A DNA stretch of 64,000 nucleotides from Vicinamibacteria bacterium (GTDB lineage Bacteria > Acidobacteriota > Vicinamibacteria > Marinacidobacterales > Marinacidobacteraceae). The stretch covers positions 640,001 through 704,000 of the forward strand of contig CAXXLQ010000004.1 in assembly GCA_963668695.2 (NCBI GenBank). The letters run 5' to 3'. Positions 1 through 64,000 of the stretch are shown here, in pieces. The translations under genes and the position numbers were made by a program. Positions within the stretch are counted from its first letter, which is position 1. Every line of letters starts with the position of its first letter. Under the pieces are notes generated by a model. It worked only from the letters and a program-made list of their open reading frames with translations. It ran no database searches and was not told where the DNA came from.

Positions 1-352
1 CGAGGGTCGCCCGTTCCGGTAGGGGAGGGTCGAGAGGAAGGAACTGTCGGTGGGGCGCCAGTGCGCGGTTCAACGCCCCGACGGTCGTACCCGCCCAGGC
101 CTCGACGGTCAGATCCTGGACGTGGTGCTCGATCACCCCCGACAGGCCACCGATGTCCAGCACCCGATCGGCACGCACCGGGGCGCCCAACTCCAGGCGA
201 GTGCCGCCTCCCCGAAGGACCACCTTTTCTCCGGCGCGGGAGGCCGCGGCGAGAACGCTTCCCACCTCCTCCTCGCAGGCGGGTGCCGAAGTCCGGCCGA
301 CCGGGACGCCGTCCAGCGTGACCGCGACAGTCGGGGGTTCAGGCCGGTTCAC
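1..352 (-). CDS. FAD-binding oxidoreductase, glycolate oxidase GlcE-like subunit (runs off the window edge)
   Basis: Manual translation from GTG at 352: VLRGGGTRLELG...SGVIEHHVQDLTVEAWAGTT...QFLPLDPP...ATL; directly downstream of the GlcD-like gene. Confidence 0.75.
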   Translation of the reverse strand, partial: MNRPEPPTVAVTLDGVPVGRTSAPACEEEVGSVLAAASRAGEKVVLRGGGTRLELGAPVRADRVLDIGGLSGVIEHHVQDLTVEAWAGTTVGALNRALAPHRQFLPLDPPLPERATL

Positions 353-367
353 CGGGTACCTCCCGGA

Positions 368-1828
368 TCAGATCCAGGCGCCCGGGATCGCGGCGACCCG
401 GCCCGGCAATCCACTCTCGGGGCCGCTCTCGGGAAGGGCTGCCCGCGACTCGCCGCAGCCGGCTCGCACCGGAAAAATCTTGCCCGGGTTCAGCAGCCCT
501 TGCCGGTTCCACGCGTCCCGGACCCGGCGCATCGCCTCGATGTCATCCTCTCCAAAGAGCAGATGAAGGGAATCGCGCTTCTCGATCCCCACCCCGTGCT
601 CGCCGGACAGCACCCCACCGAGCCGGACGCACATCACGAGCAACTCGTGGCTCGCGGCGAGCACCCGGGCCTTTTCGTCCGGATTCCGCCCGTCGTAGGA
701 CATGCAAGGATGGAGGTTCCCGTCCCCCGCGTGAAACACGTTCGCGATCCGGAGGCCGTGGCGTTTTCCGATTCTCTCGACTTCCGCAATGGCCTCGGGG
801 AGCGCGGAGCGGGGAACCACCCCGTCCTGCACGTAGAGATCGGTCGAGATACGGCCCATGGCGCCGAAGGCGAACTTGCGGCCGCGCCAGAGCAGTTCCC
901 GCTCCGCCGCGTCACTCGCGACCCGAATCTCGAGGGCCCCGCAGTCCTGGAGGATGCGGTCCACCTCGGTTCGCTGCCGGGCGACCGCCTCGCTGGCGCC
1001 GTCAAGCTCGAGAAGAAGTACCGCCCCGGCACCCTTCGGGTAGCCCGCTCCGATGCCGGCCTCGACCACCTCGATCGTGGCCGCGTCGAGCATCTCCATC
1101 GCCACCGGAACGATGCCGGCGGCAACGATCCGGGAGACGGCTTCGCAAGCCGGCACCAGACCGCCGAAGGGCGCCAGCAGGGTCTCGACGGTCTCCGGAA
1201 GGGGGAGCAGCCGCACCGTGGCTTCGGTGGCGATCCCGAGGGTGCCCTCGGAACCGATGAAGAGTCCGAGCAGGTCGTAGCCGGCGTCATCCTCCGAGAG
1301 GACCACCACCTCGCCGTCGTCGAGGACCACGGTCGCCGACAGGATGTGCGAAGTGGTCGCCCCCAGCTTGAAACAGTGCGGTCCTCCCGAGTTCTCGGCG
1401 ATGTTGCCTCCGAGAGTGCAGGCGGACTGGCTCGACGGGTCGGGAGCGAAGAAGAGTCCGAAGGGAGCGGCGGCCCGCGATATCTCGAGGTTGACCACCC
1501 CCGTCTGACAGCGGGCGATCCGCTCCCGGGCGTTGATCTCGAGGACCTTGCTCATGCCCGCCAGCGAAATCACCACCCCGCCCTCGATCGGGGTCGCGCC
1601 TCCGGAAAGACCGGTCCCGGCCCCGCGCGCGGTGAAGGGGACGCCGGCGGCGGCGCAAGCCCGCACTACCGCGGACACTTCGGCGGTGGTGCGGGGGAGC
1701 GCCACGGCCTGGGGCGCACTGCGGTAGGCGGTGCTCCCGTCACATTCGTAGGGAAGCGTGTGCTCCGGACGGACGAGAAAACCGTGTCGCCCGAGGAGAG
1801 GTCGAAGTGCGGCGGCAAGCGCTTCCAT
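368..1828 (-). CDS. FAD-linked oxidase, glycolate oxidase GlcD-like subunit
   Basis: RGAGTGLSGGA, FAPDPSS, GGNIAENSGGPHC, GSEGTLG, HAGDGNLHP, GEHGVG motifs; start could be as far up as 1867. Confidence 0.85.
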   Translation of the reverse strand: MEALAAALRPLLGRHGFLVRPEHTLPYECDGSTAYRSAPQAVALPRTTAEVSAVVRACAAAGVPFTARGAGTGLSGGATPIEGGVVISLAGMSKVLEINARERIARCQTGVVNLEISRAAAPFGLFFAPDPSSQSACTLGGNIAENSGGPHCFKLGATTSHILSATVVLDDGEVVVLSEDDAGYDLLGLFIGSEGTLGIATEATVRLLPLPETVETLLAPFGGLVPACEAVSRIVAAGIVPVAMEMLDAATIEVVEAGIGAGYPKGAGAVLLLELDGASEAVARQRTEVDRILQDCGALEIRVASDAAERELLWRGRKFAFGAMGRISTDLYVQDGVVPRSALPEAIAEVERIGKRHGLRIANVFHAGDGNLHPCMSYDGRNPDEKARVLAASHELLVMCVRLGGVLSGEHGVGIEKRDSLHLLFGEDDIEAMRRVRDAWNRQGLLNPGKIFPVRAGCGESRAALPESGPESGLPGRVAAIPGAWI

Positions 1829-1921
1829 CAGCGAGATCCCGGAAATAGGTTGAAGGGCAACCACCACCCGTCGGCGCGGTCACGCCCCGAAGTATCCCAG
1901 CCCCGGCGTCAATCCGCGTCG

Positions 1922-2381
1922 TTAACAGCCTGTGGTGAAACCCGCGTGAGCGCCGAGAGCGGCCAGTTCTCCCGGTGGGGGCGAGGCGCCCGGCTGGCAA
2001 GGCGCGTGAGGGAGGAGCCCCCACCGGGAGAACTGGCCCGAGTGTATTTCGACCGAAACGCAACGCAGAGCGCCGCGAAGCGCCAGTTCTCCCGGTGGGG
2101 GGGCGGTTCAGCCGGGATGCATCGCCGGTCGAACGCCGCGTGGGTTTTGCCACAGGCTGTTAACAGCCTCTGGTGGAACCCGGGTGAGCGCCGAGAGCGG
2201 CCAGTTCTCCCGGTGGGGGCGAGGCGCCCGCCTGACAAGGCGCGTGAGGGAGGAGCCCCCACCGGGAGAACTGGCCCGAGTGTATTTCGACCGAAACGCA
2301 ACGAAGAGCGCCGCAAAGCGGCGCGGTTCAGGCGGGATGCATCGCCGGTCGAACGCCGCGTGGGTTTTGCCACAGGCTGTT
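1922..2381. mobile_element. Tandem pair of MITE-like inverted-repeat elements (family A)
   Basis: TTAA-CAGCCTGTGG...CCACAGGCTG-TTAA-CAGCCTCTGG...CCACAGGCTG-TTCA; five 18-nt modules. Confidence 0.85.
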
Positions 2382-2421
2382 CAAGGGCTCACTGGCCAGC
2401 CAGTCTCACGCTGGTGGCGCT

Positions 2422-2430
2422 TGTTATACT
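2422..2430 (+). promoter_or_regulatory. Possible extended -10 promoter element for yjbQ
   Basis: TGTTATACT (TGn-TATACT) about 65 nt upstream of ATG 2495. Confidence 0.35.
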
Positions 2431-2494
2431 GGCTTTCCGTTTGCTCGCTCCGGCCCCACGCCGACAGCGGGTAGGCCGGGTCAAGGAGTCCCAG

Positions 2495-2998
2495 ATGCAG
2501 AGCGTACTGACGCAACCGACGGTCAAGGTCGCCCAGCCGGAGTCCGGCCAGGACGTGTTCCGCGGCCAGATGAAGGTCATGCATCGGACGCTGAAAGTGG
2601 TCACGGATTCGCGCGTGGAACTGCACAACATCAGCGACCGCGTACGCGACCAGGTCCGGGATTCGGGCATCAAGGCCGGTTTCCTCATCCTCTCGACGCT
2701 TCACACCACGACCGCGCTTTTCCTGAACGAATTCCAGGCGGCCCTGATGGCCGACCTCACCGAGTGCCTCGAGCGGCTCGTGGACACCGAGGACGGTTAC
2801 CTCCACAACTGCGAAGACTGTTCCGATTGCGAGCGGAAGAATGCTGACGCGCACCTCCGCGCGGCGCTGCTCGGTCACAACGTGACCGTTCCGATCCACG
2901 AGGGAGAGATCAGCCTCGGACAGTGGCAGAGCATCCTCTTCGCGGAACTCGACGGGCCGCGCCAGCGGACGGTCACCGCTCACCTGATCGGAGTCTAG
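2495..2998 (+). CDS. yjbQ: YjbQ/UPF0047 family protein (secondary thiamine-phosphate synthase-like)
   Basis: HTTTALFLNE, NADAHLRA, LGQWQSILFAELDGPR motifs; AAGGAG RBS before ATG 2495. Confidence 0.85.
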   Translation: MQSVLTQPTVKVAQPESGQDVFRGQMKVMHRTLKVVTDSRVELHNISDRVRDQVRDSGIKAGFLILSTLHTTTALFLNEFQAALMADLTECLERLVDTEDGYLHNCEDCSDCERKNADAHLRAALLGHNVTVPIHEGEISLGQWQSILFAELDGPRQRTVTAHLIGV

Positions 2999-3042
2999 GA
3001 ACGCCGGTCTCCAGACCGGCATCGCCGCCCGGAGGGCGGCGA
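2999..3042. repeat. REP-like double hairpin (family B)
   Basis: GGAACGCCGGTCTCCAGACCGGCATCGCCGCCCGGAGGGCGGCG; related copies at 17370-17410 and 17467-17517. Confidence 0.6.
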
Positions 3043-3120
3043 GATCCCCGACGTCAGCCTCACCGATAGCTCCTGACCCCGCTACCGGGAACACGGCTCG
3101 GACAACACCGGATAGAGCCT

Positions 3121-3828
3121 GTGCCCTCGCCATCAGCAGGACCCCCGGTAGCCATCGTCACGGGCGCCAGTCAGGGGATCGGAGCCGCAACCGCCGTGAA
3201 GCTCGCCGAGCGTGGTTTCGCCGTCGCGCTGGCGGCGCGCCGCCCGATGGGTCTCGTCTCGATCGAGAATCGGATCCGGGAAACGGGCGGGTTCGCCTTT
3301 GTTGCCCCGACCGACATCACGGAATCGGGCCAGGTACGCGAGTTGGTCGCGGAAACCGAGAGGCGTTTTGGTCCCGTGGGATTGCTGGTGAACGCCGCGG
3401 GCGCGGCCTTTCGCGCTCCCCTTACCGCCACCTCCGAGGCGGACTTCGACCGGGTCCTGGGAGTGAATCTGAAGGGCGTGTTCCTCGCTACCAAGGCCGT
3501 TCTGCCGGCGATGATCGAACGGAGAAGCGGCCGCATCGTGAACCTGGCGGCGGTGGCGGCTCGGATCGGCGCTTCCCGGTTGGCCGCCTATGGCGCCTCG
3601 AAGTGGGGTGTCGTGGGGTTCACCAAGGCATGCGCGGAGGAACTGCGGCCCGCCGGAATCTCGGTGTTCGCGGTTTGCCCCGGTTCCGTGGATACCGAGT
3701 CCTACCGAACGGTGATCCCGGGCGCAAAGCCGAGGTCCAGCCCCGAAGCGGTGGCGGATGTCATTGTCTGGCTCGGCAGCGAAGCTCCCGCAGCCATGTC
3801 CGGCAGCGTGTTGGATGCGCCCGGGTAA
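3121..3828 (+). CDS. SDR family NAD(P)-dependent oxidoreductase
   Basis: TGASQGIG, VNAAG, YGASK motifs. Confidence 0.9.
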   Translation: MPSPSAGPPVAIVTGASQGIGAATAVKLAERGFAVALAARRPMGLVSIENRIRETGGFAFVAPTDITESGQVRELVAETERRFGPVGLLVNAAGAAFRAPLTATSEADFDRVLGVNLKGVFLATKAVLPAMIERRSGRIVNLAAVAARIGASRLAAYGASKWGVVGFTKACAEELRPAGISVFAVCPGSVDTESYRTVIPGAKPRSSPEAVADVIVWLGSEAPAAMSGSVLDAPG

Positions 3829-3839
3829 AGGTGAAGATC

Positions 3840-5808
3840 ATGAAGAGACTCCAAGCAGCCTGTGAACAAAGTCACGCGGCCCAGTTCTCCCGGTGGGGAC
3901 TTGAGCGGCGATCCATCCCGGCTGGCCCCCACCGGGAGAACTGGCCGCCCCGCTTCGCGTGGCTCATCGTTGCGCTTCGGTCGGAATACACCAGGTATTC
4001 GTCCCTCGCACGCCTTGTCAGCCGGGCGCCTCGCCCCCACCGGGAGAATTGGCGCTCTCGGCGCTCTCGCCACTTTGTCCACAGGCTGCTAACCCTCCTG
4101 GCCGTCGCGGGCGTCGCCCCGACGGGCCTCGCCTGCGGCCCCTCCGGGCCGGCCGCCGATGCGATCTACCGCAATGCGAAAGTGGTAACCGCCGACGACG
4201 ACTTCAACATCGCCGAGGCTTTCGCGGTGGTGGATGGACGGTTCGCGGCGGTGGGCTCGGAGGAGGCAGTCGAGGAAGCCTTTCCCGGCGGCGCCGCGGA
4301 GGTCGTGGATCTCCAGGGGAAGACGGTCCTTCCGGGGTTCAACGACAACCACATCCACCTCGGCCCCGGCCGGGCCCTGCAGCGCTGGGAAGACGGGCTG
4401 GTACCCGGACTGCCGGAATGGTCGGCGGAGGCGACCGAGCCGGACGAGCTCTTCGCCGCGCTGGAGGCGGAGGCAGCTACGAGGTCGCCGGGCGAGTGGA
4501 TTCGCGGCGGGCTCACCCGGATGGACTGGCCGAACAGCCGGATCCCGGACCGCTGGCTCCTGGACGAGGCCGCCCCCGACAACCCGGTGATGCTCACCCG
4601 CGGGCCCCACACCTACTTGCTGAACTCACCGGCGCTGCAACTCGCGGGAATCGACCGCAACACGCCCGACCCGGAGGGGGGCTGGATCTTCCGCGACGCG
4701 AACGGCGAACCGACCGGCCGCGTCCTCGAAGCGGCGCGCCGGATCGTGGATCGAGTCCTTCCCCCGGCGCCGGAAGTCCCCTACGAGAGGGGCATCGAGA
4801 CCATGCGCGCGACGCTGGGCAAGCTGGCCGCCATGGGGATCACCAGCGTGAACATCGCCGGGGTCCGGCCGAGGGGGATTCCGGCGGTGCGGGACCTCTA
4901 CGCCCGCTACGGCGAGGAGCTACCGCGGGCGACGATGCAGGTGCGCCTGAGCCCCGGCCACGACACCTACGACGACCCGGAGGAAGGGATACGGCGCGAG
5001 ACCCAAGCGCTCGAAGAACTCGGCTTCGTTACCGGCGAGGGGGACTCCCGTTTCCGGGTCGGCGCGGTGAAGATGAGCATTGACGGCGGCCTGAGCGCTC
5101 CGGTGTTCTGGTCGCTCGAGCCCTACGAGGGCCGGCCCGACTTCTTCGGCGCCATCCGCATCCCGGCCGAGGTCTTCCATCCGGTCGCGAAAGCGAGCCC
5201 ACGAACTCGGCTGGCAGCTCGGCATCCACACCATGGGCGACGGCGCCGTGAAGATGGTGGCGGAAGCGATGGCCCGCATCCTGGACGAAATCCCCCGCGA
5301 GGACCACCGGCACTACCTGCACCACGTGGCGGTCAAACCACCCGCGGACACCATCGCGCTCATGGCGGAGCACGGCATCATGGTGGCGAGCCAGCCGTCC
5401 TTCACCGTGGGGCTCGGCGCCTACGCCGAGGAGGCGCTCACCGCCGAACGGGAAGCAACCCAGAATCCGACCCGTTCCCTGCTCGACGCCGGAGTTCGCG
5501 TCTCCCACGGCTCCGACTCGGCGCCTTACGGGCCGCTGATCACGATCTGGACCGCGGTCACCCGGCGGGGCTTCGACGGCGAGGTGCACGGGCCGGAAGA
5601 AGCGGTCAGCATCGAGGAAGCGATCCGCCTGCACACCCGGGAGCCGGCCTTCTTCACCTTCGAAGAGAGCGAGAAGGGCACCATCGCCGAGGGCATGTTG
5701 GCCGACTTCATCGTGCTGTCCGACGACATTCTCACGGTCCCGGTGGACGACATCCGCGACCTGCGGGTCGAGCGAACGTTCATCGGCGGCCGGGAGGTCA
5801 AGCCGTAA
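3840..5808 (+). pseudogene. Amidohydrolase-3 family lipoprotein with in-frame MITE in the signal peptide and a +1 frameshift near 5191
   Basis: DLQGKTVLPGFNDNHIH, K-SIDGGL, IHTMGD, GSDS, GMLADF motifs split over two frames; extra A in GCGAAAGCGA (VAKRAHELGWQ expected); could be a sequencing error. Confidence 0.75.
3853..4092. mobile_element. MITE-like element (family A) inside the amidohydrolase 5' end
   Basis: CAGCCTGTGAACAAAG...CTTTGTCCACAGGCTG-CTAA; three 18-nt modules. Confidence 0.85.
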
Positions 5809-5843
5809 GGGCGGCGCGACCGCCCCCAGGGGGGGAGATTCCC

Positions 5844-6245
5844 TTAGAGAGTCTTTACGGTCTCCGGCTGGATGTAGTAGGCGACCCGCACTTCCCCGGG
5901 GCGGCGCCACTCGTAGCGATCGGTCCCGATGTACTTGCGGGCGAGGCGGTCGATCCCCTCTTCCGCGCCTTCCTCGGCAACTTTTACCACCCGGCCCCGG
6001 ATCATCAGTGCCTTGAAGGGATCGTCCGGATGGGTGGCGGAGAGCGCCACCCGCGCATCGCGCCGGATGTTGATGTCCTTGACCCGCCCTGCCGCGGAAT
6101 TCACGACGATCAGATCGCCGTCGGTCTCCGCCCACACCGGGGAAACCTGGGGGCTGCCGTCGGCCATCAGGGTGGCCAGGTGGACATAGGCCCGGGTCGC
6201 CAGGAATTCCTGGACTTCCGGGGAGAGGGTGTTCGTTCTGGGCAT
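5844..6245 (-). CDS. PPOX class F420-dependent oxidoreductase (pyridoxamine 5'-phosphate oxidase family)
   Basis: LATLMADGSPQVSPVW, GRVKDINIRRDARVAL, LARKYIG. Confidence 0.85.
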   Translation of the reverse strand: MPRTNTLSPEVQEFLATRAYVHLATLMADGSPQVSPVWAETDGDLIVVNSAAGRVKDINIRRDARVALSATHPDDPFKALMIRGRVVKVAEEGAEEGIDRLARKYIGTDRYEWRRPGEVRVAYYIQPETVKTL

Positions 6246-6268
6246 GTCTTGGAGTCTCCCGGCGGCTG

Positions 6269-7360
6269 TCAGTTCGATTCCGTCAGTTCCCGCTCGACCT
6301 CATCCCTGAGTTGTTCGGACGGCACCGCGCCGCCAACGTATCGCCCGTTCACGAACACGGCGGGCGTCCCACCCTGTCCGAGCGCCATGGCGGCTTCAAA
6401 GTCCGTCTGCACCCTGCCGTAGTGGCGGCCCGAGTTGACGCATTCGGCGAACGCTTCGGTGTCGAGTCCCAGGAGCACCGCGTGCTGCTCGAGGTTGTCC
6501 GGCGAGAGGTTTTCGTCGGTCCAGAGCGCGTCGTGGTATTCCCAGAACTTCCCCTGGTCCTCCGCGCAGATCGAGGCCTCAGCGGCCTTCTGCGCCAGCG
6601 GATGCATGTTGCGCAGCGGGTAGTGCCGGAAAACGAGGCGGATCTTCCCCTCGTACTCCTCGGCTTCGCGGAGCTGGTCGAGGGTGGTGTTGAAGCGGCG
6701 GCAATAGGGGCACTCGAAATCGGAGAAGACCACGATCTCCACCGGCGCGTCTTCGGGACCTATCGTTGAATGGCCTTCCGTCTCGATCGCCACCCGGTAG
6801 GCGGGTACGGCCAGATTCCATTCGGCCTCGCCCAACAAGCGGTTGCCGGCCATTTCGATATTCCGCGTCATCTTCTGGTTCGCAATCTGCCGCCGGAGGC
6901 TGGTCCCGATCTCTTCGAGTGACCGTCCCCCGAACTGCTGGCGGTTCTGGTTGTACACGTTCTGGACCTCTTCGTCGCTGACTTCCGGAAGGCCGATCTC
7001 GTTCGTGTAGTACTGGTTCAGGGTCATCCCCTTCTCCGCGGCCGCGGCCATGAGCAGTTGCTCCCGCGCCGCCCGCACCACGCTCTCCTCCAGCAACTCG
7101 TGGCTCTTCGTGTAGTAGTCGCTCCGGAGCTGAGCGAGTTGGAACCGATCCCGCTCCGAGAGATCGTCGAGAGTGATCTCCTCACCGTTCAGGATCCCGA
7201 GCACCTCGGAGTCCACACTGTCCGGAAGAAGCGAGCCAGAGCCGCGGGCCTGGCCCCCGGAACCGGCGGCGGCGCCGCCCTCGCAGCCTACGAAGGCGAA
7301 GAGAGAGACGATGGCCGCAATCGGAGCGGCCGTCCGAAAGAACATGCGCATGAGAGACAC
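6269..7360 (-). CDS. DsbA/thioredoxin-domain lipoprotein
   Basis: FSDFECPYC, FRHYPL, GTPAVFVNG; lipobox-like FVGC. Confidence 0.85.
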   Translation of the reverse strand: MSLMRMFFRTAAPIAAIVSLFAFVGCEGGAAAGSGGQARGSGSLLPDSVDSEVLGILNGEEITLDDLSERDRFQLAQLRSDYYTKSHELLEESVVRAAREQLLMAAAAEKGMTLNQYYTNEIGLPEVSDEEVQNVYNQNRQQFGGRSLEEIGTSLRRQIANQKMTRNIEMAGNRLLGEAEWNLAVPAYRVAIETEGHSTIGPEDAPVEIVVFSDFECPYCRRFNTTLDQLREAEEYEGKIRLVFRHYPLRNMHPLAQKAAEASICAEDQGKFWEYHDALWTDENLSPDNLEQHAVLLGLDTEAFAECVNSGRHYGRVQTDFEAAMALGQGGTPAVFVNGRYVGGAVPSEQLRDEVERELTESN

Positions 7361-7462
7361 CTCGTTCTCGAGCGAATCAGGGCCGCCGACGCACGGCGCC
7401 CGCTAACGGCCAAGCGCCACTATTCGCGAGAAACCGAAAGGATACCCCGTCGCGAGGAGTCT

Positions 7463-7619
7463 GTCCGGGTAGTGGCGTGAGCACCGAGACCGGTGAGGCG
7501 CCCGGCTGACAAGGCGCAAATCGGGAGGCATACCGACGTATGCCGACTGATTTGGAACGCCGAGCGAAGCGGTTCAGCCGGGATGATTCGCCGGTCGAAT
7601 GCCGCGCCACTACCCGGAC
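7463..7619. mobile_element. Divergent family A element with no 18-nt modules
   Basis: Shares GGCGCCCGGCTGACAAGGCGC and GGTTCAGCCGGGATG...CGCCGGTCGAA core; ends GTCCGGGTAGTGGCG / CGCCACTACCCGGAC; overlaps the dtd stop. Confidence 0.7.
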
Positions 7620-8071
7620 CGACTCCTTCCGGATGGGCTTTCAACGAGCAGGGTGTAAGGCCCGTCGTTCAGCAGGGAGACCTCCATCATCGCCCCGAAG
7701 CGGCCGGTGCCCACCGGAACCGCGAGTTCCCGGAGCTCGGCGCAGAATTCCTCGTAGAGCGCTTCGGCCTCCGGCCCCGGGGCTGCCCGGGTAAAGGAGG
7801 GACGCCTCCCCTTGCGGCAGTTCCCCAGCAGGGTGAACTGGGACACGGCGAGCACCTCGCCACCGATCTCGAGGACGCTTCTCTCCGGTTGTGCCTCGGG
7901 GGCTCGAAACATCCGGAGCCCGGCGATCTTCTTCGCGAGCCAGGCGGCGTCCTCCGGGGTATCGGAGACCGAAACCCCAAGCAGGACCAGGAGTCCCTCT
8001 CCGATTTCGGAGACGAGTTGACCGCCTACCGAAACCGAGGCACGGGAGACCCGCTGAACGACCGCAATCAC
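7610..8071 (-). CDS. dtd: D-aminoacyl-tRNA deacylase
   Basis: VVQRVSRASV, SQFTL, KGRRPSF, NDGP motifs. Confidence 0.95.
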   Translation of the reverse strand: MIAVVQRVSRASVSVGGQLVSEIGEGLLVLLGVSVSDTPEDAAWLAKKIAGLRMFRAPEAQPERSVLEIGGEVLAVSQFTLLGNCRKGRRPSFTRAAPGPEAEALYEEFCAELRELAVPVGTGRFGAMMEVSLLNDGPYTLLVESPSGRSRSG

Positions 8072-8089
8072 CAGGCTGTCACCACTCGC

Positions 8090-9835
8090 TCACCCCGGGA
8101 TACCGCGCGGTGGGCCGTTTCCCGCACCGGGAGCGATCCCGTACGCCCGCAAAAGATCCGAGACAGTGACCACCGCCTGGAGCTGGTGGACGTCCACCCG
8201 GCTCACCACGGGAAGAGTGTCCATGCGGAGCCGGCCCATGGTGGCCAGCACGTGGTCGATGGGCTGGTCGGCGTGGGCGTAGGGAAACTTCCGGCCTCTC
8301 ACCAGGTCGCCGAGTCGGTCCTGATCCTGTCCCCAGGCGTGGAATCGCTCCAACTCGGCGAGCGTGATCAACCCCGAGATCCGGTTCCCCTCGGCCACCG
8401 GCCACGCACGCTTGCCGCTGAGCGCCACCCGTTCGATGGCGTCCTCGACGGTCAGGTCCGGAGGAAGCAACTCCCGCGGCGGGCGCATCGCGGCCCGCAC
8501 CACCGGATGGGGCTCCTCGTCCTCCGTGGAGGGAAGCTGGATCCCGTCCTGCGCCGCAAGGGCCTCGTACACCGATACGGGCTGGAGCCGCCGGGAGACG
8601 AAAAACGAGGTCAGGTTCGCAATCATTATCGGCACGATGACCGCGTAGCTCTGGGTGATCTCGAAGATCATGAAGACCGACGCCATCGGGACCCGGAGGA
8701 TCCCGGCGAACGCCGCCCCCATACCCACCAGGGCGTAGGGGCCGGGTCCGGATGCGAAGTCGAACCAGAGGTTGGCCACGCTGCCCACCACCCCGCCCAG
8801 CATGGCGCCGAGGAAGATGCTGGGGCCGAAGATCCCTCCGGCGTTGCCGGAGGCGTAGGCGACGACCACCAGGACGAGGTGGACGGCAAGGAGAACCGCC
8901 ATCCGTCCCATGGGCAACTCACCCGCCAGCGCCTCGCCCACGGGGCCGTAACCCACCCCGAAGAAGCCGGGAAGCAACAACCAGGCGGCGGCCACCGCCA
9001 CCCCGCCGAGTGCCGGCTGGAACCAGCGGCTCGCCACCGGAAGCCGGCGGATTTGGGCACGCAGCCAGAGCAGGGTGCGCACGAACCCGACCGACATCAG
9101 CCCCCCGAGCACCCCGAGCACGGCATAGATGAGGAGTTCCGCAGGATGCCCGAGCTCGTAGGCGGGAACCGAGAAGAGCGGTTCGTCGCCAAGCGAAAGC
9201 CTGAGCACCAGCCAGCTCGCCACCGCGCTCAGAACCACCGAGCCGAGCACCCGCGCGTGGAGATTTCCGACGATTTCCTCCAGCGAGAACAGGATCGCGG
9301 CGATCGGGGTGTTGAAGGCCGCGGCGATCGCCGCCGCCGTCCCGACCGGTATCAGTTGCCGCCGCTGCTCGGTGTCGAGCCCGAGGGCTTCTCCCACGGA
9401 GGAAGCGATCCCGGCCCCGATCTGCGCGGACGGGCCCTCGCGCCCCAGCGGGATGCCGGCGCCCAGGGTGAGCACCCCGCAGACGTACTTCCCAAAGGCT
9501 GTGCGGAACGGAATCCGACCGTCGTTCGCGACCAGCGCCGCCTTGGTCTGCGGAATCCCGCTTCCGCGGGCTTCGCCGAACCAGCGGTGCATCAGGAAGC
9601 CGGCAGCCAACGCCCCCAGGACCGGCGCGGCAAAGCGGATCGCTCCGAGCGCCTGCCCGTGAATCATCACTTCGGTGAGCCATTCGGTCACCACGATGAA
9701 GGACACGATGACCGCACCTACCAGCGCTCCGATCCCCAGGTTGAGACCGGTGAAGAAGCCGGAAGAGCGAAGGAACTCCCGCGACGACAGGGCCTCGGCA
9801 ATCCGGGAGACCAGGTGAACCCGGACCCGGCTCAT
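8090..9835 (-). CDS. ClC-family Cl-/H+ antiporter with CBS domains
   Basis: GSGIP, GREGP (gating Glu), FSLEE, GGIFGP; ATGA overlap with the upstream SSS stop. Confidence 0.9.
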   Translation of the reverse strand: MSRVRVHLVSRIAEALSSREFLRSSGFFTGLNLGIGALVGAVIVSFIVVTEWLTEVMIHGQALGAIRFAAPVLGALAAGFLMHRWFGEARGSGIPQTKAALVANDGRIPFRTAFGKYVCGVLTLGAGIPLGREGPSAQIGAGIASSVGEALGLDTEQRRQLIPVGTAAAIAAAFNTPIAAILFSLEEIVGNLHARVLGSVVLSAVASWLVLRLSLGDEPLFSVPAYELGHPAELLIYAVLGVLGGLMSVGFVRTLLWLRAQIRRLPVASRWFQPALGGVAVAAAWLLLPGFFGVGYGPVGEALAGELPMGRMAVLLAVHLVLVVVAYASGNAGGIFGPSIFLGAMLGGVVGSVANLWFDFASGPGPYALVGMGAAFAGILRVPMASVFMIFEITQSYAVIVPIMIANLTSFFVSRRLQPVSVYEALAAQDGIQLPSTEDEEPHPVVRAAMRPPRELLPPDLTVEDAIERVALSGKRAWPVAEGNRISGLITLAELERFHAWGQDQDRLGDLVRGRKFPYAHADQPIDHVLATMGRLRMDTLPVVSRVDVHQLQAVVTVSDLLRAYGIAPGAGNGPPRGIPG

Positions 9836-11562
9836 CGGCTTTCCTGCTCGCGCGGAACGTGGGTCGCGCGACCCAGCACGAGACCGACGATCACCGTCAC
9901 CGCCGTCCCGATCAGGTTGTAGTAGAGGTAGGAAATGCCGGTAACCCCGAGCCACCGAGGCAGGAGGTCAGCGACCCACACGGCGGCGATCCCACAAAGA
10001 ACCGCGGGGAAGGCCCGGCGGGCGCCCCGGTTCGGGAAGATAGCGGCGAGGACAAACGCTCCGAGGATGGGACCGTAGAAGAAGGATCCCACGCGGTTTA
10101 CCGCTTCTACCGCCGACCCCAACCGCCCCATGTAAAAGGCAGCCCCGGTCGCGACCGTTCCCCAGAACACGATCCCCACCCGGCCGGCGATCAGGTCGTG
10201 CCGATCGGAAGTCGGACCGCGGAGGAAGCGGCCCCCCAAGCGGCTTCGAAAGCGGCGGTAGAAGTCCACCACGCTGGCGGTCGAGAGCGCCGATAGTTCC
10301 GACTCCACGGTGGACATCGCCGCGGCCAGCACCGCGATGAGGATCAGGCCGACGATTCCGGGGGGTAACTGGGTGAACACGAAGGTCGGGAATACGTGGT
10401 TCGTATCGCTCCATGGCTCGCCTTTCACCTCGGACGCGGTGCGCACCGCCTCGGCGCGCGTCTCCTGAAACACGAGGTCGGCAGCGACGAACCGCTCCCT
10501 GAGCGCCGCCTCCGAGGAGCCGGCATCGGCCTCGGCGAAATCGAGCGCGGCCGTCCGGCGCTCGGCGAAGGCGGTTTCGTAGCGCGCCTCCATCGCCTCC
10601 ATCTCCTCGGGTTGCGCCGCCCGCGTTTCGGCGAGAGTCACCGGATCGAAGAGCACGGGCGGCTTCTCGAACTGGTAGAAGACGAAGAGAAGCGCCCCGG
10701 TGAGCAGAATCACGAACTGCACCGGCAGCTTGGCGAAAGCGTTGAAGATCAGCGAAAAGCGGCTGTCTCGAAGCGAACGGCCGGTGAGGTAACGCTGGAC
10801 CTGGCTCTGGTCGCAGCCGAAATAGGAGAGCATCAGGAAGAGCCCGCCCAGGAGCCCCGTCCAGACGGTGTAGGTCTGGCGCGGGTCGGGGTCGAACGAC
10901 AGCGTTTCCAGGCGGCCCGTTGACCCGGCAAGCCGCAGCGCCTCCCCGAGGCTCACCTCGTCGGGCAGTCCCCAGATCACCGATCCGAGGCAGAAGAGAA
11001 TGCCGAGCATGATGATCAGCATTTGCCACGTCTCGACCCACATCACGGCGCGCATCCCGCCCATCGCGGTGTAGATCGTGGCGAACCCGCCGATAAGCAG
11101 GATCGTGACGGTCTCGTCGAGCGAGAAGACGACCGAAAGGACCACCGACGGCGCGTAGATCACCACGGCTCCGGACAGCGCCCTCCCAAACAGGAAGAGA
11201 AGGCTCGTGAGGGAGCGGGTGTGCGGACCGCAACGCTGCTCCAGAAACTCGTAGGCCGTGAACACCCGGGCGCGGTAGAACAGCGGTACCAGGGTGAAAC
11301 ACAGGATCACCATGGCGATGGGCAGGGCGAAGTAGATCTGGATGAATCGCATCCCGTCCACGTAGGCCTGGCCGGTCGTTCCGACCAGCGTGATCGCGCT
11401 CGCCTGGGTGGCCATTACCGAAAGGCCCATGGCGTACCAGGGCATGGACCGGCGGGCGAGGAAGTAGTCCTCGAGCCCTCGGTTGCCGCGCCCGGTCCGG
11501 TAGCCGACGGCGATGATCAGGCCGAAGTAGGCGGCAACGACGATCCAGTCGAGGAGCTGCAA
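9832..11562 (-). CDS. Sodium:solute symporter family transporter
   Basis: DYFLA, SVMATQASAIT, GGMRAV, DQSQVQRYL, AAAMST; many TM segments. Confidence 0.9.
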   Translation of the reverse strand: MQLLDWIVVAAYFGLIIAVGYRTGRGNRGLEDYFLARRSMPWYAMGLSVMATQASAITLVGTTGQAYVDGMRFIQIYFALPIAMVILCFTLVPLFYRARVFTAYEFLEQRCGPHTRSLTSLLFLFGRALSGAVVIYAPSVVLSVVFSLDETVTILLIGGFATIYTAMGGMRAVMWVETWQMLIIMLGILFCLGSVIWGLPDEVSLGEALRLAGSTGRLETLSFDPDPRQTYTVWTGLLGGLFLMLSYFGCDQSQVQRYLTGRSLRDSRFSLIFNAFAKLPVQFVILLTGALLFVFYQFEKPPVLFDPVTLAETRAAQPEEMEAMEARYETAFAERRTAALDFAEADAGSSEAALRERFVAADLVFQETRAEAVRTASEVKGEPWSDTNHVFPTFVFTQLPPGIVGLILIAVLAAAMSTVESELSALSTASVVDFYRRFRSRLGGRFLRGPTSDRHDLIAGRVGIVFWGTVATGAAFYMGRLGSAVEAVNRVGSFFYGPILGAFVLAAIFPNRGARRAFPAVLCGIAAVWVADLLPRWLGVTGISYLYYNLIGTAVTVIVGLVLGRATHVPREQESR

Positions 11563-11573
11563 GGAAAAGCCCG

Positions 11574-11796
11574 CTAACAGCCTATGGGCAAGGTGGCGCG
11601 AGCGCCGAGGCCAGTGAGGCCCAGTTCTCCCGGTGGGGCCAGTTCTCCCGGTGGGGGCCCGGCTGACAAGGCGCGCGAGGAAGGAATACCGAGCGTATTT
11701 CGACCGAAGCGCAACGATGAGCGACGCGAAACGGAGTGGTTCAGCCGGGATGCATCGCCGGTCAAACGCCGCGTGACTTTGTCCATAGGCTGCTAA
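11574..11796. mobile_element. MITE-like element (family A) between the small membrane protein and SSS genes
   Basis: CTAA-CAGCCTATGG...CCATAGGCTG-CTAA; tandem 18-nt module pair. Confidence 0.85.
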
Positions 11797-11930
11797 GACC
11801 CGAAGACCCGGGAGAACACGAAGAGGAGGATGTAGACGGAGAGAGTGGTCAGCAGCACGGCCGCATAGAGCCGCCGCCAGGAGCGGAAGAACCCCCGCCG
11901 AGAGGGGGGTTGATCGGTTGGGTTCTGCAT
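11793..11930 (-). CDS. 45-aa single-TM protein upstream of the SSS transporter
   Basis: Manual translation MQNPTDQPPSRRGFFRSWRRLYAAVLLTTLSVYILLFVFSRVFGS*; GGAG RBS; too short for the ORF track. Confidence 0.7.
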   Translation of the reverse strand: MQNPTDQPPSRRGFFRSWRRLYAAVLLTTLSVYILLFVFSRVFGS

Positions 11931-12031
11931 GGGGCTCCCGGCTAGACTGACTGGCCGGGCCGGACGCTTATCGGCCCGCGCCGGGAGATTCTAGGAGGCG
12001 GGGCCTTCTCCTCCCAGGCAAAGGGAGCGCA

Positions 12032-14791
12032 GTGATGACTACTCCACGAAGGATGCGACGGTTCGCGCCTTTGACTCTCGCGCTGTCGGTCGCGGCAATG
12101 GTCGCGGCCGGCGCCCCGTCCGCCTCGGCCCAACTTCGCCCCCTCGCCGAAGATCGCGGCGCCACCGGACTGGGTCTCGCGCTCCGAAAGATCGAGAGCG
12201 GCGTCTCGGTGCTCACCATCACGGCGCACCCCGACGACGAGAACAACGCCCTGCACGCCTTGCTCAGCCGCGGCCTGGGCGCGAGGGTTTCGCTCCTGAC
12301 CCTCACCCGCGGCGGCGGCGGACAAAACGAGATCGGCCCCGAACTCTTCGATGGACTGCGGTTGCTCCGCACCGAAGAACTCCGGACGTCCCACCGGCTC
12401 GACGGGGTGGAGCAGTACTTCGGAATGGTCTCCGACTTCGGATACTCGTTCAGCGTCGAGGAGACCTTCGAGAAATGGGGCCACGAGCAGACGCTCGGCG
12501 AGGTGGTGCGGATGCTCCGGACCCTTCGGCCCGACGTGGTCATCACCCTGCCGCCTGCCGGGACCGGCGGCGGCCAGCACCATCAAGCGGCGGGCCGGCT
12601 CGCCCACGAGGCCTTCGACGCGGCCGGGGATCCGGACCGCTTCCCGGAGCACGCGGAACTCGGTCTGATGCCCTGGCGGCCGCTGCGCCTGCTGGTGGGA
12701 GGCGTGGGCGGCGGGTCGGCGGCCGGCGAGGCGCGGACCGTCCGCATCGAGACCGCGGTCTGGGATCCGCTTCTCGGCCGCACCTATGCGGACCTCGGAC
12801 AGGAAGCGCGTTCGGCGCACCGCTGCCAGGGAATGGGCCAGGTGCGTGGCGGGCCGACCGGATTTCCCTCGGTGCTGGTGGAAACGCGCGGAGCGCAGGA
12901 CGGCGCCGCGCTCGGGCCGGAAGGGGCCGACGGCCTCTTTGCGGGGATTCCGACCGGGGTAGAGCGCCTGGGGGATTTCGTGGCCGGCACTCCGGAAGCG
13001 ACCGCAGAGGCCACGTCCAGGCTGGTCGCCCTCCGCCAGGCCGTAGCCCAGGCCGCTCAGGCTTTTTCGGCGATCGCGCCGGCAGACACGCTTCCGGGTC
13101 TCCGGAAGGCGCTGACCGCGGCGCGAAGCCTGCGGCGCGAAGCCCTTCCCGACGGGCTCACCAGTGAGAGCCGGGACGAGATCGAGCATCGGATGGCGCT
13201 TCGGGAAGTCCAGATCCAGCGCGCGATTGCGCTCGCCCACGGACTCGTGGTGGACGCGGTAGCGGAGTCCGGGGTGGTTGTTCCGGGCGGCAGTTTCGGG
13301 GCGCAGATCTCTGTCCTTGGCGGCCCCGCCGCGGCCACGATCACCGGAATCGAAATCGAGGCACCCGATGGCTGGGAGGTCAGCCAATCGCTGCCGTCCC
13401 CGGGAACGCCTCCCGGTCCCGGGCCGCGCCGGCGCCCCCTGCCCCCTCCGATCGGCCCTGACGATCTCCCCCTCGAATCGAGCCCTGCCAGCCCGCTCCG
13501 CGCGGAGTTCGGAGTCTCGGTGGGGAACGCCGCGGCCCTGAGCCGCCAGCCCTGGCGGAGCGTTCCCGGCGCGGACCGCTTTGCAGCGTGGTCGGGAGAT
13601 TTGTTCGGGCTCCCGGCGCAGCCCCCTCAGGTGGTGGCGCGCGTCGCCTTCGAGTCCGCAGGCATTCCCGTCGAGATCCGCAGCCCGGTCGAGTATCGCT
13701 ACGACGGTCCCTGGGTCGGAACGGAAAAACAAAAAGAAGTCTCGATCCTGCCGGTCGCCTCGGCGGCGATCTCACCGGAGATCGTAGTCTTCCCCCGGGG
13801 GCAGAACCCCCGCCGACTGACCGTCTCCGTGGTGTACCGGGGCGACGGAGCAGCGGGCTTCGAGGCCTCGCTCGAGGCGCCGGCGGGGTGGACCGTCTAC
13901 CCGCAGAGCAGGCCGGTCTCCTTTTCCGGAGCCGGTGAGACGCGGGTCGAGTTCGAAGTGAGCGCCCCGGACGGCGCGGCGGACGGCAGCTACCGGCTGG
14001 GCGCCGCGGTACGGCCCACCGGGGGCGGTGACCCCTTCACCGAAACCGTCCAGGAGGTCGCCTACCACCACATCGAGACCCGCTACCTCTTCCGGCCCGC
14101 CGAGGCTTCGGCACGGGTGCTTGATGCAACCGTGGCGCCGGTCCGCGTCGGATACGTCGAAGGGGTTGGGGACGAAGTCGCCGAAGCCATCGCGCAACTC
14201 GGACTGCCCCTGACCTTCCTCGACGAACAGGCGCTCGCCGAGGGAGACCTCTCGGTGTTCGACACCATCGTTCTCGGAGTGCGGGCCTACCTGGCCCGGC
14301 CCGATCTCAGGACCCACAACCAGCGCCTGCTCGATTTCGTGGCCGGCGGCGGCACGCTGCTCGTCCAGTACAACAAGTTCGAGTTCAACGCGGGGCCCTG
14401 GGGGCCTTACCCGGTGTCCGTCGGCCGGGGGCGGATCACCGCGGAAGACGCCCCGATGCAGGTGCTGATACCGGATCATCCGGTCTTCGCCGGGCCGAAC
14501 CGGATCGACGAGACCGATTGGGACGGCTGGGTGCAGGAGCGCGGACTGTATTTCCTGGCGCCGGGGGGCGATCCCGCCTATCGGGATCTGCTCGCCTCGG
14601 AGGATCCCTTCGAGTACAACGCCGGAGAAAAGCGCGGCATCCTGGTGGAGGCCCGGCACGGCGACGGACGGTGGCTCTACCTCGGTCTCGGACTCTGGCG
14701 GCAGCTTCCTGCTGGCACCCCGGGCGCCTATCGGCTGCTCGCGAATCTCCTGAGCCTCGGATACCAGCCGGACACGACCGACGAACCCTGA
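12032..14791 (+). CDS. Secreted PIG-L/LmbE family deacetylase with NEW3-like and class I glutamine amidotransferase-like C-terminal domains
   Basis: Signal peptide; AHPDDE, TRG-GGQN-IG-E, DFGYS, GQHHQ; C-terminal GWVQERGLYF. Confidence 0.85.
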   Translation: MMTTPRRMRRFAPLTLALSVAAMVAAGAPSASAQLRPLAEDRGATGLGLALRKIESGVSVLTITAHPDDENNALHALLSRGLGARVSLLTLTRGGGGQNEIGPELFDGLRLLRTEELRTSHRLDGVEQYFGMVSDFGYSFSVEETFEKWGHEQTLGEVVRMLRTLRPDVVITLPPAGTGGGQHHQAAGRLAHEAFDAAGDPDRFPEHAELGLMPWRPLRLLVGGVGGGSAAGEARTVRIETAVWDPLLGRTYADLGQEARSAHRCQGMGQVRGGPTGFPSVLVETRGAQDGAALGPEGADGLFAGIPTGVERLGDFVAGTPEATAEATSRLVALRQAVAQAAQAFSAIAPADTLPGLRKALTAARSLRREALPDGLTSESRDEIEHRMALREVQIQRAIALAHGLVVDAVAESGVVVPGGSFGAQISVLGGPAAATITGIEIEAPDGWEVSQSLPSPGTPPGPGPRRRPLPPPIGPDDLPLESSPASPLRAEFGVSVGNAAALSRQPWRSVPGADRFAAWSGDLFGLPAQPPQVVARVAFESAGIPVEIRSPVEYRYDGPWVGTEKQKEVSILPVASAAISPEIVVFPRGQNPRRLTVSVVYRGDGAAGFEASLEAPAGWTVYPQSRPVSFSGAGETRVEFEVSAPDGAADGSYRLGAAVRPTGGGDPFTETVQEVAYHHIETRYLFRPAEASARVLDATVAPVRVGYVEGVGDEVAEAIAQLGLPLTFLDEQALAEGDLSVFDTIVLGVRAYLARPDLRTHNQRLLDFVAGGGTLLVQYNKFEFNAGPWGPYPVSVGRGRITAEDAPMQVLIPDHPVFAGPNRIDETDWDGWVQERGLYFLAPGGDPAYRDLLASEDPFEYNAGEKRGILVEARHGDGRWLYLGLGLWRQLPAGTPGAYRLLANLLSLGYQPDTTDEP

Positions 14792-14832
14792 AACGGATTC
14801 CGTTCGCAAACGCCAGCAAGCGGCCGTCCGAT

Positions 14833-14868
14833 GAAATTTAGTGTTCTTTAGTCAGAATTCTAAATTTC
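14833..14868. repeat. AT-rich 36-bp palindromic site, copy 1
   Basis: GAAATTTAG-N18-CTAAATTTC; 27/36 identical to 15527-15562. Confidence 0.6.
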
Positions 14869-14910
14869 GAGACGTTCCTTGTCCTCTGTCAGCGGGACAT
14901 CTCCCTTACG

Positions 14911-15528
14911 GTGAGAGCGAAGTTGGTGTTCGCGGGTTTGCCGAATCTCCTGAGGAAGCTGGTGGACTCAAGGACTTACGCGGAACGCATGTTCCGTGTT
15001 TGTTTCCTGGACCGACTTGGCCCCGAGGATAGTGAGGACGCGATCCGCCGGCCGATCGCGGACGCAGCCCGTCCACTCGCGTTGACCGACGACTCGGTGG
15101 GCAAAATCGTCGAGAGTTCCGGCGGCTATCCGTACTTCCTGCAGTTCATTTGCAAGGAGGTGTACGACGCGTTCCTTCAGCGCGTTGGCGAGGGCCAGGA
15201 ACTGTCAGTTCCGCTTCCGGAGATTGCAAGGAAGTTGGACTCCGATTTCTTTGCCGGACGGTGGGCGCGGTGTTCCGATCGTCAGAGGGACCTGCTGGGT
15301 CTGATCGCGCGGCTCGAGAGCCCCGATACCGAGTTCGCAGTCAAGGACGTCGAAACCCTGTCCCGCGACCTCCTGGACAAACCCTTTAGTGCCAGTCACA
15401 TCGTTCAGATGTTGGCCGCGCTCGAACGCAAAGGGTTGATCTTCAAAGATCGGCGGGCACGCTACGCCTTCGCTGTCCCGCTGTTCGGGCAGTTCATCCG
15501 CAGGGAACTCGCCAGCGCAGCCGCCTGA
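14911..15528 (+). pseudogene. C-terminal fragment of an AAA-type ATPase with winged-helix domain
   Basis: AGLPNL...RTYAERMF, SGGYPYFLQ, LERKGLIFK; Walker A/B region absent. Confidence 0.7.
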
Positions 15529-15562
15529 AGTTTAGAGTCGTTTAGTCTGGATCCTAAATTCG
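15527..15562. repeat. AT-rich 36-bp palindromic site, copy 2
   Basis: GAAGTTTAG-N18-CTAAATTCG. Confidence 0.6.
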
Positions 15563-15762
15563 GACTGATATCGCATCTGCGGATGCGTCTTCGGGGCCGA
15601 ACAGTTCCGCCGCAGCGATGGGAAAGGAGCGGGTGCGTCCCGTCGAAGACCCGGAAGCGGTGAGTCTGCATCGCGAATCGCGTACTCTCTCGCCGCTTTG
15701 GCCAGTCGCACTAGGTTCGCGGGGAGCGACACTGGAATCTGCTGCACCGGGCGACGGACGGT

Positions 15763-17211
15763 ATGACGCGCGAGCGGATCGGACTGGTTCTCGGGCTGGC
15801 CCTGCTGGTCGGGATCGCCGTCTTCCCGATTCCCGGAATCCCCGACGAGGCGCGCCGAATGCTGGCGGTGGCCGCGATCATGGCCACCTGGTGGGTTACC
15901 GAGGCGGCGCCGCTGGCGGTGACGTCGCTGCTGCCGCTGGTGCTGCTCCCGGTGCTCGGGATCACGAACGCGGCGGGAGCGGCCGCGCCCTACGCGAACC
16001 ACCTCGTCTACCTCTTCCTCGGGGGATTCATGATCGCCCAGGCGATGCAGCGCTGGAACCTGCACCGCCGGTTCGCTCTCCGGATCGTGATGGCGATGGG
16101 CAGTTCACCGCCCCGCCTGGTGCTCGGGTTCATGGTGGCGTCCGCCTTCCTCTCCATGTGGGTCTCGAACACGGCCACCACGGCGATGATGATGCCCATC
16201 GGAGTGGCGGTGGTCGCGGAGATCTCGCGCGCGGTACACGGAGAGCGGCGCCCCGCGCCCGGGGAGTTCCCCTTCGCGGTGTGCCTGATGCTCGGCTGCG
16301 CCTACGGCGCGTCCATTGGGGGATTCGCAACCCTGATCGGAACCCCTCCCAACGTGTTCCTCGCCGGCTTCCTCGAGGAGGAGATGGGCATCCAGATCAC
16401 CTTCGTGCGTTGGCTCGCTTTCGCCATGCCGCTGACCATCATCTTCCTGCCGGCGACCTGGCTCTGGCTCACCAAGTTCGCATTTCCGATCCGCATCCGG
16501 GATATCCCCGGCGGGGTGGCGCCCGTGCGCGCCGCCTACGCGGCGCTCGGGCCGATCTCGACCCCGGAAAAGAGGCTCACCGCCCTCTTCGGCGGGACCG
16601 CTCTCCTTTGGGTGCTGCGTCCGGTCTGGACCCAGTTTCTGCCAACCGGGAGCTTCATCACCGACTCCACGATCGCCATGGCGGCGACGGTGCTGTGCTT
16701 CCTCGTTCCCGCCGGGAACACCGGCTCCCGGGAGCGCATCCTGAACTGGGAGTGGGGAGTGCGCATCCCCTGGGATGTCCTCATCCTGATCGGTGGGGGG
16801 TTTTCGCTCGCGAACGGGTTGGAGGTGAGCGGCCTCTCGCAAGTCCTCGGTGACCGCCTTGCCGGGGCCTCGGCGCTCCCCACGGCCCTGTTCGTGGTGC
16901 TGGTGGTGGTCTTCATCATTCTGCTGACCGAACTTGCCTCGAACCTGGCCTCGACCGCGATGATGGTTCCCATCCTCGCCGCGGTGGCCGTCGGCGCCGC
17001 CATCCCGCCTCTGATGCTGCTGGTGCCGGTCACCGTCGCCGCCTCCTGCGCCTTCATGTTGCCGGCGGCCACTCCTCCGAACGCCATCGTGTTCGGGACC
17101 GGCCACTTCACCATCCCCCAGATGGTGCGCGCCGGGATCGGCGTGAACATCATCGGCGCCATCCTCACCTGCCTGTTCGCCGTCTTCTGGCTGCCGGTGG
17201 TCTTTGGCTGA
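15763..17211 (+). CDS. SLC13/DASS family sodium-coupled anion symporter
   Basis: WWVTEA, SNTATTAMM, IGTPPN, ATPPNAIV motifs. Confidence 0.9.
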   Translation: MTRERIGLVLGLALLVGIAVFPIPGIPDEARRMLAVAAIMATWWVTEAAPLAVTSLLPLVLLPVLGITNAAGAAAPYANHLVYLFLGGFMIAQAMQRWNLHRRFALRIVMAMGSSPPRLVLGFMVASAFLSMWVSNTATTAMMMPIGVAVVAEISRAVHGERRPAPGEFPFAVCLMLGCAYGASIGGFATLIGTPPNVFLAGFLEEEMGIQITFVRWLAFAMPLTIIFLPATWLWLTKFAFPIRIRDIPGGVAPVRAAYAALGPISTPEKRLTALFGGTALLWVLRPVWTQFLPTGSFITDSTIAMAATVLCFLVPAGNTGSRERILNWEWGVRIPWDVLILIGGGFSLANGLEVSGLSQVLGDRLAGASALPTALFVVLVVVFIILLTELASNLASTAMMVPILAAVAVGAAIPPLMLLVPVTVAASCAFMLPAATPPNAIVFGTGHFTIPQMVRAGIGVNIIGAILTCLFAVFWLPVVFG

Positions 17212-17369
17212 CGGGGCGGAGGGCGGTCGCGCGGTGAGCGATCGCCCCCCGCCCTCCCGAGGTGACAAAGTGGGTGTCGTTTATCCGGGACACATTGGGT
17301 GTCGCTTGACAAGCGTTTCGCCATCCCAGATTGGGTCCCGGCTATGGGCGACGGTAGCGGCGGGAGTTT

Positions 17370-17517
17370 CGCGGCCTGCGGCCGCGATGCCGGTCTGAAG
17401 GCCGCTACCGCGAGAACCGACCGGCGCTCCCAGCCCTCCCCGCGCTTTTTCTTCATCGGGAGTACGCGCTTTCGCGGCCCTCCGGGCCGCGATGCCGACC
17501 TGAAGGTCGGCGTTCCC
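17370..17517. repeat. Two REP-like family B hairpin units
   Basis: CGCGGCCTGCGGCCGCGATGCCGGTCTGAAGGCCG and CGCGGCCCTCCGGGCCGCGATGCCGACCTGAAGGTCGGCGTTCCC; reverse-complement match to 2999-3042. Confidence 0.6.
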
Positions 17518-17523
17518 GCACGG

Positions 17524-17573
17524 CCTCACCTGCCTGTTCGCCGTCTTCTCGGTGCCGGTGGTCTTCGGTTGAC
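17524..17573 (+). repeat. Duplicate of the last 50 nt of the DASS gene
   Basis: 46/50 identical to 17163-17212, including the TGA stop. Confidence 0.8.
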
Positions 17574-17611
17574 CGCTTCGGTTGATCGGGGGCCATTAGC
17601 ATTCCGGTGCC

Positions 17612-18295
17612 ATGAACGTCGCCGCCAAGGACCGCTTCACCACCCGCCTGTGGGCCGGGATCGAATCCATCTATGCGGAGATCCTCCGCCACCCCTTCCT
17701 CGACGGCCTTGCCGACGGCACCCTCGACCGGCAGGCATTCCGCTTCTACGTGATCGAGGACGCCCTCTACCTCCACGAATTCGCGCGGGCCGTGGCCATC
17801 CTCGGCGGCAAGGCTCCGCACCCGGACATCACCGAGGCGCTCTGCGGTGACGCGGTAGCCACGATTCAGGGAGAGCGCGAACAACTGGGGCAGTTCCTGA
17901 CCGAGCTCGGCAGCTCCCGCGAGGAACTCTTCACCCGCCCGCCAGCTCCCACAAACCGCGCCTACACCAGTTATTTCCTGTCGCAGGTCCATTCGCGGCC
18001 CTTCCACGAAGGACTCGCCGCCGTCCTTCCCTGCTACTGGATCTACGCCGAAGTGGGCAAGGAACTGCTGAAGCGTCCTCCCTCGCCGGATCCGCTCTAC
18101 CGCCGCTGGATCGAAAGCTACGGCAGCGAGGAGTACGACGCGGTCGTGCAGCGGGTCGTGCGCCTGACGGACGAGGCCGCCGAGGGTCTCGGCGACCAGG
18201 CCCGCCGGGCGATGGCCCGCCACTTCGCCATGAGTTCGCGCTACGAGTGGATGTTCTGGGACATGGCCTGGCGGCAGGAAGCCTGGCCGCTCTAG
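17612..18295 (+). CDS. tenA: Thiaminase II / TenA
   Basis: HPFL, FRFYVIEDALYL, LPCYWIY, YEWMFW motifs. Confidence 0.9.
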   Translation: MNVAAKDRFTTRLWAGIESIYAEILRHPFLDGLADGTLDRQAFRFYVIEDALYLHEFARAVAILGGKAPHPDITEALCGDAVATIQGEREQLGQFLTELGSSREELFTRPPAPTNRAYTSYFLSQVHSRPFHEGLAAVLPCYWIYAEVGKELLKRPPSPDPLYRRWIESYGSEEYDAVVQRVVRLTDEAAEGLGDQARRAMARHFAMSSRYEWMFWDMAWRQEAWPL

Positions 18296-18711
18296 CCGCC
18301 CGGGGAGCAAGCACCCCGCATGGCGCCCCGGGGGAGAAACACACCGAGTCTCGGAGGTTCTTGGCATGCAGGGCGCTTTCTCCCCGGGCAAGCAGCCTGT
18401 AGACAGAGTCTCGTGGCGTTCGAGCGGCGTTGCATCCCGGCTGAACCGCCCCGCTTCGCGTGGCTCATCGTTGCGCTTCGGTCGAAATACACCCGGTATG
18501 CCTCCCTCGCGCGCCTTGTCAGCCGGACCCCCACCGGGAGAACTGGGCCTCGCCCCCACCGGGAGGACTGGCCGCTCTCGGCGCTCACGCCACTCTGTCC
18601 ACAGGCTGCTGGTGGCGCGAATCGCTCCGCGATTCCCTCCACCGTTTCTCGCGGGGAGGGGAAACCGTCTCCCCACACCCCTCCCCCGCGACGCTCCGCG
18701 CCGCGCGACCC
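18296..18711. repeat. Composite repeat: ~90-nt IR unit + family A MITE (18393-18608) + ~95-nt unit
   Basis: Flanking units match the reverse complement of 61301-61497 (AAGCACCCCGCATGG...GGGCGCTTTC; CGCGATT...CCACCGTTT...GGGGAGGGGAAACC...CTCCCCACACCCC...GCTCCGCGCCGC). Confidence 0.8.
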
Positions 18712-18767
18712 CTAAAGTCGCCTTTCTCCACAGCCTGCCAAGGAGGGAGAGGCGAGAGGGCTGAGTC

Positions 18768-20129
18768 TCAGCGAATCCAGACCGTCTTCTTGTTCGTGAA
18801 CTCGATGAGCCCGTCCGGGCCGAGTTCACGGCCGAAACCGCTGTCCTTCGTCCCGCCGAAGGGGACGCGGGGATCTGATTTGGTGATGCCGTTCACGAAC
18901 ACGGCCCCGGATTCGATTTCCGGCACGAGCCGTTCCGCCCGCTTCGGGTCGGATGTCCAGAGCGAAGACCCCAGCCCATAGTTCGTCCGGTTGGCGATCT
19001 CCACCGCCTCCGCCTCGTCCCCAAAGGGGACCACCGTAGCGACCGGCCCGAAGAGTTCTTCCTCGGCGGCCGGGGCTCCCGCGGGCGGCCCCGCCAGAAT
19101 CCCGGTGGCGGAAAAGAACCCGCGTTCCGGCGCGGTTCCCCGGTAGAGGAGTTCCGTACCGGCGCGAACCGAGTGCGCGACCTGCTCCTCGAGACGGTCG
19201 CGGAGATCTTGCCGGGCCAAGGGTCCCACTGCGGTCTCCGGCGCCAGCGGGTCCCCCACCGTCGTTTCGCGAAACCGCGTCTCAAAGACCGCAAGGAACG
19301 CATCAAGCACCGTTCGCTGCACGAGAAAGCGTTTGGCGGCGATGCAGCTCTGCCCGGAATTGATGAGCCGCGCCCCGGCGCCCGCTGTAGCTGCCTCCTC
19401 CACATCGCAGTCCTCGAACACGATGAAGGGATCGCTCCCGCCGAGCTCGGCGACCATCGGCTTGAGACTGCGGCCCGCGACCGCGGCGACCTCGCTGCCG
19501 GCGCGGGAACTCCCGGTGAGCGTCACTCCCCGAATCCGCCGGTCGGCGATGCAGGTGGCCGCCTGCTCGTTTGTCAGGAACAGATTCTGGATGAGCCCCT
19601 CCGGCGCGCCCGCCTCGCGATACAACTCGACGATCCGGAGCGCGCACTGGGGCACCGACGGCGCGTGCTTGAGAACCATCGGGTTCCCGGTGAGGAAGTT
19701 GGGCGCCGATACCCGGATGACCTGCCAGAGCGGGAAGTTCCAGGGCATGACGGCAAGGATCGGCCCGCTGGGATCGAAGCGCACGAAGGCGTCGCTCCCG
19801 TCGGATTCGTAGTGCCGAGGGCGGAGCGACTCCTCCGCGGTCTCGGCGTAGTGCCTCGCGACCCAGGCGCACTTTTGGGCCTCGGCGACTCCCTGGGCGA
19901 GCGGCTTTCCCATCTCCAGAGCCATGAGCCCCGCCAGCTCACCCGCCTGCGCTTGCAACAGATCCGCCAGGCGCTCGTTCACGGCGCGCCGCTCGGCAAA
20001 GGGAGACCGGCGCCAGGAGCGGAACGCGGCATCGGCGCGGGAGAGGACTGCATCGACCTCGCGGCCGGTAGCCGTCGGGAACTCGGCCACGAGTTCCTCG
20101 GTGGCGGGGTTCAGGGAGCGGTAGAGCAT
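18768..20129 (-). CDS. NAD-dependent succinate-semialdehyde dehydrogenase (aldehyde dehydrogenase family)
   Basis: MPWNFP, LTGS, ELGGSD, SGQSC, EELFGP, PFGG motifs; start MLYRSLNPAT. Confidence 0.9.
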   Translation of the reverse strand: MLYRSLNPATEELVAEFPTATGREVDAVLSRADAAFRSWRRSPFAERRAVNERLADLLQAQAGELAGLMALEMGKPLAQGVAEAQKCAWVARHYAETAEESLRPRHYESDGSDAFVRFDPSGPILAVMPWNFPLWQVIRVSAPNFLTGNPMVLKHAPSVPQCALRIVELYREAGAPEGLIQNLFLTNEQAATCIADRRIRGVTLTGSSRAGSEVAAVAGRSLKPMVAELGGSDPFIVFEDCDVEEAATAGAGARLINSGQSCIAAKRFLVQRTVLDAFLAVFETRFRETTVGDPLAPETAVGPLARQDLRDRLEEQVAHSVRAGTELLYRGTAPERGFFSATGILAGPPAGAPAAEEELFGPVATVVPFGDEAEAVEIANRTNYGLGSSLWTSDPKRAERLVPEIESGAVFVNGITKSDPRVPFGGTKDSGFGRELGPDGLIEFTNKKTVWIR

Positions 20130-20166
20130 CGAGTCCGGAGCCCGCGGCGGGTACGACGGGCTGATG

Positions 20167-21369
20167 TCACGGGCGGGCGCCCGGAGGGTGTAAGCGGTTG
20201 TACTTTCGGCCGACCTCCAGCAGGTCTTCGATCGAAATCGCCTCCCGGGTGTTTCCGTTCCGGCCGGTAACGGTGGTGGCCTTGAGCATCGAGTTGTAGA
20301 CCGCCTCCTCGGTGGCCTCGATCGCGGCCTGGAAGAGCGGCGACAGCCGGTCGCCTCGCAGGACGCCACCGTCCTCCGTCGGGGAGTCGCTGCCGAACGA
20401 ACTCCGGAGAGACTCGGCCGACGAGAACGCGATCACGAAGTCGCCGCTTCCGTGGGACGAGGTAGCGCCGGTGCGGGCGAGACCCAGCATGACCCGGCGA
20501 GCCAGCCGGGTGAGACCCAGCGAGCGAATCGGGGCATCGGTGGCGACCACCATCATGATGGAGCCGTCGGGATTGTCCTGGGAGTCCCCTCCCGCGGCGT
20601 CATCCGCGCCGCGCAGTTGGTCGCGAAGGTAGTAGCGGTCCAATTCCTCGCCGACGGGGATCCCGTCCATGATGAGGATTCCTCCGTAGTTGCTCTGAAC
20701 GAGCGTCCCTACGGTGTATCCGCCGAGGCTCTCGGGGAGACGCCGCGAGGAAGTGCCGATCCCGCCCTTCCAGCCAAAGACGGAAGTTCCGGTTCCGGCC
20801 CCCACCGCACCCTCGGCTACCGGTCCCGAGGAAGCGCTCCGGATCGCCTCGAGCACGTGGCTTTCCTTCACGTGGAGTCCCCGGATGTCGTTGAGGTATC
20901 CGTCGTTCGTCTCCCCGACGAGCGGATTCACCGAACCGACGTTTTCGTTGCCGGGAAGACCGAGAACATGGGTCACGACGGCGCGCGCCGCATCCCACAC
21001 CGAGAGCGTGTTGGTCAGCACGATCGGGGTTTCAATGGTCCCGAGTTCCACCACCTGGGTGGATCCGACCAGTTTGCCGAAGGCGTTGCCGATATGGATC
21101 GCACCCGGAACCTTGTCCTGAAAGATGTTTCCGGCGTGGGGCAGAATCGCGGTGACCCCGGTTCGGATGTGATCCCCCTCCGTGATGGTCACCTGCCCGA
21201 CCTGGACCCCGGGTACATCGGTGATCGCGTTTTGCGGTCCGGGGTCGAGAACTCCGGGCGCCAGACCGATGTCCCGTGCCCGGGGCCGGGCATCCCCTTG
21301 CCCGAGGGCCAGCGGAGCTGCGAGCAGACCGGCGGCGAGCGCGGCCAGAATGCGGTGCACGTTTTTCAT
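20167..21369 (-). CDS. P1/DmpA (S58) family aminopeptidase with signal peptide
   Basis: NAITDV, GETND, VGAGTG, GSI cleavage site, GSGDF. Confidence 0.9.
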   Translation of the reverse strand: MKNVHRILAALAAGLLAAPLALGQGDARPRARDIGLAPGVLDPGPQNAITDVPGVQVGQVTITEGDHIRTGVTAILPHAGNIFQDKVPGAIHIGNAFGKLVGSTQVVELGTIETPIVLTNTLSVWDAARAVVTHVLGLPGNENVGSVNPLVGETNDGYLNDIRGLHVKESHVLEAIRSASSGPVAEGAVGAGTGTSVFGWKGGIGTSSRRLPESLGGYTVGTLVQSNYGGILIMDGIPVGEELDRYYLRDQLRGADDAAGGDSQDNPDGSIMMVVATDAPIRSLGLTRLARRVMLGLARTGATSSHGSGDFVIAFSSAESLRSSFGSDSPTEDGGVLRGDRLSPLFQAAIEATEEAVYNSMLKATTVTGRNGNTREAISIEDLLEVGRKYNRLHPPGARP

Positions 21370-21482
21370 CAGAACCTCCGGAATCGGCAGCCGGAACTAC
21401 CAACCCCGGAGAATACGGGAACCGTGTCGCCGCCGGACCAAACGGAACATTCCTGACACACGATTCGTAGCCTCCAACCATC

Positions 21483-22289
21483 ATGGTTCACGGGAAAGCG
21501 CGCGGCACGGGGCTTGGCGGACACCCTCTCGCTCTCTTGCTCGGGGTATCGGCGCTGACCGGCGCGGCGAGCTGCGCCGTCCCCTTCCAGCGGGAGCCGA
21601 ACGTTGAAGAAACGGTCAGCTTTACCGAGCCGTTTCGGGCAGGCGAGCTTCTCGATCTGAGGAACATCGACGGCCGCGTCGCGGTCGCCTCCTGGGACCG
21701 GGAAGAAGCGGAGATCGTCGCGCGCAAGGTGGGACCGAGCAGCGCGGCGCTCAAAGGAATCCGGGTGGAGGTCAACCGCTCGTCGCGGGGACTCCAGGTT
21801 CGCACCCGATATCCGAAAAAGAGCCGGATGTGGGGACAGCGATACGGCACCGTGCACTATTCCATCCGGCTGCCGCAGACGGCCGATCTCAGGATCTCCA
21901 CGGTCCACGGGCCCATCGAAGTGGATGGGATCTCGGGGGAGGTCGAAGCACAGACGGTGAGCGGCTCCCTCCGTCTGACCGGACAACGGGGGAACGTGAA
22001 CGCCAAGACGGTCAACGGGCGCATCGAGTGTGAGCTCGACAGCTTCGGAGAGGGAGAAAAACACTCTCTCCGCACCGTGAACGGCGGGGTCCAGTTGACG
22101 CTCGGCCCCGAAGCCAGCGGCCAGGTGGACGCGAGGGCCATCAACGGCCGGGTCATCATGGAGCTGGCCGGCCTGGAGCATCTCGACACCCCCAGCCGGC
22201 GCCACAAGAACGTGCGGGTCGGCGACGGTGGCGGCGAGTGCCGGGTACGTACCGTGAACGGGACCATCCACGTCCTCAATAGTCAGTAG
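21483..22289 (+). CDS. DUF4097-like beta-strand repeat lipoprotein
   Basis: Repeated TV(N/S/H)G-x-(I/V/L) motifs; ASC lipobox. Confidence 0.75.
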   Translation: MVHGKARGTGLGGHPLALLLGVSALTGAASCAVPFQREPNVEETVSFTEPFRAGELLDLRNIDGRVAVASWDREEAEIVARKVGPSSAALKGIRVEVNRSSRGLQVRTRYPKKSRMWGQRYGTVHYSIRLPQTADLRISTVHGPIEVDGISGEVEAQTVSGSLRLTGQRGNVNAKTVNGRIECELDSFGEGEKHSLRTVNGGVQLTLGPEASGQVDARAINGRVIMELAGLEHLDTPSRRHKNVRVGDGGGECRVRTVNGTIHVLNSQ

Positions 22290-22424
22290 ACCGGATCCCG
22301 CACAGTCCGGTGCTGCTGGTCCGGACACCCTTACGCTGGCGAGCCATCCTCCGGTCGCCTGGGCGGGTGGCGCCAGCGAATCCGCAAGCTTCGGGCAGAA
22401 TCACCCGGATCATGAGGATTTTCG

Positions 22425-22913
22425 ATGATTCAGCAGTTGACGTATCTCTATGGTTTCAACCTGGGCGTCGCCCGGGCGCTCGTGGACGAACTGACCCCCG
22501 AACAGATGGTCGAACAGCCGCACGGCGTGGTCAATCATCCGGCTTGGTCGCTCGGCCACCTGGTGATGACAGCCGATGGACTTGCCCGGCTACTCGGGCT
22601 CGAGTCGGAGGTCCGCGAGGGTTGGGGGGAGGTCTTCGCGACCGGGGGAATTCCTTCGAATGACCCGTCCCGCTACCCCTCGAAAGACGAACTGCTCGAC
22701 GCGCTCGAGGGACAGCACCGGCGCAACACTGCCGCGGTGGCACGGGTCGAGCCTGCGTGGTTTGCCGCGCCGAACCCGAATGAGAGGCGGCGGAAGCGCT
22801 TTCCGACGGTGGGGGACGTGGCCATCTTTCTCATGACCTCGCACGAGATGCTCCACCTCGGCCAGGTGGCGGCCTGGCGGCGGGCAATGGGGCTGGCGCC
22901 AGCCCGCAGGTAA
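22425..22913 (+). CDS. DinB family protein
   Basis: NHPAWSLGHL, HEMLHLGQ. Confidence 0.85.
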   Translation: MIQQLTYLYGFNLGVARALVDELTPEQMVEQPHGVVNHPAWSLGHLVMTADGLARLLGLESEVREGWGEVFATGGIPSNDPSRYPSKDELLDALEGQHRRNTAAVARVEPAWFAAPNPNERRRKRFPTVGDVAIFLMTSHEMLHLGQVAAWRRAMGLAPARR

Positions 22914-22983
22914 CCCCCGCGAGCAGCGCCCGCGGAAGGGGCGGCTGTTCTCCATGCCGCCCACCGGATATAAACCCCGGTTC

Positions 22984-24006
22984 ATGTACCAGTTTGTGCG
23001 TTTCGGAATCCTTCTTCTCCTCCTCGCGGCCGCTTCTCACGGAGCGGCACAGCCTCTTCCGGAGGTCCACCTCATCGGCACCGGAGGCACGATTTCCGGG
23101 GGCGCGGGAGGACCGCTGAACGCCGGCGACCTCCGCGCAGCGCTGCCCGCCCTTTCTTCGGTGGCTTCGGTCACCACGGAGGACTTCGTTCGGATCGGAA
23201 GTTCCCGGATGCACCCGGAACTCCAGTTCCAGCTCGCCGAGCGCATCGCCGCGGTCTTCGCCGAGCGCCCGGGACTCGCCGGGATCGTGGTGACCCATGG
23301 CACCGACTCGCTCGAGGAAACTGCCTTCCTCGTGGACGTGGTGCTTCCGTCCGGTCGGCCGGTGGTCTTCGCCGCCGCACAGCGTCCACCGAGTTACGAG
23401 GACTCCGACGGACCCCGCAACCTGCTGAATGCGATCCGCGTCGCCGGCTCCGGCAGAACCCGCGATCTTGGAGTTCTCGTCGTCCTGAACGGTCAGATCC
23501 ACGCCGCGCGTGAGGTCAAAAAAACCCATTCGATCGCTCTCCACGCCTTCGTCTCACCGGACACCGGGCCGGTCGGCATGGTCGACGACGGGGAGGTCCT
23601 GCTCTTCAGCAGCCCCGAGCGCCGCATCCATCTTCCCTCCGCGAGTGTGGAGCCGCGGGTGGAACTCGTCCGTCTGACCGCCGGCGGTGGCGCCACCGCT
23701 ATCCGCGGAGCGGTGGAGGCCGGCGCCCGGGGCATCGTCGTCGAGGTCTTCGGGCGAGGTAACGCGCCGCCACCCGTCACCGAAGCGGTTTCCGCCGCCA
23801 TCCAGGCGGGCGCGCTCGTGGTTTACACCACCCGCACCGGAGCCGGACGGGTGGTGCTCTCCGCTGCCCAGCGCGATACCGGAGTGATCTCAGGGGGAGA
23901 CCTGGACGGTCTCAAAGCGCGGATCCTGCTGACTGTCGCGCTCGGAGCGGGCCGGACTGGCGAAGAGATTGCCGCCGCGTTTCGAACACTGGCCGGGGCC
24001 GGGTAG
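22984..24006 (+). CDS. L-asparaginase (type II-like, signal peptide)
   Basis: GTGGTI, HGTDS, AQRP, DGPRNL, KARILL. Confidence 0.9.
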   Translation: MYQFVRFGILLLLLAAASHGAAQPLPEVHLIGTGGTISGGAGGPLNAGDLRAALPALSSVASVTTEDFVRIGSSRMHPELQFQLAERIAAVFAERPGLAGIVVTHGTDSLEETAFLVDVVLPSGRPVVFAAAQRPPSYEDSDGPRNLLNAIRVAGSGRTRDLGVLVVLNGQIHAAREVKKTHSIALHAFVSPDTGPVGMVDDGEVLLFSSPERRIHLPSASVEPRVELVRLTAGGGATAIRGAVEAGARGIVVEVFGRGNAPPPVTEAVSAAIQAGALVVYTTRTGAGRVVLSAAQRDTGVISGGDLDGLKARILLTVALGAGRTGEEIAAAFRTLAGAG

Positions 24007-24086
24007 CCCGTCGAGCGGTCCCCGGGCGGGGCCACCGGTGCCGTCGAGAGTTGGCACCCGTGGTCTTTGGTTGCGTTCGGGCCCCG

Positions 24087-25007
24087 TCAGCGAAGTACGA
24101 GGCGGAGCGGCGGCCCTTCCCCCCGAGAGAGAACGACCGCGTCCGCCGGTTCGAGTGCGAGCACGGTGTATTCCCCGACGCGGTCACCGACTGCGACGAG
24201 CGTTGTCTCGCCGCGATAGAAGAGCGCCGCCCGGACCGGAGTTCCCGAGCCGACATCGACGAAGCCGTGGAGTTCGGGGGTCTCGGAAGCAGACGTCGCG
24301 ACTGGAACCGCCGTTTCCGGGGGCTTCTCGAATGGATCGTCCGGAGTGGGGGCCGCAAGCGGGGCCGGCTCCACCTCGTCCGGTCTCTCCGTGGAGGCGG
24401 AAGCCGTCCGTTCGGGCGCGGGCACTGACTCCAGCCAGGCGAACAACGCTTCCATTCGCGGATCGTCGGCGAACCGAACTGCATCCACCGCAGTGAACGA
24501 GACCGCCGGGTCCGGCCAGAGGGCGAATACCGTAGCCGTGAGCGTTCCGAGGCCGCCGCGGAACGCGAGCGTCGCCCGCTCGGTGCGGAGCGGCCACCCT
24601 CTTCCTTCGACCGCGGACAGGAAACGGGACAGTGCGGCGGGATCACCCAGCAGCGTGACCCGGGCCTCGGCGCCGACTGTCCCTTCCGGCGGACGAACGA
24701 GCGGCTGGAGCCGAGATGCCGAGAGTTCCACGCCGTGGTCCCCGGCCACCTGCAGGAAAAACTCGCGTACGGCGGCGGCGCTGGCGGGAGGGGGAGCGCG
24801 CTCGGCGAGCTTCTCCGCCACCCGGAGAAAATGCTTGCGCCGCTCCCGCTCCCGCTCGCTGGCGGTGTCTTCGCGTGCCGACCGCGTTTGCTCTTCGAGT
24901 GTCGCAGCAAGTTCATCGGCAGCGTGGCGCTGCTCGGCCCAGACGAACCAGGCGAGCAACCCGGACAGCAGGGCCAGCAGGAACCGGAGCCGAAGGCGTT
25001 CGTCCAT
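24087..25007 (-). CDS. Putative PilO/GspM-like inner-membrane pilus or T2SS assembly protein
   Basis: N-terminal TM, coiled coil, ferredoxin-like core, GspC/PilP-like C terminus; position after pilMN-like genes. Confidence 0.45.
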   Translation of the reverse strand: MDERLRLRFLLALLSGLLAWFVWAEQRHAADELAATLEEQTRSAREDTASERERERRKHFLRVAEKLAERAPPPASAAAVREFFLQVAGDHGVELSASRLQPLVRPPEGTVGAEARVTLLGDPAALSRFLSAVEGRGWPLRTERATLAFRGGLGTLTATVFALWPDPAVSFTAVDAVRFADDPRMEALFAWLESVPAPERTASASTERPDEVEPAPLAAPTPDDPFEKPPETAVPVATSASETPELHGFVDVGSGTPVRAALFYRGETTLVAVGDRVGEYTVLALEPADAVVLSRGEGPPLRLVLR

Positions 25008-25011
25008 ACCG

Positions 25012-25554
25012 CTAGCGACGCCCCACCTCGAGTTGAGTGGTAATCCTTACGAGCACCGCGCCGTCCGTCTGACGCGTCTCGCTGATCACTTCCGTGGAGA
25101 GCACCGAATCGTGATTCGCCAGTCCCGACAGAAAGCGGGCAACGGCAGCGGCAGAAGTCGCGTCAGCCGCAATGACTGCCTCCACCCGGCCGGGGCCGGT
25201 CGCGGGGCGAACCTCGAGCCCGGCAATCCGGATATCCGAAGGGGCAATCCCCATCACGGTGTCCAGTGCAGCACTGATGTCGGGGGCATTGACCACCCCG
25301 GCGAGGAGCAGGACCGCCGCTTCCCGGGCGCGCTCGGGTTCGACGAGTGGCGCCGCGGCGCCTCCCGTACCGGATGACGGCAGCCCGCTCGAAGCTGAAA
25401 GCCCAGGCGCCGCCAGTTCCACTCGCACTCCCCAGAGCGATGCGGCGCCCCACACGACACTCACGAACATCCCGGCGACCAGCACGTCCAGGGCCCGGAG
25501 AACACCAGGGCGGACGCCCTTGCCGAGCTGAATGCCAACGGGTAGTCGAGCCAT
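25012..25554 (-). CDS. PilN-domain-like protein
   Basis: N-terminal TM, PSDIRI..L pattern; follows pilM-like gene. Confidence 0.5.
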   Translation of the reverse strand: MARLPVGIQLGKGVRPGVLRALDVLVAGMFVSVVWGAASLWGVRVELAAPGLSASSGLPSSGTGGAAAPLVEPERAREAAVLLLAGVVNAPDISAALDTVMGIAPSDIRIAGLEVRPATGPGRVEAVIAADATSAAAVARFLSGLANHDSVLSTEVISETRQTDGAVLVRITTQLEVGRR

Positions 25555-25556
25555 CG

Positions 25557-25833
25557 TTAACAGCCTGTGGTGAAGCCCGCGTGAGCGCCGAGAGCGGGGA
25601 GGCCCAGTTCTCCCGGTGGGGCCAGTCCTCCCGGTGGGGGCCCGGCTGACAAGGCGCGTGAGGGAGGAGCCCCCACCGGGAGAACTGGCCCGAGTGTATT
25701 TCGACCGAAACGCAACGCAGAGCGCCGCAAAGCGCCAGTTCTCCCGGTGGGGGGGCGGTTCAGGCGGGATGGATCGCCGCTCGAGCCCCCACCGGGAGAA
25801 CTGGGCCGCGTGGGTTTTGCCACAGGCTGTTAA
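25557..25833. mobile_element. MITE-like element (family A) on the pilM-like stop codon
   Basis: TTAA-CAGCCTGTGG...CCACAGGCTG-TTAA; five 18-nt modules. Confidence 0.85.
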
Positions 25834-26765
25834 CCATCCGTAGTCGCGACGGGAGTCGATCGGAGCGGCGCCGGCCTTTCGCCGACCCGTCGCAGGAGCG
25901 CGGCGAGCGCTCCCTCGGTCACCGGAGACACTGCGGAAGATTCGGGGCCCTCGCCGGTGTCGCGGACCTCGACGAGCGTATGACCAGCCGAACGCAGGAC
26001 GTCCGCGGCCACCGTCGCGCCATCCCCCCAGACCACAACGGGATGCCTCCCGCTTTGTGTCGCACGCCGAACCGCGAGCGCCGGCGGTTCCGGATCCAGC
26101 GCGGCGCGGAGTTTCATTCGAAAACCCGTAAGGCGCCGGCCCGAAGCGGCGGCGAATACAAAGTGGCGGCGGTGCAGCAGTAGCAGCAGCCGCCGGCCCG
26201 CATCGCTCGAGAAGCGCGCGAGCCACTCCGGAAGTACCGCGAGGCTGGTGGCGTCCACCCACCGGACCCGGAGACCGGCCGCCTCAACGGCCGCCTCATA
26301 CTGCTGGACAACCGGGGATCCCGTCACCGCCCCCAGCACGGAGCGGCGTCCGCGGGAACCCGAAGTCAGCGTTCCGAAACGGAACCGCCCGTCGAGTTTG
26401 TGGAGTTCGGGACCTGAACTTGCGGTCAAACCACGGACCAATTCGCTGCGCAGCTTGCGTACGGCTCGCGATCCGGCGACCTCAGACAGCGCGGCATGGG
26501 CAGCGCGATCGGGCAACGCGATCACGGCGTCAGCGAATCTGCTGCCCGGTGAAGCAAGAGTGCCGAGAGCGGCTCGGACCGCCCGGGCCGCCTCCACCGA
26601 CGAGCCCAGGTTCGGCTCGGTTGGCGAGGGAGTCAGCAAGTCCCCGGGCAGGCGCCAGGTGATCCAGCGACCATCACTGGTTCGAACGAGAACGTGATCT
26701 CGCCGAAACGCCATCGCCACGGCCTGCCGTCGAGGACCGAGGGGAGGAAAGGAGAGCAGGGACAA
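25830..26765 (-). CDS. PilM-like type IV pilus assembly protein (divergent)
   Basis: LLTPSPTEPN, IALPD, VVQQYEAAVEAAGL..WVD resemble acidobacterial PilM-like proteins. Confidence 0.55.
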   Translation of the reverse strand: MSLLSFPPLGPRRQAVAMAFRRDHVLVRTSDGRWITWRLPGDLLTPSPTEPNLGSSVEAARAVRAALGTLASPGSRFADAVIALPDRAAHAALSEVAGSRAVRKLRSELVRGLTASSGPELHKLDGRFRFGTLTSGSRGRRSVLGAVTGSPVVQQYEAAVEAAGLRVRWVDATSLAVLPEWLARFSSDAGRRLLLLLHRRHFVFAAASGRRLTGFRMKLRAALDPEPPALAVRRATQSGRHPVVVWGDGATVAADVLRSAGHTLVEVRDTGEGPESSAVSPVTEGALAALLRRVGERPAPLRSTPVATTDG

Positions 26766-26792
26766 GACGCGGGCCGTTGGGACGGATTCAGC

Positions 26793-27052
26793 CTAGCAGC
26801 CGGTGGTGAAACCCACGCGGCGTTCGACCGGCGATCCATCCCGGCTGAACCACTCCGCTTCGCTGCGTTCTGCGTTGCGTTTCGGTCGAAATACACCCGG
26901 GCCAGTTCTCCCGGTGGGGGCTCCTCCCTCACGCGCCTTGTCAGCCGGGCCCCCACCGGGAGGACTGGCCCCACCGGGAGAACTGGGCCTCGCCCCCACC
27001 GGGAGAACTGGCCGCTCTCGGCGCTCACCCGGGTTCCACCACCGGCTGCTAG
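26793..27052. mobile_element. MITE-like element (family A) abutting the IS630 left end
   Basis: CTAG-CAGCCGGTGG...CCACCGGCTG-CTAG; four 18-nt modules. Confidence 0.85.
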
Positions 27053-28191
27053 TGTGGTGTCCCGCAAATGGCGATGATAATATGGGGTCCTCCCAGGAGG
27101 TCCCCATGCCGAAAGGACGCCCCCTGTCGCCACTCGTCCTCGATGAGGAACAGCGAGGCCAACTGATGGCCCTGTCCCGATCCACCTCCATGCCCCACGG
27201 ACTGGTGCAGCGGGCGCGGCTGATTCTCGCGAGCGCCGAAGGCCTCTCCAACCAGGCGGTGGCGGAACGCGTCGGCCTCACGCCCAACGTCGTGGGGAAG
27301 TGGCGACGCCGCTTCCGGGAGGCCGGGGTCACCGGCCTCCACGACGAACTCCGCCCGGGACGGCCGCGCACCTACAGCGACGAGAAAGTGGCGACGCTCA
27401 TCCACCATGCCCTCCAGGAAGAGCCCGACAATGCCACCCATTGGAGCGTGCGCTCCATGGCGGACGCGCAGGGAGTCTCCAAGAGCACGGTGCAGCGCTG
27501 GTTCACCCTGTGCGGCGTCAAGCCGCACCTGACCCGGACCTTCAAGCTCTCTACCGACCCCTTCTTCATCGAGAAAGTCCGGGACATCGTGGGGCTCTAC
27601 CTCCATCCACCGGACAACGCCATGGTCCTCTGCGTGGACGAAAAGTCCCAGATCCAGGCCTTGAACCGCACCCAGCGAGCCTTGCCCCTGGGCCTGGGCT
27701 ATGTCGAGGGCTACACCCACGACTACCTCCGCCACGGCACCACCACCCTCTTCGCCGCCCTGGATGCCGCCACCGGAAAGGTCATCGCTCGCTGCCGCCA
27801 GCGGCACCGCCATCAGGAGTTCCTCGACTTCCTGCGTCTCATCGACCGCGAAACTCCGGGAGATCTTGACCTCCACCTGGTGGTCGACAACTACGCCACC
27901 CACAAACACCCCAAGGTCCGCGCCTGGCTGGCCCGCCGACCTCGTTTCCACCTCCACTTCACCCCGACCTATGCCTCCTGGCTCAACCAGGTGGAGCGCT
28001 GGTTCGGACTCATCAGCCAGCAGGCCATCAAGCGCGGCAGTTTCCAAAGCGTCACCCAGTTGAAGCAGACGATCATGGCTTTCACCGACCAATACAACCA
28101 CAACTCCACCCCCTTCGTCTGGGTCGCCACCGCACAATCCATCCTGGAGAAGCTGGAACGACTAGCAACTCGTATTTACAGGACACCACAC
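27052..28191 (+). mobile_element. IS630-family insertion sequence, 1140 bp, TA duplication
   Basis: IRL GTGTGGTGTCCCGCAAAT / IRR(rc) GTGTGGTGTCCTGTAAAT; TA on both sides. Confidence 0.95.
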
Positions 28192-28194
28192 TAG
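27106..28194 (+). CDS. IS630 family transposase
   Basis: HTH N terminus, [24 protein letters not shown] (DDE triad); GGAGG RBS; TAG stop uses the target TA. Confidence 0.95.
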
Positions 28195-28272
28195 CAGCCG
28201 GTGGACAAAGTGACGTGAGCGCCGAGGCCCCCACCGGGAGAACTGGGCCGCGTGACTTTGTCTACCGGCGGC
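28191..28272. mobile_element. ~80-nt short form of family A
   Basis: CTAG-CAGCCGGTGGACAAAG...one 18-nt module...CTTTGTCTACCGGC. Confidence 0.75.
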
Positions 28273-28588
28273 TGGCGCCAGCGACGATACAGGCCGCAGA
28301 GGGCGCGCGATACGGCATCTCGTCGACGCGGCAACAACGGGATGGACGGTCTCGACGCACGTCCCACCGACTGTCGAAACCCGTCGGTTTTCAACGCCCC
28401 ACAGTAGAAGAGATCGCCAATTCCGGACTTGGTATCCGGTGGTAGGATGAGTGATCGGGCTGCGGGCAGCGTCCGCCCGTGCGAACCAGCGCGGCGGCCG
28501 TTTTCCCGCTTGATTACCGTTCGAACGAGTTCCAGCGCTTCGACAACTGTCGCAGATCGTTCGGTATCCGGTCGCAAAACCGGGATCC

Positions 28589-28621
28589 GAACGAGCCCTG
28601 AACGAGCCCTGAACGAGCCCT
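28589..28621. repeat. Tandem 11-mer x3 upstream of the EF-G-like gene
   Basis: (GAACGAGCCCT)3. Confidence 0.8.
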
Positions 28622-28663
28622 GGTTCGGAGCGATTCCCTAACGAGGCCACAACCTGGAGAAGC

Positions 28664-30730
28664 ATGCGCGACTATCAGACCGCCGAACTTCGCACTCTCG
28701 CCGTGGCCGGACATGGAACGTCCGGCAAGACAACGCTCGTCTCGGCGCTCCTCTACGCCGCCAGCGCGGTAACCCGCCTCGCCCGTGTCGAAGATGGGAA
28801 CACGACGACCGACTTTGACGAGGACGAGATCGAACGCGGCATCAGCCTGAGTGCGGCGCCAACCCATTTCGACTGGGGCGGCACCAAAATTAATCTGCTG
28901 GACACGCCGGGTTACAGCAACTTCCTCACCGAGGCGAAACTGGCCATGCCCGTCGTCGACACCGCCCTCATTTCGGTGTGCGCGGTGGATGGAGTGGGCG
29001 TCAACACGGAACGGGTCTGGGGTTTCGCGGAGGAAAACCGCGCGGCGGCCATCTTTGCCATCAACCGCATGGATCGCGACCGAGCGTCGTTCGAGCGCAC
29101 CCTGAGCGCGATCCAGGAGTCCTTCGGGCGCACCGCCATCCCTGTCCAGTTGCCCATCGGAAACGAGGCCGGCTTTTCGGGAGTCGTGGACCTCATCGCG
29201 TTAAAGGCAATCACGGGTCCCGGGCCGGACGGGAAGGGAGCGAAGACCGGCGACGTACCAGCCGAGCTGATGGAGCAGGTTGAGACGGCTCGCAACGAAC
29301 TCATGGAACTGATCGCCGAATCGGACGAGGAACTCCTGGACCAGTTCTTTTCGGAGGGAGAGTTGACGCCGGAGCAAATGATCCGGGGCCTGCGAACGGC
29401 AGTGGCCGCCCGTTTGATCTTCCCGGTGACAGTGGTATCGGGGGCCCAAAACCTGGGAACCACGGCGCTCCTCGATTTGATCGTTGCGGCCACTCCCGAC
29501 CCCGCCGGGCGGGGACCAGCCCGTGGAGTGAGCGGGGATGGCGAGCCGGTGGAACGCGACGTTGACGGCTCCGCACCCGCCAGCGTCTACGTGTTCAAGA
29601 CCATCGCCGACCCCTTCGCGGGGCGGCTCAGCCTGTTCCGGGTCATGACCGGAACCCTGGGTCCCGACACCCAACTCAGGAACCTGACGACCGGCGGCGC
29701 GGGGCGGACTGGCGGCTTGAACGTCGTGAACGGGAAGGCCTTGGATCCGGTGTCGAAGCTGTCGGCAGGCGATCTCGGCTGTTTCGCCAAGCTGCGGGAA
29801 ACATTCACCGGGGACACGCTGGCCTCGGACGATGGGATCCGCTTCGTGCGCCCCGAGGCGCCCCATCCGGTCATCAGCTTCGCAATCGAACCCAAGTCCC
29901 GGGGAGATGAGGAAAAGATCTCTCAGGCGCTCCAGCGGCTTCGCGAGGAGGATCTGACACTGAGATTCGACCGCGACCAGGAACTGCTCCTCTCGGGTAC
30001 CGGGCAGCTCCACATCGAGGTGGTGGTATCCCGGCTGAAGCGAAAGTTCGGAGTCGAAGTCGAGTTGAAGCCTCCGCGGGTGCCGTATCGCGAGACGATC
30101 GCCGTAACCGCCGAGGCCCACGGGCGTCACAAGAAGCAGACCGGTGGTCATGGCCAGTTCGCCGACTGCCGCGTGCGCGTCGAGCCGATCGAACGAGGCA
30201 AGGACTTCGAGTTCGTGAGCAAGATCGTCGGCGGCGCCATCCCGCGCCAGTTCATCTCGGCCATCGAGAAGGGATTTCAAGACGCCCGACAAAAGGGGTA
30301 TCTGGCGGGTTACCCCGTCGTGGACTTCCGGGCAACGGTGTTCGACGGCAAGTTCCACGCCGTCGATTCGTCAGAGATCGCGTTCAGGATCGCGGCGTCC
30401 CTCGCGTTCAAGGACGCCATGGCCAAGTGCCGGCCGACGCTCCTGGAGCCGATCATGTCCGTCGTGATCACCGTTCCCGACGACAACACCGGGGACGTTC
30501 TCGGCGATCTGAACGCCCGCCGGGGCCGGACGCAGGGCATGGACCGGAAGGGCTCGCAAACCGCGATCACGGCACAGGTCCCTATGGCCGAAATGCTCAC
30601 TTACGAGCCGACCCTGACCTCCCTGACCGGGGGACGGGGGGGCTTCCAAATGGAATTCTCCCATTACGACCCCGTCCCCTCGAATCTGGCGAAGTCGTTG
30701 ATCGACGCCTACCAGACGCGTAACGACTGA
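28664..30730 (+). CDS. Elongation factor G-like paralog (EF-G2)
   Basis: GHGTSGKTT, ERGIS, DTPG, NRMD, KQTGGHGQF, DSSE; divergent from canonical fusA at 47091. Confidence 0.9.
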   Translation: MRDYQTAELRTLAVAGHGTSGKTTLVSALLYAASAVTRLARVEDGNTTTDFDEDEIERGISLSAAPTHFDWGGTKINLLDTPGYSNFLTEAKLAMPVVDTALISVCAVDGVGVNTERVWGFAEENRAAAIFAINRMDRDRASFERTLSAIQESFGRTAIPVQLPIGNEAGFSGVVDLIALKAITGPGPDGKGAKTGDVPAELMEQVETARNELMELIAESDEELLDQFFSEGELTPEQMIRGLRTAVAARLIFPVTVVSGAQNLGTTALLDLIVAATPDPAGRGPARGVSGDGEPVERDVDGSAPASVYVFKTIADPFAGRLSLFRVMTGTLGPDTQLRNLTTGGAGRTGGLNVVNGKALDPVSKLSAGDLGCFAKLRETFTGDTLASDDGIRFVRPEAPHPVISFAIEPKSRGDEEKISQALQRLREEDLTLRFDRDQELLLSGTGQLHIEVVVSRLKRKFGVEVELKPPRVPYRETIAVTAEAHGRHKKQTGGHGQFADCRVRVEPIERGKDFEFVSKIVGGAIPRQFISAIEKGFQDARQKGYLAGYPVVDFRATVFDGKFHAVDSSEIAFRIAASLAFKDAMAKCRPTLLEPIMSVVITVPDDNTGDVLGDLNARRGRTQGMDRKGSQTAITAQVPMAEMLTYEPTLTSLTGGRGGFQMEFSHYDPVPSNLAKSLIDAYQTRND

Positions 30731-30924
30731 TCCCCTCGGGGACGCGCGTCCGGTCCGGCGCGCTGATCCGCGGCTGCCGTAATGCGCTCCGCGGGAGGGC
30801 ACTTCCGCGCATCTCGTCGGCCTCGGAGGTCGTTGCTCCCGCTTCCCGATCCCGGCTCAGGGATCGCGGCGGGAGGCGCGCATGCTTCCCGGAACCACCC
30901 CCGTGGTACCGGGGGGCGGGGTGT

Positions 30925-31465
30925 TTAGCAGCCCCTGGACAAAGTCATGCGGCCCAGTTCCCCCGCTGGGGGCCTCGCCGCTCACACCCCCGGTTCCACA
31001 GGCTCCTAGCAGCCTGTGGCAAAACCCACGCGGCGTTCGACGGGCGATGCATCCCGCCCAAACAGCCGGTGATGAAACCCACGCGGCCCAGTTCTCCCGG
31101 TGGGGGCTCGGCCAGCGATCCATCCCGTCTGAACCGCGTCGCTTCGCGCCGCTCATCGTTGCGTTTCGGTCGGAATACACTCGGGCCAGTTCTCCCGGTG
31201 GGGGCTCCTCCCTCACGCGCCTTGTCAGTCGGGCGCCTCCCCGGCCTCGGCGCTCACGTGGGTTCCACCACCGGCTGTTCACCGCCCCGCTTCGCGGGGC
31301 TCTGCGTTGCGCTTCGGTCGAAATACACCCGGGCCAGTTCTCCCGGTGGGGGCTCCTCCCTCGCGCGCCTTGTCAGCCGGGCCCCCACCGGGAGGACTGG
31401 CCCCACCGGGAGAACTGGGCCTCGCCCGTCTCGGCGCTCACGCAGGTTTCACCACAGGCTCCTAG
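30925..31465. mobile_element. Cluster of family A elements: short form, then a copy with another copy nested inside it
   Basis: Short form 30929-31005; outer copy 31010-31461 interrupted by inner copy 31063-31277; ends on the rplQ TAG. Confidence 0.8.
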
Positions 31466-31815
31466 TCGACGAACTCGATGCGCGCCATCGGGGCCCCATC
31501 GCCCTGGCGGGGACCGAGCTTGAGGATCCGCGTGTAGCCGCCGGGGCGCTCGAGGAAACGCGGCGCCACATCGCTGAAGAGATGACGGACTATCTGTTTT
31601 CGCGGCAGAATCTGGAGCGCGCGGCGGCGCGCCGCCAGATCGGACCGACGCCCCAAGGTGACGAGGCGCTCGACGAACGGCCGTACCTCCTTCGCCTTGG
31701 CTAGCGTCGTCCGCAGGTGCCCGTGTTCAATCAGAGTGGCAGCCAGATTCCTCAGCAGGGCTCGCCGGTGCGACGGCCGGCGGCCAAGCTTGCGGTGCGC
31801 GATCTGGTGACGCAT
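31462..31815 (-). CDS. rplQ: 50S ribosomal protein L17
   Basis: MRH..RKLGR..HR.ALLRNL, RPGGYTRI. Confidence 0.97.
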   Translation of the reverse strand: MRHQIAHRKLGRRPSHRRALLRNLAATLIEHGHLRTTLAKAKEVRPFVERLVTLGRRSDLAARRRALQILPRKQIVRHLFSDVAPRFLERPGGYTRILKLGPRQGDGAPMARIEFVD

Positions 31816-31816
31816 A

Positions 31817-32764
31817 TCAACTTTGTCCCATCCCGAGCTTCAGACCGAGACCCTCGAGAATCCGCTCCACTTCTTCGATGCTCTTCCGTCCGATGTTCCG
31901 CTCGCGAAGCAACTCCTGTTCGCTCTTGACCACCAGATCGCCGATTGTCGCAATGTCGGCGTTTCGCAGTCCGTTATACGCACGCACCGAAAGCTGGTCG
32001 GCGTAGTCGTCGATGGAGGTGTTGCAATACAGATCGTAAGCCTTCTGGTCGTCACTGATCACGACATCGTCCGTCGCTTCACCCTCGCCGCCTACGAAAA
32101 TCCCCAACATTTCCCGCAGTAGGCGGGCCGCGGTGGCTACCGCTTCCTGGGGCCTGATCGACCCGTTGGTGTGGACGTCGATGACGAGCTTGTCCAGGTC
32201 GGTGTCCTGACCAACCCGCGCCGGCTCAATCTTGTAGTTGACCTTTCGGACCGGGGAATGCGTCGAATCGAGCGGGATGTAACCGATTTCCAGATCGGAA
32301 TCCCGGTTCCGCTCGGCCTGGACATAGCCGCGGCCGTTCTTGACCCGCATTTCGACATCCAGTTCCGCCTGCTGCGTGATGGTGGCGATGTGTACATCGG
32401 AATCCAGAATCTCGACGTTCGCATCGGTCTCGATGTCTGCCGAGGTCAGGGAACCCGGCTTTCTTCCCTTGAGCCGGATCGTCCTCGGCTCCGCTCCATG
32501 GAGGCGCAGAGGGATCCGCTTGAGATTCAGAATGATGTCCAGGGTGTCTTCCTTGACCCCCGGAATCGTGGACATCTCGTGCTGCACACCGTCAAATTTC
32601 ACCGCGGTGACAGCCGCGCCCTGGATGGAGGAGATCAGCAGCCGCCGAAGCGCGTTGCCGATGGTGACTCCGTAGCCCCGCTCAAAGGGATGAGCGGAGA
32701 ACCGACCGAAATCGTCGCCGCTGGTTTCTATGTTCAGGCCGCTTGGCCGCCGGAGTTCAGACAT
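31817..32764 (-). CDS. rpoA: RNA polymerase alpha subunit
   Basis: PFERGYGVTIGNALRR, SPVRKVNY, LSVRAYN. Confidence 0.97.
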   Translation of the reverse strand: MSELRRPSGLNIETSGDDFGRFSAHPFERGYGVTIGNALRRLLISSIQGAAVTAVKFDGVQHEMSTIPGVKEDTLDIILNLKRIPLRLHGAEPRTIRLKGRKPGSLTSADIETDANVEILDSDVHIATITQQAELDVEMRVKNGRGYVQAERNRDSDLEIGYIPLDSTHSPVRKVNYKIEPARVGQDTDLDKLVIDVHTNGSIRPQEAVATAARLLREMLGIFVGGEGEATDDVVISDDQKAYDLYCNTSIDDYADQLSVRAYNGLRNADIATIGDLVVKSEQELLRERNIGRKSIEEVERILEGLGLKLGMGQS

Positions 32765-32797
32765 TTGCGCTCTCTTTTCCTTTTCTTGTCGTACCCG

Positions 32798-33430
32798 TCA
32801 ACGTGAATAGAGCTCGACGATGAGCTGGTCGCGGATCTTGAGTTGCGGGTCTTCGCCGGAGGGAAGCGTGACAACTCGTCCCGACGTCATGTCATCTGCT
32901 TCGCGCTGCAGCCAATCCGGAACCCTCCGGCCTTCCGCGCTCTCCATGATCTGTTTGAAGAAATCCTTCTTGCGCGTCTTGTCGCACACGCGGATCACGT
33001 CTCCCTGATCGATGATGTTGGACGGGATGTCCACACGCTTTGCGTTCACCTGGACGTGCCCGTGCCGCACGAAGAGTCGGGCGGCAGCGCGCGACGGAGC
33101 CAGACCGAGGCGATAGACGACGTTGTCCAGCCGTCGCTCGAGAAGCTGCAGCAGGAAGGTGCCGGTCACGGCCCGTTCCCGTTCTGCGCGATCGAAATAC
33201 AGACGGAACTGACGCTCAAGCAAGCCATAGGTGCGCTTCGCCTTCTGCTTCTCGCGAAGCTGAAGCCCGTAGCCCTGAACGCGGCTACGGCGGGTCTTGC
33301 CATGGGCTCCGGGTGCGAAGTTGCGCTTGTCGATGGCGCACTTCGGGCTGAGGCAGCGATCGCCCTTCAAAAAGAGCTTGGCCCCCTCCCGGCGGCAGAG
33401 CCGGCAGACGGGACCGCGATATCTCGCCAA
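32798..33430 (-). CDS. rpsD: 30S ribosomal protein S4
   Basis: ARYRGPVCRLCRREG, LERRLDNVVYR. Confidence 0.97.
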   Translation of the reverse strand: MARYRGPVCRLCRREGAKLFLKGDRCLSPKCAIDKRNFAPGAHGKTRRSRVQGYGLQLREKQKAKRTYGLLERQFRLYFDRAERERAVTGTFLLQLLERRLDNVVYRLGLAPSRAAARLFVRHGHVQVNAKRVDIPSNIIDQGDVIRVCDKTRKKDFFKQIMESAEGRRVPDWLQREADDMTSGRVVTLPSGEDPQLKIRDQLIVELYSR

Positions 33431-33439
33431 GATCTCCTC

Positions 33440-33841
33440 CTAGTTCCGGCGTTTCTTGGGTGGCCGGCACCCGTTATGCGGAATCGGGGTGACGTCCCTG
33501 ATGGACTTGACCTCGATACCGGCGGCCGATACGGCCCGGATCGCTGCTTCGCGTCCGGCACCGGGGCCCTTCACCTTGACTTCTACATGAGTGCAACCAC
33601 GCGAGCGGGCCTCGCGCGAGGCCGCACCGGCGGCCTGCTGCGCTGCAAACGGCGTCTGCTTCCGTGAACCCTTGAAACCCTGCGATCCGGCGCTGGCCCA
33701 ACAGACCACGTTTCCAGCCGGATCCGCGAAGGTGATGATCGTATTGTGGTACGTCGCCTGGACCGATACGACACCGGCGGTCAGCATGCGCTTCTCGCGC
33801 TTCTTCCCGGTACGGCGACGAGTTGTCTTCTTCTTTGCCAT
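33440..33841 (-). CDS. rpsK: 30S ribosomal protein S11
   Basis: [21 protein letters not shown]. Confidence 0.97.
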
Positions 33842-33875
33842 GTGGTGTTCCTAGTTCCTGCGGGTAAGGATTCCC

Positions 33876-34241
33876 TTAGCGCCGGCGCATGCCGACCCGG
33901 CGGGGACCCCGGCGGGTCCGGGCGTTGGTCTTCGTGCGCTGCCCCCGCGCCGGAAGGCCGCGACGGTGCCGAAGTCCGCGATAGCAACCGATGTCCATCA
34001 GGCGCTTCAGGTCCATGGAGATCCGCTTCCTCAGGTCTCCTTCGACCCCGCCCTCGTCATCCATGACGCGGCTGATACGACTGACTTCCTCTTCGGTCAG
34101 ATCGCTGACTCGCCGGTGACGTTCGATCCCGGCTTTGTCCAGCATGGTCACCGAGCGGTGAAACCCCACACCGTAGATATACGTCAGCCCGATGTCGATG
34201 CGCTTGGCACGCGGCAGGTCAACGCCGGCAATTCTGGCCAT
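33876..34241 (-). CDS. rpsM: 30S ribosomal protein S13
   Basis: [20 protein letters not shown]. Confidence 0.97.
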
Positions 34242-34328
34242 CGGTCAGTTCCTCACTTTTTCCACCGGCCGGCCCAACCGGCAGGCGATTCGGCAGGGAA
34301 TTCTGCTTAGAGAGCTAGTCACGACACA

Positions 34329-34442
34329 TCACCCCTGCCGCTGTTTGTGCTTCGGGTTTTCGCAGATCACCCGCACGACCCCGCGACGCCGGACAATCTT
34401 GCATTTGGCGCACATGCGCCGCACAGACGCGCGAACCTTCAT
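34329..34442 (-). CDS. rpmJ: 50S ribosomal protein L36
   Basis: Manual translation [37 protein letters not shown]. Confidence 0.97.
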
Positions 34443-34452
34443 TCTGCCACTC

Positions 34453-34674
34453 CTACTTGCACCGATACACGATCCGGCCGCGGCTCAGATCGTAGGGAGA
34501 AAGCTCCACCAGTACGCGGTCGCCCGGTAGTACCTTGATGAAACTCTTCCGCATCTTGCCCGAGACGTGGGCGAGCACCTTGTGATCGCCGCTGTCGAGC
34601 TTCACCCGGAACATAGCGTTTGGCAGTGGCTCCATGACGATGGCCTCCACAGATATAGCGTCTTCCTTAGACAT
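34453..34674 (-). CDS. infA: Translation initiation factor IF-1
   Basis: [25 protein letters not shown]. Confidence 0.97.
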
Positions 34675-35458
34675 GATCCTCCTCTGAACCCGGGTTTTCG
34701 GGGTTCTGCTTTCTGGGCTCCGCCAGAATCCAGGGACCACCCTCCATGACTGCGATGGACCGCTCAAAGTGCGCGGATGCGCTTCCGTCCGCGGTAACGA
34801 CAGTCCACCGGTCCCGCTTCACTCGCACATCCGGGCTCCCACGATTCACCATGGGTTCGATCGCGATGACTGCACCCGGAATCAAAAGAGTCCGCTTGCG
34901 CGGATCGTAGAAGTTCGGAATCCAGGGCTCCGCGTGCAGACTCGTTCCGATGCCATGCCCGCCGTACTCCCGAACCACGGAATAGCCGTGGCTCTCGGCA
35001 TGGGTCTGCACCGCACGCCCGATGTCCGAAATGCTGTTCCCGGGACGTGCGGCCGCGATTCCCGCGTGAAGAGCCGCTTCAGTGACCTCGAGCAGATGAG
35101 CGATCTCGTCGTCGATTTGACCGACCGCAACCGTCGTGGCGTTGTCGCCGTAGTAGCCGTCCACGATGCAGCCGAAGTCGAGGCTTACGATGTCGCCCTC
35201 GCGCAGTTTCCGCCACCGTGACGGGATCCCGTGGACGACCTCGTCGTTGACGGAAACACACAGGGTAGCCGGGAATCCGTGGTATCCCTTGAAGGCGGGA
35301 GGCACGCCGTGACGCTTGAGGTTGTCGGCCGCAACCCGGTCGAGGTGAGCCGTGGTCACCCCCGGTTCCACCGTCCGGGAAAGCAGCTCCAAAGTCTCCA
35401 CCGTAATCGCGTTTGCCTGGTGGAGCTTGTCGAGCTCTACGTCGGACCTGGAGATCAC
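34667..35458 (-). CDS. map: Methionine aminopeptidase type I
   Basis: [25 protein letters not shown]. Confidence 0.95.
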
Positions 35459-36036
35459 TGGGACACCAACTGTGCCGTCGCGAACGTCAGGGCCACGCGG
35501 AGGCGGCCGAACACTTCGTCTCGAGACCCGATCCCGGAAACATGGACGGCCCGGTCCCCGTAGTAGTCGAGTAGCGGATAGGACTCGGACTCGTAGATCT
35601 GGAGCCGACGGCGGAACGCTTCCTCGCTGTCATCCTGCCGTCCGTCCGTACTGCGCCGGTCTCGTACGCGCGCCGCGAGTTCCTCCCGCGGAACGGCAAT
35701 ATTCGCGATCCACTCGGTAGCGCCAAGCCTCGACAGGACCTCATCAAGGGCCCGAGCCTGGGCCTCGTTCCGGGGGTAACCGTCAAGGATGAAGCCCCGG
35801 CTGCAGTCGGAAGCGGCGATCCTCTCCTCGACGATTCCCAGCACGATACGGTCGCTCACCAACCCACCGGCCGCCATGATCTCGCGCGCCTCCATCCCGA
35901 GTTCGGTGCCGTCCTCGACCGCCTGCCGGAGAATGGCTCCGGTCGAGATGTGGGGCAGTCCCAAGGATTCGGCGAGCCGCACCGCTTGCGTGCCCTTCCC
36001 GGACCCGGGTGCGCCGAGAAGAATGATGGCGTTCAT
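35455..36036 (-). CDS. adk: Adenylate kinase (short-LID type)
   Basis: GAPGSGKGTQA, HISTG, LDGYPR. Confidence 0.95.
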   Translation of the reverse strand: MNAIILLGAPGSGKGTQAVRLAESLGLPHISTGAILRQAVEDGTELGMEAREIMAAGGLVSDRIVLGIVEERIAASDCSRGFILDGYPRNEAQARALDEVLSRLGATEWIANIAVPREELAARVRDRRSTDGRQDDSEEAFRRRLQIYESESYPLLDYYGDRAVHVSGIGSRDEVFGRLRVALTFATAQLVSQ

Positions 36037-36052
36037 GTCAGACCGCACCACG

Positions 36053-37434
<1,382 letters not shown>

Positions 37435-37438
<4 letters not shown>

Positions 37439-37959
37439 TTGCGGGTTTCGGTGTGTTCGGCGTTGCCACCAATGAGGTCTACGGTCCCGCCGGCTGCTTC
37501 GATTTTCCGCCGGGCGGCAGCGCTGAAGGCGTGGGCGCGCACGGTGAGACGCCGCTCCAACTCGCCCCCGCCGAGAATCTTGATGCGATATGGACGAGGC
37601 CGGACCAGCAACGCGGGTCCGTCCGGCTCTGTCCGGTAGATGCGGGCGCCGTGAACGAGGCGGGTAGCCACCAGTTCGAGTTCGCCAACCGTCGCGCCGT
37701 CTTCGAAGCGATTGAGATCGCTGAGATTGACGATCTCCTGACGGGTTCTGAAGATGTTCGTAAACCCGCGCTTCGGCACCCGGCGAACGAGGGGCATCTG
37801 GCCACCCTCAAAGCCCTTACGAAGGGAGTATCCGGACCGGGAACGGGCCCCTTTGTGGCCACGCCCGGCAGTCTTTCCGGTTCCCGATCCGGGGCCGCGT
37901 CCCACTCGCTTGCGTTGCCGGACAGCGCCCTCGGGCGGTGCCAATTCATGAAGGCTCAC
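37435..37959 (-). CDS. rplO: 50S ribosomal protein L15
   Basis: [22 protein letters not shown]. Confidence 0.95.
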
Positions 37960-37971
37960 TTGTTCTGGTCC

Positions 37972-38211
37972 TCATTCACCATCGGCCGGTTCAGCCGACT
38001 CTTCGACAATGCGGACAAGGTGCGGAACGCGTCGCACCATGCCGCGGATCATCGGGTTGTCCGGCCGGGAAGCGGTCGCTCCCAGCCGGCGAAGCCCCAG
38101 CCCCTTCACGACTTCGCGCTGGTAGCGGGTCGTACCGGCCAATCCCCGCACGAGCTGTACGACAATCGTCGCCTTCTCTCGGGTAGCGGCAGTTTCTTCT
38201 GACTCTGTCAT
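37972..38211 (-). CDS. rpmD: 50S ribosomal protein L30
   Basis: GLGLRR, DNPMIRGM; synteny. Confidence 0.9.
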   Translation of the reverse strand: MTESEETAATREKATIVVQLVRGLAGTTRYQREVVKGLGLRRLGATASRPDNPMIRGMVRRVPHLVRIVEESAEPADGE

Positions 38212-38218
38212 GGCTTCT

Positions 38219-38422
38219 TAGGTACTCATGGACAAGGTGGCGCGAGCGCCGAGAGTGGCCAGTCTCCCGGTGGGGGCGAGGCGCCCGGCGGACAAGGCGC
38301 GCGAGGGAGGAATACCTGATGTATTTCGACCGAAGCGCAACGATGAGCGGAGCGGAGCGGAGTGGTTCAGCCGGGATGGATCGCCGGTCGAACGCCGTGT
38401 CACTTTGTTCATGAGTTGCTTA
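38219..38422. mobile_element. MITE-like element (family A) inside the spc operon between rpsE and rpmD
   Basis: ACTCATGGACAAGG...CTTTGTTCATGAGT ends, family core, one 17-nt module variant; abuts the rpsE TAA. Confidence 0.8.
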
Positions 38423-38986
38423 TGCAGAGATCTCCGCCTCGATGTGACTCACGTCCTTGCCTCGAAGCTCCGCCACGGCGGACTTGGAGCGAAGGGAGAG
38501 CAGCGCGACCATCGTCGCCTCCACCACATTCTTCGGGTTTGAGGTGCCGAGCGATTTCGTCAGGATGTCCTTGATTCCAGCAAGCTCGATGACAGCACGC
38601 ACCGGCCCACCAGCGATGACGCCCGTCCCCTCCGATGCAGGCTTGAGGAGAACCCGACCGGCGCCGAACACGCCAACGACCCCGTGAGCAATGGTGGTCC
38701 CCTCGCGGGGAATCTCGGTCAGGTTCTTCTTGGCGATCTCAATACCCTTCTTGATCGCCGCCGGCACCTCTCGGGCCTTGCCGAGACCGAAACCCACGCG
38801 TCCATCCTCATTTCCAACCACTACCAAGGCGGAAAAGGACAGGTTCTTGCCGCCCTTCACCACTTTCGTTACCCGGTTGATGGAGACGACCTTGTCCTTG
38901 AGATCAGGATCGCCGGTGCGCTCCACCTGTGTGTTGCGGGAACCGCTGCGGGGCCTCGACCGGCCGCCGAAATCCATGTTCAGCAC
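38420..38986 (-). CDS. rpsE: 30S ribosomal protein S5
   Basis: [17 protein letters not shown]. Confidence 0.97.
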
Positions 38987-39333
38987 TTGACGCCTCCATT
39001 CCTTACGGCGTCGGCGAGCGCCTTGATCCTGCCGTGGTAGTGAGCCCCGCCCCTGTCGAAGACAACGGTCTCAATGCCCGCAGCCCGCGCCCGTTCGGCC
39101 AGCTTCTCGCCAACTACGGTAGCGCCCTGGGCATTCCCGCCACCCTCGATCCCAGCTTCGCGACTTCCAGCAGCAACCAGAGTTCGGCCGGCGGAGTCGT
39201 CAATGACCTGCGCGTAGATGTGCTTCAACGACCGGTAGACCGCAAGCCGAGGTCGCTCGGACGTACCGACGATCTTTCGGCGAATGCGGGCATGGATGCG
39301 CTGCCTTCGCTGGCGGCGGGTGGTGATTCGCAT
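38980..39333 (-). CDS. rplR: 50S ribosomal protein L18
   Basis: [19 protein letters not shown]. Confidence 0.95.
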
Positions 39334-39366
39334 GGCTCCCTCTGTCCTCGGGATCTAATCTCGGGA

Positions 39367-39900
39367 TCAGGCCCCGGTCTTCCCGGCCTTCTTGATGAGA
39401 CGTTCGCCGGTGTAGCGAACCCCTTTCTGCTTGTACGGATCCGGCTTCCTGAGGGCGCGCATGCGCGCGGCCACCTCTCCGACGGCCTGTTTGTCAGCGC
39501 CGGACACGACGACATGGGTGTTCTTCTCGATCTGGACGTCAACTCCATCGGGGAGCGGCAACTCGATAGGGTGGGAATAACCCAGGGAAAAGGAGACTTT
39601 CCGGCCCTTTACCCGCGCGCGATAGCCGACACCGACGATGTCCAGTTCCTTCCGGAAACCTTCCGTAACTCCCGTCACGGCGTTCGCGAGGAGAGCCCTG
39701 GTGAGCCCCCAATAGGCCCGGTTCCCGGCCCCTTCCGACAGAGACACCTGAGCCACGCTGTTCTCGAGCTGCACTTCTATGCCCGGAAGAAGCGGACTCG
39801 TGAGGACGCCTTTCGGCCCCTTCACACGGACCTGCGAACTCTCGATCGTGACCGAGACTCCGGACGGGACGGGAATCGGTTTGGCGCCTATGCGGGACAT
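39367..39900 (-). CDS. rplF: 50S ribosomal protein L6
   Basis: MSRIG, GVGYRA, PDPYKQKG. Confidence 0.97.
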   Translation of the reverse strand: MSRIGAKPIPVPSGVSVTIESSQVRVKGPKGVLTSPLLPGIEVQLENSVAQVSLSEGAGNRAYWGLTRALLANAVTGVTEGFRKELDIVGVGYRARVKGRKVSFSLGYSHPIELPLPDGVDVQIEKNTHVVVSGADKQAVGEVAARMRALRKPDPYKQKGVRYTGERLIKKAGKTGA

Positions 39901-39915
39901 GACATCAACCTCGGC

Positions 39916-40311
39916 CTACCACACCTGGCAGAGCACTTCTCCACCCACGCCGAGATGACGGGCCTGGCCCCCGGTCATCACTCCTCGGGACGTGGAAAGC
40001 AGGGTGACACCGAGCCCTCCTTGCGCCTTGGGAATCTTCTGGTACGAAACGTAGACGCGCGTTCCCGGCCGGGAAACCCTTTTCAGCCCCGTCAATGCGT
40101 CGCGGTTGCCGGGGAGCCGCCGCAACTTGATGCGGATCGCGTCCTGGGGCGGAGAGGAGCGTCGCTCCCAACCGTCCACATATCCCTCCTCGTGAAGGAT
40201 CCGCGCAATCTCCTCTTTGAGCTTCGAAGCGGGCATCTCGACAAAATCGTGCCGCGCCTGAATCGCGTTCCGGAGACGGGTGAGCATGTCAGCCACTGGG
40301 TCAGACCACAT
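39916..40311 (-). CDS. rpsH: 30S ribosomal protein S8
   Basis: DPVADMLTR, SRPG.RVY, GGEVL. Confidence 0.97.
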   Translation of the reverse strand: MWSDPVADMLTRLRNAIQARHDFVEMPASKLKEEIARILHEEGYVDGWERRSSPPQDAIRIKLRRLPGNRDALTGLKRVSRPGTRVYVSYQKIPKAQGGLGVTLLSTSRGVMTGGQARHLGVGGEVLCQVW

Positions 40312-40323
40312 CAGAACGCCTCC

Positions 40324-40509
40324 TTACCAACTCGCCTTGATGATGCCGGGAATTTCCCCGGCGAGCGCCAGCTTGCGGAAACACAGACGGCAGAGGCCGA
40401 ACTTCCGATAGTAGGCCCGTGGACGGCCGCAACTCAGGCACCGGTTATAGCGCCGCACCTCGAACCTCGGCCGCTTCTTTGCCTTGGCAATTAGCGATTT
40501 TTTCGCCAA
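40324..40509 (-). CDS. rpsN: 30S ribosomal protein S14 (zinc-binding type Z)
   Basis: [19 protein letters not shown]. Confidence 0.97.
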
Positions 40510-40542
40510 AACCCTTTCCTCTACTTCTTCAGCTCTTCAAAA

Positions 40543-41091
40543 CTACGCTTCGCGGCGGGCGAACGGCATCCCAAAGGCGCGAAGCAGTTCTCTCGCTTCC
40601 TCGTCGCTCGTCGCGGTTGTGCAGATGGTTACGTTCATGCCACGCGTCTTCTCGATCTTCGAATAGTCGATCTCGGGGAACACGGATTGGTCCGTCAGGC
40701 CCAGCGTGTAGTTCCCCCGCCCATCGAAAGCCCGTTCCGAAACGCCGCGAAAATCGTGCACCCGCGGCAACGCGATATTGATCAGCCGGTCCATGAACTC
40801 GTACATCCGCGTTCCACGCATGGTGACCCGCGCGCCGACCGGCATTCCGTCCCGGATCTTGAAGTTGGCGATGGACTTCCGGGCACGGGTGACTACGGGT
40901 TGCTGCCCGGTGATCGCAGTGAGATCGGCGACCGCGGCATCGATGAACTTATGTTCCCGCGCCCCTTCTCCTACGCCCATGTTGACGACCACCTTGGTCA
41001 CTCGAGGGACCGCGTGGACGCTCGCAATCTGCAGTCTGGCCCGCAGTTCGGGAGCGATTGTCTCCCGATACCGGACACGAAGGCGACTCAC
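40543..41091 (-). CDS. rplE: 50S ribosomal protein L5
   Basis: ITGQQP, FDGRGNY, FPEI. Confidence 0.97.
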
Positions 41092-41447
41092 TTGTCAATC
41101 ACTCCCTGGGAACGGACGCTCACCCGAACCTTGCGTCCATCGGTCAGACGGGTCCTCCCGATCCGGGTCGGGAGATTGGTCTCCGGATCCACGAGCATGA
41201 CGTTGCTGATCGCTATCGAGGCCTCTCGTTCGACGACACCACCCTTGATGTTCTGCCGCGGGTTTGCCTTCGTATGCCGCTTGATCATGTTGATGCCCTC
41301 AACGAGGACACGCCCTTTCTCCCGCAATACCCGGAGGATCCGGCCCCGCTTGCCCATGTCGCTCCCCGCCACGATCTGGACCAGATCCTTCTTGCGAACG
41401 TGCAAACGCCGCGGCGCGGGCACAGTGTTCTTGCGGGCCATCGTCAC
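41088..41447 (-). CDS. rplX: 50S ribosomal protein L24
   Basis: KOW motif, VEGIN, SNVML. Confidence 0.95.
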
Positions 41448-41812
41448 AAGACCTCCGGCGCCAGCGAAACAATCTTCATGAACTGGCGCTCGCGCAGTTC
41501 GCGGGCAACCGGGCCGAACACACGGGTTCCGGTGGGCTCGCGCTGCTCATTGATCAGTACCGCGGCGTTGTCTCCGAAGCGGATGTAAGAGCCATCGGCC
41601 CTGCGGTGCTCCTTGCGCGTCCTCACGATGACGGCCCTGACGACCGTGCCCTTCTTGACGGCACTGCCTGGAGCGGCTTCACGGACCGAGGCGGTGATGA
41701 CATCCCCGAGCCGGGCGATGCGACCCACCCCGCCGCCCAGGGGAAGAATGCAGGTCACCCGGCGAGCCCCCGAGTTGTCGGCGACCTGCAGCACCGACTG
41801 CATCTGAATCAT
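41444..41812 (-). CDS. rplN: 50S ribosomal protein L14
   Basis: [22 protein letters not shown]. Confidence 0.97.
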
Positions 41813-42054
41813 GAGGCCCGCTCCAGAATCTTGAGCAACCGGAAGCGCTTCGTCCGAGACTGGGGGCGGCATTCCTCGATCTGAACGCGGTCTCCAATAC
41901 GGCCCTCGTTCTTCTCGTCGTGAACCGCAAAGCGGGTGGATTTCCGATACCGGCGCTTGTACAGACGGTGTTCCACCAGCCGCTCCACAAGCACCGTAAT
42001 GGTCTTTTCGGCGCCGCTCTTAACCACGGTTCCGGCCTTGATCAGTCTTGGCAT
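41809..42054 (-). CDS. rpsQ: 30S ribosomal protein S17
   Basis: KTITV, HDEKN, GDRVQI, SRTKRF. Confidence 0.95.
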
Positions 42055-42087
42055 AACGTTCTTTCCGTTCGCATTCTTCTGCGGCCC

Positions 42088-42318
42088 TCAGGAACCAGCA
42101 ACGCTGCTTCCCGGGGCATCGCCCCCGATTTGGAGTTCACGCTCCCTCATGATGGTTTGTAGGCGGGCGACCTCCCGCCGCAGCGTCTGCACCTTGTGCG
42201 TGTGCCCAAGCTGACCGGTGGCGGCTTCGAGTCGGGCATCGAAGAGTTGCCGAGTCACTTCTTGCTGCTTCCTCAGGAGTTCTTCGTGAGTCAACTCCCG
42301 AATCCGGGCGGGCTTCAC
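42088..42318 (-). CDS. rpmC: 50S ribosomal protein L29
   Basis: ATGQL, RREVAR; synteny. Confidence 0.92.
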
Positions 42319-42737
42319 GATGCCTCCTCCTCAAAGCGACCGACGAACTGCGTTCGCACCGGAAGCTTGTGACTCGCCCGGCGCATCGCCTGAACGGCCT
42401 GCTCGCGGCTGACGCCTTCCATTTCGAAGAGAACCCGCCCCGGGCGCACCACGGCAACCCATCCTTCGGGGCCACCCTTTCCCTTCCCCATGCGGGTCTC
42501 CTGGGGCTTCTTCGTCACAGGCTTGTCCGGAAAGATCCGAATCCAGACTCGACCGGTCCGGCGGACGAACCGGGTGATGGCCACCCGCGCTGACTCGATT
42601 TGGCGATTCGTGATCCATCCCGGTTCCAGCGTCTTGAGACCGAAATCACCGAATGCCACGGTCTGGCCGGTCCAGGACTTGCCCCGCATGCGACCGCGCT
42701 GTTGTTTGCGGTACCGGGTCTTCTTCGGCATCAGCAT
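42315..42737 (-). CDS. rplP: 50S ribosomal protein L16
   Basis: MLMPKK, RMGKGKG. Confidence 0.97.
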
Positions 42738-42761
42738 GACGTCTGTCCTCCCGGATCCTCT

Positions 42762-43466
42762 CTAGGCCCCGCGCGGCGCTGGCTCGTTAGAGCCAGAGGC
42801 TGCCGACTTCGCCGCAATCTCCGGACGCCCCGGCCGACTGACGACGTCGCTGACACCGCGATAAACCCAGCACTTCACGCCGATCTGGCCGTAGGTCGTA
42901 AAGGCCTCGGCGAACCCGTATTCAATGTCCGCCCGCAGCGTATGCAGCGGGAGTTGTCCTTCCAGATACCACTCCGCCCGGGCGATGTCGGCGCCGTTGA
43001 GCCGGCCGGCGCACCGAATCCGGACTCCCTTGGCTCCATTGCGCATGGTGTTCTCGATCGCTTTACGCATCGCCCGCCGAAAAGCGATCCGCTTCTCCAG
43101 CTGGAGGGCAATGGACTCGGCGACCAGTTGCGGGTCGAGCTCCGGCTTGATGACCTCCAGAGGACGAATGTGGACTTCCTTTCCGGTGCGCTTGCGCAGA
43201 TCCCGGGTGAGCTTTTCCACTTCGGTGCCCTTGCGGCCAATGATGATTCCGGGCCGGGAGGTGTGGATATAGATGTTGAGCTTGTTGCCCGGCCGCTCGA
43301 TCTCAACGCGTGAGATGCCCGCGTGGTAGAGGCGCTTCTTCAGAAAGCGACGCAGTTGCAGGTCTTCGTGCAGCGAGTCCCGGTAGGAACTATCCGCATA
43401 CCACCGAGAACGCCAGGTCTTGCTGTATCCAAGCCTGAAGCCGTGCGGGTGTACTTTTTGACCCAT
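42762..43466 (-). CDS. rpsC: 30S ribosomal protein S3
   Basis: [26 protein letters not shown]. Confidence 0.97.
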
Positions 43467-43468
43467 TC

Positions 43469-43828
43469 CTATTCCTCTTCCACGGCAGTTACGCGGATCG
43501 TGTAGTGCGTGGTGCGCCGGCGAATGCGCCGGATACGGGCCCTCCGGCCGCCACGGGCGATCGACCGAGCCGGTCCCTGGTCGGCAAACGCTTCGGAGAC
43601 GATGAGCTGGTCCTCATCGATCCGCTTTGCTTCCCCAAGGGCCTTGGTCTGGGCATTCGCGATCGCGGATCGCAACACCTTCTCGATGATGGGAGCCGGC
43701 GCGCGATTCGTGTTCTGCAGCAGAGAAATGGCGTCCGCGGCAGGCTTGTCGCGAATGAGGTCCAGAACCAACCGCGCCTTCTGAGCAGATCCAGGGACCG
43801 CCGTCGCACGAGCAACTGCTTCGATCAC
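43469..43828 (-). CDS. rplV: 50S ribosomal protein L22
   Basis: [23 protein letters not shown]. Confidence 0.93.
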
Positions 43829-43871
43829 GGTGTCACCCCCGGCCCTGGAAAGCGCACCCGCGTCCGCGGCC

Positions 43872-44156
43872 TCATCGGCGGCCTCTCGACTTCTCGGTCT
43901 TCACCTTGTGACCCTTGAAGGTCCTCGTCGGGGAAAACTCACCGAGCTTGTGCCCCACCATGGTGTCCGTCACATAGACCGGAATGAACTTGCGGCCATT
44001 GTGAACGGCAAAGGTCAAACCGACCATTTGCGGAACGATCGTGGAGCGCCGTGACCAGGTCTTGATAATCGTCTGCCGACGCGCGACGTGCGCATCTTCG
44101 ACCTTACGGATAAGGCTCTCTTCAATGTAGGGGCCCTTCTGAATTGAACGCGGCAT
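43872..44156 (-). CDS. rpsS: 30S ribosomal protein S19
   Basis: [20 protein letters not shown]. Confidence 0.97.
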
Positions 44157-44177
44157 GTGCTTCTACCCTTTCCGCTT

Positions 44178-45011
44178 CTACCTTCTCCGCTGGCGGCGGG
44201 AACGGACAATCATCGAGTCCGTTCGCTTGTTGTTGCGGGTCTTGTGCCCCTTGGTGGGAACACCCCAAGGACTCACGGGATGACGTCCCCCGGAACTCTT
44301 GCCCTCACCGCCTCCGTGAGGATGATCCACCGGGTTCATCGAGACTCCCCGGTTGTGTGGTCGCCGGCCAAGCCAGCGCTTCCGGCCGGCCTTCCCCAGC
44401 TTCACATTCTCGTGATCCACGTTGGACACCTGACCGATCGTGGCGTGACACTCACGCAGGACCCGGCGGACCTCGCCGGAAGGAAGGCGCACTTGTGCGT
44501 AAAGGCCCTCTTTGGCGACCAACTGCACGAACGCGCCGGCGCTACGGGCCATCTTGCCCCCACCGCCCGGTCGGAGTTCAACGTTGTGGATCGTGGCACC
44601 CAAGGGAATCCGCTCGATACGCAGCATGTTGCCCGGCATGATTTCGGCGCTGTCGCTTGCGACTACCAGATCGCCCAACTGCATTCCCACAGCGTGGAGG
44701 ATGTAACGCTTGTCTCCGTCCAGATAGTGGAGAAGCGCGATTCGGGCCGAGCGATTCGGGTCGTACTCGATGGATGCCACTCGCCCGGGAACTTCGGGCT
44801 TCGCGCGGCGAAAATCGATTTCGCGGTGGCGACGCTTGTGACCGCCTCCGCGGAATCGCATCGTAATCCGCCCGGCGCTGTTCCGGCCTCCACTCTGACT
44901 CTTGCCGCGGGTCAGCCGCTTCTCCGGTGTCGTGGTGGTGAGTTCTTCGAAAGTCTGGACGGTGTGGAACCGCCGCCCGGGAGAGGTCGGTCGGGACTTC
45001 TTGATGGCCAT
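44178..45011 (-). CDS. rplB: 50S ribosomal protein L2
   Basis: [21 protein letters not shown]. Confidence 0.97.
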
Positions 45012-45015
45012 CGCG

Positions 45016-45306
45016 CTAGACGCCCTTGAAGATCTCGATGGAATGACCCTGTTCAAGGGTCACGAACGCCTTTTTCCAATTCGGGCGCCGACCGACGAAA
45101 CGGCCCCATCGCTTGTTCTTGCCGATGAAGTTGGCAGTGCGCACATCCTTCACTTCCACCTCGAAGAGAAGCTGGACAGCGTGACGGATCTGAGCCTTGT
45201 TGGCCCTCCGGTCCACCCGAAAACAGACGACGTTCTGGGTCTCACGAAGACGCTCCGCCTTTTCGGTGGTCAGCGGTTCGAGGATCACGCGGTCGGCTTC
45301 CATCAT
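45016..45306 (-). CDS. rplW: 50S ribosomal protein L23
   Basis: [21 protein letters not shown]. Confidence 0.95.
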
Positions 45307-46016
45307 CGGCTCCCTGTTTCGGACAGCTTCGCGGAAAGCGCGGCAAGCGCTGAACCCCTGATGAGCACGGTCTTCGCCTTGAGCACCTCGTAACAGTGGA
45401 GGGCGTTCACGGAAACAACCTCGACTGACTGCAGGTTCCTCGTCGACAGGTACAGGTCGTCCGAAGGCGCCGTCTCCACGATGAGCACGCGCGCTTTCTT
45501 CGAATTCCACCCCGAATCCCACTCGCCCAGGTGCCGAAGCACCGCTCGCGTAGAGGGACCCGCGAGGCCGAAGTCCTCGAAGATGTGCACCCGGCCTTCA
45601 CTGGCGCAAAGCGACAGAGCCGACCGAAGCGCGCCACGCTGCATGCGCCCCGGAAGGCGATAGCTGTAGTCCCGCGGCTGCGGTCCGAAGACGATCCCGC
45701 CGCCACGCCACAGCGGATTACGAGTGCTTCCAACCCGTGCGTTCCCGGTGCCCTTTTGTCGCCACGGTTTGCGGCCCCCGCCGGCGACGAGCCCGCGGGT
45801 CCGCGTTGCGTGGGTTCCGGCGCGCCGCCCGGCCATGTATTGACGCACGGCGTCGTAGTGGAGCCCTTGCTTCACCGGCGCGGCGAAAACGGCGGAGTCC
45901 AGCTCCACCTCGCTGCCTTCGGAACCACGGACAACCACGGGCGCGACACGCTGGCCCGAACCTTCGGACTCAGGTGCGCCCTCCGTCGGAAACGCCTTTT
46001 CCTCTGCCACGGTCAC
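45303..46016 (-). CDS. rplD: 50S ribosomal protein L4
   Basis: [15 protein letters not shown]; start approximate. Confidence 0.93.
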
Positions 46017-46042
46017 TTTCGTTATTCCTGTTGCGTCCCTGG

Positions 46043-46675
46043 TCAGAACTTGCGAATTTCGACGGTCCCGCCGCGGGGACCCGGAACGGCGCCTCGAACT
46101 GCGACCAGGTTTTCTCGGGCATCGACCCGAACGATCCGAAGGTTGCGAACTGTCACCCGGTCCCGACCAAGCTGACCGGGAAGCCGGGTGCCCGGAAGTA
46201 CCCGGGAGGGGGTTGCACACATCCCGATGGCCCCCGGCGCCCGGTGGAACTTGGAACCGTGGGATTTCGGTCCACCATGGAAACCGTGGCGTTTCATGAC
46301 TCCGGCAAAGCCTTTGCCCTTGCTGACACCCGTGATCCGGACCAGATCGTTCGGCGAGAACACCTCGGCGCCGAGCCGGGAGCCGACCTGCAGATCCTCA
46401 CCCGAATCCGCCTGAAACTCTCGTAGTACCGACGCGGACGGCGCTCCGGCCGCTTCCAGCCGGGCCGCGAGAGCGCGGTTTCGACTCGGGCGGCTCCCCG
46501 GGCCCCTCAACCGCTCCAGCCCGACCTGCACCGCCTCGTACCCGTCCGCCGTAGCGGTCTTTTTCTGTACGACAACGCATGGTCCTATCCGAATCAGGGT
46601 GACGGGAATCACACGGCCGTCTTCTCCAAAATGCTGGGTCATCCCCAGCTTCGTCCCCAGTAGCCCCTTCATCAT
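46043..46675 (-). CDS. rplC: 50S ribosomal protein L3
   Basis: KLGMT, SKGKGFAG, GAVPG. Confidence 0.97.
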   Translation of the reverse strand: MMKGLLGTKLGMTQHFGEDGRVIPVTLIRIGPCVVVQKKTATADGYEAVQVGLERLRGPGSRPSRNRALAARLEAAGAPSASVLREFQADSGEDLQVGSRLGAEVFSPNDLVRITGVSKGKGFAGVMKRHGFHGGPKSHGSKFHRAPGAIGMCATPSRVLPGTRLPGQLGRDRVTVRNLRIVRVDARENLVAVRGAVPGPRGGTVEIRKF

Positions 46676-46714
46676 TCTTTCCTCTACGTATCCCCGACTT
46701 TTGTTTCCCGTTCC

Positions 46715-47047
46715 CTACTTGGCCTGCGGCTCGTCCGCAATCATCGCCTTGATCTCGACATGCACGCCCGCTGGAAGATCGAGACGGGACAACGCATCCA
46801 CCGTGGTCGGCGTGGATCCCAGAATGTCCAGAAGCCGCTTGTGCGTGCGGAGTTCAAACTGCTCCCGGGACTTCTTGTCCACGTGCGGGGAGCGGAGCAC
46901 CGTGTAGCGGTTCTTCACCGTCGGCAACGGAATCGGACCGGCCACCGTGGCGCCGGTCCTCTTCGCGGTCTCCACGATCTCACTCGTGGATTGATCCAGC
47001 AGACGGTGATCGAACGCCTTCAGTCGGATACGGATTTTTTCGTTCAT
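46715..47047 (-). CDS. rpsJ: 30S ribosomal protein S10
   Basis: [23 protein letters not shown]. Confidence 0.97.
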
Positions 47048-47090
47048 CGGTTGAAACCCTTGTCCTCGTCAGGCGTCCTCATGCGGTTTG

Positions 47091-49163
47091 TCAGGCGCTC
47101 GCCATGACTTCCGCCATGACGCTCTCCGGGGCTTCCTCATAGGATCCGAAGTGCATCGTGTACGTTGCGCGCCCCTGTGTAGCCGAACGAATGTCCGTCG
47201 CGTAACCGAACATCCCGGCAAGCGGCACCCTAGCCTCGACCACCTGAGCGTTCCCCCGCATCGAGAGACCGCTGATGCGGGCACGCCGCGAATTCAGGTC
47301 ACCCATCACCTCTCCGGTGAAGGCGTCCGGAGTCACGACCTCCACCTTCATCACCGGTTCGAGGATCACGGGGGAGCAGCGGCGCAGCGCCTCCTTGACG
47401 GCCATGGATCCGGCGATTCGGAAGGCAATCTCGGAGCTGTCCACGGTGTGGAAGGTGCCGTCATACAAGCGCACCGTCACGCCGGTCACCGGATAGCCGG
47501 CAAGCGGCCCTGCCGCCAAGGCGTCGCGCGCTCCCTCTTCCACCGCCGGAATGTACTCCCGCGGTATCGAACCGCGGGCGATGTCATTGATGAACTCGAA
47601 CGACTCGACGGGATTCGGAAACACCTCGATCTTCACGTGACCGTACTGACCCCGGCCGCCTGTCTGCCGGACATACCGCCCTTCGGACTTCCTCGTGGTC
47701 CGGATGGTTTCTCGATACGCCACCCGGGGTTGACCCACGACCGCACCCACCTGAAACTCGCGAAGCAACCGATCCACGATGACCTCCAGGTGCAGTTCCC
47801 CCATGCCGCTGATGAGGGTCTGCGCCGTTTCGGCGTCCGTCGTCACCCGGAAGGTGGGGTCTTCGTGCGTCAGTTTCCCGAGAGCGCCGGCGAGCTTTTC
47901 CTGATCGGCCTTCGTTGCCGGCTCGATGACCCGGGAAATGACCGGCTCAGGGAACTCCATCGCTTCGAGAACGACGGGGGCCTTGGGAGCGCAAATCGTG
48001 TCCCCGGTTCTCGCGTTTCTGAGACCGACCACGGCCGCGATATCCCCCGCATAGACCTCGCGAATTTCCTCGCGCTTGTTGGCGTGGATCTTGAGGAGCC
48101 GGCCTACGCGCGACCGGACCGAACGGGTGGAGTTGAGCATCATGTCACCCGTCCTGAGCACCCCCGAATAGACCCGGAAGAACGAGAGCTGGCCGACGAA
48201 CGGGTCCGCCATGACCTTGAAGACGAGCGCGGCAAACGGCGCGTCGTCTCTCGCGTCCCGAACGGTTGGGGTGGGGTCCGTGACGGAGGCGATGCCGGTG
48301 ATCGACGGGACATCGGTAGGGGCGGGAAGATAGGAGATGACGGCATCCAGCAGAGGCTGCACGCCCTTGTTGCGGAAGGCCGACCCGCACAGGACCGGAA
48401 CGAGTTGAAGGGTGACGGTCGAACGGCGAAGCGCGGCTTCGCACTCCTCAGCAGTCAGGTCGCCGTTCTGATCCCAGGCCTCAAGCGCCTCCAGATCGCA
48501 TTCACAGATCTTTTCGATCAGCGCTTCCCGAGCCAAACGCGCTTCCTCCTCGCGCTCCGGAGCGATTTCGGTTTCCTCGTACCGGGCACCGAGAACATCC
48601 CCGTGATAGCGAAACTCCCTCATCCGAACGAGGTCCATCACTCCTCCGAAGGTGTCTTCCGCTCCGATCGGGAGCTGAATCGCTCCGGCCCGGGCCCCGA
48701 GGCGGTCCTCGATCATGGCCACGACCCGCTTGAAGTCGGCTCCCGCCCGATCCATCTTGTTCACGAAGGCGATGCGAGGCACGCCGTACTTGTCGGCCTG
48801 CCGCCAGACCGCCTCCGACTGCGGCTCTACCCCGGCGACTGCGCAAAACACCGCCACCGCGCCATCGAGGACGCGGAGGGATCGCTCCACCTCGGCAGTG
48901 AAGTCCACGTGTCCCGGCGTATCGATGATGTTGACTCGATGGCCCTTCCAAAAACAGGTCGTGGCGGCCGACGTGATCGTGATGCCGCGCTCCTGCTCCT
49001 GCTCCATCCAATCCATCGTCGCGGTTCCTTCATGCACCTCACCGAGCTTGTAGGTAACGCCCGTGTAGTAGAGGATCCGTTCGGTAGTAGTCGTCTTCCC
49101 CGCGTCAATGTGCGCCATGATCCCGATGTTGCGGGTATCGGCGAGAGCGACTTTGCGGGGCAT
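47091..49163 (-). CDS. fusA: Elongation factor G
   Basis: [23 protein letters not shown]. Confidence 0.98.
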
Positions 49164-49225
49164 GAGAACTAAAGGGCGGAGTGTGGAATACGTCGGTTGA
49201 CAGTGTGATTACCAGCGGTGGGTGA

Positions 49226-49696
49226 CTACCAGCGGTGGTGTGCGAATGCCTTGTTGGCTTCCGCCATCTTGTGGGTGTCTTCGCGCTTCTTGATGGCGCC
49301 ACCCCGATTCTGGGAAGCATCGAGCAACTCACCGGCGAGTTTTTCCGCCATCGTTTTCTCGGGACGCCTCCGCGCATATCCGACGATCCAGCGCAGGGAC
49401 AACGTAGTCCGCCGCTCGGGACGGACTTCGTAGGGAACCTGGACATTGGCGCCTCCCTTGCGGCGACTCTTCACCTCAAGGGTCGGCTTGACGTTCTGGA
49501 CAGCCTCGCGGAAGGTGGTCAGCGGCTCACCGTTCGTCTTGTCGCGGATCCGGTCGAAAGCGCCGTACACGATCGATTCCGCAGTGGACTTCTTCCCGTC
49601 CAGCATCACCTTGTTGATGAAGGATGAGACGAGAACGCTCTGGTAGCGGGCATCCGGCGCGGGTTGCCGCTTCGGCACATCACGGCGTCTGGACAT
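49226..49696 (-). CDS. rpsG: 30S ribosomal protein S7
   Basis: [17 protein letters not shown]. Confidence 0.97.
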
Positions 49697-49744
49697 CGTC
49701 TCTTGCTCCGAATTCGTCTCTGTTGTAGAGCCTGGCTCCGTACG

Positions 49745-50119
49745 TCAGCTCTTTGGCTTCTTGGTTCCGTACTTGGACCGGCCGTTCTTTCGCCCGTCCA
49801 CCCCACCGGCATCGAGGGCCCCCCGGATTACGTGGTACCGCACACCCGGGAGGTCCTTGACCCGGCCACCGCGTAGAAGCACGATGGAGTGCTCCTGCAG
49901 GGAGTGACCAACGCCAGGGATGTAGGTCGTGACCTCGATCCCGTTGGTAAGCCGCACTCGAGCGACCTTTCTCAGGGCCGAGTTCGGCTTCTTGGGATTG
50001 ATGGTGAAGACCCGAACACACACTCCCCGCCGCTGCGGACACCGCTGAAGCGCGGGGGAATCGGTGGACGGAGCCATCCGTTTCCGTCCGTGGCGGACAA
50101 GCTGATGAATCGTGGGCAT
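49745..50119 (-). CDS. rpsL: 30S ribosomal protein S12
   Basis: [18 protein letters not shown]. Confidence 0.98.
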
Positions 50120-50295
50120 GGGGAATTGGATCCGGATTTCAAGAATGCTGGCCCCCCGCAGGGGAAGGGAACTAGGACGTGCACCGCCCACCCGTCAGGG
50201 CTCGAAAATGAACGATCGGCGGCTGTCTCCCGAGGGGAAACGCTGACGTCCGCGACGCTCGAAGGAATGCGTTTTGGGCGCGGAGCGGACGGAGG

Positions 50296-50325
50296 ATTTT
50301 ACGCGCTGGAACGGACTCCTGTCAA
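50296..50325 (-). promoter_or_regulatory. Sigma70-type promoter for the rpsL operon
   Basis: TTGACA-N18-TAAAAT on the minus strand, about 180 nt upstream of rpsL. Confidence 0.7.
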
Positions 50326-50479
50326 ATCATGGAAACGCGCAGTAGCCGCCGCTATGGGTGCCCGAACAGCCCGCCGGGAACGGATCGGAAGACGGGCTCC
50401 GGGCCGAATGCGCCACCCGCCGGAATTGCCGCCGAGGCCGGTCCCCAGTGGGTTTTCCTGGCGGCGGCCGGAACCCGGA

Positions 50480-50706
50480 TAGCAGCCTGTGGACAAAGTG
50501 GCGTGAGCGCCGAGAGCGGCCAGTTCTCCCGGTGGGGGCGAGGCGCCCGGCTGACAAGGCGCGCGACGGAGGAATACCCAGTGTATTTCGACCGAAGCGC
50601 CAAGCACCGCGGAGACCCCGGAGCGAGAGGGATGGGGGACGGGAACACCCGGCCCCGGTCCCTCTTGAGCCGGGAGTGCCGCGGGACTTTGTCCACCGGC
50701 TGCTAA
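50480..50706. mobile_element. MITE-like element (family A) on the rpoC stop codon
   Basis: TAG-CAGCCTGTGGACAAAG...CTTTGTCCACCGGCTG-CTAA; one 18-nt module; atypical GC-rich hairpin segment inside. Confidence 0.8.
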
Positions 50707-53700
50707 TGCACTTCTTCGGCCAGTTCGGCCGCCTGGTTGGCGTCTCGCTGAAGCATGGCCTGGCGATGCGCGTCGATCTCCTCCGGCAGTACGAAACGCC
50801 GATGCTCCGCGAGCCCGGTGCCCGCAGGAATCAGCCGACCCATGATCACGTTTTCCTTGAGCCCGCGGAGGTAGTCCACCTTGCCCATGAGCGACGCCTC
50901 CGTGAGGACCTTGGTGGTCTCCTGGAACGATGCGGCGGAGATGAAGCTGTCGGTCGCGAGCGACGCCTTGGTGAGGCCGAGCAGCGTCGGTTCTCCCTGA
51001 GCCGGCTGCCCCTCTTCCGCCAGAGCTTTCCGGTTCGCCTGGGCGAACTCATACCGATCCACCGTCGAATCAACGATCAGATCCGTGTCTCCGACGTCAG
51101 TAACCCGTACCCAGCGCATCATCCGGCTGATGATCACCTCGATGTGCTTGTCGTCGATCACGACACCCTGCAACCGGTAGACCTCCTGGATCTCGTGGAC
51201 CAGATAGCGTTGAAGCTCCCCTTCACCCAGAACCCGAAGAATGTCGTGCGGATTCCGCGGCCCGTCCATGAGCGGATCGCCGGCCCGCACTTCCTCATTC
51301 TCCCGAACGCTGATGTGGACTCCTCGTGGCACCTCGTATTCCCGAACATCGTCGGTAACCTGCGAGGTCACGGTGATCACCCGCTTCCCCTTGCGAACAT
51401 CGCCGTAATGCAACCGGCCATCGATCTCGCTGATGAGAGCGGGCGCCTTGGGCGCCCGAGCTTCGAAAAGCTCCACGACGCGCGGCAGGCCTCCGGTGAT
51501 GTCCTTTGTCTTGGTGGTCTCCCTCGGGATCTTGGCGAGAACGTCGCCCGGGCGAACGGCGTCGCCCTCCTTGACCTCAAGGTGGGCACGCGAAGGCATG
51601 AGGTAGGTCCGGGGATCTTCCCCCGCAGCACCATGGACCTCGATGCGCGGCTCGAGGCGGTCGTCCTGTGACTCGATGATCACCGGCTGCGACCGGAAGG
51701 TGACGTTGTCCACCTCCTGAATCATCGTCACGTCCGCGACGATGTCGCGGAAATGAACTGCCCCCTCTTGCTCGGCGAGAATCGAGAAGCTGTACGGATC
51801 CCATTCGACGATCACCTGGCCGGAGCTGACGGAGCTGCCGGGCGCCACCTTGATGCGGGCACCGTAGACCACCGGGTGGCTTTCGAGAACACGGCCGTCG
51901 CCGTCTCCCACTTCCACGGTACCGGCGCGGTTGATGACCACCCGATTGCCGTGCCGATCCGATACGGTCCGCAGATTCTCCGAGAACTGCAGGACGCCGT
52001 CGTGGTGCGCCTCAAGGGCGGAATTCTCGAAGACGCTCGCCGTCCCGCCGATGTGGAACGTCCGCATGGTCAGTTGCGTTCCGGGTTCTCCGATGGATTG
52101 CGCGGCGATGATGCCTACCGCCTGCCCAAGATCGACCAGCCGGCCGGTCGCGAGGTTGCGCCCATAGCACATGGCGCAGACGCCTCGCCGTGCATCACAG
52201 GTGAGGACCGACCGAATCTTGACGCGGGCCACGCCCGAGCCTTCGATCGCGGTTGCGATGTCCTCCGAGATCTCCTCACCAGCGTCCACGATGCGGTCCC
52301 CACGGAAATCTTTCACCGCTTCAAGGCTGACCCGCCCCACGATCCGGTCCCGGAGCGGCTCGATGACCTCTCCCGCCTCGATGATCGGCTCGGCGTAGAT
52401 ACCCCGGAGCGTCCCACAATCGCGCAGGGTGACGATGACGTCCTGAGCCACGTCGGCAAGCCTGCGTGTGAGGTAACCGGCGTCCGCGGTCCGGAGCGCC
52501 GTATCCGCGAGTCCTTTCCGTGCTCCGTTGGTCGAGATGAAGTACTGGATGACGCTGAGCCCCTCACGGAAGTTGCTGGTGATCGGCGTCTCGATGATTT
52601 CTCCCGACGTCTTGGCCATCAGTCCGCGCATCCCGGCGAGCTGCCGGATCTGCTTTTCGCTGCCGCGGGCGCCGGAGTCCACCATCATGAACACCGGACT
52701 GAACTGTCCGGTCTCCCGCTCCCGGGCCTGCATGGTCTTCATCATGTCCTCGGCCACCTTGTTTGTGGCATTCGACCAGACATCGATGACCTTGTTGTAT
52801 CGCTCTCCCTGCGTGATCGCGCCCTGCTGGTACTGCTCGTCGACCCGGCCCACCTCCTCCTTGGCCTCCTCGACCAGGCGCGCCTTGTTCGGCGGAACCA
52901 CGAGATCACCGAGTCCTATGGACGTTCCGCTCCGCGTCGCGTACTCGAAGCCAACATCCTTCAGGGCATCGAGGACGTCCGCAGTGCCTTCGAGGCCGTA
53001 CTGCTTGTAGACGAGACGAACCAGGCTCTGAACGCCCTTCTTCTTCAGCACCCCGTTCACAAACGGCAGATCTGCGGGAAGGCGGTCGTTCAGGATCACC
53101 CTTCCTACGGTCGTTTCGATCCGCTTCCCGTCAACGCTGGCAACCTTCACCCGGCGCAAGTCCTGACTGTCATGCGTTTCGAGGATTTCTCCAGTGAACC
53201 GCAGCTGGATCGGCGTCAGCGTAGAAACCTGGTCAAACTCGTGAGCGATCAGCACTTCCTCGGCCGAGGCGAAGCTCTGCTTCACCTCCGGCGGAACGAC
53301 CTGCGGCTTCGTCAGGTAGTAGATGCCGAGAACCATGTCCTGAGTGGGAACAGCCAGCGGCCCGCCATGTGCCGGCGAAAGAATGTTCCGGGAGGATCGC
53401 ATCAGCAACGCCGCTTCCACCTGCGCCTCCGGACTCAGAGGAACGTGGACTGCCATCTGGTCGCCATCGAAATCGGCGTTGAAGGCACTGCAGACCAACG
53501 GATGAATGCGGAGCGCCTTCCCCTCGACCAGGACCGGCTCAAAGGCCTGGATCCCAAGCCGGTGGAGAGTCGGAGCACGATTCAGCAGCACGGAATGCTC
53601 GCTGATGACCTCTTCGAGATAGTCCCAGACCTCGGGGCGCTGCTCCTCCACAAGCTCGCGTGCCTGCTTGATCGTCGCCGCGAGGCCCTCATGCTCCAAC

Positions 53701-55043
53701 CTGTTGAAGAGGAAGGGCTTGAACAGCTCCAGCGCCATTTTCTTGGGAAGGCCGCACTGATGGAGCTTCAGCTCCGGCCCGACCACGATGACCGATCGAC
53801 CCGAGTAGTCCACCCGCTTCCCGAGGAGGTTCTGGCGGAACCGGCCCTGCTTTCCTTTGAGGGTGTCGGATAGCGATTTCAGCGGCCGATTGTTCGTTCC
53901 CTTGAGGACTCGTCCCCGGCGACCGTTGTCGAACAGCGCGTCCACAGCCTCCTGCAACATGCGCTGCTCGTTCCTCACGATCACGTCGGGCGCGCGGAGC
54001 TCGAGAAGCCGGCGAAGGCGATTGTTGCGGTTGATGACCTTCCGGTAGAGCTCGTTGAGATCACTCGTCGCGAAGCGTCCACCATCCAGAGGAACAAGCG
54101 GACGGAGATCCGGCGGAATCACCGGGATGACGTCCATGACCATCCATTCCGGCAGGTTGCCTGACTTGCGGAAGGCGTCCACCACCTTCAGCCTTTTCGC
54201 AGCCTTGGTTCGCTTCTGGATGGAACGCTCGTGCCGCATAGCGTGGCGCAACTCGACGGCCAGACTCTCGAGATCCGCTTCATGAAGCAGGCGCTTCGCC
54301 GCGCCCGCGCCCATTCCGGCGCTGTAGGTGCGCCCCGGGCGCTTCAGTTTCTCGCGGAACTCATTGTCGGTGCGACCAAAGAGCCGCTTCAGCAGGCGAT
54401 CCTGATCTTCCGTGACCACCTGGCCCTTGCGCAGGGTCCCGAGTCTGATATTTCCGACGGTGCAACCATCGTCTCCCTCGTCGAATGAGAATGCGAAGAG
54501 CTGCTGCAGGAGCTGGACCTCATCCAGCGTCAGGGACATCGCCTTCTCCTTGAGGAGCGAGATGTCAACGTCTCCGGGATCCAGGACTATGTACGACTCG
54601 TAATAGAGAACCCTCTCGAGCTCCCGAGGCGTCAGGTCCAGGACCTGTCCGATGCGGCTCGGCGGAACCTTGAAGAACCAGACATGGGACACGGGGCAAG
54701 CCAGTCCGATGTGTCCGAGGCGACTTCGACGAACCGACGCCTGCGTAACTTCCACTCCGCACTTGTCGCAGACGACTCCCCGGTGCTTCATGCGCTTGTA
54801 CTTGCCGCACAGGCATTCCCAATCGCTGATGGGACCGAAGATCTGAGCGCAGAACAGTCCGCCCCGTTCCGGTTTCAGAGTGCGGTAGTTGATGGTCTCC
54901 GCTTTCGTGACCTCACCATGTGACCAGGCTCTGATCTTCTCTGGAGACGCGATCGAGATCTTGATGGCGTCGAAATCAGAGCTGAAGGTTTCCCTCTCTT
55001 CAAGGTCCGGGAAGACTCCGGCGGTTTCCCTGGTTGTCTGCAT
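50703..55043 (-). CDS. rpoC: RNA polymerase beta' subunit
   Basis: NADFDGD, zinc finger CLC...[12 protein letters not shown]. Confidence 0.99.
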
Positions 55044-55072
55044 TTCGTCCCTCTCGATTGTTAGCTGGCCGA

Positions 55073-58000
55073 TCAGTTCTTGGCGCGGATCAGCTCGATG
55101 TCGAGCCCAAGGCTCTGGATTTCCGCCATCAGCACCTTGAACGATGCGGGCACTTCAGGCGAATAGCTCGTGTCGCCCTTCACGATGGACTCGTAGACCT
55201 TGGCCCGGCCCCGAACGTCATCGGACTTGACCGTCAGGATCTCCTGGAGAGTGTGCGCTGCCCCGTACGCTTCGATGGCCCACACCTCCATTTCTCCGAA
55301 CCTCTGCCCGCCGAACTGCGCCTTTCCGCCAAGCGGCTGCTGCGTGATCAGGCTGTACGGCCCGATGCTTCGTGCGTGCATCTTGTCATCCACGAGGTGC
55401 CCGAGCTTGAGCATGTAGATGTAACCGCAGGTCACGGGCTGCTCGAACGGTCTGCCGGTCCGGCCGTCGTAGAGAACGGTCTTGCCATCCTCGAGAACAT
55501 TGGCTCGCAGCCCATCCACGGCTCTGGCCATATCGTTGGCCTCGTCGAGGAGGGCGCGAATGTCACTCTCACGAGCACCGTCGAAGACCGGCGTTGCGAA
55601 GTGTCGGTCGAGCACACGAGCCGCCCAACCAAGGTGCGTCTCAAGGACCTGACCGATGTTCATGCGCGAAGGGACGCCAAGTGGATTCAGGATGATGTCC
55701 GCTGGCGTGCCATCCGGAAGGAACGGCATGTCTTCGACCGGCACGATCTTGGCGATGACGCCTTTGTTGCCGTGTCGACCCGCCATCTTGTCGCCCACGC
55801 TGAGTTTGCGCTTCATGGCCACGTATACCTTGACCATCTTGATGACGCCCGGAGGAAGGTCGTCGCCCTGGCTCACCACTGCCTGCTGCTCGTCGCGGCG
55901 GACGGAAAGCAGATCCAGTTGCTCTTCCGTCTTTTCCTGGATCTCTTGGATCTCATCCCTGACGTCGTCCGCAAGATCGGTCTCGAGCAACGGGACGAAG
56001 TCCATCCGATTTGAGAGCAGCCGCTGCGTGAGTCGCGTGCCCTTGGGAAGCTCGATTTCCCCGGTGGCAGGGTTCATGCAGTCTTCCACCAAGCGGGCGC
56101 CAACCATGCGCTGAACGATGCGCTTGTCACACTCCTCACGGAGGATGCGCTCTTCATCGCGGTAGTCGCGATCGATGGCCTCGATGTCGTCCGCCTGGAT
56201 CGTCAATGCGCGGTCGTCCCGATCCGCGTCCTTCCGGTGGAAGACTCGAACGTCGACAACGACGCCTTCAACGCCGGACGGGCACTTGAGCGACGAGTTC
56301 TTTACATCTCCCGCCTTGTCCCCGAATATGGCCCTAAGGAGCTTCTCCTCCGGAGTCAACTGTGCTTCGGCTTTGGGTGTGACTCGTCCTACCAGGATGT
56401 CGCCGGGACTCACCCGCGCCCCAATGCTGACAATGCCCGATTCGTCGAGATTCCTGAGGAAACTCTCGGCGACACCCGGCACCTCGCGGGTTATGGACTC
56501 CGGACCCAGCTTGGTGTCCCGCGCCTGCACAGTGTGTTCTTCGATGTGGATCGAGGTGTAGCTGTCATCCTGGATGAGCCGCTCCGAAACGATGATCGCG
56601 TCCTCGAAGTTGTAGCCGCGCCAAGGCATGAAGGCGACCAGCACATTGCGGCCAAGCGCCAGTTCACCGCCGTCGGTGCAAGGACCGTCCGCGATGATCT
56701 GACCCTTCACAACCGGTTCGCCAACTCCCACGAGAGGCTTCTGGTTGATTGACGTGTTCTGGTTGGAGCGGCGGAATTTCTTCAAGCGGTAGATGCTTGC
56801 TCCAATCTCCGTCTCTTCTGCAGTATCGCCTTCCTTTCGAACAATGATGCGGCGCCCGTCCACACGGTCTACCACGCCGTTCTCCCGGCAGACGATGACC
56901 GAACCGGAATCCCGCGCGGTCACGAATTCCATACCGGTACCCACAAGGGGCGCTTCCGCGGAAATCAATGGCACGGCCTGACGCTGCATGTTGGAACCCA
57001 TCAGAGCCCGGTTGGCATCGTCGTTCTCCAGGAACGGCACGAGCGATGCCGCCACCGACACGATCTGCTTGGGGGAGACATCAATGAAATCGACGTTTTC
57101 TCTGGCAGCGGGAACGAAGTCGCCTTCGTGGCGGCAGTTGACCCGGGAGTCGAGAAGTTCGCCGTCGTCGCTTACCCTGGCGTTCGCCTGAGCGATCGTG
57201 TGGCGCTCTTCCTCGAGTGCCGAGAGGTAAAACGCGTGAGGGATCAACGTAGCGGGACGCCGGCGGCGCCCGAGCTTCTCGTTTGCAGCGTCGGCTTCTC
57301 CCTTCGGCACGATGGCGTCGAGTTCGAGCTTCGTGTCGCCAGGGTCCTCAACCCGGACGTAGTCCACGACCCGCCCGTTCGCGACTTTCCGGTAAGGGCT
57401 CTGGATGAAGCCGTAGTTGTCGATCTTCGCGTAACACGCCAGGGAACTGATCAGACCGATGTTGGGGCCTTCAGGCGTCTCGATCGGGCAGATGCGCCCA
57501 TAGTGCGTCGCGTGAACGTCCCGCACGTCGAACTTCGCTCGATCACGGGATAGTCCTCCCGGCCCGAGCGCCGACAGGCGACGCTTGTGCGTCACCTCCG
57601 AGAGCGGATTCGTCTGCTCCATGAACTGCGAGAGCTGCGAAGCACCGAAGAACTCACGAACTGCGGCGGTTACGGGCTTTGCGTTGATCAGGTCCCGCGG
57701 CATCGCGGTCGTCATTTCCTGATACACGTTCATCTTTTCCCGAATCGCTCGCTCCATCCGCACCAGGCCCAGCCGGAACTGATTCTCCAGCAGCTCACCC
57801 ACGGACCGGACCCGGCGGTTCCCGAGGTGATCGATGTCGTCCGCCCGATAGCCGCCCGCACCGCCCGTCAGGCGAAGCAGATAGTCCAGGACGAGGACGA
57901 AATCCTCTTCGGCGAGGATGGTTCGATTGGGGTCCATCTCGCGTTCGAGCTTGGTCGCCAGCTTCCGCCGCCCAACCCGCGAGAAGTCGTACTTCTGCTC

Positions 58001-59296
58001 ATTGAAGAACAGGTTGTGGAGAAGGTTTCGGGAACTCTCCACGGTCGGCTGATCACCGGGACGCTGCCGCCGGTACAGCTCCACCAGCGCCCCATCCACG
58101 CTCTCGGCGTTGGGTGCATCCGTGCCGCGCTGTCTGGTGAGCGGATCCTTTTCCAACGTGTCCGCCAGAACGGTGCCAACCGGGTCCGCTCCGGGCAGAA
58201 TGACCCGAATCGGTCCGACGTCTCCAAGTTCCTCGACCAGCTCCGGTGTCAGCCGGGTGTTGGCCGGCACTTCCTCACCCGTGTCCGGGATGGTCACGGG
58301 AGCGGCGAGCCGGAAACCGCCGAAGGCTTCCAACTGGAACTCAAGCGCCTCGCGGCTCTGCCGCGCCAAGCGCCTGATGTCACCCCGACTGATGCGCTTC
58401 CCTCCCTCGATGACGACCTCTCCGTCCGATTCGATGCTCTGCTCGGTGCGCTCGTCGAGGAGCATCTCCTTCAGCTCGTCGGTCAACGGGAGGCGGACCC
58501 GGCTCGCGGAAAGAACCGCTTCATGCACGCGATAGAAGCGCGCCACGATCGACTCCGTCTTCCCGAACCCGAGCGCCCTCAGGAAAACCGTCGCCGGAAA
58601 GCGCTTCTTCCGGTCGATGCGAACCTGCAGAAGGCCCCTGGCATCGGTTTCGAATTCGAGCCAGGAACCCCGATAGGGCACCACCTGAGCCAGAAAACAT
58701 CCGCGCTCCGCCTCATGGAAGAAAACGCCGGGTGAGCGATGCAACTGGGATACGACGACCCGTTCGGTACCGTTGATGATGAACGTCCCGTTCTCGGTCA
58801 TTAGCGGGATATCGCCGAAGAAAACCTCTTCTTCCTTGATGTCGTGGATGGACCGCTGATTGGTTTCCGGATCCCGGTCCCACACCGTGAGCCTGATCTT
58901 TACCTTCAGCGGCACGGCATACGTCTTGCCGCGCTGCTGGCACTGCTCTACGTCGTGCTCGACCTTGAGGTGCACCCGATCTCCGCAGTAATTGCAGACC
59001 GAACCGTTCCGGGTCTGCTCTATGCCCTCGAGTTCGCCGCAACTGCAGGCCCACCGCCCTACCGAATACTCGAGGAAGTCGAGTTCGCAGTTGTCACGGA
59101 AATCCTTGATGGGGAAGATCGAGCGGAATACCGCCTGGAGACCGATCTCCTCGCGATCCTGCGGCTGTAGATCCTTCTGGAGGAATCGATCGTACGACCG
59201 GTGCTGGACCTCGATGAGTTTCGGCAGCGGGATCGACGCACGAATGCGCGAGAAGTCGTGCCGCGTCTTCTTTGGAGTGATTTCAGCAGTCAGCAT
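55073..59296 (-). CDS. rpoB: RNA polymerase beta subunit
   Basis: [36 protein letters not shown]; likely start ATG 59296. Confidence 0.99.
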
Positions 59297-59485
59297 GAGG
59301 ACGGCCTGTTCGCGTAGATACACGACACCCGACACATCCCGAGGTCGTCCGGAGACGCCTCGATGAGCCGGGAGATGGTCCGGAAGGTCGCCTCCACGCA
59401 CGCCGATGGTGGTCCTCCACCATCAGCGAAACGCGGTACGCGGCGAAACCGGGAGAAAAGAACTGGCAAAGGGGGCGCACCCGAT

Positions 59486-59875
59486 CTACTTAATTTCGAT
59501 CGTTGCGCCGACTTCCTTGAATCGCTCCTGGATCTGCTTGGCCTCCTCCATGGGGATGGCTTCCTTGACCGCCTTCGGAGCCTCTTCGACAAGCGTCTTC
59601 GCCTCGCGAAGGCCGAGACTCGTCAGCTCCCGAACGGCCTTGATGACCTGAACCCGATTTGGACCTGTCTCGGTGAGTACGGCATCAAACTCCGTCTGTT
59701 CCTCGACTGGTTCCGCGTCGCCGCCACCGGCAGCGACTGCCATCGGCATGGCGGCCGCCGCGGAAACTCCGAGCCCGTCTTCGAGCGCCTTGACGAGTTC
59801 CGAGAGCTCCAACACGGAAAGCTGCTTGACGTGGTTGACAACATCCTGCTGGGTGATTGTCGACATGGTGGACAT
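59486..59875 (-). CDS. rplL: 50S ribosomal protein L7/L12
   Basis: LSVLELSELVK, EEQTEFD, LGLREAK. Confidence 0.97.
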   Translation of the reverse strand: MSTMSTITQQDVVNHVKQLSVLELSELVKALEDGLGVSAAAAMPMAVAAGGGDAEPVEEQTEFDAVLTETGPNRVQVIKAVRELTSLGLREAKTLVEEAPKAVKEAIPMEEAKQIQERFKEVGATIEIK

Positions 59876-59977
59876 CTACTCCTTACGCCTCAATCGAAAC
59901 TGGGCGAATACACTGGGAACGAGAGACCGGAACCGACGATGCGCCGAGGTCCGAATCACATGGGCTGCGGAGGGCCA

Positions 59978-60511
59978 CTATTCGGCTCCCCTGCCGTCGG
60001 CAGCCTTTTGTTCGGCTGCCTTGAGCACGAGTACAAGCTTCCGGGGAACTCCCTCGAGGACATTCATGAGATTCCGGATCGGCGCCGCGATGACGGCGAC
60101 GAGCTGGGCACGGAGGACTTCCTGACCCGGAAGTTTCGCCAGCGCTTCGAACTGCTGCGGTCCGACTTTCTGGTCGGACACGACTCCACCCTTGTACTCG
60201 AAGGCCTTGAACTGCGTGGTTCCTTGGTGGAGGGCCTTGGCCAAGGCCACCGGATTTTCTTCACACCAGGCAAGTCCGGTCATTCCGACGAGTTGATCGT
60301 CCAATCCGGCAATGCCGGCCTCCTCAAAGGCCCACTTCGCCGTGCTGTTCTTCACGACGCGGTACTTGCCACCGGCTTCGCGGACCAGGCGACGAAGGTC
60401 CGTGACTTCCCCCACGGAAAGGCCTCGGTAATCGAAAGAAAACACCGCTGCCTGAGATTTCAGTAGCGCGGCGAGCGACGTCGCGGCATCCCGCTTCTCC
60501 ATGCGTTGCAT
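59978..60511 (-). CDS. rplJ: 50S ribosomal protein L10
   Basis: DYRGLSV, VVKN, LAKLP. Confidence 0.95.
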   Translation of the reverse strand: MQRMEKRDAATSLAALLKSQAAVFSFDYRGLSVGEVTDLRRLVREAGGKYRVVKNSTAKWAFEEAGIAGLDDQLVGMTGLAWCEENPVALAKALHQGTTQFKAFEYKGGVVSDQKVGPQQFEALAKLPGQEVLRAQLVAVIAAPIRNLMNVLEGVPRKLVLVLKAAEQKAADGRGAE

Positions 60512-60544
60512 CGTTTCGACCTTTCCTCGAATCTCCGGTTGGAT

Positions 60545-61234
60545 CTACTTGGCGTCGACCAGTGACGGACTGATGCGGAGGCCGGGGCTCATCGTCGAGC
60601 TAAGGGCGACACTCTGGATATAACGACCCTTTGCCGCCGCGGGCTTCGATCGAACCACCGCAGAGACAAGGGCAAGCGTGTTTTCCACCAGCCGCTCGTC
60701 GGAGAAGGAGAGTTTTCCTACCGGGGCATGAATGTTGGACGTCTTGTCCACCCGATAGTCCACTTTTCCGGCCTTGATCTCCTGGACCGCCTTCGTTACA
60801 TCGAAGGTAACGGTTCCGGATTTGGGGTTGGGCATCATGCCGCGCGGCCCGAGAATCCGGCCGAGCTTACCGACCGACCGCATCATGTCCGGCGTCGCCA
60901 CTACGGCTTCAAAATCAAGAAATCCGCTCTGGATTCGAGCGACCATGTCGTCTCCGCCAACCTCATCGGCGCCCGCTTCCTCGGCTTCTTTCGCCTTCTC
61001 CCCTGAAGCGATGACCACGACACGACGCGCGATTCCAAGTCCATGAGGAAGAACTACTGAACCGCGGACCATTTGATCGGCGTGGCGCGGGTCCACTCCG
61101 AGCCGCATGGCGATTTCGGCGGTTTCGTCAAAGGACGCAAAGCTCGCGGTCCGGAGGGTCGCAAAGGCCTCTCCGAGTGTTTCCGGAGTCGCATCCGCGA
61201 GAGTGGATTTCGCCGCTGTGTATTTCTTTCCCAT
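60545..61234 (-). CDS. rplA: 50S ribosomal protein L1
   Basis: [26 protein letters not shown]. Confidence 0.97.
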
Positions 61235-61300
61235 AATCTGTATCACGATCGTGATTGCCGTTTCTGAACCTCTACGAGCCGGTGGCACGAGTTGCCCATC

Positions 61301-61497
61301 GTGACCCTGCGGCGCGGAGCGCCGCAGGGGTGGGGTGTGGGGAGGGGTTTCCCCTCCCCACGAAAAACGGTGGGGAGAATCGCGTAGCGGCTCGCACCAC
61401 CATCCCGTGGTGAAAGCGCCCCGCAGCGGAAAGAACTCCACCGAGTTCGCGTGTCTTTCATTGTGGGGACCATGCGGGGTGCTTTTTCCACGGGTTG
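61301..61497. repeat. Composite ~200-nt repeat between rplK and rplA
   Basis: Homologous to the units flanking the MITE at 18296-18711; begins right after the rplK TAG. Confidence 0.75.
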
Positions 61498-61917
61498 CTA
61501 GCCGACCTCGATCCCCATGCTGCGCGCCGTTCCTTCAATGATTCGGCGCGCGGCATCGATGTCACCGGCATTGAGATCCTGCATCTTGATCCGGGCGATT
61601 TCCTCGACCTGACTGACAGACACTTTTCCCACGCGGATCCGGTTCGGCTCGCCAGATCCCTTCGCAATTCCCGCGGCACGTTTCAGGAGGACTGCGGCAG
61701 GCGGAGTCTTGGTAATGAAGCTGAACGATCGGTCCTGATACACCGTGACGACACACGGAATGATCATTCCGGGGTCGTTGGCCGTCTTCGCGTTGAAGGA
61801 CTTGCAAAAGTCCATGATGTTGATCCCATGTTGCCCGAGCGCGGGGCCAACCGGCGGCGCAGGCGTCGCTTTGCCCGCGGGCAACTGGATCTTCGCAACG
61901 GCAAGCACTTTCTTCAT
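61498..61917 (-). CDS. rplK: 50S ribosomal protein L11
   Basis: [22 protein letters not shown]. Confidence 0.98.
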
Positions 61918-61939
61918 CGCAATCTCTCCCGGTGGACGC

Positions 61940-62467
61940 TCAGACCTTCTCCACCTCGAGGAACTCCAGTTCCACGGGGGTAGAACGTCCGAAGATCGTG
62001 ACCATGACCTTCACTTTGTTGCGATCAGGCTGGACTTCATCCACGACACCCTGAAAGCCATTGAAAGGGCCGTGAATGATGCGCACGGATTCGCCCGTCT
62101 GAAACGTGTGCCTCAGTTTTGGCGCCTGGCTCGCATCGTCCATCTGTTCCCGAATACGGAGGACTTCATCGTCGGGCATGGGCTGCGGTTTGTGCGGCGG
62201 TACAAAACCCATGACCTTGTCGGTGTTCTTGACTACTTGCCACGTATCCGCGTTCATCTCCATGTTGACCAGCACATATCCCGGATAGACCTGTTTGGTC
62301 GTGACCACGCGGCGTCCACCGCGCATTTCAACGACCTTCTCGGTCGGAATCAGGATCTCGCCGATCTGATCTCCGAGTCCGTACGCGGTGGCGCGATGGC
62401 GCAGGGCCTCCTTGACGCTCTCCTCGAACTTGGAGTGCGTCGAAACGATGAACCACTCTCTCGCCAT
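61940..62467 (-). CDS. nusG: Transcription termination/antitermination factor NusG
   Basis: [20 protein letters not shown]. Confidence 0.97.
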
Positions 62468-62471
62468 GGAA

Positions 62472-62681
62472 CTACCCGATCAGATTCGTGATGAATGCCG
62501 AGATGTACGACATGACGATATCGAGGCCATACAGGTAGAACCCGAAGAAGAAGACGGTTATCAACACGATGATCGTGGTGCCCCGTACCTCATCCCTGGT
62601 CGGCCAGGTGACCTTGTCCAACTCCCCCCGGACTTCCCCGAGAAAAGTGCGGGCCGTTCCGAGCCGGTCGAGCGCGCTCAA
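62472..62681 (-). CDS. secE: Preprotein translocase SecE
   Basis: ELDKVTWP plus one TM; GGAGG RBS before TTG 62681. Confidence 0.93.
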   Translation of the reverse strand: MSALDRLGTARTFLGEVRGELDKVTWPTRDEVRGTTIIVLITVFFFGFYLYGLDIVMSYISAFITNLIG

Positions 62682-62723
62682 TGTCCGTGCCTCCTGTGGC
62701 AACTCCGCCGGGGAACATCGGGA

Positions 62724-62799
62724 TGGCAGGCCAGGAGGGGCTCGAACCCCCAACCCCCGGTTTTGGAGACCGGTGCTCTACCGATTGAGCTACTGGCCT
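62724..62799 (-). tRNA. tRNA-Trp (CCA)
   Basis: 76-nt cloverleaf AGGCCAGTAGCTCAATCGGTAGAGC...TCTCCAAAA...GTTCGAGCCC...CCA; usual rpmG-trnW-secE position. Confidence 0.97.
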
Positions 62800-62863
62800 T
62801 CGCACCCCTCACATCACCAAGCGGCAATAAACCCGCGACGGAACCCGTAGGACGCATCCGAAT

Positions 62864-62911
62864 CCAACCTGACAGCCAACCTGACAGCCAATCTGACAGC
62901 CAATCTGACAG
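62864..62911. repeat. Tandem 12-mer x4 in the tRNA-Trp leader
   Basis: (CCAAYCTGACAG)4. Confidence 0.85.
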
Positions 62912-62964
62912 AGCCATCGCTCCGTACTCCCGATCAGCCAAGTCCATCGGCAGCCTGGGCGAAG

Positions 62965-63129
62965 TCAACGCGTCTCCCGGTGCAATACATGGGTCCTGCA
63001 GAAACGGCAATATTTGCTCAGTTCCATCCGGCCGGGATGAGTTGTCCGGTTCTTCGTCGTCGAATACGTACGCCGCTTGCAGTCCGTGCAGGCGAGCGCG
63101 ACGATCTGACGCTTCTTTTCGCGAGCCAT
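62965..63129 (-). CDS. rpmG: 50S ribosomal protein L33 (zinc-binding type)
   Basis: LACTDC...TTKN...KYCRFC...HRETR. Confidence 0.95.
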
Positions 63130-63229
63130 TCTTTCCCCGTCGGTTGTGCTCCGTTGGAATCTCCCATGCATGGCCCCTTCGCAGACGACTCGCGTCGCCC
63201 GCGGAGAGACATTTTTCCGTTAACGCCGC

Positions 63230-64000
63230 CTACTCCAGGACTTCGGTGGTCATCCCGGAGGCGACCGTCCGGCCACCTTCGCGGATCGCGAAGCGGAGGC
63301 CGCGGTCCATGGCGATCGGAGTGATCAGTTCGACTTCAAGCTGAATGTTGTCGCCGGGCATGGCCACCACCTGGTCGCCCAGGAGCGTGGCGGTGCCGGT
63401 CACATCCGTGGTCCGGAAATAGAACTGCGGGCGGTAACCGCTCCTGAACGGCTTTTCGCGCCCCCCCTCTTCCTTGGACAGGACATAGACCTCGGAGCGG
63501 AACTTCGTGTGAGGGGTGATGGAGCCGGGCTTGGCAAGCACCATCCCGCGTGCCACTTCCCGGCGGTCGGTGCCTCGCAGGAGGATCCCGACGTTGTCCC
63601 CGGCCTCGCCTTCGTCGAGAAGCTTCTTGAACATCTCGACTCCGGTCACCACCCGCTTCCGGGTCTCCCGGATTCCGACGATTTCGACTTCCTCCTGCAC
63701 CCGGACCTTGCCCTGTTCGATTCGGCCGGTCACCACGGTGCCGCGGCCGGAGATCGAGAAGACATCCTCGATCGGCATCAGGTAGGCCTTCTCGATCGCA
63801 CGCGCCGGCATGGGTACGTACTCGTCAATAGCTTTCGTCAGCTCGCGGATGGGTTCCCAATCGCTCGGGTCGTCCGACTCAAGCGCCTTGAGCGCGCTGC
63901 CCCGGATGACCGGAATGTCGTCCCCGGGGAAGTCGTAGTAGGACAGGAGTTCCCGGACTTCGAGTTCCACGAGTTCGAGCAGCTCCTCGTCGTCCAGCAT
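63230..64000 (-). CDS. tuf: Elongation factor Tu (5' part outside the window)
   Basis: [39 protein letters not shown]. Confidence 0.98.

Follow-up and report, generated by a model that had tools for sequence, protein, structure and literature searches.

The window (the whole 64,000-nt stretch analyzed, from the genome referred to here as G000) carries a series of hairpin MITE copies, family A, in which an 18-nt word recurs. CCAGTTCTCCCGGTGGGG is the core of a conserved cassette of approximately 20-21 nt, (G/S)-CCAGTTCTCCCGGTGGGG-GC. Family A elements and cassettes (S1 to S5 and S7 designate slots within the element) are located as follows:

1924..2161, + strand: family A hairpin MITE copy, cassettes S1, S3 and S4 (terminal repeats, core marker, sequence)
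2162..2381, + strand: family A copy in tandem with 1924..2161, cassettes S1 and S3, S4 and S5 empty (same types of evidence)
3854..4090, - strand: family A copy, three cassettes, one in rare slot S7
7455..7640, no strand assigned: diverged family A relative with other termini, no cassettes, ends approximate
11576..11794, + strand: family A copy, S2 doublet only
18391..18610, - strand: family A copy, S1 with T6C variant, single S2 followed by GTCC
25559..25831, + strand: family A copy, five cassettes (S2 doublet, S3, S4, S5)
26795..27050, - strand: family A copy, S3, S2 doublet, S1
28193..28275, no strand assigned: short deletion derivative, single cassette linking S5 left flank to reverse-S1 flank, right end approximate
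30930..31463, no strand assigned: cluster of partial and complete family A copies, seven cassettes, three slots differing from the G001 orthologue
50481..50704, + strand: family A copy, S1 only, directly after the rpoC stop codon
1963..1980, + strand: cassette, S1
2019..2036, - strand: cassette, S3
2083..2100, + strand: cassette, S4
2201..2218, + strand: cassette, S1
2257..2274, - strand: cassette, S3
3881..3898, + strand: cassette, left flank S5-type, right flank atypical
3927..3944, - strand: cassette, rare slot S7 (GCGG|TT|CAG replaced)
4035..4052, - strand: cassette, S1, one mismatch
11621..11656, + strand: S2 doublet, both cassettes canonical
18529..18546, - strand: cassette, S2 single
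18554..18571, - strand: cassette, S1, T6C variant
25604..25639, + strand: S2 doublet, canonical and T6C
25671..25688, - strand: cassette, S3
25735..25752, + strand: cassette, S4
25787..25804, - strand: cassette, S5
26902..26919, + strand: cassette, S3
26951..26986, - strand: S2 doublet, canonical and T6C
26994..27011, - strand: cassette, S1
28229..28246, - strand: cassette at recombinant junction, S5 left flank and reverse-S1 right flank
30954..30971, + strand: degenerate cassette (two mismatches), S5/reverse-S1 type junction as at 28229..28246
31088..31105, + strand: cassette, S5, empty in the G001 orthologue
31186..31203, + strand: cassette, S3, empty in the G001 orthologue
31334..31351, + strand: cassette, S3
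31383..31418, - strand: S2 doublet, canonical and T6C
50520..50537, + strand: cassette, S1

Cassette-bearing copies immediately follow the stop codons of rpoC and of an EF-G-like gene.

The initial annotation had reported about 30 copies of the 18-mer in the window, all inside family A, and the observation holds: 29 copies with at most two mismatches (23 perfect matches, 5 single-mismatch copies and one double-mismatch copy) span positions 1963 to 50537, where 0 are expected from 100 shuffles, and all 29 have family A flanks. The four head-to-tail doublets had been placed correctly, as had the range of cassettes per element, from 0 in the diverged element near 7455-7640 to 5 in 25559-25831. 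The T6C variant, CCAGTCCTCC, is found at positions 18554, 25622, 26951 and 31383. Confinement to family A does not extend beyond the window, however, since genome-wide the word occurs in 30 context classes of at least five copies, including the REP-like family B. The genome contains 1,288 exact copies and 1,631 with at most two mismatches (reversed and shuffled controls gave 0), or about one per 2.5 kb, in both orientations and frequently as inverted pairs; this is the most frequent 18-mer of the genome, the runner-up having 444 copies. Both flanks are repeated sequence for 1,554 of the 1,631 copies, one flank for 70 and neither for 7. The 18-mer is thus almost exclusively repeat-borne and near-absent from unique DNA. 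Words with three mismatches number 48, close to the background of 10-57 given by the controls. Folding of the 22-mer against 200 shuffles revealed no hairpin or imperfect palindrome belonging to a single cassette (z +0.63; 150 of the shuffles fold equally well). Inspection bears out that the 18-mer has no stop codon in any frame, but as the copies lie between genes this feature tells nothing.

In a clade of sponge-associated Vicinamibacteria (Acidobacteriota), several families of intergenic repeats include the cassette as an optional component. Its hosts are the hairpin MITE of about 190 nt (family A, at least eight slots), a REP-like family with two slots, and further repeats. Stripped of cassettes, 300 of 446 family A elements measure 185-194 nt. 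In 305 aligned family A copies, cassettes number 95 at S1, 168 at S2, 127 at S3, 42 at S4 and 120 at S5. Tandem doublets are found at S2 only, a slot filled in 104 of these elements (40 single, 64 double); the doublet carrying the T6C marker is inherited as one unit. Slot S6 is filled in 3 of 343 cases in G000, yet recurrently in another genus. As first noted, both orientations occur, but not freely: each slot has a set orientation, forward at S1, S2 and S4 and reverse at S3 and S5, with reverse cassettes at S1 being rare. Inverted cassette pairs give rise to 19- to 20-bp stems in the folded element. Filling of S4 and S5, the predicted stem partners, shows no association (odds ratio 1.33); the odds ratio is 2.3 for S2 and S3, and S1 and S2, 7 nt apart, are filled without association (0.91).

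Every slot comes in two distinct allelic forms, one empty and one filled, with further differences in one to three adjoining bases. Empty alleles (GT, TAT, AT or T, for example) are replaced by the cassette followed by GC, or by GG or GT at two slots. Thus, S5 reads GT when empty and 18-mer+GC when filled, S3 reads TAT or G+18-mer+GC, and S4 reads GC or 18-mer+GG; the two-base exception at S2 is GT. At S5, 166 filled alleles (18-mer+GCT) and 114 empty ones (GTT) were counted, with 0 recombinants; at S3 the numbers are 209 and 144. A common signature, replacement of (N)T by cassette+GC next to a G-rich left flank, is shared by at least eight slots. Comparison of empty and filled alleles showed no target-site duplication, the adjoining bases being replaced rather than repeated, which sets the 18-mer itself apart from a MITE or an insertion sequence. 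The description of these events as clean 18-nt insertions was therefore right as to the net gain of 18 nt and the missing duplication; it overlooked the substitution of one to three neighboring bases and the net gain of 19 nt at S1. The same slot-specific alleles appear in 48 of 48 orthologous empty/filled pairs. Such exact regeneration speaks against free placement at non-homologous sites, and it calls for copying from another instance of the slot, not for generic insertion. Nesting of cassette within cassette, at an internal CGG|T|GGGG, was found in another genus (loci L015, L016, L030, L041 and L055). Recombinant junctions are located at cassettes, and deletions between cassettes of the same orientation occur.

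On the scaffold tree, slot states are distributed almost at random, independently of the phylogeny of the host scaffold. In family A, 38 of 48 possible slot combinations were seen. State changes numbered 73, 77, 89, 30 and 85, as compared with 81.7, 86.9, 97.3, 40.1 and 94.6 for shuffled labels; the tree, built on 190-nt scaffolds, is weakly resolved, so that apparent homoplasy is inflated. Values of r2 between slot state and the adjacent 1-3 nt were 0.95-0.97 for S3 and S5, 0.26-0.34 for S1 and S2 and at most 0.17 for S4; with polymorphisms 4-8 nt away they were at most 0.06 (S1, S2, S3 and S5). Orthologous loci in sister genomes, a comparison suggested at the outset, do differ in slot state, as exemplified by the orthologues of 25559..25831 in G001 and G008. 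Among comparable slots of G000 and G001, two species about 96% identical, 52 are filled in both and 10 and 8 are discordant (18 of 70); for G000 and G004 the figures are 37, 10 and 10. The filled allele at discordant slots is carried by either sister species, with the scaffold a few bases away untouched. Discordance between the two species about 96% identical goes along with no excess of flank change; in the sister comparisons, substitutions per nt in the flanks amounted to 0.036 at discordant slots versus 0.046 at concordant ones, and to 0.082 versus 0.065. Six events were polarized, five losses and one gain, the latter with a co-converted flank of at least 45 nt. New MITE insertions are already cassette-bearing, and cassettes per core amount to 2.56 in young copies and 2.39 in old (shared) ones. 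Support for in-place gain is thin, consisting of the few polarized events together with the equal occupancy of young and old copies. The proposal of an element within an element stands, as the 18-mer behaves as a separate unit with which fixed slots are either filled or not, regardless of scaffold phylogeny; simple slippage is excluded as its source.

Among 55 genomes of the order, 22 contain the word, in independent assemblies. Its exact form is present in 15 of 15 members of the genus and in three further genera, and was absent from all 27 genomes of two sister families; a reversed-pattern control gave a single match in the 55 genomes (in G014). Divergence per base is 0.77% in the cassette against 10.5% in its hosts, 14-fold lower, as fits the early suggestion of selection for a binding or pairing site. 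Closed genomes contain 690-1,570 copies and short-read MAGs 8-130, an undercount of about a hundred-fold that results from the breaking of short-read contigs within the cassette. An adapter, vector remnant or assembly artefact, a concern raised with the first observation, has practically no chance of accounting for the word: the genomes in which it is found include named MAG records of several studies, and contigs from runs of at least three studies pass from unique flanks into the cassette.

The reading we favor, at a probability of roughly 0.45, is that of a sequence-constrained cassette swapped by very short, loop-centered templated copying among paralogous slots and rarely seeded anew. A slot switch would represent a very short gene conversion event, or cassette exchange, among hundreds of paralogous elements, with another copy of the same slot as the probable template, since both alleles are slot-specific and exactly regenerated. 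New slots might occasionally be seeded through illegitimate copying of the cassette and its GC flank into G-rich sites ending in (N)T. Since the cassette stays constant across genera while its hosts drift, something is likely to read it sequence-specifically; the putative reader may be a DNA-binding protein, a transposase or a nucleic acid. Templated copying is supported by the one gain with its co-converted flank and by the position of recombinant junctions at cassettes. Against it, the tracts would be unusual in always taking in the base 2 nt off and almost never a polymorphism 4-8 nt away, and S1 and S2 are unassociated in spite of their proximity. Ordinary RecA-type conversion tracts cover tens to hundreds of bases, and we know of no bacterial pathway shown to give tracts that end between about 2 nt and 4-8 nt from the cassette. 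The signature shared by the seeded slots is unexplained by homology and could reflect a dedicated activity.

Such an activity is central to an explanation that we consider unlikely but far from negligible, in which the cassette is a truly mobile ultra-small element, inserted and excised by a dedicated trans-acting enzyme (of the HUH/RAYT type acting on folded single-stranded MITE DNA, or other). Boundaries sharp to the base pair, lack of linkage beyond 3 nt, discordant slots without flank changes, the (N)T to cassette+GC signature, nesting at CGG|T|GGGG and lineage-specific slot use (S6) all agree with it. Furthermore, a bona fide RAYT is carried by 13 of 15 genus members (NCBIfam REP_Tyr_transpos, 92.9 bits), with a family B unit just upstream of it in G001. 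Yet the initial idea of writing by a RAYT finds no support in the genome at hand: G000 yielded neither a PF01797 match nor a match with the G001 RAYT as query, and none was found in G004, G035 or G030, although these genomes have 1,566 (G000), 776, 259 and 70 cassettes, respectively. Cassettes per MITE core are alike with a RAYT (G001, 2.59; G008, 1.83) and without (G000, 2.47; G004, 1.90), and a cassette lies within 200 nt at just one of seven RAYT loci. Writing by a reverse transcriptase fares no better, as G000 yielded no RVT_1 and just 4 of the 28 genomes of the family carry such a domain. In addition, the cassette has no hairpin of its own, generic insertion could not produce the slot-specific flanks GG (S4) and GT (S2), nor generic excision restore slot-specific empty alleles, and the word is nearly missing from unique DNA (7/1,631). 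The earlier interpretation is hence supported only in part: the nested unit is upheld, while reverse transcription, a RAYT in this genome and free placement are not.

An account dispensing with insertion altogether, whereby fully loaded ancestral masters were amplified and then underwent subfamily inheritance, differential loss and ordinary recombination, appears improbable to us. It would accommodate the preponderance of losses (5 to 1), the unitary inheritance of the T6C doublet, the deletions between same-orientation cassettes and the arrival of fresh MITE insertions with cassettes in place; it is at odds with near-random slot states (38/48 combinations), with the lack of linkage to positions 4-8 nt off, with undepleted old copies (2.39 against 2.56) and with the presence of the cassette in unrelated scaffold families and lineage-specific slots. 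Even precise loss, in restoring the slot's own empty allele, still requires a template. Still less credible is an account of the word as a functional site (for DNA uptake or for binding of a host protein) enriched by selection or molecular drive alone and only incidentally located in repeats. The density of the word, its two orientations, frequent inverted pairs, exact conservation across genera and the copies behind the rpoC and EF-G-like stop codons are in line with this view. However, point mutation is what gives rise to uptake sequences and binding sites, and both are present in unique as well as coding DNA, whereas the word comes as a discrete 18-nt block confined to repeats, with three-mismatch intermediates near background (48 versus 10-57). 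An uptake sequence was rejected on these grounds (7 of 1,631 copies outside repeats, no mutational halo). A functional site can coexist with templated exchange as the source of constraint.

The closest precedent is probably provided by the small dispersed repeats (SDRs) of cyanobacteria, to judge by their descriptions. SDR modules reportedly measure about 20-27 nt and are said to lie often inside mini-transposons and inside copies of themselves; SDR4-6 are said to have a common conserved secondary structure with compensatory changes. In passages that cite the original description, SDR1-8 of Nostoc and Anabaena are "very small mobile repeated elements" precisely inserted at defined short targets, so that the cassette, contrary to what was first thought, is not without described equivalent (Elhai et al. 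2008, Genome Res 18:1484). A citing paper reports no SDR-like repeats outside Nostocaceae among the cyanobacterial genomes that it examined. Like SDRs, the cassette is a small, high-copy dispersed repeat (18-nt core, 20-21 nt conserved) far below transposon size, occurs or is missing as one exact block where paralogous and orthologous sequences are otherwise conserved, and is embedded in a MITE and, in another genus, nested in itself. It differs in being slightly shorter (18-20 nt), in having no predicted self-structure, in residing in an acidobacterium, in its slot-specific flanking alleles, which argue for templated exchange, and in the approximately 1,600 copies of one word.

It is conceivable, if rather doubtful, that the cassettes of these Acidobacteriota form a new, ultra-small class of mobile DNA (18-20 nt), written and erased at defined slots in folded MITE and REP elements by a sequence-specific machinery needing neither RAYT nor reverse transcriptase in the host genome. 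If so, the mobility of very small repeats could for the first time be followed event by event outside Nostocaceae, in closed sister genomes. To our knowledge, block-wise movement of repeats under about 30 nt has hardly been studied; the description of SDRs dates from 2008, and no solution of their mechanism was found in the literature searched. The present system is tractable: a single invariant word has about 1,600 copies, the two alleles of a slot are cleanly distinct, several closed sister genomes (86-96% identity) allow individual events to be counted and polarized, and lineages with and without RAYT occur naturally. Switching by short-patch templated repair would expose a loop-specific conversion pathway that shuffles bacterial repeats, and enzyme-driven switching a new kind of mobile DNA; exact conservation across genera also predicts a sequence-specific reader in these uncultured sponge symbionts.

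Other repeats resemble the cassette system in part. Enterobacterial BIMEs are said to combine REP/PU units into mosaics in which short motifs, the IHF-binding L motif among them, are optional. Both systems are intergenic mosaics assembled from few short motifs whose order and orientation are set and some of which may be missing; one BIME motif is a protein-binding site, and a RAYT is present in the cassette's genus. Here, in contrast, the variable unit is not a palindromic REP, sits inside a MITE with terminal inverted repeats and belongs to a genome without RAYT. REPINs are short, extragenic, hyper-abundant words mobilized by RAYTs (Bertels and Rainey 2011, PMC3116915). The cassettes resemble them in being words of this sort, in the hairpins of inverted doublets, in the RAYT of the genus and in their presence in REP-like family B; identity with a REP or REPIN is not supported, as the single cassette is non-palindromic, is not a flanking sequence of RAYT (1/7 loci) and is most abundant in genomes without RAYT, G000 included. 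The copy number of boxB varies in pneumococcal BOX elements. A Porphyromonas gingivalis MITE contains a minisatellite (PMC4596501). The likeness lies in a short MITE-borne unit whose copy number varies; theirs, however, is tandem number at one place, whereas the cassettes are single units at eight or more dispersed slots, in both orientations and in unrelated scaffolds, with doublets only at S2 (64 of 305 elements).

With up to two mismatches allowed, the window contains 29 copies of the 18-mer CCAGTTCTCCCGGTGGGG (the word), of which 23 are exact, 5 differ at one base and 1 at two, a total close to the roughly 30 copies claimed in the initial annotation; 100 dinucleotide-preserving shuffles gave an expectation of 0. 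The first description also holds for the four doublets, for the recurrent one-base T6C variant and for the copy number per element, which runs from 0 to 5. The phenomenon proved larger than claimed. The source genome (G000; four contigs, 4.10 Mb, 67% GC, with the window at C4:640001-704000) holds 1,288 exact copies, a count that rises to 1,566 if one mismatch is allowed and to 1,631 if two are, and the word ranks first among its exact 18-mers, the next unrelated 18-mer having 444 copies. The reversed word and one shuffled word, used as controls, gave no match at zero to two mismatches and a second shuffled word gave one, at two mismatches. The three-mismatch class of the word (48 copies) falls within the background of 10-57 obtained with control words in the same genome.

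A crude search for terminal-inverted-repeat pairs in this genome returned 446 elements of family A, a hairpin MITE of about 190 nt. Their lengths peak at steps of about 18 nt, and once the 18-mers are stripped 300 of the 446 measure 185-194 nt. Alignment of 305 oriented standard copies provided a slot map: the 18-mers occupy five slots, with orientation constant within each, and 79 of the aligned copies are cassette-free. Additional slots, S4', S6 and S7, are rare in G000.

Cassette slots in 305 aligned family A copies (orientation, number of elements)
S1: >, 95 elements
S1, reversed: 3 elements
S2: >, 104 elements (40 single, 64 double)
S3: <, 127 elements
S4: >, 42 elements
S5: <, 120 elements

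The crude element set accounts for only 841 of the 1,631 word copies; the others are spread over variant-end copies, 71-nt tandem sub-arrays and further families, including the REP-like family B. Thirty context classes with at least five copies each comprise together 1,438 of 1,630 copies in G000. Both flanks of the word are repeated in 1,554 of 1,631 cases, one flank in 70 and neither in 7, the last resembling decayed repeats. The proposed confinement to the MITE scaffold must accordingly be widened, since other families carry the word too, but the restriction to repeats holds almost without exception (7 of 1,631 outside). Family A shows no strand bias along the chromosome. Family B consists of a conserved GAGTTTCG followed by a hairpin, ATGCCGG and a cassette slot (G000 C4:154639, 2122152 and 1770244; L232:8530-8600, a locus in another genome); the stem sequence of its hairpin varies while complementarity is kept. 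The 71-nt unit, a MITE end with its S5 cassette, forms tandem arrays of 3-6 units. Deletion derivatives with their breakpoint at a cassette also occur (9 and 5 cases genome-wide); in these, sequence from the left of one slot runs on into sequence from the right of a different slot.

Related features in G000 and in the window
G000 C4:2067532-2067762, 2181770-2181859 and 2867159 onward: arrays of the 71-nt unit
Window 28193-28275: deletion derivative with a cassette breakpoint
Window 30930-31007: deletion derivative with a cassette breakpoint
Window 30930-31463: family A copies about 200 nt past an EF-G-like gene (28664-30727)
Window 38324-38342: family A core marker lacking a terminal-repeat match and a nearby cassette; probably a truncated or diverged copy
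Window 50481-50704: family A copy immediately following the rpoC stop codon (rpoC at 50706-55043, minus strand)

The copies behind rpoC and the EF-G-like gene thus sit where the 3' untranslated region or terminator of a highly expressed gene lies.

The conserved unit spans about 20 nt. A G stands two positions upstream of the word in 92% of copies, and the word is followed by G in 86% and then by C in 87%; GC directly follows it in 24 of the 30 context classes. What separates an empty from a filled allele is the word plus 1-3 adjacent bases. The clean 18-nt insertions of the initial annotation are therefore correct as to a discrete block at the slots but not as to clean edges, because the adjacent bases are replaced as well.

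Empty and filled slot alleles
S1, family B and cassette-in-cassette: T; word+GC (net gain 19 nt)
S2 single: GC; word+GT
S3: CGG|TAT|TCC; CGG|G+word+GC|TCC
S4: GC; word+GG
S5: GGC|GT|TCG; GGC|word+GC|TCG
S6: AT; word+GC
S7: TT; word+GC

With strict flanks, S5 in G000 comprises 166 filled, 114 empty and 0 recombinant alleles, and S3 comprises 209 filled and 144 empty ones. Slippage between short direct repeats was rejected: at S3 and S5 no single deletion, examined by hand, turns the filled into the empty allele.

Per-base mismatch to consensus is 10.5% in the family A scaffold (305 elements) versus 0.77% in cassettes (n=555), the latter collected at up to two mismatches, a limit beyond which hardly any copies exist. 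Exact cassettes make up 87% of the 555, or 96% counting the T6C subtype. As judged from sequence, this constraint on the word implies a putative sequence-specific reader. At up to one mismatch the word occurs in all 15 other genomes of the genus (8-776 copies, with hundreds in closed assemblies), in three more genera of this family and, as one copy, in genome G029 of a fourth; it is absent from all 27 genomes of two sister families. A search of GTDB species genomes yielded at least 94 stretches, the carriers listed being Vicinamibacteria, Candidatus Marinacidobacterium and sponge-derived Acidobacteria MAGs; single matches in a few unrelated taxa among the matches listed may be due to chance. 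Fragmented short-read MAGs of the genus have 8-130 cassettes versus 690-1,570 in closed assemblies and short-read contigs terminate inside cassettes, indicating that the repeat content of such MAGs is badly undercounted. Of the sequencing-run entries with the cassette, all except one were assembled contigs broken in this way. The viral contigs searched with the 20-mer gave no match, and at gathering level Rfam identified only a tRNA in the window. Contigs from RNA libraries include MITE sequence, coverage by itself being no proof of transcription.

Slot states are largely uncoupled from the scaffold. Of 48 possible slot combinations 38 were seen, and the states of S1 and S2, only 7 nt apart, are unassociated. 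At S3 and S5 the slot state is tightly linked to the adjacent 1-3 bases (r2 0.95-0.97); this linkage is lower at S1 and S2 (0.26-0.34), and for S4 no position is strongly linked (r2 at most 0.17). At a distance of 4-8 nt, r2 with common polymorphisms of the scaffold does not exceed 0.06 at S1, S2, S3 and S5. A tree was also built from cassette-stripped scaffolds with the columns around slots masked. State changes on it, observed versus shuffled labels, number 73 versus 81.7, 77 versus 86.9 and 89 versus 97.3 at three slots and 30 versus 40.1 and 85 versus 94.6 at the remaining two, near-random values to be read cautiously since the tree, with about 190 columns, is weakly resolved. The linkage data are the stronger evidence for independence of slot and scaffold.

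The present and absent states noticed among copies in the window recur between orthologous loci of sister genomes. Loci were paired through unique flanks over 0.4-1.2 Mb in each of three relatives, G001, G004 and G008, whose genes are about 96%, 90% and 86% identical to those of the window. Between G000 and G001, 52 comparable slots are filled in both, 10 in G001 only and 8 in G000 only; between G000 and G004, 37 are filled in both and 10 in either one alone. All 48 orthologous empty/filled pairs show that slot's own two alleles. Substitutions per nucleotide in the flanks (30 nt on each side, skipping the 3 adjacent bases) show no rise at discordant slots: between G000 and G001 the values are 0.036 at 16 discordant versus 0.046 at 36 concordant slots, and between G000 and G004 they are 0.082 at discordant versus 0.065 at concordant slots. 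Only six switches, 5 losses and 1 gain, could be polarised with an outgroup because synteny of the sampled G001 and G004 blocks overlaps only in part. In the gain, 45 nt or more of the flank were co-converted, which makes it an ordinary conversion tract. Cassettes per core (the marker used to count family A copies) average 2.56 in insertions postdating the species split (33 loci) versus 2.39 in older shared copies (43 loci), which shows no net decay with age.

We propose that a slot would switch state by templated copying from its counterpart in a paralogous element. Generic insertion and excision is disfavoured, and same-slot copying favoured, by the slot-specific flanks of filled alleles, by the exact restoration of slot-specific empty alleles and by the absence of the word from unique DNA. 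The copied patch would be limited to the heterologous loop and the bases next to it, as suggested by the loss of linkage within a few bases and the clean flanks at discordant slots; so short a conversion patch is unusual among bacteria. Most of the at least eight slots have a signature in common, "(N)T replaced by cassette plus GC", which leaves a dedicated activity as a candidate for the first seeding.

The search for a source copy beside an enzyme gene, suggested in the initial annotation, came to nothing: G000 contains neither a Y1 transposase or REP-associated tyrosine transposase (RAYT) nor an RVT_1 reverse transcriptase, and only one multi-copy segment of 0.5-5 kb with cassettes at its ends turned up, of 1.2 kb and IS-sized, so there is no autonomous parent in this size range. 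Of 28 family genomes, 4 carry RVT_1. RAYT-type genes are found in 13 of 15 genus members and, in other genera of the family, in the one g13 genome, in 1 of 3 of g14 and in 0 of 8 of g9-g12. The G001 protein matches NCBIfam REP_Tyr_transpos at 92.9 bits, with an empty family B unit just upstream of its gene; family B may be the REP belonging to this RAYT. The same protein gave no match in the cassette-rich genomes G000, G004, G035 and G030. Cassettes per MITE core are similar in genomes with and without RAYT, and only 1 of 7 RAYT loci has a cassette within 200 nt. The gene is absent without remnant from G000 and G004, which are among the most repeat-rich closed genomes.

An insertion sequence lies between two family A copies.

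Window 27052-28191: IS630-family element with DDE_3 and HTH domains; TA at 27050-27051 and 28192-28193

It is missing at the orthologous site of G001 and in a contig from sequencing run X13 that joins 26792 to 28191, and is present once in G000 and 13 times in G001. Similar ends had suggested it as the mobiliser of family A. This candidate was rejected: close homologues occur solely in G000, G001 and G004, while in G008, where 378 MITE cores were counted, the relatives are only 32% identical. An IS630-type partner is further disfavoured by one empty site without TA. Family A itself is highly active, 33 loci being occupied in G000 with the site empty in the relatives examined (G000 C4:300000-1600000 against G001, G004 and G008). 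Core counts are 633 in G000, 288 in G001, 408 in G004 and 378 in G008. Its target shows an apparent 4-bp YTAA-like duplication (CTAA...CTAA, TCAA...TTAA; empty sites of loci 83, 244 and 80).

The cassette by itself does not fold (z +0.63), and the empty scaffold forms a single long imperfect hairpin. In loaded copies, inverted cassettes form predicted stems of 19-20 bp (S2/S3 and S4/S5); despite this predicted pairing, S4 and S5 do not co-occur in excess over chance. The closest precedent appears to be the small dispersed repeats of Nostocaceae. BIMEs, REPINs and BOX-type modular MITEs each have single features in common with the cassette system, but at least one defining feature fails in each case. 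No literature was found on repeats of Marinacidobacterium, sponge-associated Vicinamibacteria or acidobacterial sponge symbionts in the papers searched.

In one Vicinamibacteria genome of another genus, five loci (L015, L016, L030, L041 and L055) have a cassette inside a cassette, inserted at an internal CGG|T|GGGG with the signature "T replaced by word+GC" as in slot S1. The homologous scaffold in that genus uses partly different slots. At the G001 locus orthologous to window 25559-25831, a deletion with a cassette breakpoint has removed the sequence from between S2 and S4. An unrelated 21-nt block splits a cassette in the G001 orthologue of G000 C4:615041-615231; similar words occur three times in G000, and the block may be a second small module.
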